This document shows, one piece after another, positions 1 to 64,000 of a stretch of 64,000 nt of DNA. Numbering within the stretch: position 1 is the stretch's first letter; the number at the start of each line of letters is the position of its first letter. A model generated the notes under the pieces. It was not told the origin of the DNA. It worked only from the letters and a program-made list of their open reading frames with translations, and did no database searches. The stretch is taken from positions 3,348,001 to 3,412,000 of the forward strand of contig OX597827.1 of assembly GCA_951406725.2 (NCBI GenBank), given 5' to 3'. The translations under genes and the position numbers were made by a program. This DNA comes from Octopus vulgaris (Eukaryota).

Positions 1-342
1 GTCATAGTGCTAATGCATGCATATACAGCTGCATGCGTGCACACATACACGTGGGTACTGTCCGAATCTCCAACCAATCACATACAGCTAGCTGGCATTC
101 AATTGGTGTATCAAGTTTCGGGCATTTTGATTGGGTTTTGGATAGAAAATTCACAAAAAAGTCACTTCTATTGATCTTTTAATGGCTTTGTGGGGTGACT
201 GGGGAAATGTAAAGATGTGCACGACCACCCTTGGACGCTTTTAAATGACCATAGAAAGTGCGAGCCCTCTAACTGAAAAATTGTGGATTTGCATAAAGGA
301 TACACACACAGACAGACATTTTGCCGTTTATAGATATAGAGA
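1..342 (-). mobile_element. Non-autonomous Helitron-like element, 5' end (may run off the left edge of the window)
   Basis: Minus strand begins A|TCTCTATATCTATAAACGGCAAAATGTCTGTCTGTGTGTG. This is the same A|TC + TATATAAA + (TGTC/TG)n start as the complete Helitron-like copies at 33984-34288 and 50271-50665; no 3' CTAG end is visible. Confidence 0.5.
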
Positions 343-344
343 TA

Positions 345-660
345 AGTATGCAATATCACGTGATCACGTGACCGACCAGACCATCAGATATTGTTACACA
401 TCGATGGTCACAATGCGTTCGCATTGTTTTAGCCTTCGAATGACGCCACCCCGCTGGCTAAGCGAGCAGGCCAACAGAAGAAAGAGTGGGGGAAAGAGTG
501 GTGAAAGAGTACAGCAGGGATCACCACCCCCTGCCGGAGCCTTGTGGAGCTTTTAGATGTTTTTGCTCAATAAACACACACAACGCCCGGTCTGGGAATC
601 GAAACCACGATCCTGCGACCGCAAGTCCGCTGCCCTAACCACTAGGCCATTGCGCCTCCA
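345..660 (-). mobile_element. tRNA-derived SINE (family S3), apparently full length
   Basis: Minus strand starts TGGAGGCGCAATGGCCTAGTGGTTAGGGCAGCGGAC...GGTTTCGATTCCCAGACC (Pol III A and B boxes) followed by a non-tRNA body; a related head lies at 52393-52478. Confidence 0.8.
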
Positions 661-1169
661 CATGTATGCAATATATAATAATTAAATGATTTGCAGCTTA
701 TTGTGTTTTTTATGTGCATGATCCACCCAGTTCATGGAAAAATTGTTCTGCATGAAGCCGGTCTGTGGTAGAAAGAAGGCGTGTAACCACTGCCTAACAT
801 TAAAGTAGCCCCAAGCCTTGTTTGGGACAAAATCATATACAAGAAAGAGAAAAAATATAAAATAGTAAAAAGAGACATAAATATTATGAAACTCACCGTT
901 TGTTGTGTGTCTGGTTTTTGAATGATTGAATTAAAAGGATGTGTGGTGCTGGTGTTGTCCAAAATGTCAATGATGCCATCGGTTAAGACTTCCAGAGAAT
1001 GCAGCTTGCAACTCCTCCTACAAATTTAAAATTCATTGCAAATAGTTTGAAAATAATTATTGCTGATTGCAGCCTATAAATGAAACGATATTTTCCACAG
1101 TTATGAATGTATGATGTTGATAAATAAAGAGAGAAAAAAATTACACTTCCACATTAAAGATCAAAGTTG

Positions 1170-1383
1170 TGTGCGTGAGAGTGAGAGAGGGTGTGTGTGA
1201 GAGAGAGAGTGTGTGTGAAAGATAATGAGAGAGAGAGGAGAGAGAGAAAGTGAGGAGCACATGAGAGAGAGAGAGAGAGAATGCATATGAGACAGAGCGA
1301 GAGAGAACACATGAGAGTTTGTGTGTGAGAGAGAGAATGTAGAGAGAGAGACAGAGTGAGTGAGTGTGTGTGTATGAGAGACA

Positions 1384-1415
<32 letters not shown>

Positions 1416-1615
1416 GCGTGTGAATGAGAGAGTGTGAGAGAAAAGGTATGTGTGGGAGAGTGTGTATGTGTGTGTGAGAGAGAAAGTGAGAGTGTGTGAG
1501 AGAGAGAGAGACAGAATGAGTGAGTGTGTGTGTATGGGAGAGTGTGAGAGAAAGGGAATGTGTGGGAGAGTGTGTGTGTGAGAGAGAGAGAGTGCATGTG
1601 TGTGTGTGTGAGAGA
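1170..1615. repeat. Compound (GA)n/(GT)n microsatellite
   Basis: Alternating gaga and gtgt tracts; explains the spurious ORF 1154-1624. Confidence 0.95.
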
Positions 1616-2269
1616 AGTTATCACATAATTTTAAAAGGTTAATATTTACAAACTTTTATTCAACCAGCAATGGTGACATCTGGGTTCCACAAAGTAAAGA
1701 TGACCACTGAATCACCTTTATAGTTTTATGAATTTGTCTACATGACATGTTTGATGAACAAGGAAAGTACTGGTCAATAGAGGGTCAATTTAACTGGCTA
1801 ACTCCTCTCTTCCATTACAGGTCTTGAGTTTCTGTTAGAATCAGTTACATTGTATATGCATAAGCAATGGACTACTGTATCTTGGGAAGGTCATTATGCC
1901 AATAATAAACACATGCACAGGTTCTTTGTCACTTCTTTTATTATTCCTAGCCAATCAACACATTGACTGCCACGTGTACCACCAGTGTTTCATTGTAAAC
2001 TTCACACAATCACCATACGCATGACTGGTGATGAATTTTCATAATTTGAGAGAATATTTTATTTTGTGTCTTTGACATGGTTTCAAAGATATTTAAATAA
2101 CATGAGTGTTAAATTTTAAAGTTTAACCAGGAAATATTGTAAAAATGCAAAAAAAACAATAACATTTACTTGCAATTAAACAGTATGTTGCATGACCATG
2201 CTAAGTACGCAGGGTCACCATTAAGTTGCAGTAATAGGCCATGGCAGTTGACATGTTGTAAATAGTAGG

Positions 2270-2465
2270 ACGGTAGAACTGTTACCATACCAAACTAGGA
2301 CACTTAGCACTATTTCTTTCAGCTCTTTACATTCTGAGTTGAAATGCTTCCAAAGTTGATCTTGCTTTTCATCCTTTTGGGGTTAATAAAATAAGTACCA
2401 GCTGAACACTGGGGAGGAGGGTCAATGAAATAAAATTTCTGGCCCTGTGCCAAATTTTGGAACTA
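2270..2465 (+). mobile_element. SINE family B, decayed copy
   Basis: Contains ttctgagttgaaat...gcttttcatccttttggggttaataaaataagtaccag, matching the better copies at 39617-39800 and 44545-44727. Confidence 0.7.
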
Positions 2466-2489
2466 TTGAGAGAGAGAGGGAGAGAGAGA

Positions 2490-2533
<44 letters not shown>

Positions 2534-3339
2534 GTGTGTGTGTGTGTGTGTTGCTAGGTTAAATGTTAACTAATTGACTGATAATAATAGTGAAAGAAGT
2601 GAAATAAAATCAGAGTGTGTTTGTTATTGGCATTATGACCCTCCTGAGAAACAATAAAATCTGCTTCAATACATAGTTTCACATCAAGAATCTTGGAAAC
2701 CAAACACAAAAGCAAAACATAAATAACATAGTTTTCCTTCAAAAAACACTTTAGGGTATGATTCTTAACAATTTGGTTGTTACGCAGCCCCAAATTGATA
2801 AAAATCACAATTACTGCCTTAAAAATTAGGAACAACACTTTAGATAACATACATTTAGATACAACAACATGGACTAAAGAACAGCAGAGATGGCCATGAC
2901 TGGAAACCATTTTATCATAGCACTGTTTAGACAGGACTGAGCAGGAGCTAAACATCATCAGGAACTAGCATAAAAGCCTCAACATGTTTTCTTGTCTTAC
3001 TAAAAATAATAGTCAAATCTTCCTTAAAATATAGATATTTCTTAGAAAAAAAGAAAGGCATTTTAATTTATGAAATTCTAAGATAGACTCTATCTGAAAC
3101 AGACAACATGGTCACAGCTGGGAAATCTTTGGACAGAAGCCTGCTTAATCAGGAGTGGTTAGAAGTGATGACGGCTAAACCATCACAAGTCTAAAAATTG
3201 TTTTTCAGCAAACTAATTATGCTGCTGTAAAAAGTGAATTATTAATTTGCTGAAGTGCTTCTCCAATTATGTTTTTTTATTCATAATCAATATTGCAATA
3301 AGTATTATTTATTGTAGGAATCTTAAACATGTTCCACAG

Positions 3340-3398
<59 letters not shown>

Positions 3399-3549
3399 CA
3401 TCATTAAGTGTGACTAAGGGTGCCGACACACCTACATTGCATCAGCACCCTTATTCACTCTTAATCATAGGTAAATTTTTCCAGGAAAAATTTACCTGAA
3501 ATTTACCTGAAATTTTTCCAAGTGAAATTGTAGTTATGGATAGTACTGG

Positions 3550-3840
3550 TGACACGTATAAGACACATATGACGGTGACACATAAAAGGCATCTATGATG
3601 GTGACATGTAAAAGGCACCCATAACAGGGACACATAAAAGCACCCATATTGGTGACATGTAAAAGGCACCTACAAAACTCTTGCAGTGGTTGGTGTTAGA
3701 AAGAGCATCCAGCCATAGCAACCTAGCCAAAACCAGATTGGACTGTACCAGGGAGCCTGGTACAGTCCCCAGGCTCACCAGCTCCAGTCAAACCATCTAA
3801 CTCATGCCACCATGGAAAACAGACACTAAATGATGATGAT
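3550..3840 (+). mobile_element. RTE LINE 3' UTR/tail fragment with repeated ggtgacatgtaaaaggcacc units
   Basis: Ends catggaaaacagacactaaatgatgatgat then (TA)n; homologous to the 3' UTR of the RTE at 30985-32012. Confidence 0.75.
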
Positions 3841-3864
3841 TATATATATATATATATATATATA

Positions 3865-4243
3865 TTCTTTTATTCTTTCATGTGTTTCAGTCATTTGACT
3901 ATGGCCATACTGGAGCACCGCCTTTAGCCAAAGAAATCTGCCCTAGGACTTATTCTTTGTAAGCCTAGTACTTATTCTATCGGTCTCTATTGCCAAACCA
4001 CTAAGTTACGGGGACATAAACACACCGACATCGGTTGTCAAGAGATGGTAGGGTGACAAACACAGACACAAATACACACACACACACACATATACGACGG
4101 GCTTCTTTCAGTTTCCATCTGCTAAATCCACTCGCATGGCTTTGGTTGGCCCGAGGCTATAGCAAAAGACACTTGCCCATGTGTCATGCAGTGAGACTGA
4201 ACCTGGAACCATCTGGTTGGAAAGCAAGCTTCTTACCACACAA
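3865..4243 (-). mobile_element. SINE family A (tRNA-like head, microsatellite hinge, tail ending gactgaaac...aaag)
   Basis: Reverse complement of the copy at 11494-11885 along its whole length. Confidence 0.9.
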
Positions 4244-4319
4244 CTATATATCTATATATATATATAATATCATCATCATTTTAATATCCACTTTTTCATG
4301 CTTGCATGGGTCAAATGGC

Positions 4320-5745
4320 ATTTATTGTAGCAGCTATATTTCATTTAGATTGTCTAAGTTATCTGTTAATGTTGACATTTTCAATAAGCCTGAATTTTAT
4401 AACTCTGCCTTACTTAAAGCAGGTTACACAGAAAAAGTTACTTACATTAATTCAATTCAACCTTATTCTACCTTTACTAATTGAGACATGAAATCTAATT
4501 GTAAGGATATAAACGATATCAATTTTAATTTATACGCCGGTACCAAACAGAGGAAGGGAGATAACCCTTATTTAAACCCCTTTTTTCATTCTAAAGGTAA
4601 ATCAATGTCTTTTAAAGATAGTTCCACTAAAAATAAGGCAACTAATAGTAAAACTATTTGGTTGATTATTCCTTATGGGAGGCAAATTAAATCTAATCTT
4701 CCTTTACAGTTTTGGGAACCTATTATTAGGAATTTTCCAAAGAATTCAAGGTATTACTCTATTATCAACTCGCACGCGGTTAAGATTGGTTTTTCCAACA
4801 CAAAAATATTCAAATATTAGTCTGTTAAATAAGAACACATTACTAATACTAACATTAATATAGCTAATACCATCCATCCCCCTAGAAATATTAATAACAA
4901 AGTTATTGTCTCTGAAGTCAATTCCAAAAGAATTAAGTTTATGTCAAGCAACTCTAAAATTAAAATTAAAATTAAGAAATACTATTGTAAAATTACTTCA
5001 GATACCGATGTCTTTTTTTATATCGGTAGTTCTTCTTCTCTGTTATCTAAAAGAATTTCTAATCATTACTTCTACATTTAGGGATAGGAATAAAATTAAC
5101 AGTACAGGGCTTAGTAAATTAATTTGGTATCTAAAACACCATAATAAACAATTTAATTTAGATTGGTTGATTTTCTCAATTTCATTCCCTTATGATAAAG
5201 GCAAGAAATTCTGTCTTCTCTGTAATTGTGAACTATATTTTATTCTTTTTTAATAAAAAGCCCCTTGTAAACACAGATATAGAGCATGTTTACCGATGTA
5301 AACATTGGCAGAGACACACCTTTAGTTCATATAAGAGATATCTGCCATCATATATGATTTAAACATTGATTTTCTTCTTACATTTCACATTCATTATATA
5401 TATCTTTTTCCAAGACTTTAGGGTTTTATTTAATTTGCATATCGTTCTATACTTCTCATTTATTTGACTCTTTTTTTCCTTTACTCATCCTCTTTTTATA
5501 GGCTACCTGTAACGTCATATCCTCTAACGGTTTTTTTTAAAAAACTTAACAGCATTCAGTTCATCACTTTACATATCCATTATATTCTGTTAAAATGTCT
5601 TATTGATCAGTTTTAGTTCTTCATTTCCCTGAAGAGAGGGTCACATTGTTTTACACCATTTTATTCCTTTGGAATACTACCAATGATATCTTCAAAACGT
5701 GTCAGAAGTAAAAGAATTTGAATAACACCTGCGTTTAACTCCATT
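4320..5745 (+). mobile_element. Penelope-like retroelement, 5'-truncated and frameshifted (RT C-terminus, GIY-YIG endonuclease, 3' pLTR region)
   Basis: Translated pieces: ISFRLSKLSVNVDIFNKPEFYNSALLKAGYTEKVTY; IWLIIPYGRQIKSN...IIRNFPKNSRYYSIINSHAVKIGFS; YYCKITSDTDVFFYIG...KRISNH (GIY-YIG); NSTGLSKLIWYLK...CLLCNCE...VNTDIEHVYRCKH. A hammerhead-like motif lies downstream, as is typical of PLEs. Confidence 0.8.
5622..5710 (+). ncRNA. Degenerate type I hammerhead ribozyme motif in the PLE 3' region
   Basis: catttcc CTGAAGA gaggg...tcttc aAAA c gt g TC agaagta. The G12>A and stem III changes are consistent with CpG decay of GAAACGCGTC. Confidence 0.6.
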
Positions 5746-5810
5746 TATATATATAAGAAATTAAAAAAGGAAAATACGCACACTTACATGGTTTTAATAT
5801 AATTTTTAAT

Positions 5811-5846
5811 ATATCGACCAGTTTCGCTATCGCTATTCATGATATA
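5811..5846 (-). ncRNA. Minimal type I hammerhead-like motif with an A3/U8 core variant
   Basis: Minus strand: tatatc ATGAATA gc gata gc GAAA c tg g TC gatata; perfect 6-bp stem I, 2-bp stem II and a short stem III. Confidence 0.6.
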
Positions 5847-6111
5847 ATGTTTAATTTATATGAATATATATTTTTTCTTAAGAAGGAATTTGGTCCATGT
5901 TGTTTGTGATGAAATTCACGAGTGAATTATATTCCTGAGCGCCATACTAATACAATTGTTTGTTTGTATTCCACCTGCCTTCGTCTTTTGTTTATTTTCA
6001 TAAAGCTTCCCATTATATATATATATATATAATAAAATATTAGGGAATAAATGTATTGGCTTAAGTTTTTCATTGTATGATTTGCCTAATAGTGGTTTTA
6101 TCTCTAATTTA

Positions 6112-6150
<39 letters not shown>

Positions 6151-6489
6151 CACATATATAAATCATATATTAATCAGGTACAAAATGTAGTGTTTTCTAT
6201 AATCCAGTGCATTATACAGATACCAAATAATGATATCTGTTTCATGTTGTTCATCTGGGACAAGATAGTCTGAGCCTATTTCCTTCTAATCTATATTTTT
6301 AATAGAAATTATTGAGGGATCATCTATCCCAGAGGATTTGTGAGATAGTGACAGAGATAGACATGAGAAAATGTAAGATTTAATGAGTCATGCTATGAGC
6401 CAATGAGGAGACATTAACTTAATGAAGTATCATTTGTTAATGAGGAATCATGAGATAATGAACTCATAGGGGCCTCTGGCCAATGTTGA

Positions 6490-6685
6490 ATCCTTATGTG
6501 GCTGCTTTATCTGCTAGACAGAGCAGCCACATCTCACTGAAATCACAAATCACCTTATACTACTTTCAAAGAAGAATTGACTAAGCAAATAATATGGTCT
6601 TAGATATACAATGGGATGGTCTTGGTTGGAATGCCTTTGATCACAGGTCTATCGGATCATGTCTTGATCAGAGCCTTAAACGACT
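6490..6685 (+). mobile_element. Old dispersed repeat (family E); related pieces near 3000-3180, 19060-19320 (-), 53340-53520 (-) and 60690-60780
   Basis: Shared degenerate motifs ctgctaga..agcagcca.atctc, ggatggtc.tgg.tggaatgcctttgatca; class unknown. Confidence 0.45.
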
Positions 6686-7311
6686 GTAATTTGTAATAAG
6701 ATTATCAAATTCCCACTGCAAACTGAGAAATCCCTTGTAAATTTGACAGCATTCCTGTTGTCTCCAACAAAGAGCTGAATCTATAGACAAATACTATTTG
6801 CAGTTAAACAGACAGAGCCAAGAAGATTTGTTTTTGTCATAGATACAGTGGTGACAGTGTTGGTGAGTGTTGGTGGTGGTACATAAGAAGTGGTATCTTT
6901 TGGTTTGATATGCTAATGCTAACATCTTATCAATGCAACTACCTTCCACAGACTCACTTAGTACAAATATTTAGCTAAAAGATTTACGGCACCAGTATGG
7001 AATAGCAATGTATCCAATATCGCATAAATACTGGAAAGAAATTGTTCAAAGATATTTTTCTATCTATATTTAATGATAAATATTTGTACAAGCCTCAGAG
7101 ATTCACCGATAAGGCTGCTTGGTTGGTTGCTTGGTTGGTTTTAGAAGTGAGATAGATCACTCTAGGATAGGATACATGACTGTCAATACTATGATCACTT
7201 TCTTCAGCAAAGACATAAGAGCCAACATGCATAGAAGGAGATTAATGCCAGGCTGTTATAGGTAACAAATTAGCAAAGTTGTGAGAGAAGTGGATGAAAT
7301 ACCTCTTAGTC

Positions 7312-7722
7312 TTTTTCTCTTTTACTTGTTTCAGTCATTTGACTGCAGCCATACTGGAGCACCACCTTGAAGAATTTTAGTCAAACAAATCGACCCAAGG
7401 ACTTCTTTTTAAATTTTTTTTTAAAGTCTAGTACTTATTCTATCAGCCTCTATTACAAAGCTGCTACGTTATAGGGACATAAACACACCAACACCAATTG
7501 TCAAGTGGTGATGGGTGGACAAACACAGACACACACACACACACATACTCACACACACAAACACACACAATGGGCTTCTTCCAGTTTCCGTCTACCAAAT
7601 CCACACACAAGGTTTTGGTCATCCTAAGGTTATTATAGAAGGCACTTGCCCAAGGTGCAACACAGTGGAACTGAACCCTGAATCATGTGGTTAGGAAGCA
7701 AGCTTCTTACCCCACAGCCATG
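7312..7722 (-). mobile_element. SINE family A
   Basis: Full-length similarity to 11494-11885 in reverse orientation. Confidence 0.9.
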
Positions 7723-8799
7723 CTTGCATCTTGTCATACATATTTATTTTGGTTTCTTGCATTCTGAGTTCCAATCCTGCCATGGCCTACACATATGGTC
7801 AACTTAATCCATCACCCAGTTTAACATCATTATCTGGTCTTTGGGTGTTTGTAGGAGAATATACTACATTGCAAGCAGTCAGGTCTGATCTCCTACTGGA
7901 GTATACCATTGTCTCTCTCTTCTTTCTTTCAACCAGTCTCAGAGGCCCTTTAAAAGGGTTACAGCACTGCCCTTCTCCTTTGGCTATGCAATAAAATAAA
8001 TTAACATTTGTCACCACTTAAAAGTGGTTGTTGTGTTAGAACACTGACTACTGAGGTAGTTACTACGAGAGAACCTCACATATAGTTTTTGTGGTGCATA
8101 TAGGCATTCTCATTTACATTGCCAGCGGGAGTGGTGAGAAATGATACCTTTTGGTCTAAATACTGATTCTGTTGCTATTAACAATTTCAAAATAAATCGT
8201 TTTAACTATTAAAATTTCTTCTGTAGATGCATGAAAGCCAAAACATGCCAAAGAGAATAACAAGTAATACAATCCATATTTCTAGTATTTCTATAAAGCA
8301 TGAGATTTTTTAGACAAAGTGGAAATTGGAAGTTGTGTTTATTCATGGCTTTTCTACAGACAATAATAATGTAAGTGAAGCAAAATGTTCCAAGTGGGAA
8401 TTGAAAGCACAAGCAAATTCTATATGGGTAAGTAAATCGGTATGAATGATGATAGCCTGCGCTGATAGGTTATGTTGGTAAAGTGTGATGACAGCCACAG
8501 GATTCAAAGTTGTTGACCAAAGCTGAATTAGATTCCATTACGTTATTGCTTTTATTTTTTTTTCTATCTAAGGATTATATTTTACATGTATATTTATATG
8601 CTTTATGTCCTTCTACATATTATCAGTACATTTATTCAGATAATCCTCCACAATCTGTGCATGACGATTATCTTTTTGTTTTGTTTGTTTGTTTTTGTTT
8701 TTTGCTCTGTTTTTGTTTTAAATGCTTTTTGTACATTATGAGCAGCGTTCTGCCTGACCATTATAAACATGTGTGTGTGTGTGTGTGTGTGTGATATCA

Positions 8800-9180
8800 C
8801 CATCATCATCATTTTAATGTCCACTTTTCTACGCTTGCATGGGTTGGACAGAATTTGTCGATGTGAATTTTCAATAGCTGGGTGCTCTTCCTGTAGCTAA
8901 CATTTAACTGTTTTTATGCATAGTAACATTTCCCCCAAAACTGATGCATTTTCTAAGGCAGAGTGGCAACGAAGGACACTGTTTGCATGATAGTGATGCT
9001 TACAACTATCATGTGATGTCATAGCAAGGGGACAGTAATGTGTGCACACACACACACAAACACACACATACACACACACACACACACACACATACATACG
9101 TACATACACATACATACACATATATTGGGCTTTTCAGTTTCCATCATTCGTACCCACTCCTTGGTTGGCCTGGATCTATA
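8800..9180 (-). mobile_element. SINE A core joined through a (TG)n hinge to an alternative, RTE-tailed 3' half (variant A/F)
   Basis: catcatcattttaatgtccacttttctacgcttgcatggg tail at left, (CA)n hinge, then gggcttttcagtttcc SINE A core; same layout as 59655-60005. Confidence 0.65.
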
Positions 9181-10259
9181 CTATGAAATACCACTATTTT
9201 TCCTCAAGTTTGCCTGATTTTCTATTCTAGTGTCTTGGAAATTCCAGAAGACGTGCAGTCTAAGTCATTTATCGGTGGGTATATATACAGTAGTATATAT
9301 ATATATATATATACTTTCACTGGTCTCAATCACTAGAAGGCAGCTATTCTAGGACACCATCAACGATTTTACTCAGTTATAGCAATTTAAACTATTCAGA
9401 ACACACACACACACACACAGACGCATGTTGTGTGTGTGTGTGTGTGTGTGTGTAAATATACACATTTCCTGCATGGCACTTATCAAACTCACACACATAC
9501 ATACACACATATACATTCATATATTTTGAACCAGACAGCTATGCATAAGTCTAGTGCTAAGTAAAATTAAAGAATTATTATTATTATTATTATTTATTAT
9601 TATTATTATTATTTTGCTTTTGAAATTGCAATTTTCGGAACAACTTATTTGATATTATTAATTATTTATCTCAATTTAATACAACAACTCATGTATTTGG
9701 CAAGATATAATTTTTATAAAATATATATATATATTTTTTTATATAAAATCAGTTACACATAAAACAAGATTGAGTAGAATATTTTCATCTGCAGATTAGT
9801 ACATAGCAACACAATTACTTTTAAATATTGCCATATACACTACAAGCCGAATACGGTCAATAGACAGTGTTAAAGAAGGCAGAGGACAATGAAGCAATTA
9901 TAGGCAAGTGAGATCCCTTTTCTCCCATCTTGCTGAGATCTTACCAACTTCTCTGGTGTTAGTACCATGAGAATATGGACCCAGTTCGATTTGTAGAGTG
10001 GATGAGATGTTTTTGGTTTAGCCATTTTGGCACTGCTTATCTTTCATTGCTGATTCAATGCTGACTTATTTGACATCAGATATTGAATGTCTTTCCCTTA
10101 TTTTCTGTCTCTCACAAATCTCTGATTTTTGTGTGTACGAGGAGAGGAAAAGTGTTCAACTCATAGATTGTAATGTTTTTATCTTTTTCTTTCTCTCTCT
10201 CTCTCTCTTTCTTTCTTTCTCTCTCTCACCTTCAATCTTTCTATACGTCACCACCAACA

Positions 10260-11255
10260 CCATCATCATCATCTTTTTTATCATCCATTTTTCATTGCCT
10301 AAATGGGTGAGATGGAATTTGCTGAGACAGATTTTATATGGCTGGATGCGTGTCATCCAAGCCTCACCAGTTTCCAAGTAAGGTAATGTTTCCCCATGAC
10401 CAGGAAGGTTTCCATGGAAGACTGGAAATGAAGGACACCACATGCATGTTGGTGACATGCATTTACAAATATCATACAGTCAAAGCAAGGAGGAAGTAAC
10501 ACACACACATACAGACATAAACACACACATATACATTCACATATATATACATATATATACAGGGAGAGTTTACAAAAAAAAAACAAAAGATGAAGACAGG
10601 TGGTGTACAAAATAAACAGATGTATTAGTATAACGCTCAGGAATTTAAAGAGTCTTTTACATTTCAAGCCTACGCTCTTCTACAGAAAGGGACACAGAAA
10701 AAAACACGGAAAGAAACAAGGAAAGAAAAAAAATGTGTAGTGGCTACAGATCTATCATGGCGACTGATATATGTGTGTGTGTGTGTGTGTGTTGTCATCA
10801 CCATCACCATCATTGTCATCATCATTATCATTTAGCATCTGCTTTCCTGTGAGCATGGGTTAGATGGTTTGACTGAAGCTGGAGAGCTGCACCAAGATCC
10901 AGTTTCCTTTGGCATGGTTTCTACAGCTGGATGTCCTTCCTAACACCAACCACTTCAAGAGTGTAGTGGGTGCTTTTTAAGTGCTACTGGTACGGGTGCC
11001 AGTCACATGACACCAGCGTCAGCCAGCAGCTGCAATTTCGCTTGGCTTGATGAGTTTTCTCAAGCACAGCATATCACCAGAGGTCTCAGTCACTTGTCCT
11101 CACAATGGGCTTCTATCAGTTTTCTTCTACCAAATCCATTTACAAGGCTTTGGTCAACTAGGGGCTATTGTAGAAAACACTTGCCCAAGACTCCACACGG
11201 AGCTGAACTCAGAACCATGTGGTTTGAAAGCAAACATCTAACCACTCAGCCATAT
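10260..11255 (-). mobile_element. SINE A/F variant split by two nested insertions in its hinge
   Basis: F tail 10260-10500, hinge, insert 10560-10766, RTE tail 10800-11100, SINE A head 11105-11255. Confidence 0.65.
10560..10766 (-). mobile_element. Small TA-inserted element with a decayed hammerhead-like motif (10653-10690)
   Basis: Minus strand: cttt CTGtAGA a gagc gtag gctt GAAA t g TA aaag. Its 3' end (ttcctgagcg...cacctg.cttc.tcttttgttt...) recurs at 5932-6012 on the plus strand. Confidence 0.55.
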
Positions 11256-11493
11256 CTGTGTCTGCATCTTTATCTCCATGTGTATATATTTCTGCCTATG
11301 CACATGTGTGTTTGCCTCCAGTGCCAAAATATACACTCACTAAATCAGGGTCAGTGTCTAGTTAGTCATGCCAAATTGCCAGTGTCCATACAGCCATACC
11401 CCTATCATCTTATTCCATTCTTTAGAGTGGATGGTGATAGGAAGAGAATGGAAACCAAACCAAAATAACATGAAGAGGCATCAGTCTTAAACA

Positions 11494-11885
11494 GAGTGGC
11501 TGTGTGGTAAGTAGCTTGCTAACCAACCACATGGTTCCGGGTTCAGTCCCACTGCGTGACATCTTGGGCAAGTGTCTCCTGCTATAGCCCCGGGCTGACC
11601 AATGCCTTGTGAGTGGATTTGGTAGACGGAAACCGAAAGAAGCCTGTCGTATATATGTATATATGTATGTGTGTGTGTTTGTGTGTCTGTGTTTGTCCCC
11701 CAAGCATTGCTTGACAACCGATGCTGGTGTGTTTACACGACCCGTCACTTAGCAGTTCGGCAAAAGAGACCGATAGAATAAGTACTGGGCTTACAAAGAA
11801 TAAGTCCCGGGGTCGATTTGCTCGACTAAAGGCAGTGCTCCAGCATGGCCACAGTCAAATGACTGAAAAGAGTTAAAGAGTAAAG
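11494..11885 (+). mobile_element. SINE family A, reference copy
   Basis: TGGCTGTGTGGTAAG (A box)...GGGTTCAGTCCC (B box), cttgggcaagtgtc core, (TA)/(TG) hinge, tail ...gctccagcatggccacagtcaaatgactgaaaagagttaaagagtaaag. Confidence 0.9.
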
Positions 11886-12006
11886 GGTAGAGTAGTGGGT
11901 CTTAATATGAAATGACTTCAATCATGAAGACCAGTGCAACCTATGATACAGCACAGAGGTGATCATGATGATGATGATGGCAGTTATAATATTTTATGTC
12001 ATTTAC

Positions 12007-12205
12007 AAGGCAGTGAGCTGGCAGAAGCATTAGCACACCAGACAAAATACACAGCAGTATTTCGTCTATCATTACTTTCTGAGTTCAAATTTTGCTGATG
12101 TCGACTTAGCTTTTCATCCTTTTGGGGGTTGATAAATTAAGTACCGTTTGCATAGTGGGGTCGATCTCCCCCAAAATTTTGGGCCTTGTGCCTTGAGTAG
12201 AAAAG
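12007..12205 (+). mobile_element. SINE family B
   Basis: aaggcagtgagctggcagaa head, gagttcaaat B box, tttcatcctttgggggttgataaattaagtacc domain. Confidence 0.8.
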
Positions 12206-12214
12206 AATATTTTA

Positions 12215-12605
12215 CATCTTTTACGTTTTATTTGTTTCAGCCATTAAAAAGTGGCCATGCTGGGGCACTGCCTTGGAGGGTTTTAGTTGAACAACTTGTC
12301 CCTAGTACTTATTTTTTAAAGTCTGGTGCTTATTCTATTGGTCACTTTTGCCAAAACTGCTACAATTCAGGGATGTAAACAAACCAACTCTGATAGTCAA
12401 TTGGGTAGAGAGGGGTAGACGAACATAAACACAAACACACATATATGTAAATACACACACATACACAACAGGCTTCCACACAGTTTCTGTGTACCAAATT
12501 CACTCACAAGCACTTTATCAGAAGTCACTTGCCCAAGGTGCCATGCAGTGAGACTAGACCCAAAACCATGTGATTGCAAAGTAAGCTTCTTAACCATACA
12601 GCCAC
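12215..12605 (-). mobile_element. SINE family A
   Basis: Reverse-complement similarity to 11494-11885. Confidence 0.85.
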
Positions 12606-13732
12606 ATGAAAAATATATTGAAATACAGACTAAATTTTTGATTATTCTTTTACTGGTCAAATTCAGTGGACTGCCACTATGCTAGGACACCAACGCCAAA
12701 GATATAGGCAAATATATTGGTCATTACTAGACACTACATTGGTCATTACTAGTAATATAATTTCTTTCAGATATTTCTGTTTATAATAATTGATATCATA
12801 AAATATTTCCAAATAATAGTCCTACAAGCAAGTCGCTTGCTATGCTGGTCTGGAAAAACATTCAGAGACGTGATTTGCTTCTTGCAAGACATTGCATAAA
12901 CATGACTAATGATAATTAATCAAGAAACTTTATTAATCTTCTCAAATATATAACATGAAACTTCGTTAAAGTTCAGTTCTTCGTTATTTTGCAAACATGC
13001 AAACTCGAGTCATAAAATATATAATCATGCGACTAACCCAAACTCTCAAAAATTCCAGCCTTGTGCCAAAATTTCAAACCATTAATTGCCTTAATACATT
13101 TTTTGCAATATAATTATCAGGTCAGCAAGGGTGGCATGTGTCTTAACGTGCTGAGCAGTAATTAATTTTATTGATTAATGGCCAAGTTCAAATCCTGCCA
13201 ATCAGTTTCAGCATAGTATTTTATCCCACCACTGGTCTGCAAAACATATTTACTATATTCATTTCAATAGACTACAATTGCTCTAACACACCACGTGTGT
13301 GTGTGTGTGTGTGTGTGTTTACATAATGCAAAAGAAATCTATAAAAAGTCAAGGGTCACCAACTGACAGAGGTACATGAAAACCCAGGTAACAGGTTGGG
13401 CACAGATGACAACAAGCAGCTCTTTTGCTTACCATTTAGGACATTCATGAGGAAACTGTGACCCATAGGAATGCACACCTAATTAGAAGTGCAGTCTGCC
13501 TAGCAACATGCCAGGACTCATACATCCCATTCCTTTAGAAAGATCACCCGTGACTGATGTAGGATATCTTTTTAATCTCTTATTCATTTACTTGGTCTAT
13601 GGCTATGTTAGGGTACTGATTGTAAGTCATAGTTGAATAGATATACCTATATTCTTGATGGGTAATTATTTTATTTGATTATATGATGTGCCTATGTATA
13701 CCTGATTAATGTAGATAATATGTATATAGATG

Positions 13733-14090
13733 TAGGTATGGCTGTGTAGTAAAGGGTTTACTGTCCAATTACAGAGTTTGGGGTTGAGTTCCATTGTGTA
13801 ACGCCTCGGACTAAGCCTTATGAATGGACTTGGTAGACAGAAATTGAAAGAAAACTGTTGTATATTTGTGTGTGTGTGTGTGTGTCTTTGTCCCTCAGTA
13901 CACTGCCTGACAATGGGTGTTGGTTTGTTTACATCCCTGTAACTTAGCAGTTCAGCAAAAAAAAGGACAAATAAAATAAGTAACAAGCTTAAAAGAAAGT
14001 GCTGAGGTTGATTCGTTTGACTAAAAATTCTCCAAGGTGGTGCCTCACTATGTCCGCAGTCTAATAACTGAAACAAGTAAAAGATAAAAA
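13733..14090 (+). mobile_element. SINE family A
   Basis: Head ggctgtgtagtaaag, hinge, tail aataactgaaacaagtaaaagataaaa. Confidence 0.85.
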
Positions 14091-14099
14091 ATATATATA

Positions 14100-14307
14100 A
14101 AGTAACCCCTTGCCATATCGGGGTTCATCTATCACACCACACTCAGTACATCACAGATTTTTCTGGCTAATATATGTAAATTTACATCGTGGATTTCTCA
14201 TTATATCTGGGTTTCTGCAACCAATAGGTATTTATATTTTTTTAGATTTTAATTATTTCTGTGGGAGGTTTCGGAATATAACAACCATGATAGCTGAGGG
14301 ATTACTG
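14100..14307. mobile_element. pogo/Tigger-like MITE
   Basis: Degenerate TIRs aagtaaccccttgccatatc / gatagctgagggattactg (rc CAGTAATCCCTC), flanked by TA on both sides. Confidence 0.6.
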
Positions 14308-14793
14308 TATATATATGGTCAGTAGTTCATATATCCAAAAAATAAGCACACTCTAAAGCATTAGAGCAGTAATGTATATATATATACATACATACACATC
14401 TTTATATATTAATATATTTTATATGTAAAGCATAATGTTATACATGTATGTATATTCTTGTAAGTATCAGTTTAGTAAATAAATAAATAAACAGACATAA
14501 TATAATGTCTAAAAGTTGATGAATACCACCTATTGATCCCCTCCATTTTCTTATTGCTCTCTCTCTCTCTCTCTCTCTGTATATATATATATATATATAT
14601 GATAATAATAATAAAGGTGGCTTATTTACAATCTACAACTGAAAGGTAAAACAACAGAGGTCACTAAAGTGACTAAGGGCACTAGTTAGCACCAGGACTG
14701 CTAGAAATAAGAGTCAAAACAACTCATAGGCATGATAAAGCACTTACCTCATGACTAACAAGGGAGGCAAGCTCCCTACAATATCTGGAGCAT

Positions 14794-14843
14794 AGCCAGA
14801 TCGTCAGTGATTTTGCATTTTAATTAATGCTCATCAGTGTCTC
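14794..14843 (-). ncRNA. Degenerate type I hammerhead ribozyme motif
   Basis: Minus strand: agaca CTGATGA gcatt aattaa aatgc aAAA tc actgac ga TC tggct. 5-bp stem II; G12>A and the stem III change fit CpG decay. It lies about 200 bp from the (TA)n tract at 14580. Confidence 0.55.
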
Positions 14844-15551
14844 TTACCTGGCTGCCAAGGATTAAGCCAGTTCATCTTGTCAATTTATTCTTGTTACCAT
14901 AGAAATTTCACACTGATTTCATAAATTGCTTATAGCATTCTACATCTACAATCTTTCATCTTTTACTTGTTTCAGTCATTAGACTGTGGTTATGCTGGGG
15001 CACCACCTTGAAGAAATTTTAATTGAATGAATCAAACCCACTGCACTTTTTTCTCTATTTTTTTTTAAAGTCTGTTATTTATTCCATTGGTCTTTTTTGC
15101 AAAATTGCTAAGTTAAGGGGATGTAAACACACCAACATCAGAGCAATAAACACAGACACAAAGACACACACACATATAATAACTGTATATAATATATATC
15201 ATAATGATATTTCTTCTCCAATGTGAAGCAACAATTTTTATATGTAAACAAATGACTGAAAAATGGTGAGCTAACCTCATGCAGAATCAAACTCACGAAT
15301 CAACACTTTCATAGCTCCTGGTGAATCTGATTGGCCAAACACTCACCCATCAATTTCAGTCAAATTTAGTTAATCTATACTTAAACAGTCTTGATACTAA
15401 ATAGATAATATTTATGTAAACAAACCTGAAAGGTTTTGCAAGTTACAGAGAGAAAGTTGCTATGGAAGGCTCATAGTATAACTGTATAACAACTTAGGAA
15501 GTGTCGAATGTGTTTGGTATCTTACAGACAAGAAAGTCAATTTGAAAATAA

Positions 15552-15592
<41 letters not shown>

Positions 15593-15595
<3 letters not shown>

Positions 15596-15763
15596 TCATC
15601 ATCATCATCATTTAACGTCCGTTTTCCATGCTAGCACAGGTTGGACGGTTTGACTGGGGTCTGGGAAGCCAGGGGCTGAACCAGGCTCCAGTCTGATCTG
15701 ACAGTGTTTCTAAAGCTGGATGCCCTTCCTAAAGCCAACCACTCCGTGAGTGTAGTGGGTGCT
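15593..15763 (-). mobile_element. RTE LINE 3' tail (fused to a 5S rRNA fragment)
   Basis: tcatcatcatttaacgtccgttttccatgctagc...gtgtagtgggtgct, matching 30985-31157. Confidence 0.9.
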
Positions 15764-15822
15764 CGATGTTGCTTAACTTCGGTGATCGGATGAGAACTGG
15801 TGTTTTCAACGTGATATGGCCG

Positions 15823-15825
<3 letters not shown>
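15761..15825 (-). pseudogene. 5S rRNA 5' fragment (about nt 3-67)
   Basis: Minus strand TTACGGCCATATCACGTTGAAAACACCAGTTCTCATCCGATCACCGAAGTTAAGCAACATCGAGC matches the 5' half of metazoan 5S rRNA including box A; there is no intermediate element or box C. Confidence 0.9.
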
Positions 15826-15864
<39 letters not shown>

Positions 15865-15962
15865 GTAATATATATATATATATAAACGTAATATATTATC
15901 ATCATCATCATCGTTTAACGTCCGCTTTCCATGCTAGCATGGGTTGGACGGTATATATAAAC

Positions 15963-16001
<39 letters not shown>

Positions 16002-16099
16002 AACGTAATATATATATATAAACGTAATATATCATCATCATCATCATCGTTTAACGTCCGCTTTCCATGCTAGCATGGGTTGGACGGTATATATAAATG

Positions 16100-16135
<36 letters not shown>

Positions 16136-16152
16136 ATATATATATATAAACG

Positions 16153-16222
<70 letters not shown>

Positions 16223-16350
16223 GTAATATATATATATATATAATATATATATATATATAAACGTAATTATATATATATATATAAACGTAATTATATATAT
16301 ATATATATAAACGTAATTATATATATATATATATAAACGTAATATATATG

Positions 16351-16389
<39 letters not shown>

Positions 16390-16390
16390 C
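15826..16390. repeat. (TA)n array punctuated by aaacgtaa units and two near-identical ~55-bp RTE tail stubs (15898-15952, 16033-16088)
   Basis: Read directly from the sequence. Confidence 0.9.
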
Positions 16391-16779
16391 TTTTATATAT
16401 TTGTTGTGCAAGATTTTTCATGTGAAGTCGTGTGTTGAAACAGACATTGTTGTATTTTGGAATGGTCATTTTGCCAGTTTAGCCAATATATATATATATA
16501 TATACATACATATATATATATAGATAGATTTCCGTCTACCAAATCCTCTCACAAGGCTTTGGCTGGTCCAAAGTTATAGAAGACATTTGCCCAAGGAACC
16601 ACACAGCCACTCAGTGGGACTGAACCTGGAAATATATATGGTTGAGAAGCAAGCTTCTTACCACACAGCCACACCTGCACCTATAACCATTGCCACCTTT
16701 ACACTTTACCAATATACCAACCCTTTTTTAATGTACCTAAATACCTGCCCCCCCCCCCCCCACTATTTGCATCAGTGTT

Positions 16780-17240
16780 GAAAATATTTATGCTTGTTGT
16801 TAATTTTTTGTTATTGTTATTCCTGTTGTTGTAATTGCTGTTTTTGTTGCTGTTGTTGTTGTTATAGGAATTGGTTGTTGTTGTTGCTAATTATTTTCTT
16901 CAAGAAAATTGGTTTCTTAAGTCAAAGTGTTGCCAGATAATTCTGATTTATATTGAAAGATCAAAGAATTAGGCAGCAGCCAGAAGAGTTGTTGTTGTTG
17001 TTGTAGTTGTGGTGGTGGTGGTGGTTGTAATGATGATAGTGCTGCAGGTAGATGTGTTGATAGTGATAGTGGTGGTGCTGGAGAATGTGTTGATAGTGGT
17101 GGTGGTGGTGGTGGTGGTTGAACTTGCTGTAATAGCAGTAAATGGTTATCATTATCCTGGTGGTAGTGATGGTGATATTGCTAGTGTTGGAGTGGTGGTG
17201 TTAGGAGTAGTCATAATCATGGTGGTGGTGGTGTTGGGGG
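16780..17240. repeat. (GTT)n/(GGT)n low-complexity tract
   Basis: Trinucleotide repeats; explains the poly-V and poly-H ORFs. Confidence 0.85.
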
Positions 17241-17789
17241 AGAGAAATAGATTAGCAAATCACGATCGTCTCATCCCAGCAGTTAGGGACTTCAAATAGA
17301 TAATAGGAATCTTGTGATGTTAAAGAGAGAGAAAGAGTTTAGTTGCATTAGTGACCGTTGGTCAAAACATATGGTGTTAGAAATAGTGTTAGGTAACGCA
17401 GTGGTGTTGAAATAGATTGTTTAGGGATTAAGGGTAGCAGCAATGATGGGAGATTTCATGGTGGTAGAAATTTTGGACTTTAGTAATGCTAATGGAGGCT
17501 ATGAGACACATCGACACAGCTGTTTTGGTGCCACCTATATGGCATCACTGATTTGATGCTAATTTATTTGATATCAGTGGTCTTCAAGTTTTTCACATTC
17601 TCTTCCTCCCTCTTTTTCTCTCTCTCTCTCTCCTTCACTCTTTCTCTCTCACTCTTTTTCTCTCTCCCTCACTTTTTTTCTCTGCATGAGCGTATTTCTA
17701 CACACACGTGTGTGTGTGTGTGCGCGCATGCCCTTGTTGAGATATCTTGTAATCATTGTAAATGATCCTCAATTATCATACAAGTGAGT

Positions 17790-18130
17790 TTGTTAGTTTC
17801 CAGTCTTCCATGAAAAGTGTATCTGATTAAGAAATATTACTTTGGTTGGAAGCCAACGAGGGCTGGTGACAGGAAGAGCATCCAGATGTAGAAAATTTGC
17901 ATTAACAAATTCTATCTCACCCATGCAAGTATGGAAAAAGTGGTCGTTAAATGATGATGACGATGATGATGATGGTGTGTGCGTGTGTGTGTGTATTTCA
18001 TTTACCAAATTCACAAATAAGGCATTGAGTAACTTTGGGCTATAGCAGAAGACACTAACAAATGTCCCACACGGTGCGATTGAACCCAAATTCAAATAGT
18101 TGTGAAGTCAATTTCGTAACCACAGAACCA
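17790..18130. mobile_element. F-type RTE-tailed fragment (+, 17790-17975) next to a SINE A head (-, 17995-18130)
   Basis: gggctggtgacaggaagagcatccagatgtagaaaa...atggaaaaagtggtcgttaaatgatgatga; then ttcatttaccaaattcac...gaacccaaa. Confidence 0.7.
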
Positions 18131-18342
18131 AGGAAACAGTATATAATATGTCTGTCACGTTTCTCTTTTATGATAATGACATAATAGAGTGTGAAGAAAA
18201 TTTGTCTGTGATTTCTCTTCCTAAAAGTTCAAACAACTAAATAGAGAATTCCTCATTGCCTCATGGCCTATGTTTTTATTGTAATGAAACTCCATTCAGC
18301 TCTGATAAAACAGACTTATGCCACATTGGTATTTAGTATAGC

Positions 18343-18609
18343 CAGGGCTGAGGAGTCGAAACAAAAAACTTTGACTCCTCTACTATTGGCACTTCCGACT
18401 CCAACTCTGACTCCTCTTTATGTAATCAAGTGATTGTGTTCTACATATCTCATAAAGCATATGCATGTGCTTGTACTCTGAGTAGGCCTATGTGTTACAA
18501 CTGGTTTATATTAAAGAGTAAAGACATTGTGAGTCGTAATCAGTCAGTATAGTTTTACTGACTCCGACTCCAGCTTCCCCTTGTTTCCAACTACGAGTCC
18601 TCAGCCTTG
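18343..18609. mobile_element. hAT-superfamily MITE with a perfect 8-bp TSD
   Basis: TIRs CAGGGCTGAGGAGTCG / CGAGTCCTCAGCCTTG; TSD AGTATAGC at 18335-18342 and 18610-18617; subterminal GACTCC repeats. Confidence 0.9.
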
Positions 18610-18799
18610 AGTATAGCGAAGGACTATATTACATCCACTATACAAGGATTGCTTAGCTTAAAGGTACAGAGCACTCAACTGGAATTTGAGAGGTGCAGGG
18701 CTCAATTTTTAAATTCCAACAGAGAAAGGATATACTGAATAATGCAGTTATACACATATATATATATGTATATATATGTATGTATGTATGTATGTATAT

Positions 18800-19044
18800 A
18801 TCATCATCATCATTTAGCGTCCGCTAAATGATGCTAGCATGGGTTGGATGGTTCAACTGGGGTCTGTGAAGCCAGAAGGCTGCATCAGGCCCAGTCTGAT
18901 CTGGCAGTGTTTCTACGGCTGGATGCCCTTCCTAACGACAACCACTCTATGAGTGTAGTGGGTGCTTTTTACGTGCCACCCGCACAGGTGCCAGACGGAG
19001 CTGGCAAACGGCCACGGACGGATGGTGCTTTTTACGTGCCACCG
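18800..19044 (-). mobile_element. RTE LINE 3' tail
   Basis: (TA)n-catcatcatcatttagcgtccgc...tgcttttacgtgccacc twice. Confidence 0.9.
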
Positions 19045-19363
19045 TACTGCATTATTCAGTATATCCTTTCTCAAGACAGTAGTTGGTATTTAAGGGTGAC
19101 TTGGGTGTTATTTATTGGCTAAGCTCCCTTTTGGTTTCATTGTTGTTATTTAACCACAAGATCTTAATGCAAGTACTATAATTTTCATTTTGATTTTCAG
19201 CCATGGTCTGTTTAGGACTACATTATCCAACGTAGCAGTCTTTTTTTGTAATAGGTATATGATTTGAAGGAGGTTCAGCAGTTATTTCTAGCAAATCAAG
19301 CAACCATGTAGGAGCTGTGTAGAGATAATAGCAGTGTGTACATGTAGGTGTGTGTGTGTGTGT

Positions 19364-19405
<42 letters not shown>

Positions 19406-20596
19406 AGAGGAGGGCAGTTTGCACTGATAGTAAAAATGGAAAATGCATGAGCTCCATGTTGATCCATTCTCGTTCAACTAAACGATCCGTTAATTAATTG
19501 TCAGTCAATTATTCAATTATGAGATGGCTGTTACAAGTTTCCACTTCTAAAGGACAATTATTGCATTTTTGGTTCTATGATAAAAAACAGAATGGCTCTT
19601 GGAAAATTTAGTCAAGGGGATGATGTTGTTACGTAAGGCTCCTTGTGTGGGTGTGTGTGTATGTGTGTGTGAGAGTACATGTGGGTATGTACGGATATGT
19701 TTGTTTAAATGTGTGTGTAAGAATGAATCATGCAGGGAAGGCAGAGTGAAGGGTTAATGTATATAGATGAATGCATGTGTATCAATGTATCTGCATGTGG
19801 GCATGAGTGCATGTGCATGTGTGTGTGTGTAGATGTCGTTGAAAAAATAACCAGGATTGTGTTTGTTATCCTCTGTTTGTCTACATGTGTGTATGAGTGT
19901 ATACATATTCGGTTATATGTGTATGTGTGTGTGTATATGTTAAAAAAGACTATACAAGTTTAATATGCTTGTAATTGTATATATGAACATATATATATAT
20001 ATATATATATAGATGTTCATATATGAACATATATATATAGATGTTCATATATATATATATATGTTCATGTGTGTGCATGAAGGTGGGTATATGTGCATGC
20101 ATGCAAAATTATTGAAGAAGACCATGCAGGGTTAGTGTGCATGTTATTGTATATATGCATATTTATACGTGTGTGTGTGTGCAGGTGGGTGTATGTATAT
20201 GGGTGTATGTGTGTAAATATATTGAAAAAGACAATAGTATGTTATTTTATATGTATGTGTGTAATTGTGTACAATGATGTTTTTGTGTGCATGTGTACAT
20301 GTGAATTTGCATGTGGCCATATAAACATGTAGTTGTGGATAAGAGAGTGAGTCTAGATGAATAACAATGTGTGTGTGTGTGTGTGTGTGTACGTGTGTGC
20401 ATGTCTGTATTGATGTTGAATTACATGAATATATGCATCCTTTTACATCAATTCATGTGCATAAATGCATCAGTGATGTGCCGTGTGTGTGTGTGTATGT
20501 GTGGGTGCATTTGCATGTGTTTATGTGTCAATGACCATAGATGCATGAGTAAATATGAATGCATCCATTGATGGAAAGCTACATATATTCACACGT

Positions 20597-20646
<50 letters not shown>

Positions 20647-20994
20647 TTATATACAAAAACACATCTACTTGTACATAAATACACACACACACACATCATC
20701 ATCATCATTATCCTCATCTTCATCGTTTTACTGTCTGCTTTTCCATGCTTCCAAGGGTCAGATGAGATTATCTTAGGCAGATGCCTTGAGTCCAGATGCC
20801 ATTCCTGCTGCCCCCCTACTCTTGTCCCCATCTATAGTAATAATCTCTTTGCCTACCAAACAATAAACAGCCCAAATATGCTTTCAGAGTGGTCGACAAG
20901 TAAATGACAACATCAGGAAGCTATTATTTACAAGGCAACAAACAGAAAGGAAATATAAACTCACAGAACCACACACACACAGACATGCATACAC

Positions 20995-21037
<43 letters not shown>

Positions 21038-21056
21038 TGGATGGATGGATGGATGG

Positions 21057-21109
<53 letters not shown>

Positions 21110-21112
<3 letters not shown>

Positions 21113-21365
21113 CTTCTTTCAGTTTCATCTACAAATTCACTTACAAAGCTTCGGTCATCCTAGAGTTATAATAGGAGCCCTTGCACGAGGTGCCATGCAG
21201 TAGAACTGAACCCCAGACCATATGGTTGGAAGACAAACTTGCTCACTGGTATTTCGTCTGCCGCTGCGTGTTTGCTTCCCAGCCACATAGTTCTGAGTTC
21301 AGTCCTACTGCGTGACACCTTGAACAAATGTCTTCTGCTATATTCCCAAACCAAACAAAGCCTTT
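21110..21365. mobile_element. Two SINE A head fragments in head-to-head orientation (-: 21110-21240; +: 21270-21365)
   Basis: ggcttctttcagtttc...gaactgaaccc...; cttcccagccacatagttctgagttcagtcctactgcgtgacaccttgaac. Confidence 0.7.
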
Positions 21366-21475
21366 AAGTTGTAATATTTTTCTTGTTTATTTACAAAGAA
21401 TATAAGATTTATATTGTAATGTGATACATTATTTCACTTTTATACTTTTACTTTTAATTCTAGCCACTGCGGTAA

Positions 21476-22100
21476 CATCACATTTTGTGTATGACTGTGT
21501 ATCTGTCTGCGAATGTATGTGAGTGTATGAGTGTGTATATGTCTCACAATGTGTGTGTGTGTCTTTCCACATTAGGTACGTTATTAAACACACTATATGT
21601 ATGTGAAGACCGGTCAGTGTCAATACGAAATTTTGTTTTCATTTCAATTAAAACAACGTAACATTTCATAGAGACAACCTTTCTATTGTCAACAGGACAT
21701 CTTATACTACAACGACAACGACGTCACATTTTGTATGTGACTGTGTATCGTTCTGTGAGTGTATGTGTGTAGGTGCATGAGAGTGCATATGTCTTATAGT
21801 ATGTGTGTCTTCCTGCATTAGGTACATTATTAAAAACACACACGCATCTACACATATGTATGCATATGTGACGACTGACATGTGTGAATGTATGTCTGTG
21901 TGTGTCTATCTTACTATATGTAAGTGAGGGCTGGCCAGTGTCAATACATCTTTCTATTGTCAACAGGACATTTTATACCACAACAACAACATTACATTTT
22001 GTATATGACATTGTATCTGTCTGTGAGTGTATGAGAGTGTATATGTCTCATAGAGAGTGTGTCGTCTTTCTGCATTAGGTACGTTATTAAACATACACAC
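21476..22100. repeat. Diverged tandem repeat, about 2.5 units of ~245-270 bp
   Basis: acattttgt..tgac..tgtatc...cattaggtac.ttattaaa recurs from 21476, 21721 and 21989; ctttctattgtcaacaggacat occurs twice. Confidence 0.8.
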
Positions 22101-22985
22101 ACATATATATATATATCTATCTTGCAACAGTTAGCTGTGAACTTAATCTTGGTCTGCTTGGCATCCTACTTCATGTTCCTGAAATTCATATCTACAGCTT
22201 TATCGGTATATTTACCTTCTTTAGGATGTTACTCACTGATTTGAGAACTTTACATTATTGGAAAACCTATATGAAATTAGCTGAAGATTACTTGACATAT
22301 TATATCTGCTGTAATATTTGCAGCTTTAATAAATTGTTATAGTATGAAACAATTGTACTAAATTACCGGATCCATTCTTGTTGCTTATTTTTGGGTATAT
22401 ATATATATATATATATGTATAAATACCAACAAACCTGAAGACTGCACCAACAAAGCAGTTTCCTGTTTTCCAATTACTCCCACCAACCATGTGATAAGAC
22501 ATTATGCCTTAATTTTTCAAGTACTTCATTACTACATATTCTCATGTGACTACATAGGCCCACTTTATGTTTCTTATTCTACAGCCACACCAGCAATTCA
22601 ATGTCAACCCTTCGCCTTCTGTAAGTTCACCTTGCCGTTGCCGTCTCCCATTGCAGCCCATTTCTGGAATGTACCCATTTACGCACAGAATCTCCATTGC
22701 ACCTCTATTCATATGACTGCCAACCATATGATGGGTGATGTTAGATGCAGTACTGACTGCCTCAAAGGTGAGTACATCCACTGACAGCTTTTCGGTGGGT
22801 TAAAAAATCACATACCATCTCACAACCAATTTTCCCAACAGGGCCTGGAATCCTCCAAATGGATGTATTACATGTCGCTTAGTTGTATTAGACCATCATT
22901 TACCCCACAAATGTTTTGTTGTCAATACTGCACTTTATCATATCACCTGTTTCAATATAACTGTAATATATAAATATACAAACTA

Positions 22986-23192
22986 TACCTATTTCTTTAT
23001 TACCCACAGGGGGCTAAACATAGAAGGGACAAAGACAGACATAGGTATTAAGTCGATTACATCGACCCCAGTGCGTAACTGGTACTTAACTTATCGACCC
23101 CGAAAGGATGAAAGGCAAAGTCGACCTCGGCGGAATTTGAACTCACAACGTAACGACAGACAAATTAAGGCTACGCATTTCGCCCGGCATGC
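22986..23192 (-). mobile_element. SINE family B
   Basis: Reverse complement of the 184-bp unit at 39617-39800; ends ...aaagaaataggtat. Confidence 0.9.
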
Positions 23193-23457
23193 TACCTATA
23201 CCATTTTAACCCCAAGCACTGCTGGGTATCTCTGCAAGGAATTTATAAATAGTTTCTGTAATGTGTTCATGTACTTTCCTTAAGTGGGTTTATAAACACT
23301 GGTTGTTTTTGTCCTATTCTTCACTAAAGTCTGAAGATGAGGAATATAAAGCAAGCAGGAATGGTTTGGGAAGTTCTCAGATTCCAATAAATATATTTCT
23401 ATGTTTTATGCTAAATGCTCAATGCTCTCTTTTTAGATGTTCTCACAATTTCTTTGG

Positions 23458-23499
<42 letters not shown>

Positions 23500-23585
23500 A
23501 AACTATCACAAAATGTATTTCATAAAATTATTTTAGCATTTTCTACCTTGTCTTATTTTCCTTATATATATATACATACATACAT

Positions 23586-23630
<45 letters not shown>

Positions 23631-23632
23631 TA

Positions 23633-24350
23633 TAACTTAGAATAACTTAGAAAGGTTTTGGCCAGTATTGGCCCAGGCCATGTCTAACTTAATAGCACCA
23701 CCTGGCGAAGTCTTTCAATACAGGATTTGGGCACCGAGGCCCATTCGAGCAGAGAGTTATTGTTTGCGGAGACATATCCGGGTGTGGGTGGTTTGTCCGG
23801 GACTGTTTGAAGGAATTTGTCCAAAGACTTCTTGAATTTTGTGTGGTCAGTTTCTTTTTTGACATGTCCTGGTGTAATGTTGAAGAGAGTGGGTCCAATT
23901 GAGGTGAAATAGTTGTGCCGTATTGTCGTTATGTGATGCGATTTAGATTTTTGCTGTGGATGGATGGCACGTGGTCCAAGCCTTGGATGTATTTTGAAGG
24001 TGATGCCAACATCATTCAGACAGTGCTGATGGAATATTTTCCACATCATACAGATAATGTAGCGTTCACGGCATCATTGGAGTGAATACAGTTTCAACTT
24101 CTCTAGTCTACCCCAGTAGTCAAGGTCTGACATGCCATCTATCTTTTTTTGTGATTGACCATTGGGGAGCTTCAATTCTCATAATAGTTTGTTTTGTGTA
24201 GGGAGACCACAGTGGACAGCAGTATTCAAGGTGGGGTAGGGCAAAAGTGGAGAAGAGAAGGATAATAGTGTGGGAATATCTCGACTGGAAGGTTCTGAGA
24301 ATCCAGGAACACATTCTGCGGGCCATGTCAACTTTGCTGCTTATATGAGG
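23633..24350 (-). mobile_element. CR1-clade LINE 3' fragment (ORF2 C-terminus, frameshifted) with a terminal repeat
   Basis: ARRMCSWILRTF...PHLEYCCPLWSPY...IE.PQ..ITKKI.GM..LDYW.RLEKLKLYSL..RERY...FKKSLDKFLQTVPDKP; 3' end (TTCTAAGTTA)2 resembles CR1 ATTCT-type terminal repeats. Confidence 0.85.
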
Positions 24351-24373
24351 GAGGTGTATATGTATATGCATGC

Positions 24374-24423
<50 letters not shown>

Positions 24424-24805
24424 AAGCACATATGCATGTGCAAGTACATACAAAGTTCTCTCTACATAGCTTATAACTTAGCAAATTTCATTTATAATGA
24501 ATAGGTGAACCTGAGGCCATGACCAAAGACACATATCTAAAAGTTGAATTGAACCCAACTCAATGTCTTTGAGAATCGAACTTCCTAACCACAGAGCTAG
24601 GCCTGCAGTTATTGTAAATACCGAATCTATCCAGAATTCATTTTTGTCAACAAACATTTGCAATGTGTGTGCGTGTATGCATGTGTGTGTATGTACATAT
24701 GTACCATATATAGATAGATAGATAGATATAGATATGTGTGTGTAAATAAATATATATGTATATATATCCACACACGCACATAAATATAACTTATATATAA
24801 TACAG

Positions 24806-24856
<51 letters not shown>

Positions 24857-24859
<3 letters not shown>

Positions 24860-24950
24860 CCTGATGAAGCCTTCCGGCTTCACAAACCCCAGTTGAACCG
24901 TCCAACGCATGCTAGCATGGAAAACGGACGCTAAACGATGTTGATGATGA
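24857..24950 (+). mobile_element. RTE tail stub inserted between (TA)n tracts
   Basis: catgctagcatggaaaacggacgctaaacgatgttgatgatga, with TA repeats on both sides. Confidence 0.85.
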
Positions 24951-24986
24951 TATATATATATATATACATACATACATATATATACA

Positions 24987-25036
<50 letters not shown>

Positions 25037-25341
25037 TATATATACATACATATATATGCATATATATATATGCATATATATATATACACATATATATGCA
25101 TATATATATACACATATATATGCATATATATATATACATATGCATATATATATATATACATATATATACATATATATATACATATATATGCATATATATA
25201 TACATATATATGCATATATATATACATATATATACATATATATATATGCATATATATGCATATATATATATGCATATATATATATACACATATATATGCA
25301 TATATATATATATGCATATATATATATACACATATATATGC

Positions 25342-25372
<31 letters not shown>

Positions 25373-25520
25373 TATGCATATATATATATATACATATATA
25401 TGCATATATATATACACATATATATGCATATATATATATATACATATATATGCATATATATATATATACATGCATATATATACATTTATATATATATACG
25501 TGCATATATATATATATATA

Positions 25521-25556
<36 letters not shown>

Positions 25557-25600
25557 CATACATATATACATACATATATAAATACTTATATATATATACG

Positions 25601-25644
<44 letters not shown>

Positions 25645-25662
25645 CATACACATATATATATA
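24951..25662. repeat. ~700-bp (TA)n array interrupted by GC/CA dinucleotides
   Basis: tatatatgca / tatataca variants; source of six long spurious YI/HI ORFs. Confidence 0.95.
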
Positions 25663-26561
25663 TAGTTATTTTGGTCGAACCAAGCAGCAAACATCCATTG
25701 GTCGCTGCAAGTATCAAGTACAATTTGACGTCTATCAATATATTTGATGTATTTTCATTCGAAAACAAACAGCACAATTTTATATTTGAAAATAAAATGT
25801 TTACCAAAAAAGAAAGAAAAAAAAAGAAAGAAAGAAAAAAAATGAGGAAAAAAAAGAAATAAATACTATTATGAAGAATTTTCATCAAATGCTATATACC
25901 CACCCACATGCATATATCTACACAAATACATTCACACAAGTACATATATATGTATACACATTCATATAACTACATACATATACAGGCAATATACGTTCAT
26001 GCACATTACATCTGTCATCTTCTGCAGTTTGCCTCTATGCAAAAGGAAAAAAAAAATGGATTTTAATCTAATTTAGTGTACTGCAATTTCTGTAAAGCCC
26101 AAACTTCAAATACACAATGAAATGAAACAAGAATTATATGCACACACACACACACACACACACATACACACACGCACACACACATACATATATAAAACAA
26201 TATAAGAATAAAAAACATATATACAAACAAGCAAAAAACCCATCAAAACAATAAAGAAAAGGCATTATGTCTTTTGATCAATCACTCGCAGATGATTTGT
26301 GGTCTTCTGATATATCGGTGGTACACACGGATACATACATACTCACATACACATACATGCATGCATTTATGTTTGCATGTATGTGTACACACACACATAT
26401 ACGTAGATGTCCACGTATGCACACACATCTAACTTGCTATTATCTGCTTCCATGTGCTCAGAAAAGATTGGCTTCTATGTTCGGTAAAGATTCTCTCTAC
26501 TTCATGCAGTAAAGAGAGCAGATGTAAGGTTTTGGTAAACATCTTATAAAATACACACACT

Positions 26562-26599
<38 letters not shown>

Positions 26600-26675
26600 T
26601 GTTTCTATGTATGTATGTGTGAATGTGTGTGTGTTTGTGTGTATGTGTGTGTGTATATATATATATATATCTAAA

Positions 26676-26706
<31 letters not shown>

Positions 26707-27156
26707 CTAAACACAAATACACATGCACAAAAAGAGTAAATATTGAAATTTCTGTCCCCGTTACTGTAGAAAAGGAAATAGAATAAAAAATGTCAGATTA
26801 TAGGATATAGAATATTTCAAATTGTGATCATGGGGGGGGGCATTTCACAACCACAGAAGATGCCCACCTGGTTATAGATATCCAGTATGCAATAAATTTG
26901 AGAGTGAAGCAGGCTGCTTTACAACATCAATCGTAGCTAACGTATGAGTCTCTATGTGGTCCTTTGCCCTGGCAGAGATAGCACCTAACTTTGTCTCAAA
27001 GCATATTTTGCCGTCTTAAGAATGAGAGAATGGGAGGACACATAGGAGAATGTGGCTCTTGATATATTCTGTTTGAAAAAACATGGGATCTTTCACTAGC
27101 ATAACTACATGGTGTGCTGCCCAGAGTGGCTCTTCCGTTTCCACCCCTGGACCCCA

Positions 27157-27186
<30 letters not shown>

Positions 27187-27187
<1 letters not shown>

Positions 27188-27437
27188 ACTAATGTAGGAT
27201 AAAATTTTTTTAGGGGTAGGAGTAAGTATTTCACTTATATCTCACGTATTTATCGCTGAAGAAGGGAAAATTCTTATGAATTAACCCCGAAATTGTGACC
27301 AATACGGTAATAATGGATTTTTTAGAAATTTCTATTGGTTTGTTTTGAGACGCATAAATTATAATGGTTATTGACAATTTTTGTCTTTTTTCGGCATATT
27401 TGGCATTAGAATTTTTCTTTTGCCCTTATTTTGTAAA
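27187..27437 (+). mobile_element. Small (TA)n-flanked element carrying a hammerhead ribozyme (pLTR-like)
   Basis: (TA)n at 27161-27186 and 27438-27448; hammerhead motif inside. Confidence 0.6.
27250..27310 (+). ncRNA. Type I hammerhead ribozyme with an intact catalytic core
   Basis: ttatcg CTGAAGA aggg-aaaattcttatgaattaa-cccc GAAA ttg tgac caa TA cggtaa. Stem I 6 bp (one G-U), stem III 4 bp with a tetraloop, cleavage triplet AUA (after 27304); only the 10.1-11.1 pair is an A-C mismatch. Confidence 0.7.
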
Positions 27438-27549
27438 TTATATATATATTGATGATGATGATGATGATATATATTGCCTACAGCAGACCCAAAAGTGCCA
27501 CCCGGGGCAGACAGCCCCCCACCCCCAGCTATGCTAGTGGAACTTTGTC

Positions 27550-27940
27550 TTTTATCTTTTCTTTGTTTCAGTTATTTGACTGTGGCCATGCTGGGGTACT
27601 ACCTTCCGGAATTTTAGTTGAACTAATCGACCCCAGGACATATTCTTTTTAAGTCTGGTACTTATTCTATCAGTCTCTTTTGCTTAACTGCTAAGTTACA
27701 GGGATGTAAACGCACCAGCATTGGTTGTAAAGTGGCAGTGGAGGGACAAACACAGACACAAAGGCATATATATATATATACACACAACAGGCTTCTTTCA
27801 GTTCCTGTCTACCGAATCCACTCATAAGGCTTTGGTTAGCCTGAGGCTATAGTACAAGTCACTTGCCCAAGGTGCCACATAGTGGGATTGAACATGGAAC
27901 CATGTGTTTGGTAAACAAGCTTCTTACCACATAGACACAC
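27550..27940 (-). mobile_element. SINE family A
   Basis: Full-length reverse copy. Confidence 0.9.
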
Positions 27941-27980
27941 CTAGGATAAAGCTACTTCACACACACACACACACACACGT

Positions 27981-28335
27981 GGGTGTGTGGTAAGAAGCTA
28001 GCTTCCCAACCACATGGTTCTGGGTTCAGTCCCACGGCATGGCACCTTAGGCAAGTGTCTTCTACTATAGCCATGGGCCAACCAGAGCCAACCAGAGCCT
28101 TGTGGTTGGCCCATGGCTATAGTAGACGGAAACTGAAAGAAACCCGTCCTATATATTTGTGTGTGTGTGTGTGTGTGTTTACATCTCCGTAACTTAGTGC
28201 TTCGACAAAAGAAACCAATAGAATAAGTACTAGGCTTACAAAGAATAAATCTTAAAGTTGAATTTTTCATCTAAAGGTGGTGCTCCAGCATGGCCACAGT
28301 GAAATGACTGAAACACGTAAAAGAAGAAAAAATAA
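27981..28335 (+). mobile_element. SINE family A with an internal inversion
   Basis: Full-length forward copy containing a perfect 24-bp inverted repeat. Confidence 0.9.
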
Positions 28336-28359
28336 AAGAATATATATATATATATATAT

Positions 28360-28645
28360 CAACTCAACTGGCACTCTATTGGTTACGATGATAAGGGTAC
28401 CAGTTGATCCGATCAACGGAAGAGATTGCTCGTGAAATTGTCTTACAAGTGGCTGAGTACTCCACAGACACGTGTACTCTTAATATAGTTCATTGGGACA
28501 AGGCTGGCCCATTTGGAAATACAGGTACTACACATTTTTGCCAGGTGAGTGAATTGAAGAAACATGAAATAAGGTGTCTTGCTCAAGGATAAAACGCGTT
28601 GCCAGGAATTGAACTCACAACCTTACAATCATGAGCTAAATGCAG
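28360..28645 (-). mobile_element. tRNA-derived SINE (family S4)
   Basis: Minus strand ...gttgtgagttcaattcctggc (B box) followed by tccttgagcaagacacctt, a CORE-like SINE motif. Confidence 0.65.
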
Positions 28646-29059
28646 ACCAAGGTATCAAAGTGCCGTGTAGGACTGGAAACAAGAAAGACAGAAAGAAAGT
28701 CAGAATGGAAGATGAAGTAACTCATGTAGGAAAAGTATAGGAGTAGAGAGAAATGTGACCAAGTGAGTCAATGGTAAAGAGAAAAAGAGAGGTCATGGGT
28801 CACATGGTAGTTGGAGAAAAGGGAAAGAGTCGTGGAAGGCAGAAGGATAGAAGCAATAGAGGAAAGTATGGGGGGGGGGGGAGAAAGGAGGGAGGAAGGC
28901 AAAAGCGAGACAGAAATAGACATTGCATAGAAAATATTCCAAGAATATTTTACAAATGAGTAAAAAAATAAGCACATAGCAATTCATAAATAATATTTCA
29001 AAAATTTAACGCAAACACAGCAAAAGGAAAATTTGTAGCTAATTCCTCATCAGTCAATG

Positions 29060-29235
29060 CCCTGTCTTCTCTCCTGACTAAAAGATACAAAAGGAAAAGT
29101 GAACCCTACTAAAGGAGCCCAAGAGTCTGGTTGTCATATTCAATGAGAGACAAGTTAAGACCAACTGCATCTGGTTAGTTTCTCTCTACTCATTTCCATT
29201 CCAAATCATACATACAATTTTGTTCATTTTTTTTT
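29060..29235 (+). repeat. Dispersed repeat; inverted relative at about 58880-59050
   Basis: aaagatacaaaaggaaaagtgaacc...aatgagagacaagttaagaccaac...ggttagtttctctct is shared. Confidence 0.8.
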
Positions 29236-29299
29236 ATTGTTTTTTATTTCCAATTATCACTGCAGAATATTAAAATAAATTCCAATTTTTGATTAATCA

Positions 29300-29815
29300 C
29301 ACGAAAAGCACCCAGGCCCCTCAGTAAATTGGTTGGCACAAGGAAGGGCATCCAACCATAAAACTCATGCCAAAACAGATCTTGCAGATACTAGTACCAC
29401 ACAAAAAGCACCCAGTCCACTATGTAAGGTGGTTGGCATCCGCAAGGAAGAGCATCCAGCCATAAAAACCATGCTAAAATAAATCTTACAGGTGCTGGTG
29501 CCATACACAAAGCGTGCAGTCAACACTGTAAAGGGGTTGGCACCAAGAAGGGCATCCAGCCATAAAAATCATGCCAAAACAGACCTCACAGGTGTTGTTG
29601 CTGCACAAAAGCAGCAAGGTCAATCTGTATTGTGGCTGGAATTGGGAAGAGTATCCAGCCATAGAGACCATGCCAAAACAGACAGTAAAGTCTGGTGGAA
29701 TTCTCTGAGTTGCCAGCTCCTGTCAAACCATCCAACCCATGCCAGCATAGAAAACAGAAGTTAAATGGTGACAATAGGCATTAAATAATGATGATGATGA
29801 TGATGATAATAATGA
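29300..29815 (+). mobile_element. RTE 3' UTR with about four tandem ~100-bp units followed by the (GAT)n tail
   Basis: aaaagca...ggttggca...gaagggcatccagccataaaa..catgccaaaacaga is repeated; ends ccatccaacccatgccagcatagaaaac. Confidence 0.8.
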
Positions 29816-29874
29816 TAATATATAGTTTATAGATCCAATATAGGTTGAATCAACAAAAAAGTACTCCATGTATA

Positions 29875-29963
<89 letters not shown>

Positions 29964-29994
29964 CATCATCATCACATATATATCCTCATCATCA

Positions 29995-30089
29995 TCAGAC
30001 TGAGCCTGGTGCAGCCTCCTGGCTTCCCAGACCCCGGTCGAACCATCCAACCCATGCTAGCATGGAAAGCAGACCTTAAACGATGATGA

Positions 30090-30093
<4 letters not shown>
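29995..30093 (+). mobile_element. RTE tail stub
   Basis: ccatgctagcatggaaagcagaccttaaacgatgatgatga then (TA)n. Confidence 0.85.
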
Positions 30094-30127
<34 letters not shown>

Positions 30128-30697
30128 GGATACACACATTCATACATACACACACACACTTACATATATTCATATAAGAATGTAGTATATATATTCTGAT
30201 AAAAGCATTCCACAGTCATTCACATACACTTATACACACAGATACATAAAGAGCATTAACATCAAGAACGAATCAATACACACCCACACGTGTGCACTTA
30301 CTTACAGACACATGAGGGAGTGGTACTGAGAAGGGGAGAGGGAGGGGGAGAAATGTTCATTTAATCCCAAGGGAGATTTGTCAAGGGTAAAGATAATGCG
30401 TTGTTCTTTGTATTTTCTGAAGCATGACATTATGTTGTGTTCTCTGATGCGTAAACAATATATATTTGAACACATCTGGTCAATGGACTGGACTGGCCAG
30501 ATGTGTTTAAAAGATGCACATGTATATATGGAGTGCACTGGGGAAAACTGCAAAGGTCAATATGAACTGAGAAATCTTTATAACTTAGCAACAAAAATAT
30601 TTTTTCTTTCTCTATGAAGACCACAAATAGTTGCCTTAGGTTCTTTATTCTCCTGCTCTCACACACACCTGCACACATGCCTTTATATGTGCATGTA

Positions 30698-30929
30698 TCG
30701 TCGTCGTCATTTTAACATCCACTTTTCCATGACTGCATGGGTCAGGTGGAGTTTATTGATGCAGATTTTCTACAGCTGGATGCCTTTCCTGTTGCCAATC
30801 CTCACCTGTTTCCATGTAAAGTAGTAATCCTTTACAGCCAGATAGGTTTCCAAGAATACTGGAAATGAATGACATTCACTTACAACTATCACACAATATC
30901 AAGACAAGGAGATAAATGCACTCATAGAC

Positions 30930-30987
<58 letters not shown>

Positions 30988-32225
30988 TCATCATCATCAT
31001 CGTTTAATGTCTGCTTTCCATGCTAGCATGGGCTGGACGATTTGACTCAAGACTGGCAAACCAGATGGCTGCACCAGGCTCCAATCTTGATATGGCAGAG
31101 TTTCTACAGCTGGATGCCCTTCCTAATGCCAACCACTCTGAGAGTATAGTGGGTGCTTTTATGTGCCACCAGCATGAGGGCCAGTCAGGCGGTACTGGCA
31201 ACGGTCATGGAAAATCTTGTTTTTTTTTTTTACATGTCACCTGCACACGTGTCAGTAAGGCAACGCTAGTCATGATCACACTCAAATGGTGCTTTTTACA
31301 TGCCACCGGCATGAATGCCAGTTAGCCGCTCTGGCAACGATCACGCTTGGATGGTGCTCTTAGTGCTCCACTAGCACAAATGCCAGTAATTGAATTTGAT
31401 TTCGATTCTGATTTCACTTGCCTCAACAGGTCTTCGCAAGTAGTGTCCAATGAAGGGAAGGTACGCATAAGTGGGCTGGTTACACCCCTGGTTTAGGCTA
31501 CAAGGTTATGGTCTCACTTGGCTTGCCGGGTCTTCTCAAGCACAGCATATTTTCAAAATACTCGGTCACTGATCATTGCCTCAGTGAGACCTAATGTTCG
31601 AAGGTCGTGCTTCACCACTTTATCCCAGGTCTTCCTGGGTCTGCCTCTTCCACAGGTTCCCTCAACTGCTAGGGTGTGGCACAGCTATCCTCATCCATTC
31701 TCACCACATGACCATACCAGCGCAGTCGTCTCTCTTGCACACCACATCTGATGCTTCTTAGGTCCAACTTTTCTCTCAAGGTACTTACACCCTGTCAAGT
31801 ATGCACACTGACATTACACATCCATCGGATCATACTGGCTTCATTCCTTGTGAGCTTATGCATGTCCTCAGCAGTCACGGCCCATGTTTCACTGCCATGT
31901 AGCATGGCTGTTCGTACACATGCGTCATACAGTCTACCTTTTACTCTGAGCGAGAGGCCCTCTGTCATCAGCAGAAGTAAGAGCTTTCTGAACTTTGCCC
32001 AGGCTATTCTTATGGATGGATGGATGGATGGATGGTTGTATAGATAGATGGATAGATAGATATGACAAGCTTCCTTCAGTTTCCATTTACCTAAATCCAT
32101 TCACAAGGTGTTCGTTGAGATGGGGCTATAGTAGAAGAGAATTGCCTAAGGTACCATGCAGTGAGACTGAATCTGAAAGTACATAATTGGGAAGTAAGCT
32201 TCTAAATCATACAGCCACATCTGCA
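30698..32225 (-). mobile_element. SINE A/F variant (F tail 30698-30920, head 32062-32225) hosting a nested RTE
   Basis: Both halves are co-oriented and interrupted at the microsatellite hinge. Confidence 0.65.
30985..32012 (-). mobile_element. RTE-clade LINE, 5'-truncated (ORF2 C-terminus, 3' UTR and (TGA)n tail)
   Basis: RIAWAKFRKLLLLL...LSLRVKGRLYDACVRTAMLHGSETWAV...RNEASMIRWMCNV, later GTCGRGRPRKTWDKVVKHD. Its UTR identifies the many short tails in the window. Confidence 0.9.
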
Positions 32226-33139
32226 CTTATATGTGTGTGTGTGTATGTGTATGCATATGTATACACTCACACACACTCGTACACACACACACATTAGGAG
32301 TTTTCATTAGGAGTTTGCTCCAAGTTGCATGTAGCTGCTTTCCAAAACATTTTCTCAACATTTCACGAAGACCTACTTTGACTATTATTGTGTTTAGCTC
32401 TGTTTTACATATTGAGTACCTTCTGTACTGCATTTATATCATGAAAGGATATATATACATACATATATGTATACACACACACACATATCAAATATCATAT
32501 GCTATATAAAACTTAAGTAAGATTTATATCTACATGAGTAGTGCTATAGAATACATAATGTAACCTTTTCCATTTGGATAGTAACTCTACGAGAAATTCA
32601 CATATGGAGTGATTCAAATATAAAGAATTTCTTTAGGGATATACTTCGATAATAATAATTTTTTTCTTCTGTTTTCTTGCATTTCTTTCTATTATATTGT
32701 CATAAATTATCACTACTGGTTTTCCTTTAGTTATGTTTTGTTTTTCTTTCTTTCTTTTTTTTTTTTGGTGTATGGGTTGGAGATGTTGGTTGAACAACTT
32801 ATGTTCAGAGATGGAGATATTAAACAGACCCAGTCACTACTTTTGCAACTAGAAAGAGATATTGTGATGAAGAAAGCATGTTTCAAGGTAAGCTGTACAT
32901 CCTTCACTGGAAGATAATACATATTTTTTTTTCTTCTTTTAAATTACAACAGAGTATAGGACATGTTAATGCTAATAACAAAAAAAGAAGTTGAGTGAGA
33001 AAATATTTTTTTTTAGTGTGCAGGGGAGTGGGGTGGGGACTTGTAATTCTATAACAACATTAAATGTGCACAGGATTTTCAAAAGATGGTGAAGGAATGT
33101 GGTTGGGGAAGCACACAATAAAACTAATAACAACAACAA

Positions 33140-33178
<39 letters not shown>

Positions 33179-33983
33179 CACTTGCACAACAGGAAAGAAT
33201 TATCTACTTTTTGAGGGTTGTAAAGATAGAAAGTAATTTTTTTCTTTCTTCTATCCAGTCAACCATGTGAGAATAAACATTTTCTTCCTTTATACATTTA
33301 CACTTATTTATATATCCATTTATCATTGTTGTATGTTCTATTATTGTTGTTGTTGTTGTTTTTATTGTGTTGTTGTTGTTGTTGTTAGTTGGACTGTTTG
33401 CATTGTTTTATCTAACAATTTTCAAAAACAGAGGATCAAAACACCTTTTTTTCTATCATGCCCCAGAATGCAGAAAGGAGAAAAAAAAAATACTTTGCTT
33501 AGAATTTTTCAAATATTTAAGAAAGTACTTGCATGTGACTGCATGCGGTGGTTTGAGGAAAAGCATTTAGTTGTAGAAATCATGCTAAAGCAGACACTGG
33601 AGTATGATACAACCCTTCTGGTCAGCATGGAAAATAAAGGTTAAATGATTATGATGATATATGCTATACTGTACTGCAGAATATATCAATAACTTTTAGC
33701 CACTGCTATATGCAAACCAACATAGTAGACATATGAACATGTCAAATTTACCTATTACGTCACAGAATGAAAACTTGTAGAAGAGCCTTGATCAATTTTT
33801 AGTGCTTATTAGGGTCTCATCAGAGGTTTTTTTACATAACTTAACCAATACCAGAGAAACAAGCAACCAATCTGTTGATATACATATCAAATCTAATAAA
33901 TCCAGAGAACTGAAGTTAACAATTTACCCACTGTAAGTGTTTAAACAGAGGTAAATGTAAATACCTTGGCTTTATATACAATA

Positions 33984-34288
33984 CTAGTAGTATCGCCCTG
34001 TGTTGCTCAGGTTTGTAAGGGAAATAACTATATAAGCATTTTTAGAGAGTTACTTCCCTTATATAAACCGAGCAAAATATGCATTAAAAATGCGGAAAAA
34101 TGATGGTAAATTTTTTTTTAAATCGTAGACTCATTGTAGACGTGCGCTAATACCCAGAAGGGCTTGATATGAATCACGACTATAAGATACCCACTTTTGG
34201 TTAAACTGCACCACAAAATGTGGGAGTAGTTAGGAATCTAAATCGGAGTAGACAGACACACACACAACTTCAGTTTTATATATAAAGA
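33984..34288 (-). mobile_element. Non-autonomous Helitron, complete
   Basis: Minus strand A|TCTTTATATATAAAACTG...cctgagcaacacagggcgatactaCTAG|T; subterminal hairpin, A-T insertion site, no TSD. Confidence 0.85.
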
Positions 34289-34547
34289 TCTCCATGGATA
34301 GAAAAAGCAGAACTAGCCAACTCTGTTTCAATCCTGTACTGGGGTTTTATCAATGATAGAGTAACTTCTTTAACTATCCATGGAGATACTGCTTATCAAA
34401 CCACTATTGGTTAGAACTGAAATTTACTAATGGTTTAAACCATGTTCAGACTGATTTGCACAAATAACATATTCTTGGCACCCAATTCAGTCGCACAATA
34501 TGGAAGCAAAGCATTGCTCATGCACCAATGATATATTAATCAAACTA

Positions 34548-34760
34548 GGGTGGCAAGCTGGCAGGATTGTCAGGATGCTACACAAAGTGGATAGCAGCAT
34601 TTCATCTGTCTTTACATTCCGAGTTCAAATTCCGCTGAGGTCGACTTTGCCTTTCATCCTTCCAGGGTCAATAAAATAAGTACCAGCTGAGCATTGGGCT
34701 GATGTGATTGACTTAACCCCTTCCCTGAAACTGATGGCCTTGTGCCAAAATTTGAAACCA
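34548..34760 (+). mobile_element. SINE family B (alternative short tail ...ccttgtgccaaaatttgaaacc)
   Basis: gagttcaaattccgctgaggtcgactttgcctttcatccttccagggtcaataaaataagtaccag. Confidence 0.85.
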
Positions 34761-34790
34761 GTATATAAATTAAACTGGCTGCCAAGAATA

Positions 34791-35277
34791 TCTATATATA
34801 TAAAACTGTAGTTGTGTGAGTGTCTGTCTCCTACAATTTAGATTCCTAACTCCTCCCACATTTTGCGGTGCAGTTTAACCAAATTCGGGTATCTTATAGT
34901 CATGATTAATATCAAGCCTGTCTGGCTATTAGCGCGCGTCTACGATGAGTCTCCGATTTTAAAAATAATTTAACATCATTTTTTATTCCATTTTAATGCA
35001 TAATCTTTTGTGTGTCGATGGCGGCGGAGTTGGCGTCCACGCTCAAACACCTGCACCTGTGTTTGCTTCTCCCCCTTCTTCCCTCCCTTGTGAAGCTGTG
35101 GGGAAGGGAGTTTAAGGAAATCAACGTTGTAATGCGTTGTCAAGGAGACCAGCGTTCTTTTAGAACGACTTCATGGCTTGAAGACACCAAAACAGAAATG
35201 GCTAAGAAAGCCCGAATTGGCATCTATAAAGGAAGTAACTCTCTAAAAATGCTTATATAGTTATTTCCCTTACAAAC
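34791..35277 (+). mobile_element. Non-autonomous Helitron, same family, lacking the 3' terminus, with an extra internal segment
   Basis: A|TCTATATATATAAAACTG start; ends at ttatttcccttacaaac just before the hairpin/CTAG. Confidence 0.8.
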
Positions 35278-35879
35278 TGGATGCCAAGAATATATTATAT
35301 ATGCAAATCAGTCTATCATGCTGTTTCAAAAAACAAAAAAAAAAATGGATTATGAAAAAGAATGGAACCATATTCCTTGAAAGTGCTAAATCCTAAAAAA
35401 ATTTAAGACTCATCTTCTAACACCCATCCTTCAGTTAATCTACTCCTTCAAGAGCTGTAAATGATACCATTTGTCCCCACTACACTTTGCATTGTATTTC
35501 TATTACTGTCCCTCATTTACCTCCTCCTCCTCCCTTACCTACCCTTATTGACTTTCCTTCCCTTTCCCTCTTCCAAACTGATATTCACTGTATCTACCTC
35601 AATCCCCATCTCTAATCATTTGTCACAATCGTTTCTCACTCTTGCGAACTCATCTGCCCACCCACCCTTTCTGCTCCTCTCTCCCTATTCTCTCTCATAT
35701 TTATCTTGTATCTTGATAGCATGCCCTCACCATCACACATACTCACTCTCTCTCTCTGTCCAGCAGGAGAAGCCATGTAATTACCCCTTCAGCAAGACAC
35801 CTATTCCCATCAATCTACCACATTTTCACTTCCTTCAACACAACATGCCCACTCAGATGAGGAAACTTATCAGGTGTGT

Positions 35880-36110
35880 GCTTGGTGACCCCACTAGTGC
35901 TGGTGTCACAAAAATCTTCCCAGTATAGGCTGTAAAAGGGGCTGACATTAGGAAGGGCATCAGGCTCTAGAAGCCACGCCAAAGTAGACAATGGAGTTTT
36001 AACACAGCCCTCTGGCTCATCAGTTCTTTTGAACTATCTAACCAATGGAAACAAAGGAAAAACGGGCATTAAATGGCGGTGGTGGTGGTAGTGATGATGA
36101 TGATAATGAT
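35880..36110 (+). mobile_element. Decayed RTE tail
   Basis: cattaggaagggcatc...gggcattaaatggcggtggtggtggtagtgatgatga. Confidence 0.6.
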
Positions 36111-36810
36111 GATGATGATTATAATGTTGGTGATGATGATGATGATGATGATTATAATGTTGGTGATGATGATGATGATGATCACTAACAACATAATAAC
36201 AACGATCTCATACACGATAAGAACCAAAATATAGATTTTGTGCACAGTTTTATTCTTATTTACTCTAAACTTATTTGATTTCTATTCTGATAGCTGCACA
36301 GTGAGTACAAATAACATCGTTTGAAACGCAAACTACTCTCAGTTTATCTGATTTAATGTGAATATAATTCTCTGGTAAATAAAAATTTCAAAATTGTACT
36401 GATGATATCTAATGGAGTGAAACCTTTATGCAATTTCTATATTAAAACATTGAAGAAATATAAAATGGATTAACTATATCATCATTTGTTTGTTTCTCAA
36501 ATATATTTTTGAATTTCTTAAAGAAAATATATCATTAAAAAACAATTATTTTCTTTCTTTGATAGAAGTAAGTAATGAACCTGAATGACTGCTCTGTCTG
36601 TGTATTGGCATGCACACACACACATGTGTGCGTGTGTGCAGGAGTGCGTGTGTGTGCATGTGTGCAGGAGTGCGTGTGTGTGCATGTGTGTGCGTGTTTA
36701 TGTAGGTATATATGTATAATAACAACAACGACAGCAACAACATATTTGTTTAATCCCTGCTAGCAATGGAAAAACTTACATATATATATATGTATATATA
36801 TACATATATA

Positions 36811-37220
36811 TAGGCACAGACATGGCTGTGTGGTAAGAAGCTTGTTTCCCAACCACAGGGTTCCGGGTTCACTCCCACTGCATGGCACCTTGAGCAGATA
36901 TCCTCTATTATAGCCTCAAGCTAACCAAAGCCTTGTGAGTGGATTTGGTAGTTGGAAACTGAAAGAAGCCCGTCATATATATACATATATATATGTATAT
37001 ATCTACGTGCCTGTGTTTGTCTCCCCACATCACCACTTGGCACGTGATGTTGGTGTGTTTACATGTCCATAATTTAGCAGTTCAGCAAAAGAGATTGATA
37101 GAATAAATACTAGGCTTAGAAAAATTAAGTCCTGGAGTTGATTTATTCAACTAAAAAGCCTCCATGGTGGTGCTCCAGCATGGCTGCAGTCAAACGACTG
37201 AAAGAAGTATAAGAATAAAT
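36811..37220 (+). mobile_element. SINE family A
   Basis: Full-length forward copy. Confidence 0.9.
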
Positions 37221-37289
37221 GAGTATAATTTCCTTGGGTCCACCCCTTCACACTTTCATAACATACAAAGGGGTTTTAGGCCTTTTATT

Positions 37290-37711
37290 TTTGTGAAATG
37301 TAATGCTTATTTATTCACATTGTTTTGAATTACTTATGCATTATCTCACAGCTTTGACTTCAATGATTTGACAATGTTGGGAATGACATTGTAGGGTAAG
37401 TGTGAGAGGTTGAATCTGACCAGTTCAAACATGGAACAAGCAGAATAACTGGGCCAGGTATGGCTGGTTTAACCCTTTCGTTACTGTATTTATTTTGAGA
37501 TGCTCTGTGTTTCTTCTAATTATTTTAAATATAACAAAGAATTTAGTAAAATAACATCGTTATCATTGAGCTAGTGTTAGGAACATAAATTGTGACTTAC
37601 ATTTGGTGGAAGATTTGAATTCAAAACTTATGGAAACAAGACATTTATACTCAGAGCCAGAGCTGGTTTCAGCCGGGTTGGTAACGAAAGGGTTAAATGC
37701 CAAAGGGTTAA
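37290..37711. mobile_element. piggyBac-like (TTAA) MITE, older family, left end lost; hosts a nested MITE
   Basis: Body homologous to 61971-62190; right end atgccaaaggg TTAA. Confidence 0.7.
37473..37692. mobile_element. piggyBac-like MITE with perfect 12-bp TIRs and a TTAA TSD
   Basis: TTAA CCCTTTCGTTAC ... GTAACGAAAGGG TTAA. Confidence 0.9.
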
Positions 37712-38442
37712 ACCCATTCTAAATACAGCCAATGTCTTCAAAAGTGAGAGTGAGGTTGAGAAAAAGATAGGGAGATGAATTAAGATGAGGAAGGGCACCC
37801 AAGCATAGAAACTGTGCAGCCACTGGAGGTTGCCAGCCCTTGTAAAATCATTTAATCCATGCCAGAATGGAAGAGTTTATTCATTTATTCACTTTCTCAC
37901 AATTTTTTTCCATGATACTGGCTTTAAAATATGGGCAGCCATGAGTTTTTATTGAGTGGTACATAAGAAATACACCAAGAACATTACTCAATACAAACTT
38001 AAACCATACACAAACATACACACCCACACACACACACACACACAAACATACGTGTGTGTGTGTGCGCATGTTCATGTGTGCATGTGTAGAAATTATGACC
38101 AAAATGTGGATTACAAATGCAAAGGAAGAGGAGTCAACTGAATCCTCAGTGATGGTCACTGAGAAAATATCTGGTGAAGTTGGAGAGGTACAAGTCATTC
38201 ATAAAATTAGCCAAGTAATGCAGGGAGTGCAATACCCATTCATTTGTGCAAGAGTATCCTCATCAATTGCTACAAAAGCACAGAAGATGCTCAAGAAAGA
38301 AACGACTATAGAGACATGAAACTGATAGAGCCGAATTATACAAGTAACTGAAATAGTTATACATGTAACCTCATTTATAAATAATTCATTCATCACCAAT
38401 CCAGGATAACATGGTATGCTAAATTGTGAAGTATGCTATGCT

Positions 38443-38762
38443 TATTGGCCATGCATGTAGGCGTCTGGTGGGTGAACTGAGCCGTGATGTCCTTCTCCCA
38501 ACTTCACTTCCCAACTGGTGGAAACTCGCGGGCGGGCAGCTGAAGACCTGGGTTACGACGATCAAGGAGGACCTCTCCGTGCTAACGGGACTGCAGTGGT
38601 TGGCCTGTGCGCCGATGGAACCGTGACTGGCTCACTATCTCCAGTCAACTGGCGCAGGACCATCATGTGTGGACTGCCATGGTTTGAGATGCCTCGAGGG
38701 TGGTAGAAGAAGCCAGCTCAACCCACCCAGGGTGAATGTCACCACAAGTACAAGTACAAGTA
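38443..38762 (+). mobile_element. Second RTE lineage, extreme 3' fragment with a (CAAGTA)3 tail
   Basis: GHACRR..GEL.RDVLLP..LPNW.K..GGQLKTWVTTIKEDL...RWNRDWL.ISSQLAQD..VW.AMV; typical RTE ORF2 C-terminus. Confidence 0.8.
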
Positions 38763-39524
38763 TGCTTATTGTGGATTGATCTGTAATAACACAGATCAGT
38801 GATCAAGTAAAGATTTTGTTTATATCATGAAAATGCACCCAAACAACCACCCACAATACTCTCCTACCAAGAATGCACAGACTATCATCACTTGTGTTTA
38901 TATAACTGTGTTTCAAGGCTGCAATATTCGTTACGTGCGTATATGTACTCATGCCCATCAACATGGGACCAGTGATCAGAAAAAATATGGTGGTGCCTGA
39001 TAATATAAACAAGTGTATTCTCTACATGAAAAGGTAGAAATAATCAAGAAAATAGGTGACGGCTAAGGTTCCCTGCTGTGGATTGAGAGTTTGGTGCCAA
39101 TGAATTGACCATTCTTTCCATTTACAAAGTGCATAGAGATGGTTCGTTTATTACTGATTTGTATATCACAGTTTTGTTTTTGTTTTCTTTTTTAACCAAA
39201 CTCCCAAGATAAACAAGGATAGATGTACCGTGATTGACTAAAAAGAAAATTTGCTCAAGTAAGTTGCAGTGTGGGTGTGTGTGTGTGTATGTACGCATGC
39301 GCTAGGAGGCACACACAGATGTCCTTGTCCTAGAGAAACGACTACAGGAAAAATTCTTAGTAACTGCAAACTACTACACAAAACATTCACAAAGCTGGAG
39401 AAGTCTCTTGACAGACTACCACATTCTGTAGTTATGTGGTTGCTAAATAAATTAATTGTAAATTATTGGTAGTGAAATCATTCTTCAACTCAAAGAACCC
39501 TGTTAAATCAATCTACAAAGACAG

Positions 39525-40007
39525 TGAACTGGCTGAATAGCATGACAAGCAAAGTGCCTAGTGGTATTTCATCCGTCCTTATGTTCCAAGTTAGTATGCC
39601 GGGCAAAATGCTTACTGGTATTTCGTCTGCCGTTACGTTCAGAGTTCAAATTCCACCGAGGTCGACTTCACCTTTCATCCTTTCGGGGTCGATTAAATAA
39701 GTACCAGTTATGCACTGGGGTAGATATAATCGACTTAATCCATTTGTCTGTCCTTGTTTGTCCTCTCTGTGTTTAGCCTCTTGTGGGTAGTAAAGAAATA
39801 GGTATTTCGTCTGTCGCTACGTTCTGAGTTCAAATTCTGCCGAGGTCGACTTCGCCTTTCATCCTTTTGGGGTCGATTAAATAAGTACCAGTTATGCACT
39901 GGGGTCGATATAATCGACTTAATCCGTTTGTCTGTCCTTGTTTGTCCTCTCTGTGTTTAGCCCCTTGTGGGTAGTAAAGAAATAGGTATTTCGTCTGTCG
40001 CTACGTT
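39525..40007 (+). mobile_element. SINE family B head-to-tail tandem, 184-bp period
   Basis: ggtatttcgtctg recurs at 39617, 39801 and 39985; preceded by a duplicated partial head. Confidence 0.9.
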
Positions 40008-40939
40008 TTGATTTATGTAATGCAAAGATTGATAATAATCCGGATCCATTCCTGGACCAATTTTGGAAAAGCATGTTGAAACTCAACTTCTGACTTTTCT
40101 AAGTGCTGAATGATTTATTTCTGGATATTTTGACATTATTCAATAAGAGAACTTGAGTTTGGAAATTCTATGTAATTTTCCTGTGGTATCATTTTTACCA
40201 AAAGATTCACCTCCTTGAGGAGTGATCTGATTTTGTCTTCTTGACTAGCACCATGGGTAAGTGCCTCCTGCTGTAGTGCTGGGCCTCTCAATACATTGCA
40301 TGGGAATAGGGGAAGCTGAAACAACAAAACAGTGTGTGTGTGTGAGTGCAAGCGTACATGAATGTGTGTGTGTGCAAGCATGCATGCGTGTGTGATTGTT
40401 AATATTTCATGCTTGTCATAAGTTGAGTGAGCAAGACGGTAGTGATGCTGACCCTCTTGTTGACATTATGACCAGTCACGCTGCACTTTCAAAGACCTCT
40501 GAAATAAAAAAAACGTCTTGCTTGAAAATAGATAACGATTGGCAACAAGGGAAGTATACAACCATAAAATCGTGCATCAAATAGTTCCCTATTCACACTC
40601 ATACAAGGAGAGAAAAACACATAAAAATGAGCACACACGCACATGCATACACATACATACAAATATATGTAGACACACACTCATACATACACACACACAC
40701 ACACATAATGTGAGGAAGAATACACCAGGGAAAGATGTATAGTATATATTTACGTATATATATATATATATATATATATACTCATACACGTACACATACA
40801 TAGACACAGACACATACACACATACATATATAAATAACGTAAGTAGTTGCATTGTGGAAGTAGCGTGTGTTGGGGGGTTAGGGTTAGGGCTTGGAAACAT
40901 ACTTAATAACTGAAGGTCAATTTGGCTGACAGATAAAAC

Positions 40940-40951
40940 TAATAATAAATC

Positions 40952-40993
<42 letters not shown>

Positions 40994-41060
40994 TAATAAT
41001 AATAATAACAATACTAATAATAATAACGATATTAATAATAGTAACATTAATAACAATAAA
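40940..41060. repeat. (AAT)n microsatellite
   Basis: Read directly from the sequence. Confidence 0.9.
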
Positions 41061-41993
41061 TAATGACAAAAAAAAATAACAGGAGGAAGGGAAGAAAATA
41101 AAAGAAAAATGAATCAAAAGAATTATTCAGGCTATGTAGCGAAATTATACCGAAAATCTTTGCTCAAATTAGTTTAATGAAAAATTTATAAATATACACG
41201 GAACACATTTGCGCACAAATTACATTTTGTTTCCGAATCTTCAAGAATCAATAGAGAAGCTAGGTTAAGGAAATTGATTAGGTGGGTACAAAATGCCAGT
41301 TTTTCACCAAAGAAGAAAAAAAAAGATGTGTGAGAGATTAGGATTTCTACTTTTTTTTATCTTCTCATTTTTACTTATTTTTTTTGGTATTTTGGTAATT
41401 TTTTTTTTTTTTCCTTTTTCATGTTCACTCACCGTTGAGAATATTTCTTATTGGAAAAGGAATTTTTGTTTTTATATTATTCCATTATATATTTTATATT
41501 GTTGTTATTGTTGCTTCATCATCATATAAGTGCTCCACTATTGGTAGGTATGCCAGTTTAAAGTGTTATATATGGGAAGGTTCATAACATTCATTTATTG
41601 TGACTCAATCAACAGAAACACACACACACACAAACCCACAATCACTCACAGACACATACATACACTCATACATACCCACATATATATACTATATATATAC
41701 ATACTCAAACACACGGCTTAGAGTTAAAGAAACGTCTGAGTATTTTTGTAGCAAGTTAGTGTGGGAAAATCTCAGAAATGAATCTAATTTGAGAAGAAAT
41801 TTTAATCCTGAATTCTCAAGTATGCTGACATCTTCTTAAAGGAATCATCGATAAATATACATATATATTATGTGTGTGTGTGTGTGTGTTCATAATATAA
41901 TTCCACTATTGAAGATTTCGTGTTCTTTTTAGTTTTTAGTTTGCCACATAATTACCATACGCATAATTCTACTTGAAAACATGCAACATCATA

Positions 41994-42024
<31 letters not shown>

Positions 42025-42039
42025 GTGTGTATTCTGTCA

Positions 42040-42268
42040 TTCTTTTATTCCTTTATTTGTTTCAGTCATTTGACTGTTTTTTTGTTTTTTTTTGCTCAAA
42101 AAATCAACCCCAGGACTTATTTTTTAACATAGTACTTATTCTATCAGTCACTTTTGCCGAACCGCTATGTTATGGGGACATAAACACACCAACACTGGTT
42201 GTCAAGCAGTGAGGGAAGGTCAAATATAGACACAATGACACACACACACAGATACATACATACATACA

Positions 42269-42304
<36 letters not shown>

Positions 42305-42472
42305 TACGTATGTGTGTATACGATGAGCTTTCAGCTTCCATCTACTAAATCCACTCACAAGGCTTTGGTCATCCCAAGGCTACAGTAGAAGACCGTTGCC
42401 TAAGTTACCACACGGTGGGACAAAACCTGGAACCATGTGGTTGGGAAGCAAGCGTCATACTGCACAGCCATG
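42040..42472 (-). mobile_element. SINE family A
   Basis: Full-length reverse copy. Confidence 0.9.
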
Positions 42473-42487
42473 TTTCTATTTATATAA

Positions 42488-42794
42488 GAGCAGGTGTATC
42501 TGAGTGGTAGGAAGTTTGGTTCCCATCGACATGGTTTCAGGTTAGTCTGACTTCATGGCACCTCGAGCATGTGTCTTTTACAGTAGCCCTATGACAAGCA
42601 AAAGCCTTGTGAGTGGATTTGGCAGAAGAAAACTGAAAGAAGCCCATTGTGTGTGTGTGCATGTTATATATATATGATGATGATGATATATATATATATA
42701 ATATGAGGGCAAACGACTATTAATTTTTAAAAATCAACAATTATTTACGGGTAGAATTCGGTATGTAAATATAACTATTATCGGTAGGAACCAT

Positions 42795-42851
<57 letters not shown>

Positions 42852-42921
42852 AATAATATGAGGGAATATTATTCCAAACTTACAGGGAAAAATTCAATTT
42901 AAAAATACTAAATCAAATTTC

Positions 42922-42959
<38 letters not shown>

Positions 42960-42997
42960 TAGAAAAATTATGAATTGATAAAAGGTGTTTTTTTCTA

Positions 42998-43046
<49 letters not shown>

Positions 43047-43200
43047 ATGTGTGTGTTGTATTACTGTCTTGTTGTCCTGTTACCACGTAATGATTGTGAG
43101 TGCCACTGTCATGCAAGTGATAACTGTTTCATCAATTTTCCATGAAAGAATGATGACATGAAATATTTTTGTTGGGTATTTCTATCTCAACTACAACTAC
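42488..43200 (+). mobile_element. SINE A head (42488-42650) and decayed F tail (43045-43200) separated by a (TA)n hinge with three short AT-rich inserts
   Basis: aaagccttgtgagtggatttggcagaagaaaactgaaagaagccc core; inserts at about 42700-42795, 42850-42925 and 42958-43000. Confidence 0.55.
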
Positions 43201-43469
43201 AATTTTTGAATGGATTGGCAGTGGCAGCCATTTATGACCTGTCACCTCTTGGATTCACAGTTCAACTGTTTCTGAATGTTTCAGAGCCAGGACACCATTC
43301 TTTCTATTGCCTTTTCCATCTTGTGAGCAACTTTCCTTCTCCCTATTCTGTCACGCACCAGAGTTGTCAGCATCTTCCACACATATACACATGCACTCTC
43401 TGCTGGAATTCCTCTATTTTGCCCTCAACTCATATTAACATCATCATCATCACTGTTGGTGTTTGATGT

Positions 43470-43690
43470 TTATATTCCATGCTGGCATGGGTCAAAGTTT
43501 GACAGGAGCTGACGAACCAGATGTCTGTGCCAAGTTCCAGTGTCTGCTTGGCATGGTTTCTTCAGCTGGATGCCCTTGCTACTGCCAACCATTTCACAGT
43601 GAGTGCTTGATGCTTTATATGTGGAACCAGTAGAAGTGAGGTCATCAAATAACTCACAGGACAAGAAGAACCCTCAACTTCAGAAAGGTG
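43470..43690 (-). mobile_element. Decayed RTE tail
   Basis: ttccatgctggcatgggtc...cagctggatgcccttgctactgccaacca. Confidence 0.7.
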
Positions 43691-43914
43691 GACTTATAAT
43701 AGATGATGAGGGTTCATGTAGGATCAGGTGTCTGGCAGGAGTGGAGGAGCCACATGGTTACTCCTGTTAGGAAAAGGGGAGAAGATGCACAGAGATGTCA
43801 GAGTGCCAAGAAGAACATGAGAGAAATGGTCCAGAGAATTGCATGTGTGAATGGGGATGCAAGATTGAATGAGTGTAAAAGGAGAGTGTCAGGTGAGTAG
43901 AGGTGAGTATAGAG

Positions 43915-44353
43915 CTGTGCTTTCCAACCTTTTTTTCTCCAGACCCCACTATAACTTTTCAGAAAAATGTATGCTCCACTGATTGTTAGAAAAAAAACAA
44001 CCTTATTTTTAATATTTTATTACAATTGTTTAATACAAAAGAATCTACCAGTGACACTTTTATTAAATATTGAGTATTGACTTCTCATAATTATATACTT
44101 ATCTTAAAGTATCCACACTTGGCCATTAGAATAATGTTTTACTGTAGCAAAGTCTTCACACAGTATGCTTGGCTGGAGTGTTTGGTTTGGTTAGGTTGAG
44201 TATAGATGTAGTACGTTTACTGTGAAACACAGATTTTCACAATTTCATGTCCTACTAAAAACAAATGGTTGGGTGGAATTGGGGATCCCACACCCCACCA
44301 CAATTTTCCAAGACCCTACTGGTTGGGCATATACCTCACATTGGGAATCACTG
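43915..44353. mobile_element. Old hAT (Charlie-like) MITE
   Basis: Degenerate TIRs ctgtgctttccaa / ttgggaatcactg; flanks gtatagag and atataaag (6 of 8 match). Confidence 0.55.
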
Positions 44354-44544
44354 ATATAAAGGAAAAGGCAATGAATAGGGAACATGAGTAGATGTGTGGT
44401 CAATTGTGAATATCAACTTGGAGGTGGGGAAGTGGAGGAAATAGGGTTGGATCAGGAAGGTGATAGGTGGTAGGACAGCTGATACGGAGTGCAGGAAGGG
44501 TGCAAGAAAGGCACAACACCAGGGATGAGGCCAAAGATATATGA

Positions 44545-44727
44545 ACGTCTGCCGTTACGTTCTGAGTTCAAATTCCGCCGAGGTCGACTTTGCCTTTCAT
44601 CCTTTCGGGGTCGATAAATTAAGTACCAGTTATGCACTGGGGTCGATGTAATCGACTTAATACCTATGTCTGTCCTTGTTTGTTCCCTCTGTGTTTAGCC
44701 CCTTGTGGGTAATAAAGAAATAGGTAT
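44545..44727 (+). mobile_element. SINE family B, about one 184-bp unit without the A box
   Basis: cgtctgccgttacgttctgagttcaaattccgccgagg...aataaagaaataggtat. Confidence 0.9.
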
Positions 44728-45359
44728 ATGAAGGGGAGAGGGAAAGAACATAAGCAGTGAGGGTTGCCATTGGCAGAATGAAAGAGGGCAAAAGGAAAGA
44801 GAGAAGTGAAGGGGGCATTCAAAAGAAAAGAAAATGTTAGGGGATGATACTGAAAGTATGAGATACAAAGTAAATGGCTAAACACACACACACACATACA
44901 TAAATAATGGCCAAAAAATTGAATAATAAAGCTTTGTTGGTGAATGAATAACTTTTAATAGAATGATAACAGTAACACTGATATAGCACCTAATTTTTTA
45001 GGATGTATACACTCTAATGAATATCGTATTATGTTAGTGTTATTGTCTCTGTAGTTGAGTAATTGCTAAAAGCAAGATTCAGCATGAAACCATTGGTACT
45101 GCATTAGCACCAATCATTCTATCAAAAGACATTATATAACCACACATTTCTATATATATTTATGTTGGTATGTACATGCATATGTATAGATGTATATGAT
45201 TACATGCATGGAAGAGAAGAGTAAAATCAAAGTTGGAATGAATGGGTGTTGTGATCAACAATGTATAGGGATATCTGATACCTTGGTTGATAGAGTAACA
45301 GCGACATGTGTGTGTGTATATGTGAATGTATGTATGTGTGCGTGCGCACACACACACCT

Positions 45360-45419
45360 ATTTATCTATCTATCTATCTAACTATATATATATATAGATA
45401 TTACATATATATACATATG

Positions 45420-45466
<47 letters not shown>

Positions 45467-45628
45467 ATATATATATATACATATACATACATATATATAC
45501 ATATATACACAAACACACATATATATATACATACATATATATACATATACATACATATATATACATATACATACACACACACATATATATATACATACAT
45601 ATATATATACATATACATACATACACAC

Positions 45629-45668
<40 letters not shown>
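45360..45668. repeat. (TA)/(CA) compound microsatellite
   Basis: Read directly from the sequence. Confidence 0.95.
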
Positions 45669-45671
<3 letters not shown>

Positions 45672-46063
45672 TATTATTTTGAGAGAAGCTGAGTATATTT
45701 TATCTGAAGATCAATAAAAGTATGTTCAGATGAAACATTAAATTTGCAATATGTTGATAATTTTTGGAATACAACTGATACTGCACTCAACATATAGCCT
45801 GTTTTTTTTTTGTTGTTTTTTTTAGCATTATGACTAAGAGCTAGTTGGATATTTAGTCCTGCAGCATTAGTCTACATAACAACTGTGGAGCTGGAAACCA
45901 CTGAAGAAGAAAACCTAGGAATACATGGCACAGGGTGGAGATGATTGACTTCAGGGTGCAGAGCCTCACGAAGATCATGACAACAGACTGTGATGATTGA
46001 CAACACATGGTGCATCATCATCATCATTGTTCGACTTCACTGTCCATCATAGCATTACGGAGG

Positions 46064-46417
46064 TCCTGTTGCTGGATGCCTGTATCCCTGGAGATTACAT
46101 CAGGGTAGGAGAGTGTGCGCCCTCTGGTATCGTGAGTAGATGGCTTCCAGAGGAGAAGAGTAGAAATTGCCTCGTTTTCAGCTCAACAACAATGCACATG
46201 GTGCAGGACAAAGCCTGTCCAATGGTGCAACCATTATGTAACTAGCATCAAAATGGTGCTTGTGAAGGATGGCTTGTATATACCATCAGCATCATCATTT
46301 AATGTCCATATTCCATGTTGACATGGAGTGAATGGTTTGAAAGGAGTTGGTAAGGCCGAGAACTACAGGCTCCATGTCGGTCATGCATATAAAAAAAAAA
46401 ACAAAGGTAAAAATGAT
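46064..46417 (+). repeat. ~350-bp local segment duplicated at 47610-47962
   Basis: Near-identical text from tcctgttgctggatgcctgtatccctggaga to aaaatgat in both places. Confidence 0.95.
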
Positions 46418-46770
46418 GAACTTTTAAATTTTCCTCACCTAAAACTCTTAATATAATGTAATCTTACACGTAAAAGGAACATCTATTCATAATGATGGTT
46501 GATATAAACGTTGGTTGGTTGGCTGGTATCTGAAGTTAAGCATTACATAATATAGAGAGAGTGAGAGAGAGAGAGAGAGAGGGAGGGAGTGAAAAGCAGA
46601 AACAGAAAGAGTTAACATAAGAGGTGCAGGATGAGTGGAAGAGTTAGAGACGAAGGAGGAGGAGGAGGAGAGACTTTGTGTATCTCTGCATCTGAGTGTG
46701 TGTATATGTGTATATATATGTCTCTCTCTGTCTGTCCCTCTCTCTCTCTATACACACACACACACACACA

Positions 46771-48000
46771 CAGGTGTGAGCTAAAAAGTTCATAGGTTGA
46801 CTAGAGCTGTGAATTTTTACATGCATCAATTTCAACTTTTCTTATTAATAACTGCATTGTTTCTTTCTGTCAAAAGTAACTAATAGTGATTTCTCTTGAA
46901 AATCGACGAAATTTAGCATTGTGGTTATTATCAAGTATCTGCAGAAAAAGGGTCTAGCCCCTGCAAAGACAATCCTGCTGACATGGTTGTTACATTAAGA
47001 GATGACACTCCAGTTTTATAAACAGTGCAAAAGTGGGCAGCTGGATTTTGGAGAGGAAGGGAGAGTCTTGGAGATGACCCAGAGTCTGGACATCCTGAAA
47101 CTGTTACCACTGAGGAAGACATTGATTGTATTCACCACACGTGGATGAATGACAAGAGGTTCACTATAAATCAGATAGCCAACACTGTCAGCATATCCTA
47201 TGAGAAAGTTGAAAATATTCTGCACACTGAACTTGACATGACAAACGTTTCACATCATGAGAGAATCTAACATTGTTTAAGGCAGATCAGGTAGTTTCTT
47301 TGAACATTTCCTAACCCAGGATGAGTGTTGACTTCATCATATTGAGCTGGTGGTAAAGAGACAATCCACACAGTAAAAACACCTCTCCTCACCTGCTCCA
47401 AAGAAGGTGAAAGTCGTCTCATATGCAGGGAAGGTGGTGGCTTCAGTTTTGGGGATGCAAAAGGCATTGTGTTTATTGACTATCTTCAAAAAGAGTCACA
47501 CCACCAATGGAGAGTACTTTGCCAATTTGCTGAGGCAGTTATGAAAGGCTATCAAGACCAAATGTCCAGGAAAACTGATGAAAGGAATCTTGTTTCATCG
47601 AGACAATGCTCCTGTTGCTGGATGCCTGTATCCCTGGAGATTATATCAGGGTAGGAGACTGTGCGCCCTCTGGTATTGCGAGTAGATGGCTTCCAGAGGA
47701 GGAGAGTAGAAATTGCCTTGTTTTCAGCTCTACAACAATGCACATTCTTGCAGGACAAAGCCTCTCCAATGGTGCAACCCTTATGTAACTAACATCAAAA
47801 TGGTGTTTGTGAAGGATGGCTTGTATATACCATCAACATCATCGTTTAATGTCCATTTTCTATGTTGACATGGAGTGAATGGTTTGAAAGGAGTTGGTAA
47901 GGCCGAGAACTACAGGCTCCATGTCGGTCATGCATATAAAAAAATAACAAATGTAAAATGATAGTATCTTGGCCAGCCTATGAAGTTTTCAGCTGACCCT
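46771..48000 (+). mobile_element. mariner (Tc1/mariner) transposon relic with a transposase pseudogene (about 46900-47614)
   Basis: KYLQKKG...TVQKWAAGFWRGRESLGDDPESGHPETVTT...PKKVKVVSYAGKVVASV..DAKGIVFIDYLQK...DNAP. TIRs aggtgtgagctaaaaagttcataggttgac (46772-46801) and gccagcctatgaagttttcagctgaccct (47972-48000), followed by TA. Confidence 0.85.
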
Positions 48001-48994
48001 TATGTGTGTTTGTGTGTGTATGTGGAGAGAGAGGTGGGGCAGAGAGAGGGAGCAGAGAAAAGGGGTAGAGAGAGGGGGCAGAGGGAGAGAGACTGAGTGT
48101 GTGTGTGAACTTCCATTATTTAAAATTAATATAGAAAGTAATTTTGCTTTCAATTTTCTTTTTTACTTTTTGAATACTGTAGTTATATGTAATTTTATTT
48201 AAGCAAATATTTTTCTTTTGAAAATTAGTATTCATTTCATTATTGTAAGTAAATACTTATATGTATTCCACAGTTTCTGGTGTTATCCATGGTCGCAAAA
48301 GTATACTTTCAAAGTTACCTTTCCTATGATGAGTAATACTCTAGTGTTTTTTTTAATAATGGTTACCCTTATAAGTCAGCTGACCAGAACAAATTCAACA
48401 AACGAGATACAATAGAGAACTCATCCACTAAAAATATACAAACTATACGTGTCTTATACCCCAGGAAGCAAATTCGCTCTCATTATAAAATGGATGAATA
48501 TACCATTAAAGAAACTTATTGAAAAAGAAAATATATGTAACACACCAAATCACAGCCTTATAGAATATATACAAAAGCACCAAATTGAAGAAAAGTTCCT
48601 CATCAACATGAAATTACAAACTAAGCAAACCACAGAATTTACTTCAGACAAGCAATGTAATATAAAATATCAATGTAAACATGAAAGTTGCTAGAATTAT
48701 GATTGAAACTGCTACATTAGATATATAAGCATAACACTCTTTTATTAACTGACAATGTATTTAGAAGGAGGCATGAAATTAATACAGTTCACAAATTAAA
48801 ATTGGATAGGAAAATTGCTGACAGCACAAAATTTTTATGAAGAATTCTGCCAAAAATGAAAACAACTATAGAAGCATTATTAATATTGAAGTACAAAGAA
48901 AATATCAGCAGCTATTTTATTTACAAGAAATAAATCGGATCTACCAGGACACAACTGTTGTATATTTTTTTTACATTTAGCATTGATGATTTTA

Positions 48995-50270
48995 TCTCTT
49001 ATTATAAAAGGCAGATTTTATCTGCCTCCCTTTGTAACTTATAGAAATCTACAATATAGGATTTCTTCAATTACAATTTACCTAGCATTTTTAAGAGTAG
49101 AATGCATCGGGTCATGCCAGGTCCAGTTTTTAAAATTTAAACTCTAATTAAGCAAAATTTACAGAAAACTCACATTCTGGTGTGTATGTCAAATGCTTTT
49201 CTTAATGTGGTTTACACCACACGCACACGCACACACACAGAAAGGGAGCGATCTCATTCACTCACGCTATCACTCATTTCTGCGACTTTCTCTTTGCACG
49301 TTTGCAGCGATTAAAGTGAAACTAATTCGATAAAACGAGAGAAGTGTACCTTAAACCACTACTAAAAAAAAAAACAGCAAACAGAAACAAATAAATACAT
49401 AATGATTTACTCCTCACACAATTTCTTCAATTAGAGTGTACCCATGATTTTTCAGAGTACTTCAGTGGGTGATGCCATAAAAAATTTCTTTCAATTTTAC
49501 CACCAATGAAGACAAAATTCGAGAAAACTCAATATTTTAACATATCACTCCGAAAGCATTGATGTACATGTGTGCGTGCGTGAGTGTGTGTGTGTCATTC
49601 CTCACACACACGCATACACATACATATATGAGAGTGGCAAACACAAACGTTTCAAACAACTACATACAAACACGTGTGTGTTTGTTATTAGTAAAAAGAT
49701 CCCAAAACACAACTCACTTATCATTCCAACACATTTGCAAAGACACACGGACGGTGGAATTGCTATAACAATACAGAAAAGGTAAATTGGTTTTTATTTT
49801 ACTCTGTATATATTTTATTATATAATATTATATATAGATATATGTACATATAATTGCAGTATGAAACAGTGTTTATGTATAAACAGACGACACTTATATA
49901 TAGTTATTATAATAAGAGATTAATAAATATATGCATCCGTTTAACCCTTTCATTACCAAACCGCCCGAATTTACCTATTCATATTTAAATGAGAATATCA
50001 GAGCAAATCTCTTTAGTACATTCGTGAAAACACGTATTATACTTCGTAAACACTTCAACTACAGTTTTGTACAAAAATCGAAGTGTAATTTTAATTCCGT
50101 GAATTATGGGAGATTTTTTTCCGAAATTTGTTCCTATTGTGTTTTCAAAATTTGTAATTCTGACAAAAAATGGATACGAATTTCATTATATCAAGCAGCG
50201 AGTCAGAATTCGAAGGATTTTCTACTGAAGACCTTCATAAATCTAACTCTATGACTGAAAAAAAAAAGCA
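48995..50270 (+). mobile_element. Probable long Helitron-like 5' segment containing a piggyBac-like end at 49941
   Basis: A|TCTCTTATTATAAAAGGCAGA start; CpG retained; TTAA CCCTTTCATTACCAA resembles the TIR of the 37473-37692 MITE; runs directly into the Helitron at 50271. Confidence 0.45.
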
Positions 50271-50665
50271 TCTTTATATAAGAGTGAAGTTGTGTGTCTG
50301 TCTCCTACGATTTAGATTCCTAACTACTCCCACATTTTGCAGTGCAGTTTAACCAAAAGCGGGTATCTTATAGTCGTGATTCATATCGAGCCCTTCTGGG
50401 TATTAGTGCGCGTCTACGATGAGTCTATGATTTTAAAAAAATTTACCATCATATTTTTCCATTTTAATGCATTTTTTTCGCTTTTATATAAGGGAAGTAA
50501 CTCTCTAAAAATATCTACGATGTGTCAACGATTTAAAAAAAATTTACCTTAATTTTTTTTCCAATTTTTAATGCATTTTTTTGCTATTTTTTGGCTATAA
50601 CTCTCTAAAAATGCTTATATAGTTATTTCCCTTACAACCCGAGCAACGCCGGGCGATACTGCTAG
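50271..50665 (+). mobile_element. Non-autonomous Helitron, complete
   Basis: A|TCTTTATATAAGAGTG...CCCGagcaacgcCGGG cgatactgCTAG|T. Confidence 0.9.
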
Positions 50666-51557
50666 TCATTTATAAAATTATTCTCGTGATACTTTGTGCC
50701 ATACTGCAAAGTGCATGAACATCATTTCATTCTGATGATAAGGCTGCAAAAGCTCTTGAAATGGTAATAAACTAATAATGAAATATGAAGAACTCTTAAT
50801 AAAAAAGAATTAAACTCTAACACAGTCGTGTCTTTAATATAACATTTGAAAGAGCTGTTCCCTACTAATACAAATGAACACTCACATATATACACATATG
50901 TATGTATGTATGTACACACACGCACATATATATACAAACATATAGATACATTCATCATTTATAGATATGTACAAATACAAATATACTTATAATACATATA
51001 CATACACATATATACTTGTACATATGCATATAGATAAATGTACTTACAGATAAATATATAAATATATACACATGTATTCACATACATACATACACGCACG
51101 TACATACATATATACACATGCACATAAAGCACACACATATATATATAGATACACACACACACGTGCACATATATATATATATATACAAGCACATACAGAC
51201 ACATAAACATAGACACACAAACATATATATACACATACATAAATACACACATACACACACACACATCCATATATATTATATAAGCTGAATTTGAATCATT
51301 CTATTATCTATTTTTCCAATTAATGTAAATGTCTGAAGAGAGCCAGAACTGAGGACTTAATATAGCAACAATAAATGCTATTCCTGGAAAAACTTCAAGT
51401 GGCTATGGAATGAGTTAATTATGTATTAAATGTTTCCATATAAGGAGTCGATAACTATAGATACAAAATTGGGGTTGGCAGGCAATGTGATGAGGAAGCT
51501 CCTGAAGAGCCAATTAAAAAAAACTTACTTTCTTTTTTATTTATATACATACATACA

Positions 51558-51593
<36 letters not shown>

Positions 51594-51599
51594 TATATG

Positions 51600-51671
<72 letters not shown>

Positions 51672-51989
51672 TATATATTCTGATAAGTAAGTTATTTTTC
51701 GTCTACTTTCAGTAGGTGCTAAGCTCCTACCAAGTTTGTAAGTAAGTATAAAAATTGGTTTTGGTTTCCAGTTGAACCCATTTCCTTTGCACAACTAAGT
51801 ACCTACAAAGTGATGACAGTAGTATATCTATTCTCCCCTAAAACCATTTGATTTGCATCTATCATTTCCTACCAGTGCTTGAGATCCTTTTTCCTTTTTT
51901 TTTTTTTGCTTTTTTTTCTTATAAGTTGAGCTGAAAAGACCAAATCTTAGACAGCAATGAATTGTAGACTTTATCTGCAATTTAGTTTA

Positions 51990-52295
51990 TTATCACCATC
52001 ACCATCACACTATAACCACCACAACCACCATCACCACCACAACCACTGTCACCACCACAACCACCATTACCACAATCACCACCAGAACCACTATCACTGC
52101 CAGGACCACCAAAACCATCACTACCACAACCACTATCACCGCCAGGACCACCAAAACCATCACTACCACAATCACTATCACCACCACGACCACCACCACC
52201 ACCATCACCACCACATCCATCATTACCCATCATCACCATCACAACCACTGTCACTGCCATCACCACCACAAACACCAACAGACACTATCACCACC
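51990..52295. repeat. (CAC)/(CAT) trinucleotide tract with an internal ~42-bp duplication
   Basis: gccaggaccaccaaaaccatcactaccacaa occurs twice; the poly-H, poly-G and poly-V ORFs are artefacts. Confidence 0.9.
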
Positions 52296-52392
52296 AGACA
52301 ATTGGATGCCTTTAGCAAAGTCCATTCTGTAGCAGGCTAGGTCTTTGGTTTGAGGATAAGTGTTTCCTTTCCTTTTCTTCCCTATTAGTCTT

Positions 52393-52478
52393 GGAGAAAT
52401 GAAGGTGAATGGCCTAGTGGTTAGGGTATTGCACTCACAGTCACAAGATTGTGGCTTCAATTCCCAGACAGAGCGCCC
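52393..52478 (+). mobile_element. tRNA-like SINE head (family S3 relative)
   Basis: aatggcctagtggttaggg...ggcttcaattcccagac. Confidence 0.7.
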
Positions 52479-53175
52479 TTGAAGAATTTTTCATCGACTG
52501 AAACAAACCTAGTACTTATTTTTGTCAAGCATGATACTTATTCTCTCAATCTCTTGTGCTGATCAGTGACGTTACAAACATATAAATACACGAACACCAG
52601 TTGTCAAGCAATGATGAGGGACAAACACACACACATGGTGATAATGATATCTATATTTGTATATATATATATGCCAGCGCCGCCTCGACTGGCTTCCGTG
52701 TCGGTGGCACGTAAAAAGCACCATCCGAATCGTAGCCGAAGCCAGTGCCGCCTTGACTGGCTTCCATAAAATGCACCAATCCGACTGTGGCCGATGCCAG
52801 CCTCGCCTGGCACCAGTGCAGGTGGCACGTAAAAAGCACCCACTACACTCACGGAGTGGTTGGCGTTAGGAAGGGCATCCAGCTGTAGAAACTTTGCCAG
52901 ATAAGACCGGAGCCTGGTGCAGCCTTCTGGCTTTCCAGATCCCCAGTCGAACCGTCCAACCCATGCTAGCATGGAGAACGGACATTAAATGATGATGATG
53001 ATATACATGATGAGCTTCTTTCAGTTTCTGTCAACAAATTCACTCTCACACACATGGTTTTGGTCAGCCCAAGGCTGTAGTAGGAGATACTTGCCTAAGA
53101 TGCCATGCAGTGGGACTGAACTCAGAACCATGTGGCTGAGAAGCAAGCTTCTTACCACACAATCACATCTGCACC
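52475..53175 (-). mobile_element. SINE A split at its hinge by an RTE tail (+, 52672-53003)
   Basis: SINE A tail part 52475-52630 and head 53012-53175 flank an opposite-strand RTE UTR ending gacattaaatgatgatgatga. Confidence 0.8.
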
Positions 53176-53621
53176 TATTACTTAACCAATCAATTAGTTA
53201 ACTGATGAAACGGTTAACCAATTGACAAATAATAATAACAGAACCAACGCAAGGGTTTGTCATTGGCACAATGACCCACCCAAGATACAACTGAAATTAC
53301 TACTTTATCTGGAACAGTTTATATTATTATTCATTCCCTCATAGTTGCTGTTTAGCCCTAGGCCTGTTCTCTCTGAATAGACTTATAACTAATCAAAGGT
53401 CCTTATAATATATATTTTTCAATTATTAAATCTATAACACCATTACCTGACAATTGCTTTCCCATTCTTTTCAAATCATAAGATGTGATTTAAGGAAGAT
53501 TTGGTTATTTCAAACACATGGAACTACCCCCTTCAATCCACTAAACAGTCTATCCAGATCTTTCCTTCAGTCCAACACCTTTGATGGATATTTTATCAAC
53601 CCTGGAAGAATGAGAGGCAAA

Positions 53622-54640
53622 GAGGAAGTTTCTCAGAAATGTTTTCTGACAGCATTCCTGTTAACAGCTTCCACACTAATAGTAAGCAAGTGATTGGTCT
53701 GTCATTACTAGCTATTTTGCCCTTGTCTTTCTTAAGGAATACTGTTCTTCTAATCATCCAATTAGTTAAGACTCTTCCATTCAGGAAATCCTGAAGTTGT
53801 TCCCTCAGTCTCCTATATAAGCTATTAAATTTTCTTAACCAGCACCTTTGAACTAAATCAGGTCCTGGGTCTCACCAATTTGGCATTCTTCCTAACATGA
53901 TACTCATTAATGCACTAATTAGCTTTAGATCTGGCTGCTTCTCATTAACTACTTCTTCCTTCCCTTTCTTTAACCATGCTGCATCATCATTTATCAATCC
54001 AGACCTTTCTAGCTTCTTCTGCATAAGGCTTCTCATCTTCAGTAGTTTCTTCTAGACTATCTATTTGGGAATGAAATCTCCTTAGGTGGATTTCAAACGA
54101 TCTGTTCCATTGACACTGATTAATTCCTTTCTAATATCTGGAAAGCTTATCTGCTATTGATATGATACATTGTTTCACCTCTTCCATGATTGTCCCAAAT
54201 CGTTTTTCTTTTCTTCTCAAGAGAAGATTTAAATCTTGAGTTTCCTAAATTGTCCAGTTTCTATTCAACTGAGATCTTGTCCTGCTCCTATTCAACTGAG
54301 ATCTTGTCTTAAAGTCTTCACTTTATTTTTCCATCTCCTTTTCCACATCTGCTCCTTCCTAATCTTTCCTATAGGAATACCTAGTCTGCTAGTAACTACA
54401 AGCCCTCCTGCATAAAATCAATACGTTTTTGTCACCTATATTTTTAGTATCTATCCTAGTGATAACAGAATCTACTTTCTTAGCAATTTCCTTCTATTAA
54501 CACCTTTTAATGCAGGTAATCTTTTTCTTTCTTCTTTACTCGTTACTTCCTTCAAACTCATCTAAAATCTTGTCTCCCTCACTGAAGTTGCTAGCGTCAG
54601 GTTTTCCTTCCTGATCAGAAATGCTATTTTTTTTTTTTTT
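53622..54640 (-). mobile_element. R4/Dong-like (RLE-group) non-LTR retrotransposon fragment: pre-RT region and RT start; not in the ORF track
   Basis: Minus-strand pieces RLPALKGV...YAGGLVVTSRLG...WKRR...LRQDLS...AAWLKK...RMPNW*DPGPDLVQRCWLRKFNSL...NWMIRRTVFLKKDKGKIASNDRPITCLLLVWKLLTG. Confidence 0.8.
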
Positions 54641-54729
54641 TTGCAGGCTCTTCATTGGCTTGAACTGTATCAATTATGTATCTTGCAGAAAGGATTATTA
54701 TCATTATCATTATTATCATTATTATTATT

Positions 54730-54913
54730 AAAGCAGCAAGCTAGTGGGATTGTTACTACACCAGACGAAATGCATAGCAGCATTTCTTCTAAGGCAGTGA
54801 GCTGGTAGAATTGTTAGCAAGGTTGGACAAAATGCTTAGCAAATGTCTTCTGGCTCTTTACATTCTGAGTTCAAATACTGCTGAGACCAACTTTGCCTTC
54901 CATCCTTTTGGTG
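54730..54913 (+). mobile_element. SINE family B with a duplicated head, truncated by a SINE A
   Basis: Two successive heads (aaagcagcaagctag..., aaggcagtgagctgg...) then ttgccttccatccttttggtgtc. Confidence 0.75.
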
Positions 54914-54914
54914 T

Positions 54915-55072
54915 CAGAGTGACTGCGTGGTAAGTAGCTTGCTTACCAACCACATAGTTCCGGGTTCAGTCCCATTGTGTGGCACCTTGGGCAAGTGTCT
55001 TCTACTATAGCTTTGGACCAACCAAAGCCTTGTGAGTGGATTTGGTAGAGGGAAACTGAAAGAAGTCCGTTG

Positions 55073-55107
<35 letters not shown>

Positions 55108-55320
55108 ATGTTTGTGTGTCTATGTTTGTCCCCCCCACACCATCACTTGACAACCGATGTTGGTGTGTTTACATCCCTGAAACTTAGAGGCTCAGCAAAA
55201 GAGACTGATAGAATAAGTACTAGGCTTACAAAAGAATAAGCCCTGGGGTTGATCTGTTCAACTAAAGGTGCTGCTCCAGCATGGCCTCAGTCTAATGACT
55301 GAAACAAATAAAAGAATAAA
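54915..55320 (+). mobile_element. SINE family A
   Basis: Full-length forward copy. Confidence 0.9.
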
Positions 55321-55914
55321 AATATACTAATCTAGTACAGGAGTCAATATAATCAACTACACCCTTCCTAATTACCGGTACTATGTCAGATTTTTAAGCA
55401 ATTTTTTTTTCATCATTAATGATTTCTTACAGATTTTTTAGGGTAATCAGAGTACATTGATCTAACTAACTTCAGTGCTTGGTTGGTTCTTGTATCATAA
55501 AACCCAGAAAAAGGAAAAGCCCCAAACCAACCATCTTGGGAAATATGAACTTAGTGTGAGTAAATAAGGGGATGCAGCTAAGTAACTAAATACTATGTCA
55601 CAAAGCAATTCAATGTAAGATTTCTGCCATTCTTGAAGGGGAGGAAGAGGATATCAAAACAAAATATAAACAATGACAACAACAATAGCAACAAAAAAAT
55701 ACTGTCTTCCAATTGTCAGCTTTCATTTCAGAGAATTAAAAAAAAAAAAAAAACTGAGAGAGATGGAAGAGAGAACTCAACCTAAAGTCAACAGTGAAAT
55801 GATCCCCTACCCCACGTTCTGTACAGCAAAGAATCTAATCCAAAGAGTTATGTCCATAGTTACACCAGGAATATTTCCAGTATTTCTCACTTCCACACTC
55901 ACACACACATCTTG

Positions 55915-55916
<2 letters not shown>

Positions 55917-55957
<41 letters not shown>

Positions 55958-56216
55958 CATATATACATATATATATATGTATACATTTATATATACATGA
56001 ATATATGTATATATATATATGTATACATTTATATATACATAAATATATGTATATATATATATGTATACATTTATATATACATAAATATATATATATGTAT
56101 ACATTTATATATACATAAATATATATATATATATACATTTATATATACATAAATATATATATATATATACATTTATATATACATAAATATATATATATAT
56201 ATACATTTATATATAC

Positions 56217-56252
<36 letters not shown>
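55917..56252. repeat. AT-rich minisatellite, unit atacatttatatatacataaat(at)n, about 7 copies
   Basis: Read directly from the sequence. Confidence 0.9.
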
Positions 56253-56255
<3 letters not shown>

Positions 56256-56589
56256 TACATACATATATATACATACACCCCACCACCACCACTATAGCAT
56301 TCTTATATTTTGCTTCTTCCTTCATCTCTTCCTCTTTCAACTTCTTCATACTCTTCTTCTTTCGATTTCAGCATCTTCACATTCTTCTTTTTCTTCTTCT
56401 ACATCACTTACCTCCTTCTCTTCTTTTCCTTCTTATTCTTTCTATTTCTCTGGGGTTTTTTTTCTCATTTTTCTTCTTTTCTTCTCATTCTTGTTTTTTT
56501 CCTTCTTGTCTTATTCAGTTCCCACACACATTCACTAAGAGCTATGTTTTATAATCATTTCCAGCCTGGTTCACTCTCTTCACCAGAGG

Positions 56590-56631
<42 letters not shown>

Positions 56632-56839
56632 ATAAACTCCATAGTTTCTCTTATCCTTCTCAAATCCCACTCAGATTTATTTACACAGCAATCAATACAT
56701 GACATTTATATTTGAAACGAGTGATGGCGATGGCGGCAGTGATGGTGATGCTGATGGTGGTGATCAGGAGAGAGGCAGGGAAACAGTGATTGTTAAAAAT
56801 AAAGGTAAAAGAAACACACATATATATATATATATATAA

Positions 56840-56885
<46 letters not shown>

Positions 56886-57362
56886 CAAAAACAAAAACTG
56901 AGAAACAAAATGGTGAGAGGCAAAAAAATATTCAGAATTCTGGAGTCAGTGTGGGTAGTCTCAGATTTAGAATAGGGGGTGGGAAATAAAAAGGGAAAAA
57001 AAGAAAAAGGAGAGAGGATTATTAGCACAGATTCTCAAATGATACAGTAGGCGTAGGAACGATGCAATGATTTATTAGAAAAAGCTATCCTTCAAACTAC
57101 TTTAAAAAAAAAATGTAGCAACAAAACAAGGGAGGTAATCGCTCTTAGCTTTTTTTTTTACCCCTTTTTTTCTTCCAATTTCCTTCACTTTTTTCTTTTT
57201 CTTTTCCATTTCTTCCTTTATATTTTTAATTTTTTTTCTTTCTTTTAGGTAATCCCCCTATCCCTACCCTTTGCCTAAACTCACCCTACTGCAATTTTGC
57301 TACGGTTCCATCACTTTGTTGGAAAATTGATTTCTAGCAGAGCAAGAGGAAAGCACTGAAAT

Positions 57363-57399
<37 letters not shown>

Positions 57400-58405
57400 C
57401 ACACATATATATACACATATATTTACCAGTCTAAAGTATCCAAATATGTAGTTATCTACAATGGGTAAGAAATGGCAGTAAGTTGTAAATCACATGTATG
57501 ATGTATGTGTGATTATGTTCATATATACACACATACACTTATATACATACACACTCACTCACACATGTGTGTATGTGTATGTATGTGTGCGTGTATACAC
57601 CCAAAAACATATACATTTTATAATAAACGCAAATATACACATATATAAATATATGTATATATACACACATATTTATGCAGATAGATATACTAGGCACAAA
57701 ACATGTATTTTATAATAAACACATACAAACATATATGTATACACACTTTTATATAGATAGATATATTAGACACACAAATACATATTTTATAATATAAACA
57801 ATATACACACCAACATATATGCATAGATACACATACATGAATATATGCCCAAACACACAGGCGATATCATGTGTGCACTCATAAATAAGTGTGTGTGATA
57901 GAAAAAAAATGTACAATTCCAATAAGAAACTAGAAGAAACAAAGGAGAGGGAAAAAAATTTCCTTTTCCTTCCTGACTCAAAATCAAGAACATCTGAGAA
58001 TTCCTCTAAATATATATGTGAAGCTTTGCGAAGCAAATCAGGTTTGAATTTCTGTGATTAAGTTACAAAAGCTAATCTAATATTATAAAAGCAAGTAAGA
58101 TGGCAAGAGTAAGCTATGTGTTTCAGGCACTTGACTCACAGCTCATTGGCGATATGTTCAAATCAGGCTCTGTACATTGCAGAATGGGATACACCAGAGT
58201 TAATAGCACTTATATTGAACATAACTTAGCTGATGGAGAAATGTTGTTAACGGACAGACAGACGCAGTTGGACTGGCTGGCAAATGGATGGACGAATGGT
58301 TTTTGACAGATACTCAGATAGATTGATAGATAGATAGCGAGTTATTCATTCAGACAGATTGATCAATAGATGGAGAGACAGACATACTCAGAGAGACTCA
58401 TAGAC

Positions 58406-58472
<67 letters not shown>

Positions 58473-59654
58473 CATACATAAATACATAGATAGATAGATA
58501 GAAATTATAGATAGTTAGATGGATAGATAGATAGAGAGAGAGCAAGAGAGAGTGAGAGAGAGAGATTGGCAGATCGATTGATATCTACCTAGCTATCTAG
58601 CTACATAAGTAGGTAGACAGACAGACAGGTAGATATCTATCTATATATTTACATATGCACACACAATCAGAGATGCACACAATTTTTTCTCTCTGCAGCA
58701 ACTAACATTAAGTATTCTAAAAAGCTACATCTATGAGCTACTGGTGTGATTAGCTTCTTCTCTCTCTCTCTCACACACATACACACACAGTTCTTGGTTG
58801 AAGAAAATGTTAAAGCAAAGTTATTGTATTAAAACAGCAAGAACTAAAGAAAATGATGTTCTGCATTGGACATAAAAAAATAACAACGAACAAAATTGTC
58901 TGATTGAGAATGGAAATGAGGAGAGAGAAACTAACCAAATGCTGTTGGTCTTAACTTGTCTCTCATTAAATATGGCAACAAGGCTCTTGGGTTTCTTTAG
59001 CAAGGTTCACTTTTCCTTTTGTATCTTTTTGTCAGGAGGGAAGACAGTGTACATGGCACTTTCCAATGACTCCAAGAATAGTGGGAAGAATCAATCTAGA
59101 AAATGTCATAGAAAATGTCATATGCACTGCCTTCTTCTCTGCAACAGATAAGATACCACTAAAGGTACCCAAGAACCAAATGGACCAATTCGTATTATTA
59201 AATTGCCCAAAGGAATCAGTCATCCAATAGCTAGGTAGGCATTAACAGGAGTTCAATCCTTACTGCAAGGGAACCAAGTATTTTCAATTCCATGCCTGTG
59301 CACTTAAAACACAGGAGCCAACTTGACTCATTTTTGTTAAGGGAGTACTTTTCAGAATTCATTAGGCATACAAGGCAAATTTTATTCTTACTGTTCAATA
59401 GAAAGAGGTTGTGAGAAGTGATATGCATATGTTTAGCACATTATACCACCAGCAAAGTCAGGGTTAATCCAGAATGCAAAGAGGCAAATACAACAAAGCA
59501 CACTGTCAGATATTCTTAAAGTTCTAAAACTCCAATGCTCTGAGTTGGCACATTTTTCTCAAGCAACAAAGTACTACATGATTTGTAGTTTATTATTCCT
59601 TTCATATGATTTGGAGACACTGGAAGCCATAAGAAACACAAAATGCATTCACAC

Positions 59655-60005
59655 ATGACTGTGTGGTCAAGAAGTTTGTTTCCCAACCATGTGCTTCTGG
59701 ATTCAGTCCAAGTTGGGCTAGTGCCTACTATGACCCCAGACTGATTTGGTAGATGAAGACTTAAAGAAGCTTGTCATGTGAACACACACATGTGTGTGTG
59801 CATGTGTGTGTTTCTGTCTCTGTCTCTGTGTGTGTCTCTCTCTCTTTGTCTTGACATCACATCATAGCTATAAATGAGTGTCACACAGGTTATGTCTTTT
59901 ATTCCCCTGGACATATGTCTGGTCACCAAAAACATTGACACGCTTGGAAACAGGTGAGGGTTGGTAACAAGAGATGGCTTTGATTGTAGAAAAACTGCCT
60001 CAAGA
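59655..60005 (+). mobile_element. SINE A/F variant, uninterrupted
   Basis: SINE A head gactgtgtggtcaagaag, (TG)n hinge, then cttgacatcac...ttggaaacaggtgagggttggtaacaag F tail. Confidence 0.7.
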
Positions 60006-60106
60006 AACTCAGAGAGAGAGTGTGTGTATTAGGGATAAAACATATTTAGTTGACATGGAAATAGAACTCAGAGAAACACAGGGGGTGGAGGAGTTCTATT
60101 CCCATG

Positions 60107-60141
<35 letters not shown>

Positions 60142-60148
<7 letters not shown>

Positions 60149-60302
60149 CAAAATGGGACAAGAATGCAAAACATCCGGACAGTTAGGTGATACAAAGATG
60201 GGACAACAAAACATCCAGATAGACGATACAAAGAAAACAAGGACGGGTCATTTGAAGTTTTCTTTCCTCAGTCAAGTATCAGATTATCTTTGCAATTTCG
60301 GC
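60142..60302. mobile_element. Short element abutting (TA)n, with an internal ~45-bp duplication
   Basis: atgggacaa...aaaacatcc.ga.ag...gatacaaaga occurs twice; family unassigned. Confidence 0.4.
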
Positions 60303-60304
60303 TG

Positions 60305-60680
60305 CAACCATGTGGGTTCAGGTTCTATCTCACTGTGCTGCATCTTAAGCAAGTGTCTCCTACTATAGAAGATCAACCAATTGCCTTATGAATGAATTTG
60401 GTTGATAGAAACTGTGTAGAAGACTATCATATATGTGTGTGTGTGTGTCTGTGTTTCAGTCTGTCTGTCTCTCCTTGTTTGTACCCTACCATTGCTTGGT
60501 AGCGAGTGTTAGTTTGTTTATGTCCCTATAACCTAGCAGTTCTGCAAAAGTGGTTTATGGAATTGGTATTTGAGTTTTTTTTTTTTTAAAGTAACATGAT
60601 TGATTTCTTTGCCTGAAGCCCTTAAAAGTGGTGCCCCAGCTTGGCCACAGTCCAATGACTGAAACAAGTATAAGATAAAA
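60305..60680 (+). mobile_element. SINE family A, decayed
   Basis: Core and tail gtccaatgactgaaacaagtataagataaaag. Confidence 0.8.
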
Positions 60681-61970
60681 GGTGTACTATGTCTTGGGCA
60701 GGAGGATGGATGGATGGTCATTACTGGAACACGATCAATTTGTTTGTTGTATCAGCTCTAACCTGATGAGCTAAAAAACAACAACAACCATATGTCTATC
60801 ATAACGAGACAAAAATAATTTAATAATTACTCTTCATTTATAAATAATTATAAAACCCTGCCAAAGAATTCAACAAAAGTGAAATAAAACAAAAAGAAAA
60901 ACAAACACAGAGGGAAAAGAAAAGAAAAAGAAAAAAAACTGCTGCATATTAATGAACATAATGAGTGTTAAATTAGCGCTAGTTATTAAGAGCATTCTCT
61001 TGATGAAGAAATTTTCCTGTGTAATTTCTATATAGGTTTTTAATAGTTGTTTCATTTTGGAAATAATTGACGAAAGAGACTTTTGAGAAATATATCGAAG
61101 AATATGTATAAATATCATTTAATTATAATTACATCAATTAGCTGGGATTATCAATCATTAAATTTGAACACAACCTCATTATATTGCTTGTCAGTGCTGC
61201 AGGGCTAGAGCTGCAGGGGAAGAACCATCGTTAGTAATCTAGGATTAACTATAGATAAACAGCTTCCAAGACGCCAGAATGTCTCTCACAAGCCACAAAT
61301 TATCTATGAAAGAAAGAAAGAGAGAAGGAGAGAAATGGAGGAAGAGAGAAATGGGGAAGAATGGCTTGAGAAAGAAAGGCTGAAAGAGGAAGAAACTGTG
61401 TTTGCTTGCGAAGTGAAATAAGTAGGATTAAAATACTATATTACTGAGCTCAACTATCATCGCTAATAAGCAGTGATTTCTTTGGAATATTCTACCAATC
61501 AGTCTACTTATTTATCTATCTGTCTCACTATTTCACTCACTGTCTATGTACCTACCTATCTATCTATCTATCTATCTATCCATCTATCTATCAATCTACC
61601 TATCTGTATGACTGTCTGTCTTCTCAACTTCTCTCTCTCTCTTTCTCTCTCTGTTTATCCTCCAACCAATATCTCTGGAAGTATATCAAGCTATGTATGC
61701 ATGCCTTTGGCTCACGAGTTTCTTAGTGTATGCACAATAGTTGATACAGTCATCTGACACAGACAAATACAAGAATTATACAGATTGCTGTGCAAGAGTA
61801 AAAATGCATGCAAAATATTACTTGTGTATATGCACACACATACATTTGTGTGAGTGGGTATGAGTGGGTATGTGTGTGTGTGTGCGTGTGCATGCGCATG
61901 TGTGTAGTTGGCTATGAATCTCTGTAACTCAAGTTTACTTGAAAACTGATGTTTCTTTCTATTACTTTAA

Positions 61971-62190
61971 CCCTTTGGCATTCAGATTACTTTATCAAAT
62001 GTTTTCCTTATTTATTCAAATTGTTTTGAATTAAGCATGCGTTATCTTGTAGCTTCAAGATTTTGATGATGTGATTGCATAATTACAAAATAACATTGTA
62101 GGGCAGGTGTGAGAAGTTGGATCTGGCCAGGATGAGCATGATAAAGGTAGAATATTTGAGCTAGATGTTCCTGTTTTAAATGCTAAAAGG
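61971..62190. mobile_element. piggyBac-like (TTAA) MITE
   Basis: TTAA ccctttggcatt ... aatgctaaaagg TTAA. Confidence 0.8.
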
Positions 62191-62544
62191 TTAACTTAGT
62201 GGTTCAGCCAAAGTGACCAGTGGAATACATACCAAGGGTAAGAAGAAAGTTCTGGGATCGCTTTGTCCAACATAACCTTTCAAGGTACTACCCTAGATTG
62301 GCCACTGGCCAATGGCTGAAATAACCAAAAGATAAAAGATAAAAATAAGATATATATGGACACAAATACTTATGTGGTCAATGGAGTACGGCCCAATAGT
62401 TAAGAAGTCTGCTTTGCAACTACAAGGTCCAGGGCTTGATCCCACTGCATGTTATCTAGGACAAATATATTCTATAGGTGTTGGTCAACCCATATTCGTT
62501 ATTGAAATTGGGTGCATCATTTTACTCACAAGGCATGAAAACTG

Positions 62545-63114
62545 TACAAAAGACCATAATAGAGGAATTCAAAATTGGATGCCTATGGGAATTACTATAC
62601 ACTGATGACCTCGCTCTTATTGCAGAATCTGTAGCAGAATCAGAGAAGAAATTCCAGGCATGGAAGCAAAATCTGGAATAAAAGGGCCTTAAAGTTAACC
62701 TAGCTAACACCAAAGTTGTTGTTAGCCAGAAAGCAGATAAGACTCTAATTCCATAAGGCAAATGGCCCTGCTCAATCTGTAAGAGAGGAGTAAGAAGTAA
62801 TTCCATTCACTGCACCAAATGTAAGCTATTGACACATAAGAGATGCAGTGGAATCACAGCTAGATTAACAGATAAGGTCGCCTTTGTGTGTGGCAGGTGG
62901 GCAGGAATAATAAGCACTAAGAGTACACAGGACTTAGACTCTCTCAAATGTTCAGGAGGCTCTCTCAAGGTAGTAGATAGTTTCTGTTACCGAGGTAAGC
63001 AAATTAGCTATAGGGGTGAATGCTCTGAAAGTGTTGTCTCTAGAATACATATAGGATGGAGAAAGAGCTACTATGTCTGTTGGCAACAAAAAGACTCTCT
63101 GTCAGAGTGAAAGG
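62545..63114 (+). mobile_element. RTE LINE reverse transcriptase fragment (pseudogenised) with a PHD-like finger
   Basis: WELLYTDDLALIAES (YADD equivalent)...GLKVNLANTKV...CSIC..CTKC....H..C...CGRW...VVDSFCY.G...SRIHIGWRK; overlaps by homology with the 5' end of the RTE at 30985-32012. Confidence 0.9.
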
Positions 63115-63172
63115 TATATATGTATGCATGCATCTAAAGAAAGATATATATCATGTATCTATGTCCATATGG

Positions 63173-63229
<57 letters not shown>

Positions 63230-64000
63230 AATATATATGTACATATATATATACACACATATATACACACACACATACATACACACACACACATATATAT
63301 ATGTATGTATACATACATATACATATATAGAGACAGACAGACAGAAAGACACATTTTGTTTATTCATATATAAAAAAAATAAGCTACAGACAGAACTCTG
63401 TTCTAATTATAACAGAATAAATAATAATGCTTTTTTTTTTAAAAAAAAAATCAAATGCAACAAATATTACATCTATTTCTTTCCTCTGGGATTTCAGCAA
63501 CCAGCATGAGTACTACTTGGGGATGTAGAGGGGGTGCAATAGTGAGTGGTGATGATTATGATGGTGATGATGATGATTCTGTTGTTGTTGTTGTTGTTGT
63601 TGATGCTGCTGCTGCTGCTGCTGTTGGCATTGATGATAAAAATGAAAATAAAAATACAGAGAAAAAGGGATACTAATGGTGGAAGAGATATAAACATTGC
63701 AAATGTCCCAATTTTATCCTAATGGAAATAGCAAGATGACAAAATTGTAAGCAAATTTGTAAGCAAGAATACTGTTGTGAATTTAATACAAACACTTGTT
63801 TTGATAACCATCAAAGAAGGGGGTGGGTGGTGGTGGTGGGAGCAGCAGCAGTAGTGATGGTGGTGATGATAATGATTGCAATGATGTCCACTATTGTGAT
63901 GGTAACTGTGATTATTATAAGGGCTCTAATTATATTGATGATGATGATGATAATTGTTATGAAACATTTATGCTCTCCGCTGGACAAGTTGCATAATTAT

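Follow-up and report, generated by a model that had tools for sequence, protein, structure and literature searches.

Type I hammerhead motifs with canonical and variant cores in Penelope-like elements and ORF-less units at (TA)n tracts of Octopus vulgaris

Hammerhead motifs are known from Penelope-like elements (PLEs) and from retrozymes. The published set of PLE hammerheads (56 motifs, Fig. S3), from which cephalopods are absent, has the type I order, a stem I of 4–6 bp, the pair G10.1-C11.1, and a palindromic stem III. Its motifs lie in the 3′ pLTR behind RT-GIY-YIG, mostly in truncated solo copies and in inverted pairs. All of these properties recur in the octopus sequences described here. 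Non-LTR retrozymes, according to the available text of Cervera and De la Pena (2020, PMC7229834) and Li, Clavereau, and Pollet (bioRxiv 2026.07.22.740005), are ORF-less head-to-tail units that carry a canonical type I hammerhead, have a low GC content, and occur as monomers and dimers; families A and E below share these traits, with units of 340–470 bp. The five families presented below are PLE-derived or retrozymes and to that extent of an already known kind. A PLE expansion is reported in the octopus repeat annotation (PMC13282606), in whose available text the word “ribozyme” is absent, and our literature search on octopus hammerheads found no description of them.

We analyzed 64,000 nucleotides of O. 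vulgaris DNA (GCA_951406725.2, contig OX597827.1, positions 3,348,001 to 3,412,000), hereafter called the window. The original prediction, made from the letters alone, had claimed five hammerhead-like motifs, and all of them were located at their positions and on their strands. None is single-copy. Each motif represents a separate dispersed repeat family (A to E), the copies of which share the type I hammerhead layout and stop at (TA)n, and in all five families stems I, II, and III surround a three-way junction in type I order. DNA searches yielded 2313 (A), 3358 (B), 2359 (C), 1321 (D), and 1406 (E) candidates, which are first-look figures and not copy numbers. Exact patterns matched the genome 301 times for A, 24,683 times for the B superfamily, 404 times for D, and 26 times for E; the reversed-pattern control gave zero for each of these four. 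A structural descriptor, composed after the motifs were known and applied to the whole window, recovered C, D, and E (three of five) with no further window matches, as compared to a mean of 0.05 (maximum 1) over 20 block-wise dinucleotide shuffles, so that the motif count exceeds that of shuffled sequence. The stem II ends of A and B have decayed in their window copies, and the descriptor did not recover these two motifs; a stricter version retained D alone in the window.

Might the motifs be chance matches within AT-rich repetitive DNA? An Rfam search returned no hammerhead, either among the 150 listed of 325 window matches or on three well-preserved copies. Monomer folding exceeded that of shuffled sequences in family A (z −3.4 and −3.1) and showed no gain for seven copies outside family A (z −1.2 to +0.6), which leaves it weak in four of the five families. 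Moreover, four window copies contain decay changes. These three points are outweighed by the zero counts of the pattern controls, the descriptor excess over shuffles, consensus cores and stems that hold, and the constant place of the motifs within PLE pLTRs. Pattern counts, covariation (see below), and descriptor have already refuted the chance reading, to which we assign practically no probability.

The Penelope-like ORF that had been claimed upstream of the first motif is real but broken (4326..5755, plus strand; GIY-YIG E 0.026), and ORF sequence precedes the hammerhead at 27 of 30 family C loci. The type I hammerhead of family C (5623..5709, plus strand) has a long stem II and a predicted cut after 5703; the window copy reads CUGAAGA and carries G12→A. 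The 3′-terminal TA tract of C holds an inserted family D copy (5757..5927, minus strand), a 3′ pLTR in truncated form that belongs to a Neptune-type PLE with CX4CxxC linker and CCHH. Its minimal hammerhead (5810..5846, minus strand; predicted cut after 5816) combines A3-U8 with a 2-bp stem II and a palindromic ACCGGU stem III, and the core of the window copy is AUGAAUA. Head to head with this copy lies a 3′ end without hammerhead (5927..6016, plus strand; 94% identity over 105 bp), which belongs to a B subfamily of the CUGUUGA type and stops in (TA)n. Family B itself is present as a truncated copy, the 3′ pLTR of another PLE of Neptune type (10562..10762, minus strand). The minimal hammerhead therein (10654..10689, minus strand) features an A6U core, an extra A after A9 as also found in the published PLE set, 4-bp stems I and II, and a palindromic ACGU; the window copy reads CUGUAGA plus the extra A and shows two CpG decays. 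RT/GIY-YIG ORF sequence was found upstream of longer copies at 5 of 30 loci for B and 10 of 30 for D (loci taken in order of position). Thus, the short B and D copies are truncated pLTRs. We conclude that ORF-bearing PLEs are the source of the motifs at 5622, 5811, and 10653, each of which is a truncated 3′ pLTR end. The proposal of separate mini-elements therefore holds for A and E, which look ORF-less, but not for B and D.

In families B, C, and D, RT is followed by a C-terminal GIY-YIG domain, with Pfam scores slightly under the curated cut-offs in these decayed copies (GIY-YIG E 1.6e-4 for D and 8.7e-4 for B; RT E 0.022 for B). A pLTR with hammerhead, a tail, and inverted truncated copies are present in all three, and 10 stretches of 6.6–7.9 kb contained no full pLTR-ORF-pLTR copy or intact full-length PLE. 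With the Neptune-type clade, as presented in the available text of Craig et al. (2021, PMC8557442), B and D share the C-terminal GIY-YIG, the CX2-5CxxC linker (CX4CxxC in both endonucleases), and CCHH. This linker plus CCHH is common to Nematis and therefore not diagnostic of Neptune alone. Family C resembles the Hydra clade of the same study in its C-terminal GIY-YIG and its CxxC and CxH without CCHH, but has no visible CxCX5C linker. Craig et al. also describe (TA)n as a target, as well as tails and inverted copies; the octopus tails are longer (~55 nt in D and ~90 nt in A, compared to 30–40 bp). A tree of 28 EN rows, in which L253 may join an unrelated ORF piece to its hammerhead, placed D and the U3-A8 family (see below) together against B with 100/100; it was otherwise mostly without resolution and did not recover the order of the core changes.

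The remaining two motifs belong to elements of a different type. Family E, an old, retrozyme-like element of ORF-less head-to-tail units of ~340 bp, occupies 14607..14926 (minus strand) with an almost complete unit, the end of which adjoins (TA)n. Its type I hammerhead (14794..14842, minus strand; predicted cut after 14799) has a canonical core and a near-palindromic 5-bp stem III; the window copy reads CUGAUGA with G12→A. Family A (27205..27441, plus strand) is represented by part of an ORF-less, retrozyme-like 469-bp head-to-tail unit with its proximal 3′ end in (TA)n. The hammerhead (27250..27310, plus strand; predicted cut after 27304) combines a canonical core with a 4-bp stem II containing an inner hairpin and a 5-bp stem III, and the window copy has a CUGAAGA core and a G10.1→A mismatch. 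An inverted piece of the distal 3′ end of A (27181..27215, minus strand) caps the 5′ side of the insertion and adjoins (TA)n at 27161–27187.

The head-to-tail periods are 469 bp in A and 339–343 bp in E, and tandem copies with two cores occur in both (L140 and L145 in E, L234/L235 in A). Five local PLE protein queries against 1.5-kb flanks detected no PLE ORF beside family A (0 of 60 loci) and one beside family E (1 of 56), the latter being a separate neighboring fragment. Judged by their sequence, A and E are non-LTR retrozymes of ~469 and ~340 bp, for which circular RNA is a prediction here. They differ from the retrozymes described in the available text of PMC7229834 and bioRxiv 2026.07.22.740005 in that their copies are mostly dispersed, partial, and located at (TA)n, and in that A combines 5′ inversions with 3′ ends at two fixed sites, the signature of PLE insertion. 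Alternatively, A and E could be pLTR pieces of unsampled ORF-bearing PLEs, with the tandems arising by DNA-level duplication or by insertion beside an earlier copy. A distant PLE clade could escape the five queries at the 60 A and 56 E loci, and the preprint, in its available text, derives retrozymes from pLTRs. However, in each of A and E, several independent loci share an identical, seamless head-to-tail junction, the unit is flanked on both sides by itself, and upstream homology among the best 30 A loci extended over at most 443 bp, while D reached an ORF in 10 of 30. We regard pLTR pieces as an improbable origin and retain the assignment to retrozymes.

Enrichment of (TA)n at the flanks had also been predicted. 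The first (TA)4+ tract lies at the 3′ end of the family in 24 of 30 loci for A, 19 of 30 for B, 20 of 30 for C, and 28 of 30 for D, against a random-position background of 0.07–0.13; the old family E is weaker with 7 of 26. The distance windows for these counts were set after seeing the data, and the loci were the best BLAST hits for C and position-ordered pattern hits for A, B, D, and E. Family A terminates at two 3′ ends, the proximal one in 11 and the distal one in 17 of 30 rows; an inverted 5′ segment is present in 14 of 30, and 11 of 30 copies exceed one unit (two row pairs each share one locus). Family D is divided similarly, with 33 proximal and 35 distal ends among 69. Two 3′ ends and inversions in A and the ends of D match the tail and inversion hallmarks of PLEs described in the available text of PMC11167929 and PMC8557442. 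Thus, the 469-bp family A shows the hallmarks of PLE insertion and provides genomic evidence for ORF-less retrozymes using this mechanism, which bioRxiv 2026.07.22.740005, as far as its available text goes, proposes from phylogeny alone. No excess of D 5′ ends was seen at the cut site, where 2 of 69 fell within 2 nt and local density predicts ~1. Evenly spaced stretches that add up to 600 kb contained 23 family hits, of which none started there. A cluster ~105 nt ahead of the cut site is a candidate transcription start. Poseidon PAc of Anolis likewise has two internal RT start sites and AT-rich targets, and its uncut RNA is copied (Frangieh et al., 2024, PMC11167929, available text). The PAc start site is non-homologous to its target in that account; in A, D, and E, the template around the start sites is UAU-rich and appears to share a few bases with the TA target.

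The main idea of the original prediction, several unrelated PLE-derived or PLE-mobilised hammerhead elements inserting at (TA)n, is supported. Our preferred explanation, in which we have reasonably good confidence, is that three PLE families and two ORF-less tandem-unit elements stopping at (TA)n carry type I hammerheads at their 3′ ends, that a PLE RT-endonuclease likely inserted them all, and that within tandem transcripts the folds, including A3-U8 and A6U, likely form dimers that cut slowly. The enzyme would nick (TA)n, and reverse transcription would start at either of two fixed UA-rich sites, 55–230 nt past the hammerhead, probably aided by a few bases of TA homology. Since copies run across the cut site, the template would be uncut or re-ligated RNA. 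Most copies are truncated, which would account for the “mini-elements” of ~200 bp. For A and E, the enzyme would be supplied in trans and use circular or multimeric RNA, and the hammerhead may act at an earlier step, in the release or circularisation of units. Dimer folding and cleavage are predictions only.

The consensus had been expected to restore the canonical core, and it does so in A, C, and E, where CUGANGA, GAAA, and UH are present (in C, CUGAAGA in 23 and GAAA in 25 of 30 copies). B and D, by contrast, have fixed variant cores that the earlier reader took as decay: the core is not literal in D (A3-U8, paired) or in B (A6U). This failure of B and D to return to the canonical core was unexpected. 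Among 100 listed matches of family A, position 7 varies in 30, position 8 in one, and position 3 in none. Among 100 listed of 1,106 D-core matches, 92 have A3-U8, two U3-A8, six a mismatch, and none C3-G8; a sister lineage of D has U3-A8 in 29 of 33 distinct copies, and A3-U8 is retained in copies with EN matching D at 40–57% (decayed copies). All four 3-8 pairs were reportedly found active in vitro by Przybilski and Hammann in 2007. The covariation check was borne out for stem I of the D group, with two-sided changes at all six pairs and also at the 3-8 pair (0.212, compared to 0.080 shuffled and ≤0.053 slid), but not for stems II and III, which were fixed by the search pattern; the counts refer to sequences, not events. 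In the B superfamily, U6 occurs in 80 of 100 listed of the 24,683 exact matches. Across 55 distinct copies with U6, each of the four bases occurs at N7, U16.1 is invariant (55/55), residue 17 is A in 43, U in 9, C in 2, and G in 1, and the stem I pairs hold in 54, 54, 54, and 49. Reading the U of B as an insertion, in an alternative register, was rejected on the ground that A6 siblings align without a register shift. Contigs from runs labelled organisms A–D and not recorded as RNA span the D hammerhead. They showed no alternative letter at D positions 3 or 8 among 40 listed differences (68 more lie beyond these), which carries little weight, and contigs aligned to the families gave no start, end, or strand signal.

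The U3-A8 sister lineage resembles the S. mansoni variant of the published PLE set. D differs from that set by A3-U8 and a 2-bp stem II without extra base, and B by U6; none of the 56 motifs has A3-U8 or U6. Natural core variants with 3-8 covariation, an A6 change, and a 2-bp stem II, as seen here, were described by Perreault et al. (2011, PMC3088659). Its available text names U3-A8 and a single phage A6C, whereas the octopus A3-U8 and A6U are fixed across high-copy lineages. We found no description of A3-U8 or A6U in the literature searched; Lünse 2017 may already list both.

Would the variant cores cut? We predict that A3-U8 and A6U likely retain slow self-cutting. In two-copy co-folding, a double hammerhead with intermolecular stem III was the predicted lowest-energy state for D, A, and E, but not for B. 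Alternatively, A, C, and E would be ordinary PLE or retrozyme hammerheads, and B and D would no longer cut but be kept as a PLE-protein-bound structure or by descent. A pairwise mutant screen conducted on a type III hammerhead (PMC9901934, available text) saw rescue by the G3-C8 swap alone, with low activity for every other single or double change in the CUGA region, which counts against A3-U8 and A6U. The natural A6C variant cuts at <0.1 per min (PMC3088659), and in vitro, eight of nine dimers of Xenopus retrozymes failed to cut (bioRxiv 2026.07.22.740005), each according to the available text. Hammerhead mutants of PAc left in vitro insertion unchanged, with uncut RNA as the main template (PMC11167929, available text). 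Loss of cutting would also agree with the missing 5′-end peak at the D cut site, with the co-folding result for B, and with the fact that B is the most abundant family despite the most damaging-looking change. However, a binding fold is not expected to retain a Watson-Crick 3-8 pair across two different swaps, and residue 17 avoids G and accepts U and C, though A-to-G is the easier change. U3-A8 is, moreover, a known natural variant (PMC3088659 and PMC4209133, available text). As the PAc hammerhead cut only in the presence of protein (PMC11167929, available text), protein-free screens may underrate such cores. We therefore consider a loss of cutting in B and D unlikely, and slow, retained cutting remains our prediction.

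The purpose of PLE hammerheads is puzzling, given their poor cutting and the mutants that still insert in vitro. Whole lineages with a changed core but with 3-8 pairing, NUH site, and stems intact show that selection on the fold continues, and the variant lineages offer matched natural pairs for assays. CUGANGA descriptors and Rfam miss these families, and tens of thousands of elements per genome therefore go uncounted. Tentatively, and with somewhat less than even confidence, we propose that octopod PLEs have fixed A3-U8 (with the U3-A8 sister) and A6U (~20,000 copies), that both would cut in vivo as protein-assisted dimers, and that A would be a TA-targeted retrozyme recording PLE trans-mobilisation from circular RNA. 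If true, the natural catalytic core would be wider, and the octopus would provide a natural series (C-G, U-A, and A-U; A6 and U6) for testing the purpose of PLE hammerheads.

All five hammerhead-like motifs of the original prediction were found in the window, at 27250-27310 on the plus strand (A), 10653 (minus, B), 5622 (plus, C), 5811 (minus, D) and 14794 (minus, E). None was single-copy, as each seeded its own repeat family in the genome (2.8 Gb in 227 contigs, rich in (TA)n). Exact patterns yielded 301 genomic matches for family A, 24,683 for the B superfamily, 404 for D and 26 for E, with 0 for each reversed control. A structural descriptor, composed only after the motifs were known, matched C, D and E in the window and nothing else, so that 3 of the 5 motifs stood against 0.05 per shuffle, above the level of shuffled sequence; the decayed window copies of A and B were missed. 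The Rfam search did not bear the prediction out, with no hammerhead among the matches listed for the window and three family copies. It placed a 5S rRNA-derived stretch at 15726-15827 on the minus strand (50.4 bits, above the gathering score), within a repeat adjoining (TA)n. SINE-like units form tandem arrays at 39617-40011 (period 184 bp) and 29298-29682 (period ~100-104 bp). Two diverged inverted motifs, at 18330-18420 (+) and 18540-18625 (-), carry CUGAGGA near GAAAC, then GACUCC, and may be scrambled-order hammerheads.

Judged from sequence, family C derives from a Penelope-like element (PLE), of which it forms the 3' end, and families B and D are PLE ends too. The Penelope-like ORF expected before the C motif was present as upstream reverse transcriptase (RT) and GIY-YIG sequence, though broken, and ORF sequence lay upstream in 27/30 family C loci. 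The C endonuclease has CxxC and CxH motifs and no CCHH, a combination described for the Hydra clade, to which we tentatively assign it; longer B and D copies encode RT together with a CCHH-bearing GIY-YIG domain that has a CX4CxxC linker, the Neptune/Nematis pattern (both PMC8557442). Among position-ordered loci, the ORF was reached in 5/30 for B and 10/30 for D. In many C copies (loci L062-L090) the sequence extends ~200-280 bp further than the initial 3' end and stops at another TA-flanked one; this tail is much longer than those of D or A. The claim that the other four motifs lie in short non-coding elements held for A and E; the short copies of B and D are truncated PLE ends. Units of A (469 bp) and E (339-343 bp) joined up with themselves, head to tail, at several loci independent of one another. 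The 60 A and 56 E loci examined contained no PLE ORF contiguous with the unit, the sole match near E (1/56) being a separate fragment. As ORF-less head-to-tail hammerhead units, A and E are candidates that fit non-LTR retrozymes, as described in PMC7229834.

The canonical core, CUGANGA, was restored for A, C and E and not for D (A3-U8) or B (U6). Among 100 listed A matches, C3 occurred in 100 and G8 in 99, and the free position N7 varied in 30; CUGAAGA was found in 23/30 C copies, and C3-G8 in 19/26 E copies. The D pattern gave A3-U8 in 97 of 100 listed matches and C3-G8 in 0. A wider pattern of D architecture had 1,106 matches, and the 100 listed comprised 92 A3-U8, 2 U3-A8 and 6 mismatched. 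The U3-A8 matches belong to an older sister family, with a protein ~50% identical to that of D, which kept the pair in 29/33 distinct copies. In the D group, 27 distinct but related rows, with stems II and III fixed by the search pattern, had two-sided changes at the 3-8 pair and at each of the six pairs of stem I, with a covariation of 0.212 versus 0.080 shuffled and <=0.053 slid. Retention of the 3-8 pair through two swaps argues against the main rival explanation, that the B and D folds have lost cutting, whereas a pairwise mutant screen (PMC9901934), which found rescue by G3-C8 alone, speaks for it. For B, position 6 was U in 80, A in 17 and C in 3 of 100 listed matches, and A6 siblings aligned in the same register as U6 copies, which form one deep tree group (26/30 rows, support 86/87). 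The 55 distinct U6 copies carried all four bases at N7, U16.1 in 55/55 and pairs at the four stem I positions in 54, 54, 54 and 49. Residue 17 was non-G in 54, and this avoidance of G again weighs against lost cutting. Loss is favored by the slow cutting of an A6C variant (PMC3088659) and by the 8/9 Xenopus retrozyme dimers without cutting (bioRxiv 2026.07.22.740005). When two copies were co-folded, the predicted structure was a double hammerhead in D, A and E; B gave no such form. Overall, we consider loss of cutting unlikely.

A B sibling with A6 and U4C (CCGACGA) made up 3/5 core-bearing A6-type copies in 600 kb, in random 10-kb stretches (L417, L457 and L464); all three begin 107 nt before the predicted cut site, and U4C may be a third core variant that has become fixed. 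Published precedents exist for PLE hammerheads, for U3-A8 and for retrozymes (PMC4209133, PMC3088659, PMC7229834 and bioRxiv 2026.07.22.740005). A3-U8 and A6U are absent from the 56 motifs of the 2014 supplement (PMC4209133), and we found neither a description of them nor octopus hammerheads of this kind in the literature searched, three key papers lying outside it.

The proposed (TA)n enrichment was supported: a (TA)4+ tract followed the 3' end in 24/30 A, 19/30 B, 20/30 C, 28/30 D and 7/26 E loci, against a background of 0.07-0.13, with distance windows chosen post hoc. Among 30 A rows, in which two row pairs come from one locus each, copies ended ~+140 (11/30) or ~+228 (17/30) from the predicted cut, 14/30 had an inverted segment on the 5' side and 11/30 exceeded one unit; the window copy stops at the proximal site and bears, on its 5' side, an inverted piece derived from the distal end. 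The D set, selected by sequence 3' of the cut (69 of 70 loci mapped), likewise had two 3' ends (33/69 and 35/69). By analogy with PLE insertions, which have two start sites, tails and inversions (PMC11167929 and PMC8557442), these features are read as the PLE signature. As 66/69 D copies extend back across the predicted cut site, the template would have been uncut or re-ligated RNA, like the uncut template used in vitro by PAc, the Poseidon PLE of Anolis (PMC11167929); that D insertions do not start at the predicted cut is a further point for lost cutting. The 5' ends cluster mildly ~100-110 nt before the cut site (B 10/38, D 10/69), and a transcription start there would explain many ~200-bp copies.

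At 5757-6016, D (-) meets a hammerhead-less B-subfamily end (+) head to head at 5927, within C's TA tract, with no TA at the junction, while each 3' end lies in (TA)n. The arrangement resembles a PLE inversion that drew on two separate RNAs, or else a deletion between neighbours. Ends from different PLE families are also joined or stacked elsewhere: the end of an A6 sibling of B continues into D ORF sequence (L244:4932), and a Neptune ORF fragment and an A fragment flank an E copy (L297:850-1900).

We regard insertion by PLE proteins as the likely origin of these copies. A PLE protein would nick (TA)n and, starting at either of two internal sites, copy RNA that is uncut or circular, short copies of the PLE terminal repeat (pLTR) would be left by truncation, and A and E would be mobilised in trans. 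The hammerheads, as predicted cutters, would act slowly as dimers at a step earlier than insertion, with the A3-U8 and A6U cores predicted to be still functional.

What the first reader, a model, noticed from the sequence alone, without database searches (positions are those of the whole stretch)
15593..15825. 5S rRNA-RTE chimeric retrocopy
Seen: on the minus strand about 65 nt of the 5S rRNA 5' end join directly, via a shared 3-nt gct at 15761-15763, to the last ~170 nt of the RTE 3' UTR and (TGA)n tail, with (TA)n on both sides. Known: U6/L1 and 5S/L1 chimeras arise by RT template switching in mammals, and SINE3 families have 5S heads that need box A, the intermediate element and box C. Inference: box C is missing, so this is probably an RTE template-switch chimera, a snapshot of how a 5S-headed SINE could originate; it would be a new SINE3-like family only if multicopy.
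Basis: partly seen in the sequence, partly recalled or inferred. Interest (0 to 1): 0.7.

Follow-up and report, generated by a model that had tools for sequence, protein, structure and literature searches.

The report
One-off 5S–LINE chimeric retrocopy
A dead, single-copy piece of 5S ribosomal RNA is fused to the tail of a jumping gene, likely because the copying enzyme switched templates, and it is one of well over a hundred such fusions in this genome rather than a new mobile-element family.

Summary
In detail: 5S rRNA nt 3-67 (63/65 identical to array genes) joins through a shared AGC to the last 171 nt of an RTE-type LINE, inside (TA)n. The junction is single-copy in 2.8 Gb and the internal promoter is incomplete, so this is not a SINE3.

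It is not a lone accident. Of 76 dispersed 5S copies picked only by their 5' end, 72 run directly into a retroelement or a second 5S. Partners are short LINE tails, whole tRNA-type SINEs, this RTE (12 cases in all searches) and a Penelope-like RT. Most carry full-length, sense 5S plus the unprocessed 3' trailer of real 5S genes, with nearly unique junctions. U6, which has no internal promoter, joins the same partners (22 of 30 copies), so repeated capture explains the pattern without amplification.

Best reading: an RT template switch during one insertion; later shortening of a full-length chimera is not excluded. The class is known (U6/L1, U6/L2, U6/RTE). Large-scale sense pre-5S capture was not found in my paper searches. 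The scan earlier noted two similar one-off 5S chimeras on other DNA.

The parts
15761..15825 (-). 5S rRNA fragment, nt 3-67, sense to the LINE tail
   Evidence: Rfam RF00001; 63/65 identical to a C4 array gene
15764..15778 (-). Box A of the 5S internal promoter, intact; intermediate element and box C absent
   Evidence: box positions recalled from Xenopus numbering
15761..15763 (-). 3-nt microhomology AGC shared by 5S nt 65-67 and the LINE 3' UTR
15611..15763 (-). Last part of the 3' UTR of an RTE-type LINE
   Evidence: about 90% identical to tails downstream of endonuclease/RT ORFs in L248, L301, L302, L304, L305
15593..15610 (-). (TGA)6 tail of the LINE
   Evidence: sequence
15557..15593 (.). 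(TA)n target, 3' side of the element
   Evidence: TRF, 18.5 copies
15826..16388 (.). (TA)n-rich array on the 5' side; holds repeats of a short unit that matches 5S nt 3-7 and two tandem-duplicated 55-57 nt stubs of the same LINE tail

Best explanation
This is a single-copy fusion of 5S rRNA nt 3-67 to the 3' end of an RTE-type LINE, likely made in one insertion when the LINE reverse transcriptase switched from its own RNA to a 5S RNA. Steps: (1) the LINE protein primes at a (TA)n tract from its (TGA)n tail (inferred from the anatomy; the same family starts in TA tracts elsewhere); (2) after about 170 nt the cDNA end pairs through AGC with 5S nt 65-67 and copying goes on along 5S (junction shown, switch inferred); (3) the new 5' end joins the target, losing 5S nt 1-2 (loss shown; use of the local TTACG unit inferred); (4) without the intermediate element and box C the copy would be silent and has not multiplied (single copy shown, silence inferred). 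It belongs to a genome-wide class in which retroelement RTs likely jump onto oligo-U-ended Pol III transcripts (unprocessed 5S and U6).
For: Junction single-copy, control 0. Same orientation of both parts, and a tail that belongs to an endonuclease/RT LINE. 72 of 76 dispersed 5S heads chosen only by their 5' end run into a retroelement or a second 5S; 68 of 76 keep the 5S 3' end. 79 genome-wide joins of the 5S 3' end to one short tail motif, control 0; 70 joins to SINE starts, control 1, a few rows probably chance. Linkers match 3' trailers of real 5S genes on C4 and C5 up to their T-run and are distinct in 48 of 48 short-tail, 30 of 35 SINE-A and 7 of 7 SINE-B cases. 12 5S-RTE chimeras have junctions from inside the ORF to 133 nt downstream of the window's site. 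Two share one junction with a GTT overlap but carry different tail variants, as repeated microhomology use would give. U6 joins the same partners at the same places in 22 of 30 top copies.
Against: No target-site duplication is readable here, and across 61 chimeras only 8 show one of 8 nt or more (shuffled mean 2.7, max 8), so single-event origin is not shown by TSDs. The window copy is the only one of 12 5S-RTE chimeras with a cut 5S, and internal deletions inside 5S heads occur in other copies (L054, L093), which fits later shortening as well. A 3-nt overlap arises by chance about 5% of the time (my arithmetic). RTE membership rests on architecture, not on a tree with named elements.
Confidence: 0.6

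Rival explanations
1. A full-length pre-5S/RTE chimera of the usual kind was made first and then shortened between the two AGC words, either by an RT skip during insertion or by a later DNA deletion.
For: 11 of 12 5S-RTE chimeras and 68 of 76 dispersed heads keep the 5S 3' end; internal deletions are seen in other 5S heads; the junction has a microhomology.
Against: Needs two steps; 3'-cut 5S copies also insert on their own (L025, and L130 with a 9-nt duplication), so cut or internally primed 5S templates exist.
Confidence: 0.22
2. A 5S fragment was ligated to a cut LINE RNA before reverse transcription, as proposed for U6/L1 via RtcB.
For: Both routes give sense chimeras (PMC13174262, passages); three chimeras join at exactly the same LINE base, which could be a cut site.
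Against: Ligation gives no reason for junction overlaps, seen here and in two independent copies with one GTT overlap. Many heads join whole SINE 5' ends, which as Pol III transcripts would carry a triphosphate (established knowledge). One of the three same-site cases came from a search aimed at that site.
Confidence: 0.08
3. A tailless 5S fragment and a 5'-truncated RTE stub inserted separately into the same (TA)n tract.
For: The tract holds two more stubs of this tail. Free stubs starting at this same site are common (68 minus-strand matches). Tailless 5S pieces exist.
Against: No TA or other spacer lies between the parts, the overlap fits both parents, and tailless 5S is rare (4 of 76 heads had no partner).
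Confidence: 0.07
4. It is a member of a SINE3-like family, or an assembly error.
For: 5S-headed, RTE-tailed SINEs exist (CoeSINE5, HaSE3, SINE-1_Pmo; PMC5786205 passages). The junction was not confirmed in reads.
Against: Single copy; promoter incomplete; two private CpG-type changes in the head and about 8% or more difference from the nearest fetched tails, as an aged insertion would show.
Confidence: 0.03

Closest known systems
U6/LINE and U6/SINE template-switch chimeras of L1, L2 and RTE clades (PMC4476161; passages and section 10 read)
   Same: Small Pol III RNA in sense at the 5' end of a truncated LINE or SINE; each an independent event; reported with RTE-like elements in Anolis and with short L2 tails and a SINE in platypus. 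U6 does the same in this genome (22 of 30).
   Different: The head here is 5S; that paper has no mention of 5S rRNA in its main text and covers vertebrates only.
Human 5S/LINE-1 chimeras (PMC13174262; passages read)
   Same: 5S joined to a LINE 3' end in one insertion; often a cut 5S.
   Different: The 27 human cases are typically antisense and truncated, and far rarer than U6. Here 5S heads are sense, mostly full-length with the unprocessed trailer, number at least about 150, and the partners are non-L1 LINE tails and SINEs.
SINE3 families with RTE tails: CoeSINE5, HaSE3, SINE-1_Pmo (PMC5786205, PMC3272025; passages read)
   Same: 5S head plus RTE-derived 3' end; template switching proposed as their origin.
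   Different: Those are multicopy; HaSE3 keeps boxes A, IE and C, and CoeSINE5 and SINE-1_Pmo include RTE 5' UTR sequence. This copy is single, lacks IE and box C, and has only 3' UTR.

Membership tests
SINE3 (5S-headed SINE) | 5S-derived head | tested here: met
   Rfam RF00001 above gathering; 63/65 identity
SINE3 (5S-headed SINE) | Complete type 1 promoter: box A, intermediate element, box C | tested here: not met
   only box A kept (positions recalled)
SINE3 (5S-headed SINE) | Many copies sharing one head-tail junction | tested here: not met
   1 match with up to 3 mismatches in 2.8 Gb
SINE3 (5S-headed SINE) | LINE-derived 3' tail | tested here: met
SINE3 (5S-headed SINE) | Pol III transcription from the locus | not testable with these tools
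   no raw RNA reads of the organism were offered
Small-RNA/LINE chimeric retrocopy | Small RNA directly 5' of a truncated LINE 3' end, same orientation | tested here: met
Small-RNA/LINE chimeric retrocopy | Junctions differ between copies (independent events) | tested here: met
   12 5S-RTE cases with different joins except one pair; 48 of 48 short-tail linkers distinct
Small-RNA/LINE chimeric retrocopy | One target-site duplication around both parts | tested here: inconclusive
   flanks are (TA)n; 8 of 61 in the class against a shuffled mean of 2.7
Small-RNA/LINE chimeric retrocopy | Orthologous empty site lacking both parts | tested here: inconclusive
   no listed contig bridges the site in 4 runs; no related genome is held
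RTE clade (parent LINE) | AP endonuclease and RT in one ORF | tested here: met
   868-aa frame in L303 with RVT_1 and an endonuclease-like start read by eye; Exo_endo_phos_2 in the matching part of L304
RTE clade (parent LINE) | No ORF1, short 5' UTR | tested here: inconclusive
   no complete 5' end found in 6 copies; most of the 120 listed homologues are 900-1100 aa proteins on 3-4.5 kb contigs, which leaves little room for an ORF1
RTE clade (parent LINE) | Short tandem-repeat tail instead of poly(A) | tested here: met
   (TGA)n; TGA tail also in HaRTE1.1 (PMC3272025 passage)
RTE clade (parent LINE) | RT phylogeny inside the RTE clade | not tested
   no named reference came back; resemblance to Rex3/Expander is recalled

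The most novel reading that the evidence does not exclude
This genome mass-produces proto-SINE3 elements: four kinds of reverse transcription jump onto unprocessed 5S transcripts about as readily as onto U6, giving hundreds of promoter-complete 5S heads on LINE-recognised tails, and one type (a 5S variant with a GTCACAC trailer fused to a whole tRNA-type SINE) has itself begun to amplify as a dimeric SINE3-like family. The capture part is well supported; the amplification is only not excluded (AU p 0.07 and 0.23) and is opposed by varied linkers, T-runs in them and no head-body covariation.
Probability: 0.12. Interest if true: 0.65.

Novelty: new variant of a known kind. Interest (0 to 1): 0.38.

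Why it matters
The locus alone is ordinary retrotransposon debris. The class around it is more useful. The captured molecule keeps the gene-specific 3' trailer, which points to nascent oligo-U-ended Pol III transcripts as the preferred acceptor and records which 5S gene types were expressed in the germ line. At least about 150 copies have the parts list of a SINE3 yet show little sign of having multiplied. That makes a standing question testable: why 5S-headed SINEs are rare although the fusions that should found them are common.

Tried and rejected
Single hot spot in the RTE tail: first suggested by three joins at one base, rejected when further cases fell at -196, +21, +113 to +116, +133 and inside the ORF. 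Free truncations are also common at a second site (211 against 68 minus-strand matches, not normalised for copy number). One of 4 rows of the site-directed search was not 5S (L092).

Reads: contigs of 4 runs laid on the flank and junction gave no listed piece bridging the junction, and repeats swamped the tables. This says nothing for or against the junction or an empty allele.

Folding the chimera gave no unusual stability (z 0.93), so no new structured RNA is claimed.

TSD scan of 61 chimeras was weak.

Tree of 130 SINE-A bodies of 165 nt: 26 label changes against 31.6 shuffled (3 of 500 as low), so mostly scattered with some clustering; poorly resolved, and one origin was not rejected. One chimeric row was mislabelled free and corrected; two or three others with cut heads stayed labelled free.

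The ESM Atlas gave no answer. A supplement search for the published octopus RTE sequence found nothing; 4 files were not searched, so identity with RTE-2_OV is open. A Pfam match to Pertussis_S2S3 is below cut-off and chance.

Full report
Observation. On the minus strand, window 15825-15761 matches 5S rRNA (Rfam RF00001, 50.4 bits, gathering 38). A search of the window's own genome (2.8 Gb, 227 contigs) found real 5S genes in a tandem array on C4. Against one of them the fragment is nt 3-67 with two changes, both CG to CA. The last three bases, AGC, are also the bases that precede the retained part of the LINE tail in intact copies, so they fit both parents. The remaining 168 nt end in (TGA)6, and both flanks are (TA)n. 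Box A is intact; the intermediate element and box C are replaced by LINE sequence (positions recalled).

The tail. Longer copies of this tail lie downstream of RT coding sequence. L303 has an 868-codon frame with RVT_1, and the matching start in L304 scores as an endonuclease; the tails of L301, L302, L304 and L305 are 91-92% identical to the window's. Most of the 120 listed homologues are endonuclease-RT proteins of about 1000 aa on 3-4.5 kb contigs. This is RTE architecture. No tree with named elements was made and no complete 5' end was found, so the clade name is likely, not shown.

Copy number. The 31-nt junction occurs once with up to 3 mismatches, control 0. With an incomplete promoter and one copy it fails the SINE3 test.

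The class. I picked dispersed 5S copies by their 5' end alone and read what follows. Of 76 heads, 30 run into a short LINE/SINE tail of about 50 nt, 26 into one tRNA-type SINE (22 at its very start), 8 and 3 into two other SINEs, 3 into the RTE tail, 1 into a second 5S and 1 into a Penelope-like frame; 4 have no partner. Two of the 76 are near-duplicates. 68 keep the 5S 3' end. Genome-wide patterns give 79 joins to the short tail (control 0) and 70 to SINE starts (control 1, a few rows probably chance); exact patterns make these lower bounds. The bases between 5S and partner match 3' trailers of real genes on C4 and C5 up to their T-run, so the captured RNA was likely unprocessed 5S. Linkers are distinct in 48 of 48, 30 of 35 and 7 of 7 cases, and each trailer type pairs with several partners. 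The partners are very common (about 175,000 SINE-A heads and 205,000 RTE tails, extrapolated from 29 and 34 in 464 kb), so chimeras are a small minority of their copies, the pattern that PMC4494074 (passages) expects of independent switches.

5S-RTE cases. Twelve were found, the window's included. Relative to the window's join they lie inside the ORF (L203), at -196, +4 (three), +21 (two), +113 to +116 (three) and +133. The two at +21 share a junction with a GTT overlap but differ in tail variant and are the only two in the genome. The window copy is the only one with a cut 5S.

Control. U6 has no internal promoter (established knowledge), so U6-headed copies cannot amplify as SINEs. Of the 30 best U6 loci fetched (of 48 scored), 22 run into the same partners at the same places: 10 short tails, 9 SINEs, 3 RTE tails; 8 do not, five of them in one array. 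Repeated capture therefore suffices to make the 5S pattern.

Against a fully independent origin. For SINE-A chimeras a tree needs 26 label changes, fewer than the shuffled 31.6, and one clade is not rejected (AU p 0.069 for 37 rows, 0.23 for 27). Copies with the same linker are no more alike than others, and head and body identity do not covary (r -0.05, p 0.83, 26 copies). 16 of 35 linkers hold four or more T, which would stop Pol III. TSDs give little support either way, and reads were uninformative.

Mechanism. Shown: the parts, their order, the overlap, single copy, the class, the trailers and the U6 parallel. Inferred: priming at (TA)n, the switch at the cDNA level, and silence. The main rival is shortening of a full-length chimera between the two AGC words; RNA ligation and adjacent insertion are weaker.

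Literature. U6 chimeras with L1, L2, RTE-like LINEs and SINEs are described in vertebrates (PMC4476161, passages and section 10). Human 5S/L1 chimeras are few, typically antisense and truncated (PMC13174262, passages). 5S-headed RTE-tailed SINEs exist (PMC5786205 and PMC3272025, passages). A repeat annotation of Octopus vulgaris lists one 5S SINE family of 7 recent insertions covering 42 kb and has no mention of chimeras or rRNA (PMC13282606, passages); whether that entry touches this class I could not tell, and its supplements were not read. PMC4758252 and PMC9115989 (passages) and PMC6007223 (abstract) added background only. Eight searches listed no paper on sense, trailer-bearing 5S chimeras in a cephalopod; the library lacks most subscription journals and Repbase Reports. 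Two earlier scan notes describe one-off 5S chimeras in other genomes (unchecked); none was on file for this genome or sequence.

Verdict. The locus is a real, dead, single-copy chimeric retrocopy of a known kind. The wider pattern, large-scale sense capture of unprocessed 5S alongside U6 by several RT types, is a new variant. Interest 0.38.

Noticed in passing
L140 / L249 (G000:C25:5354403-5355703): Two 5S copies with trailers in tandem, fused to a long frame that reads like a Penelope-type RT with a GIY-YIG-like end (recalled; no Pfam match): likely a double jump by a different RT class.
   Followed up: partly
dispersed 5S copies: An extra G precedes the 5S start in 9 of 18 complete TA-flanked heads (counted rows) and 3 of 9 in a second set, but in 0 of 33 array genes; possibly an untemplated base added by the RT.
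   Followed up: partly
L248:3473-4900 and L249:4205-5491: In two chimeras an ATG inside the 5S sequence is in frame with the captured RT coding sequence (476 and 429 codons); probably chance.
   Followed up: no
L071, L116: One short tail that often carries 5S or U6 heads is the end of a LINE whose last coding part resembles CR1-group elements (recalled). None of 38 related tail motifs in 464 kb of unselected DNA was a free short tail.
   Followed up: partly
window 15830-16148: 136-nt tandem duplication inside the TA array carrying two stubs of the same LINE tail; all 7 copies in the window of a 13-nt unit that overlaps the 5S start lie in 15860-16334.
   Followed up: partly
G000:C4:35.2-35.34 Mb, C5:16.47-16.50 Mb, C1:139.42 Mb: 5S gene arrays with several trailer types on C4 and C5, and a U6 array on C1. 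No source gene was seen for the GTCACAC trailer among 30 of 60 matches fetched.
   Followed up: partly
L072:541-903, L248: The parent LINE carries a PHD-like finger next to its RT domain, shared by many homologues.
   Followed up: no
L130 (G000:C16:42509250-42510550): Tailless 5S nt 1-44 flanked by a 9-nt duplication.
   Followed up: no
window 29298-29682: Tandem array of about 100-nt units derived from the same LINE 3' UTR motif.
   Followed up: no
L250:4816-7999: Long frames resembling a Helitron replication protein (recalled), inserted in an RTE copy.
   Followed up: no
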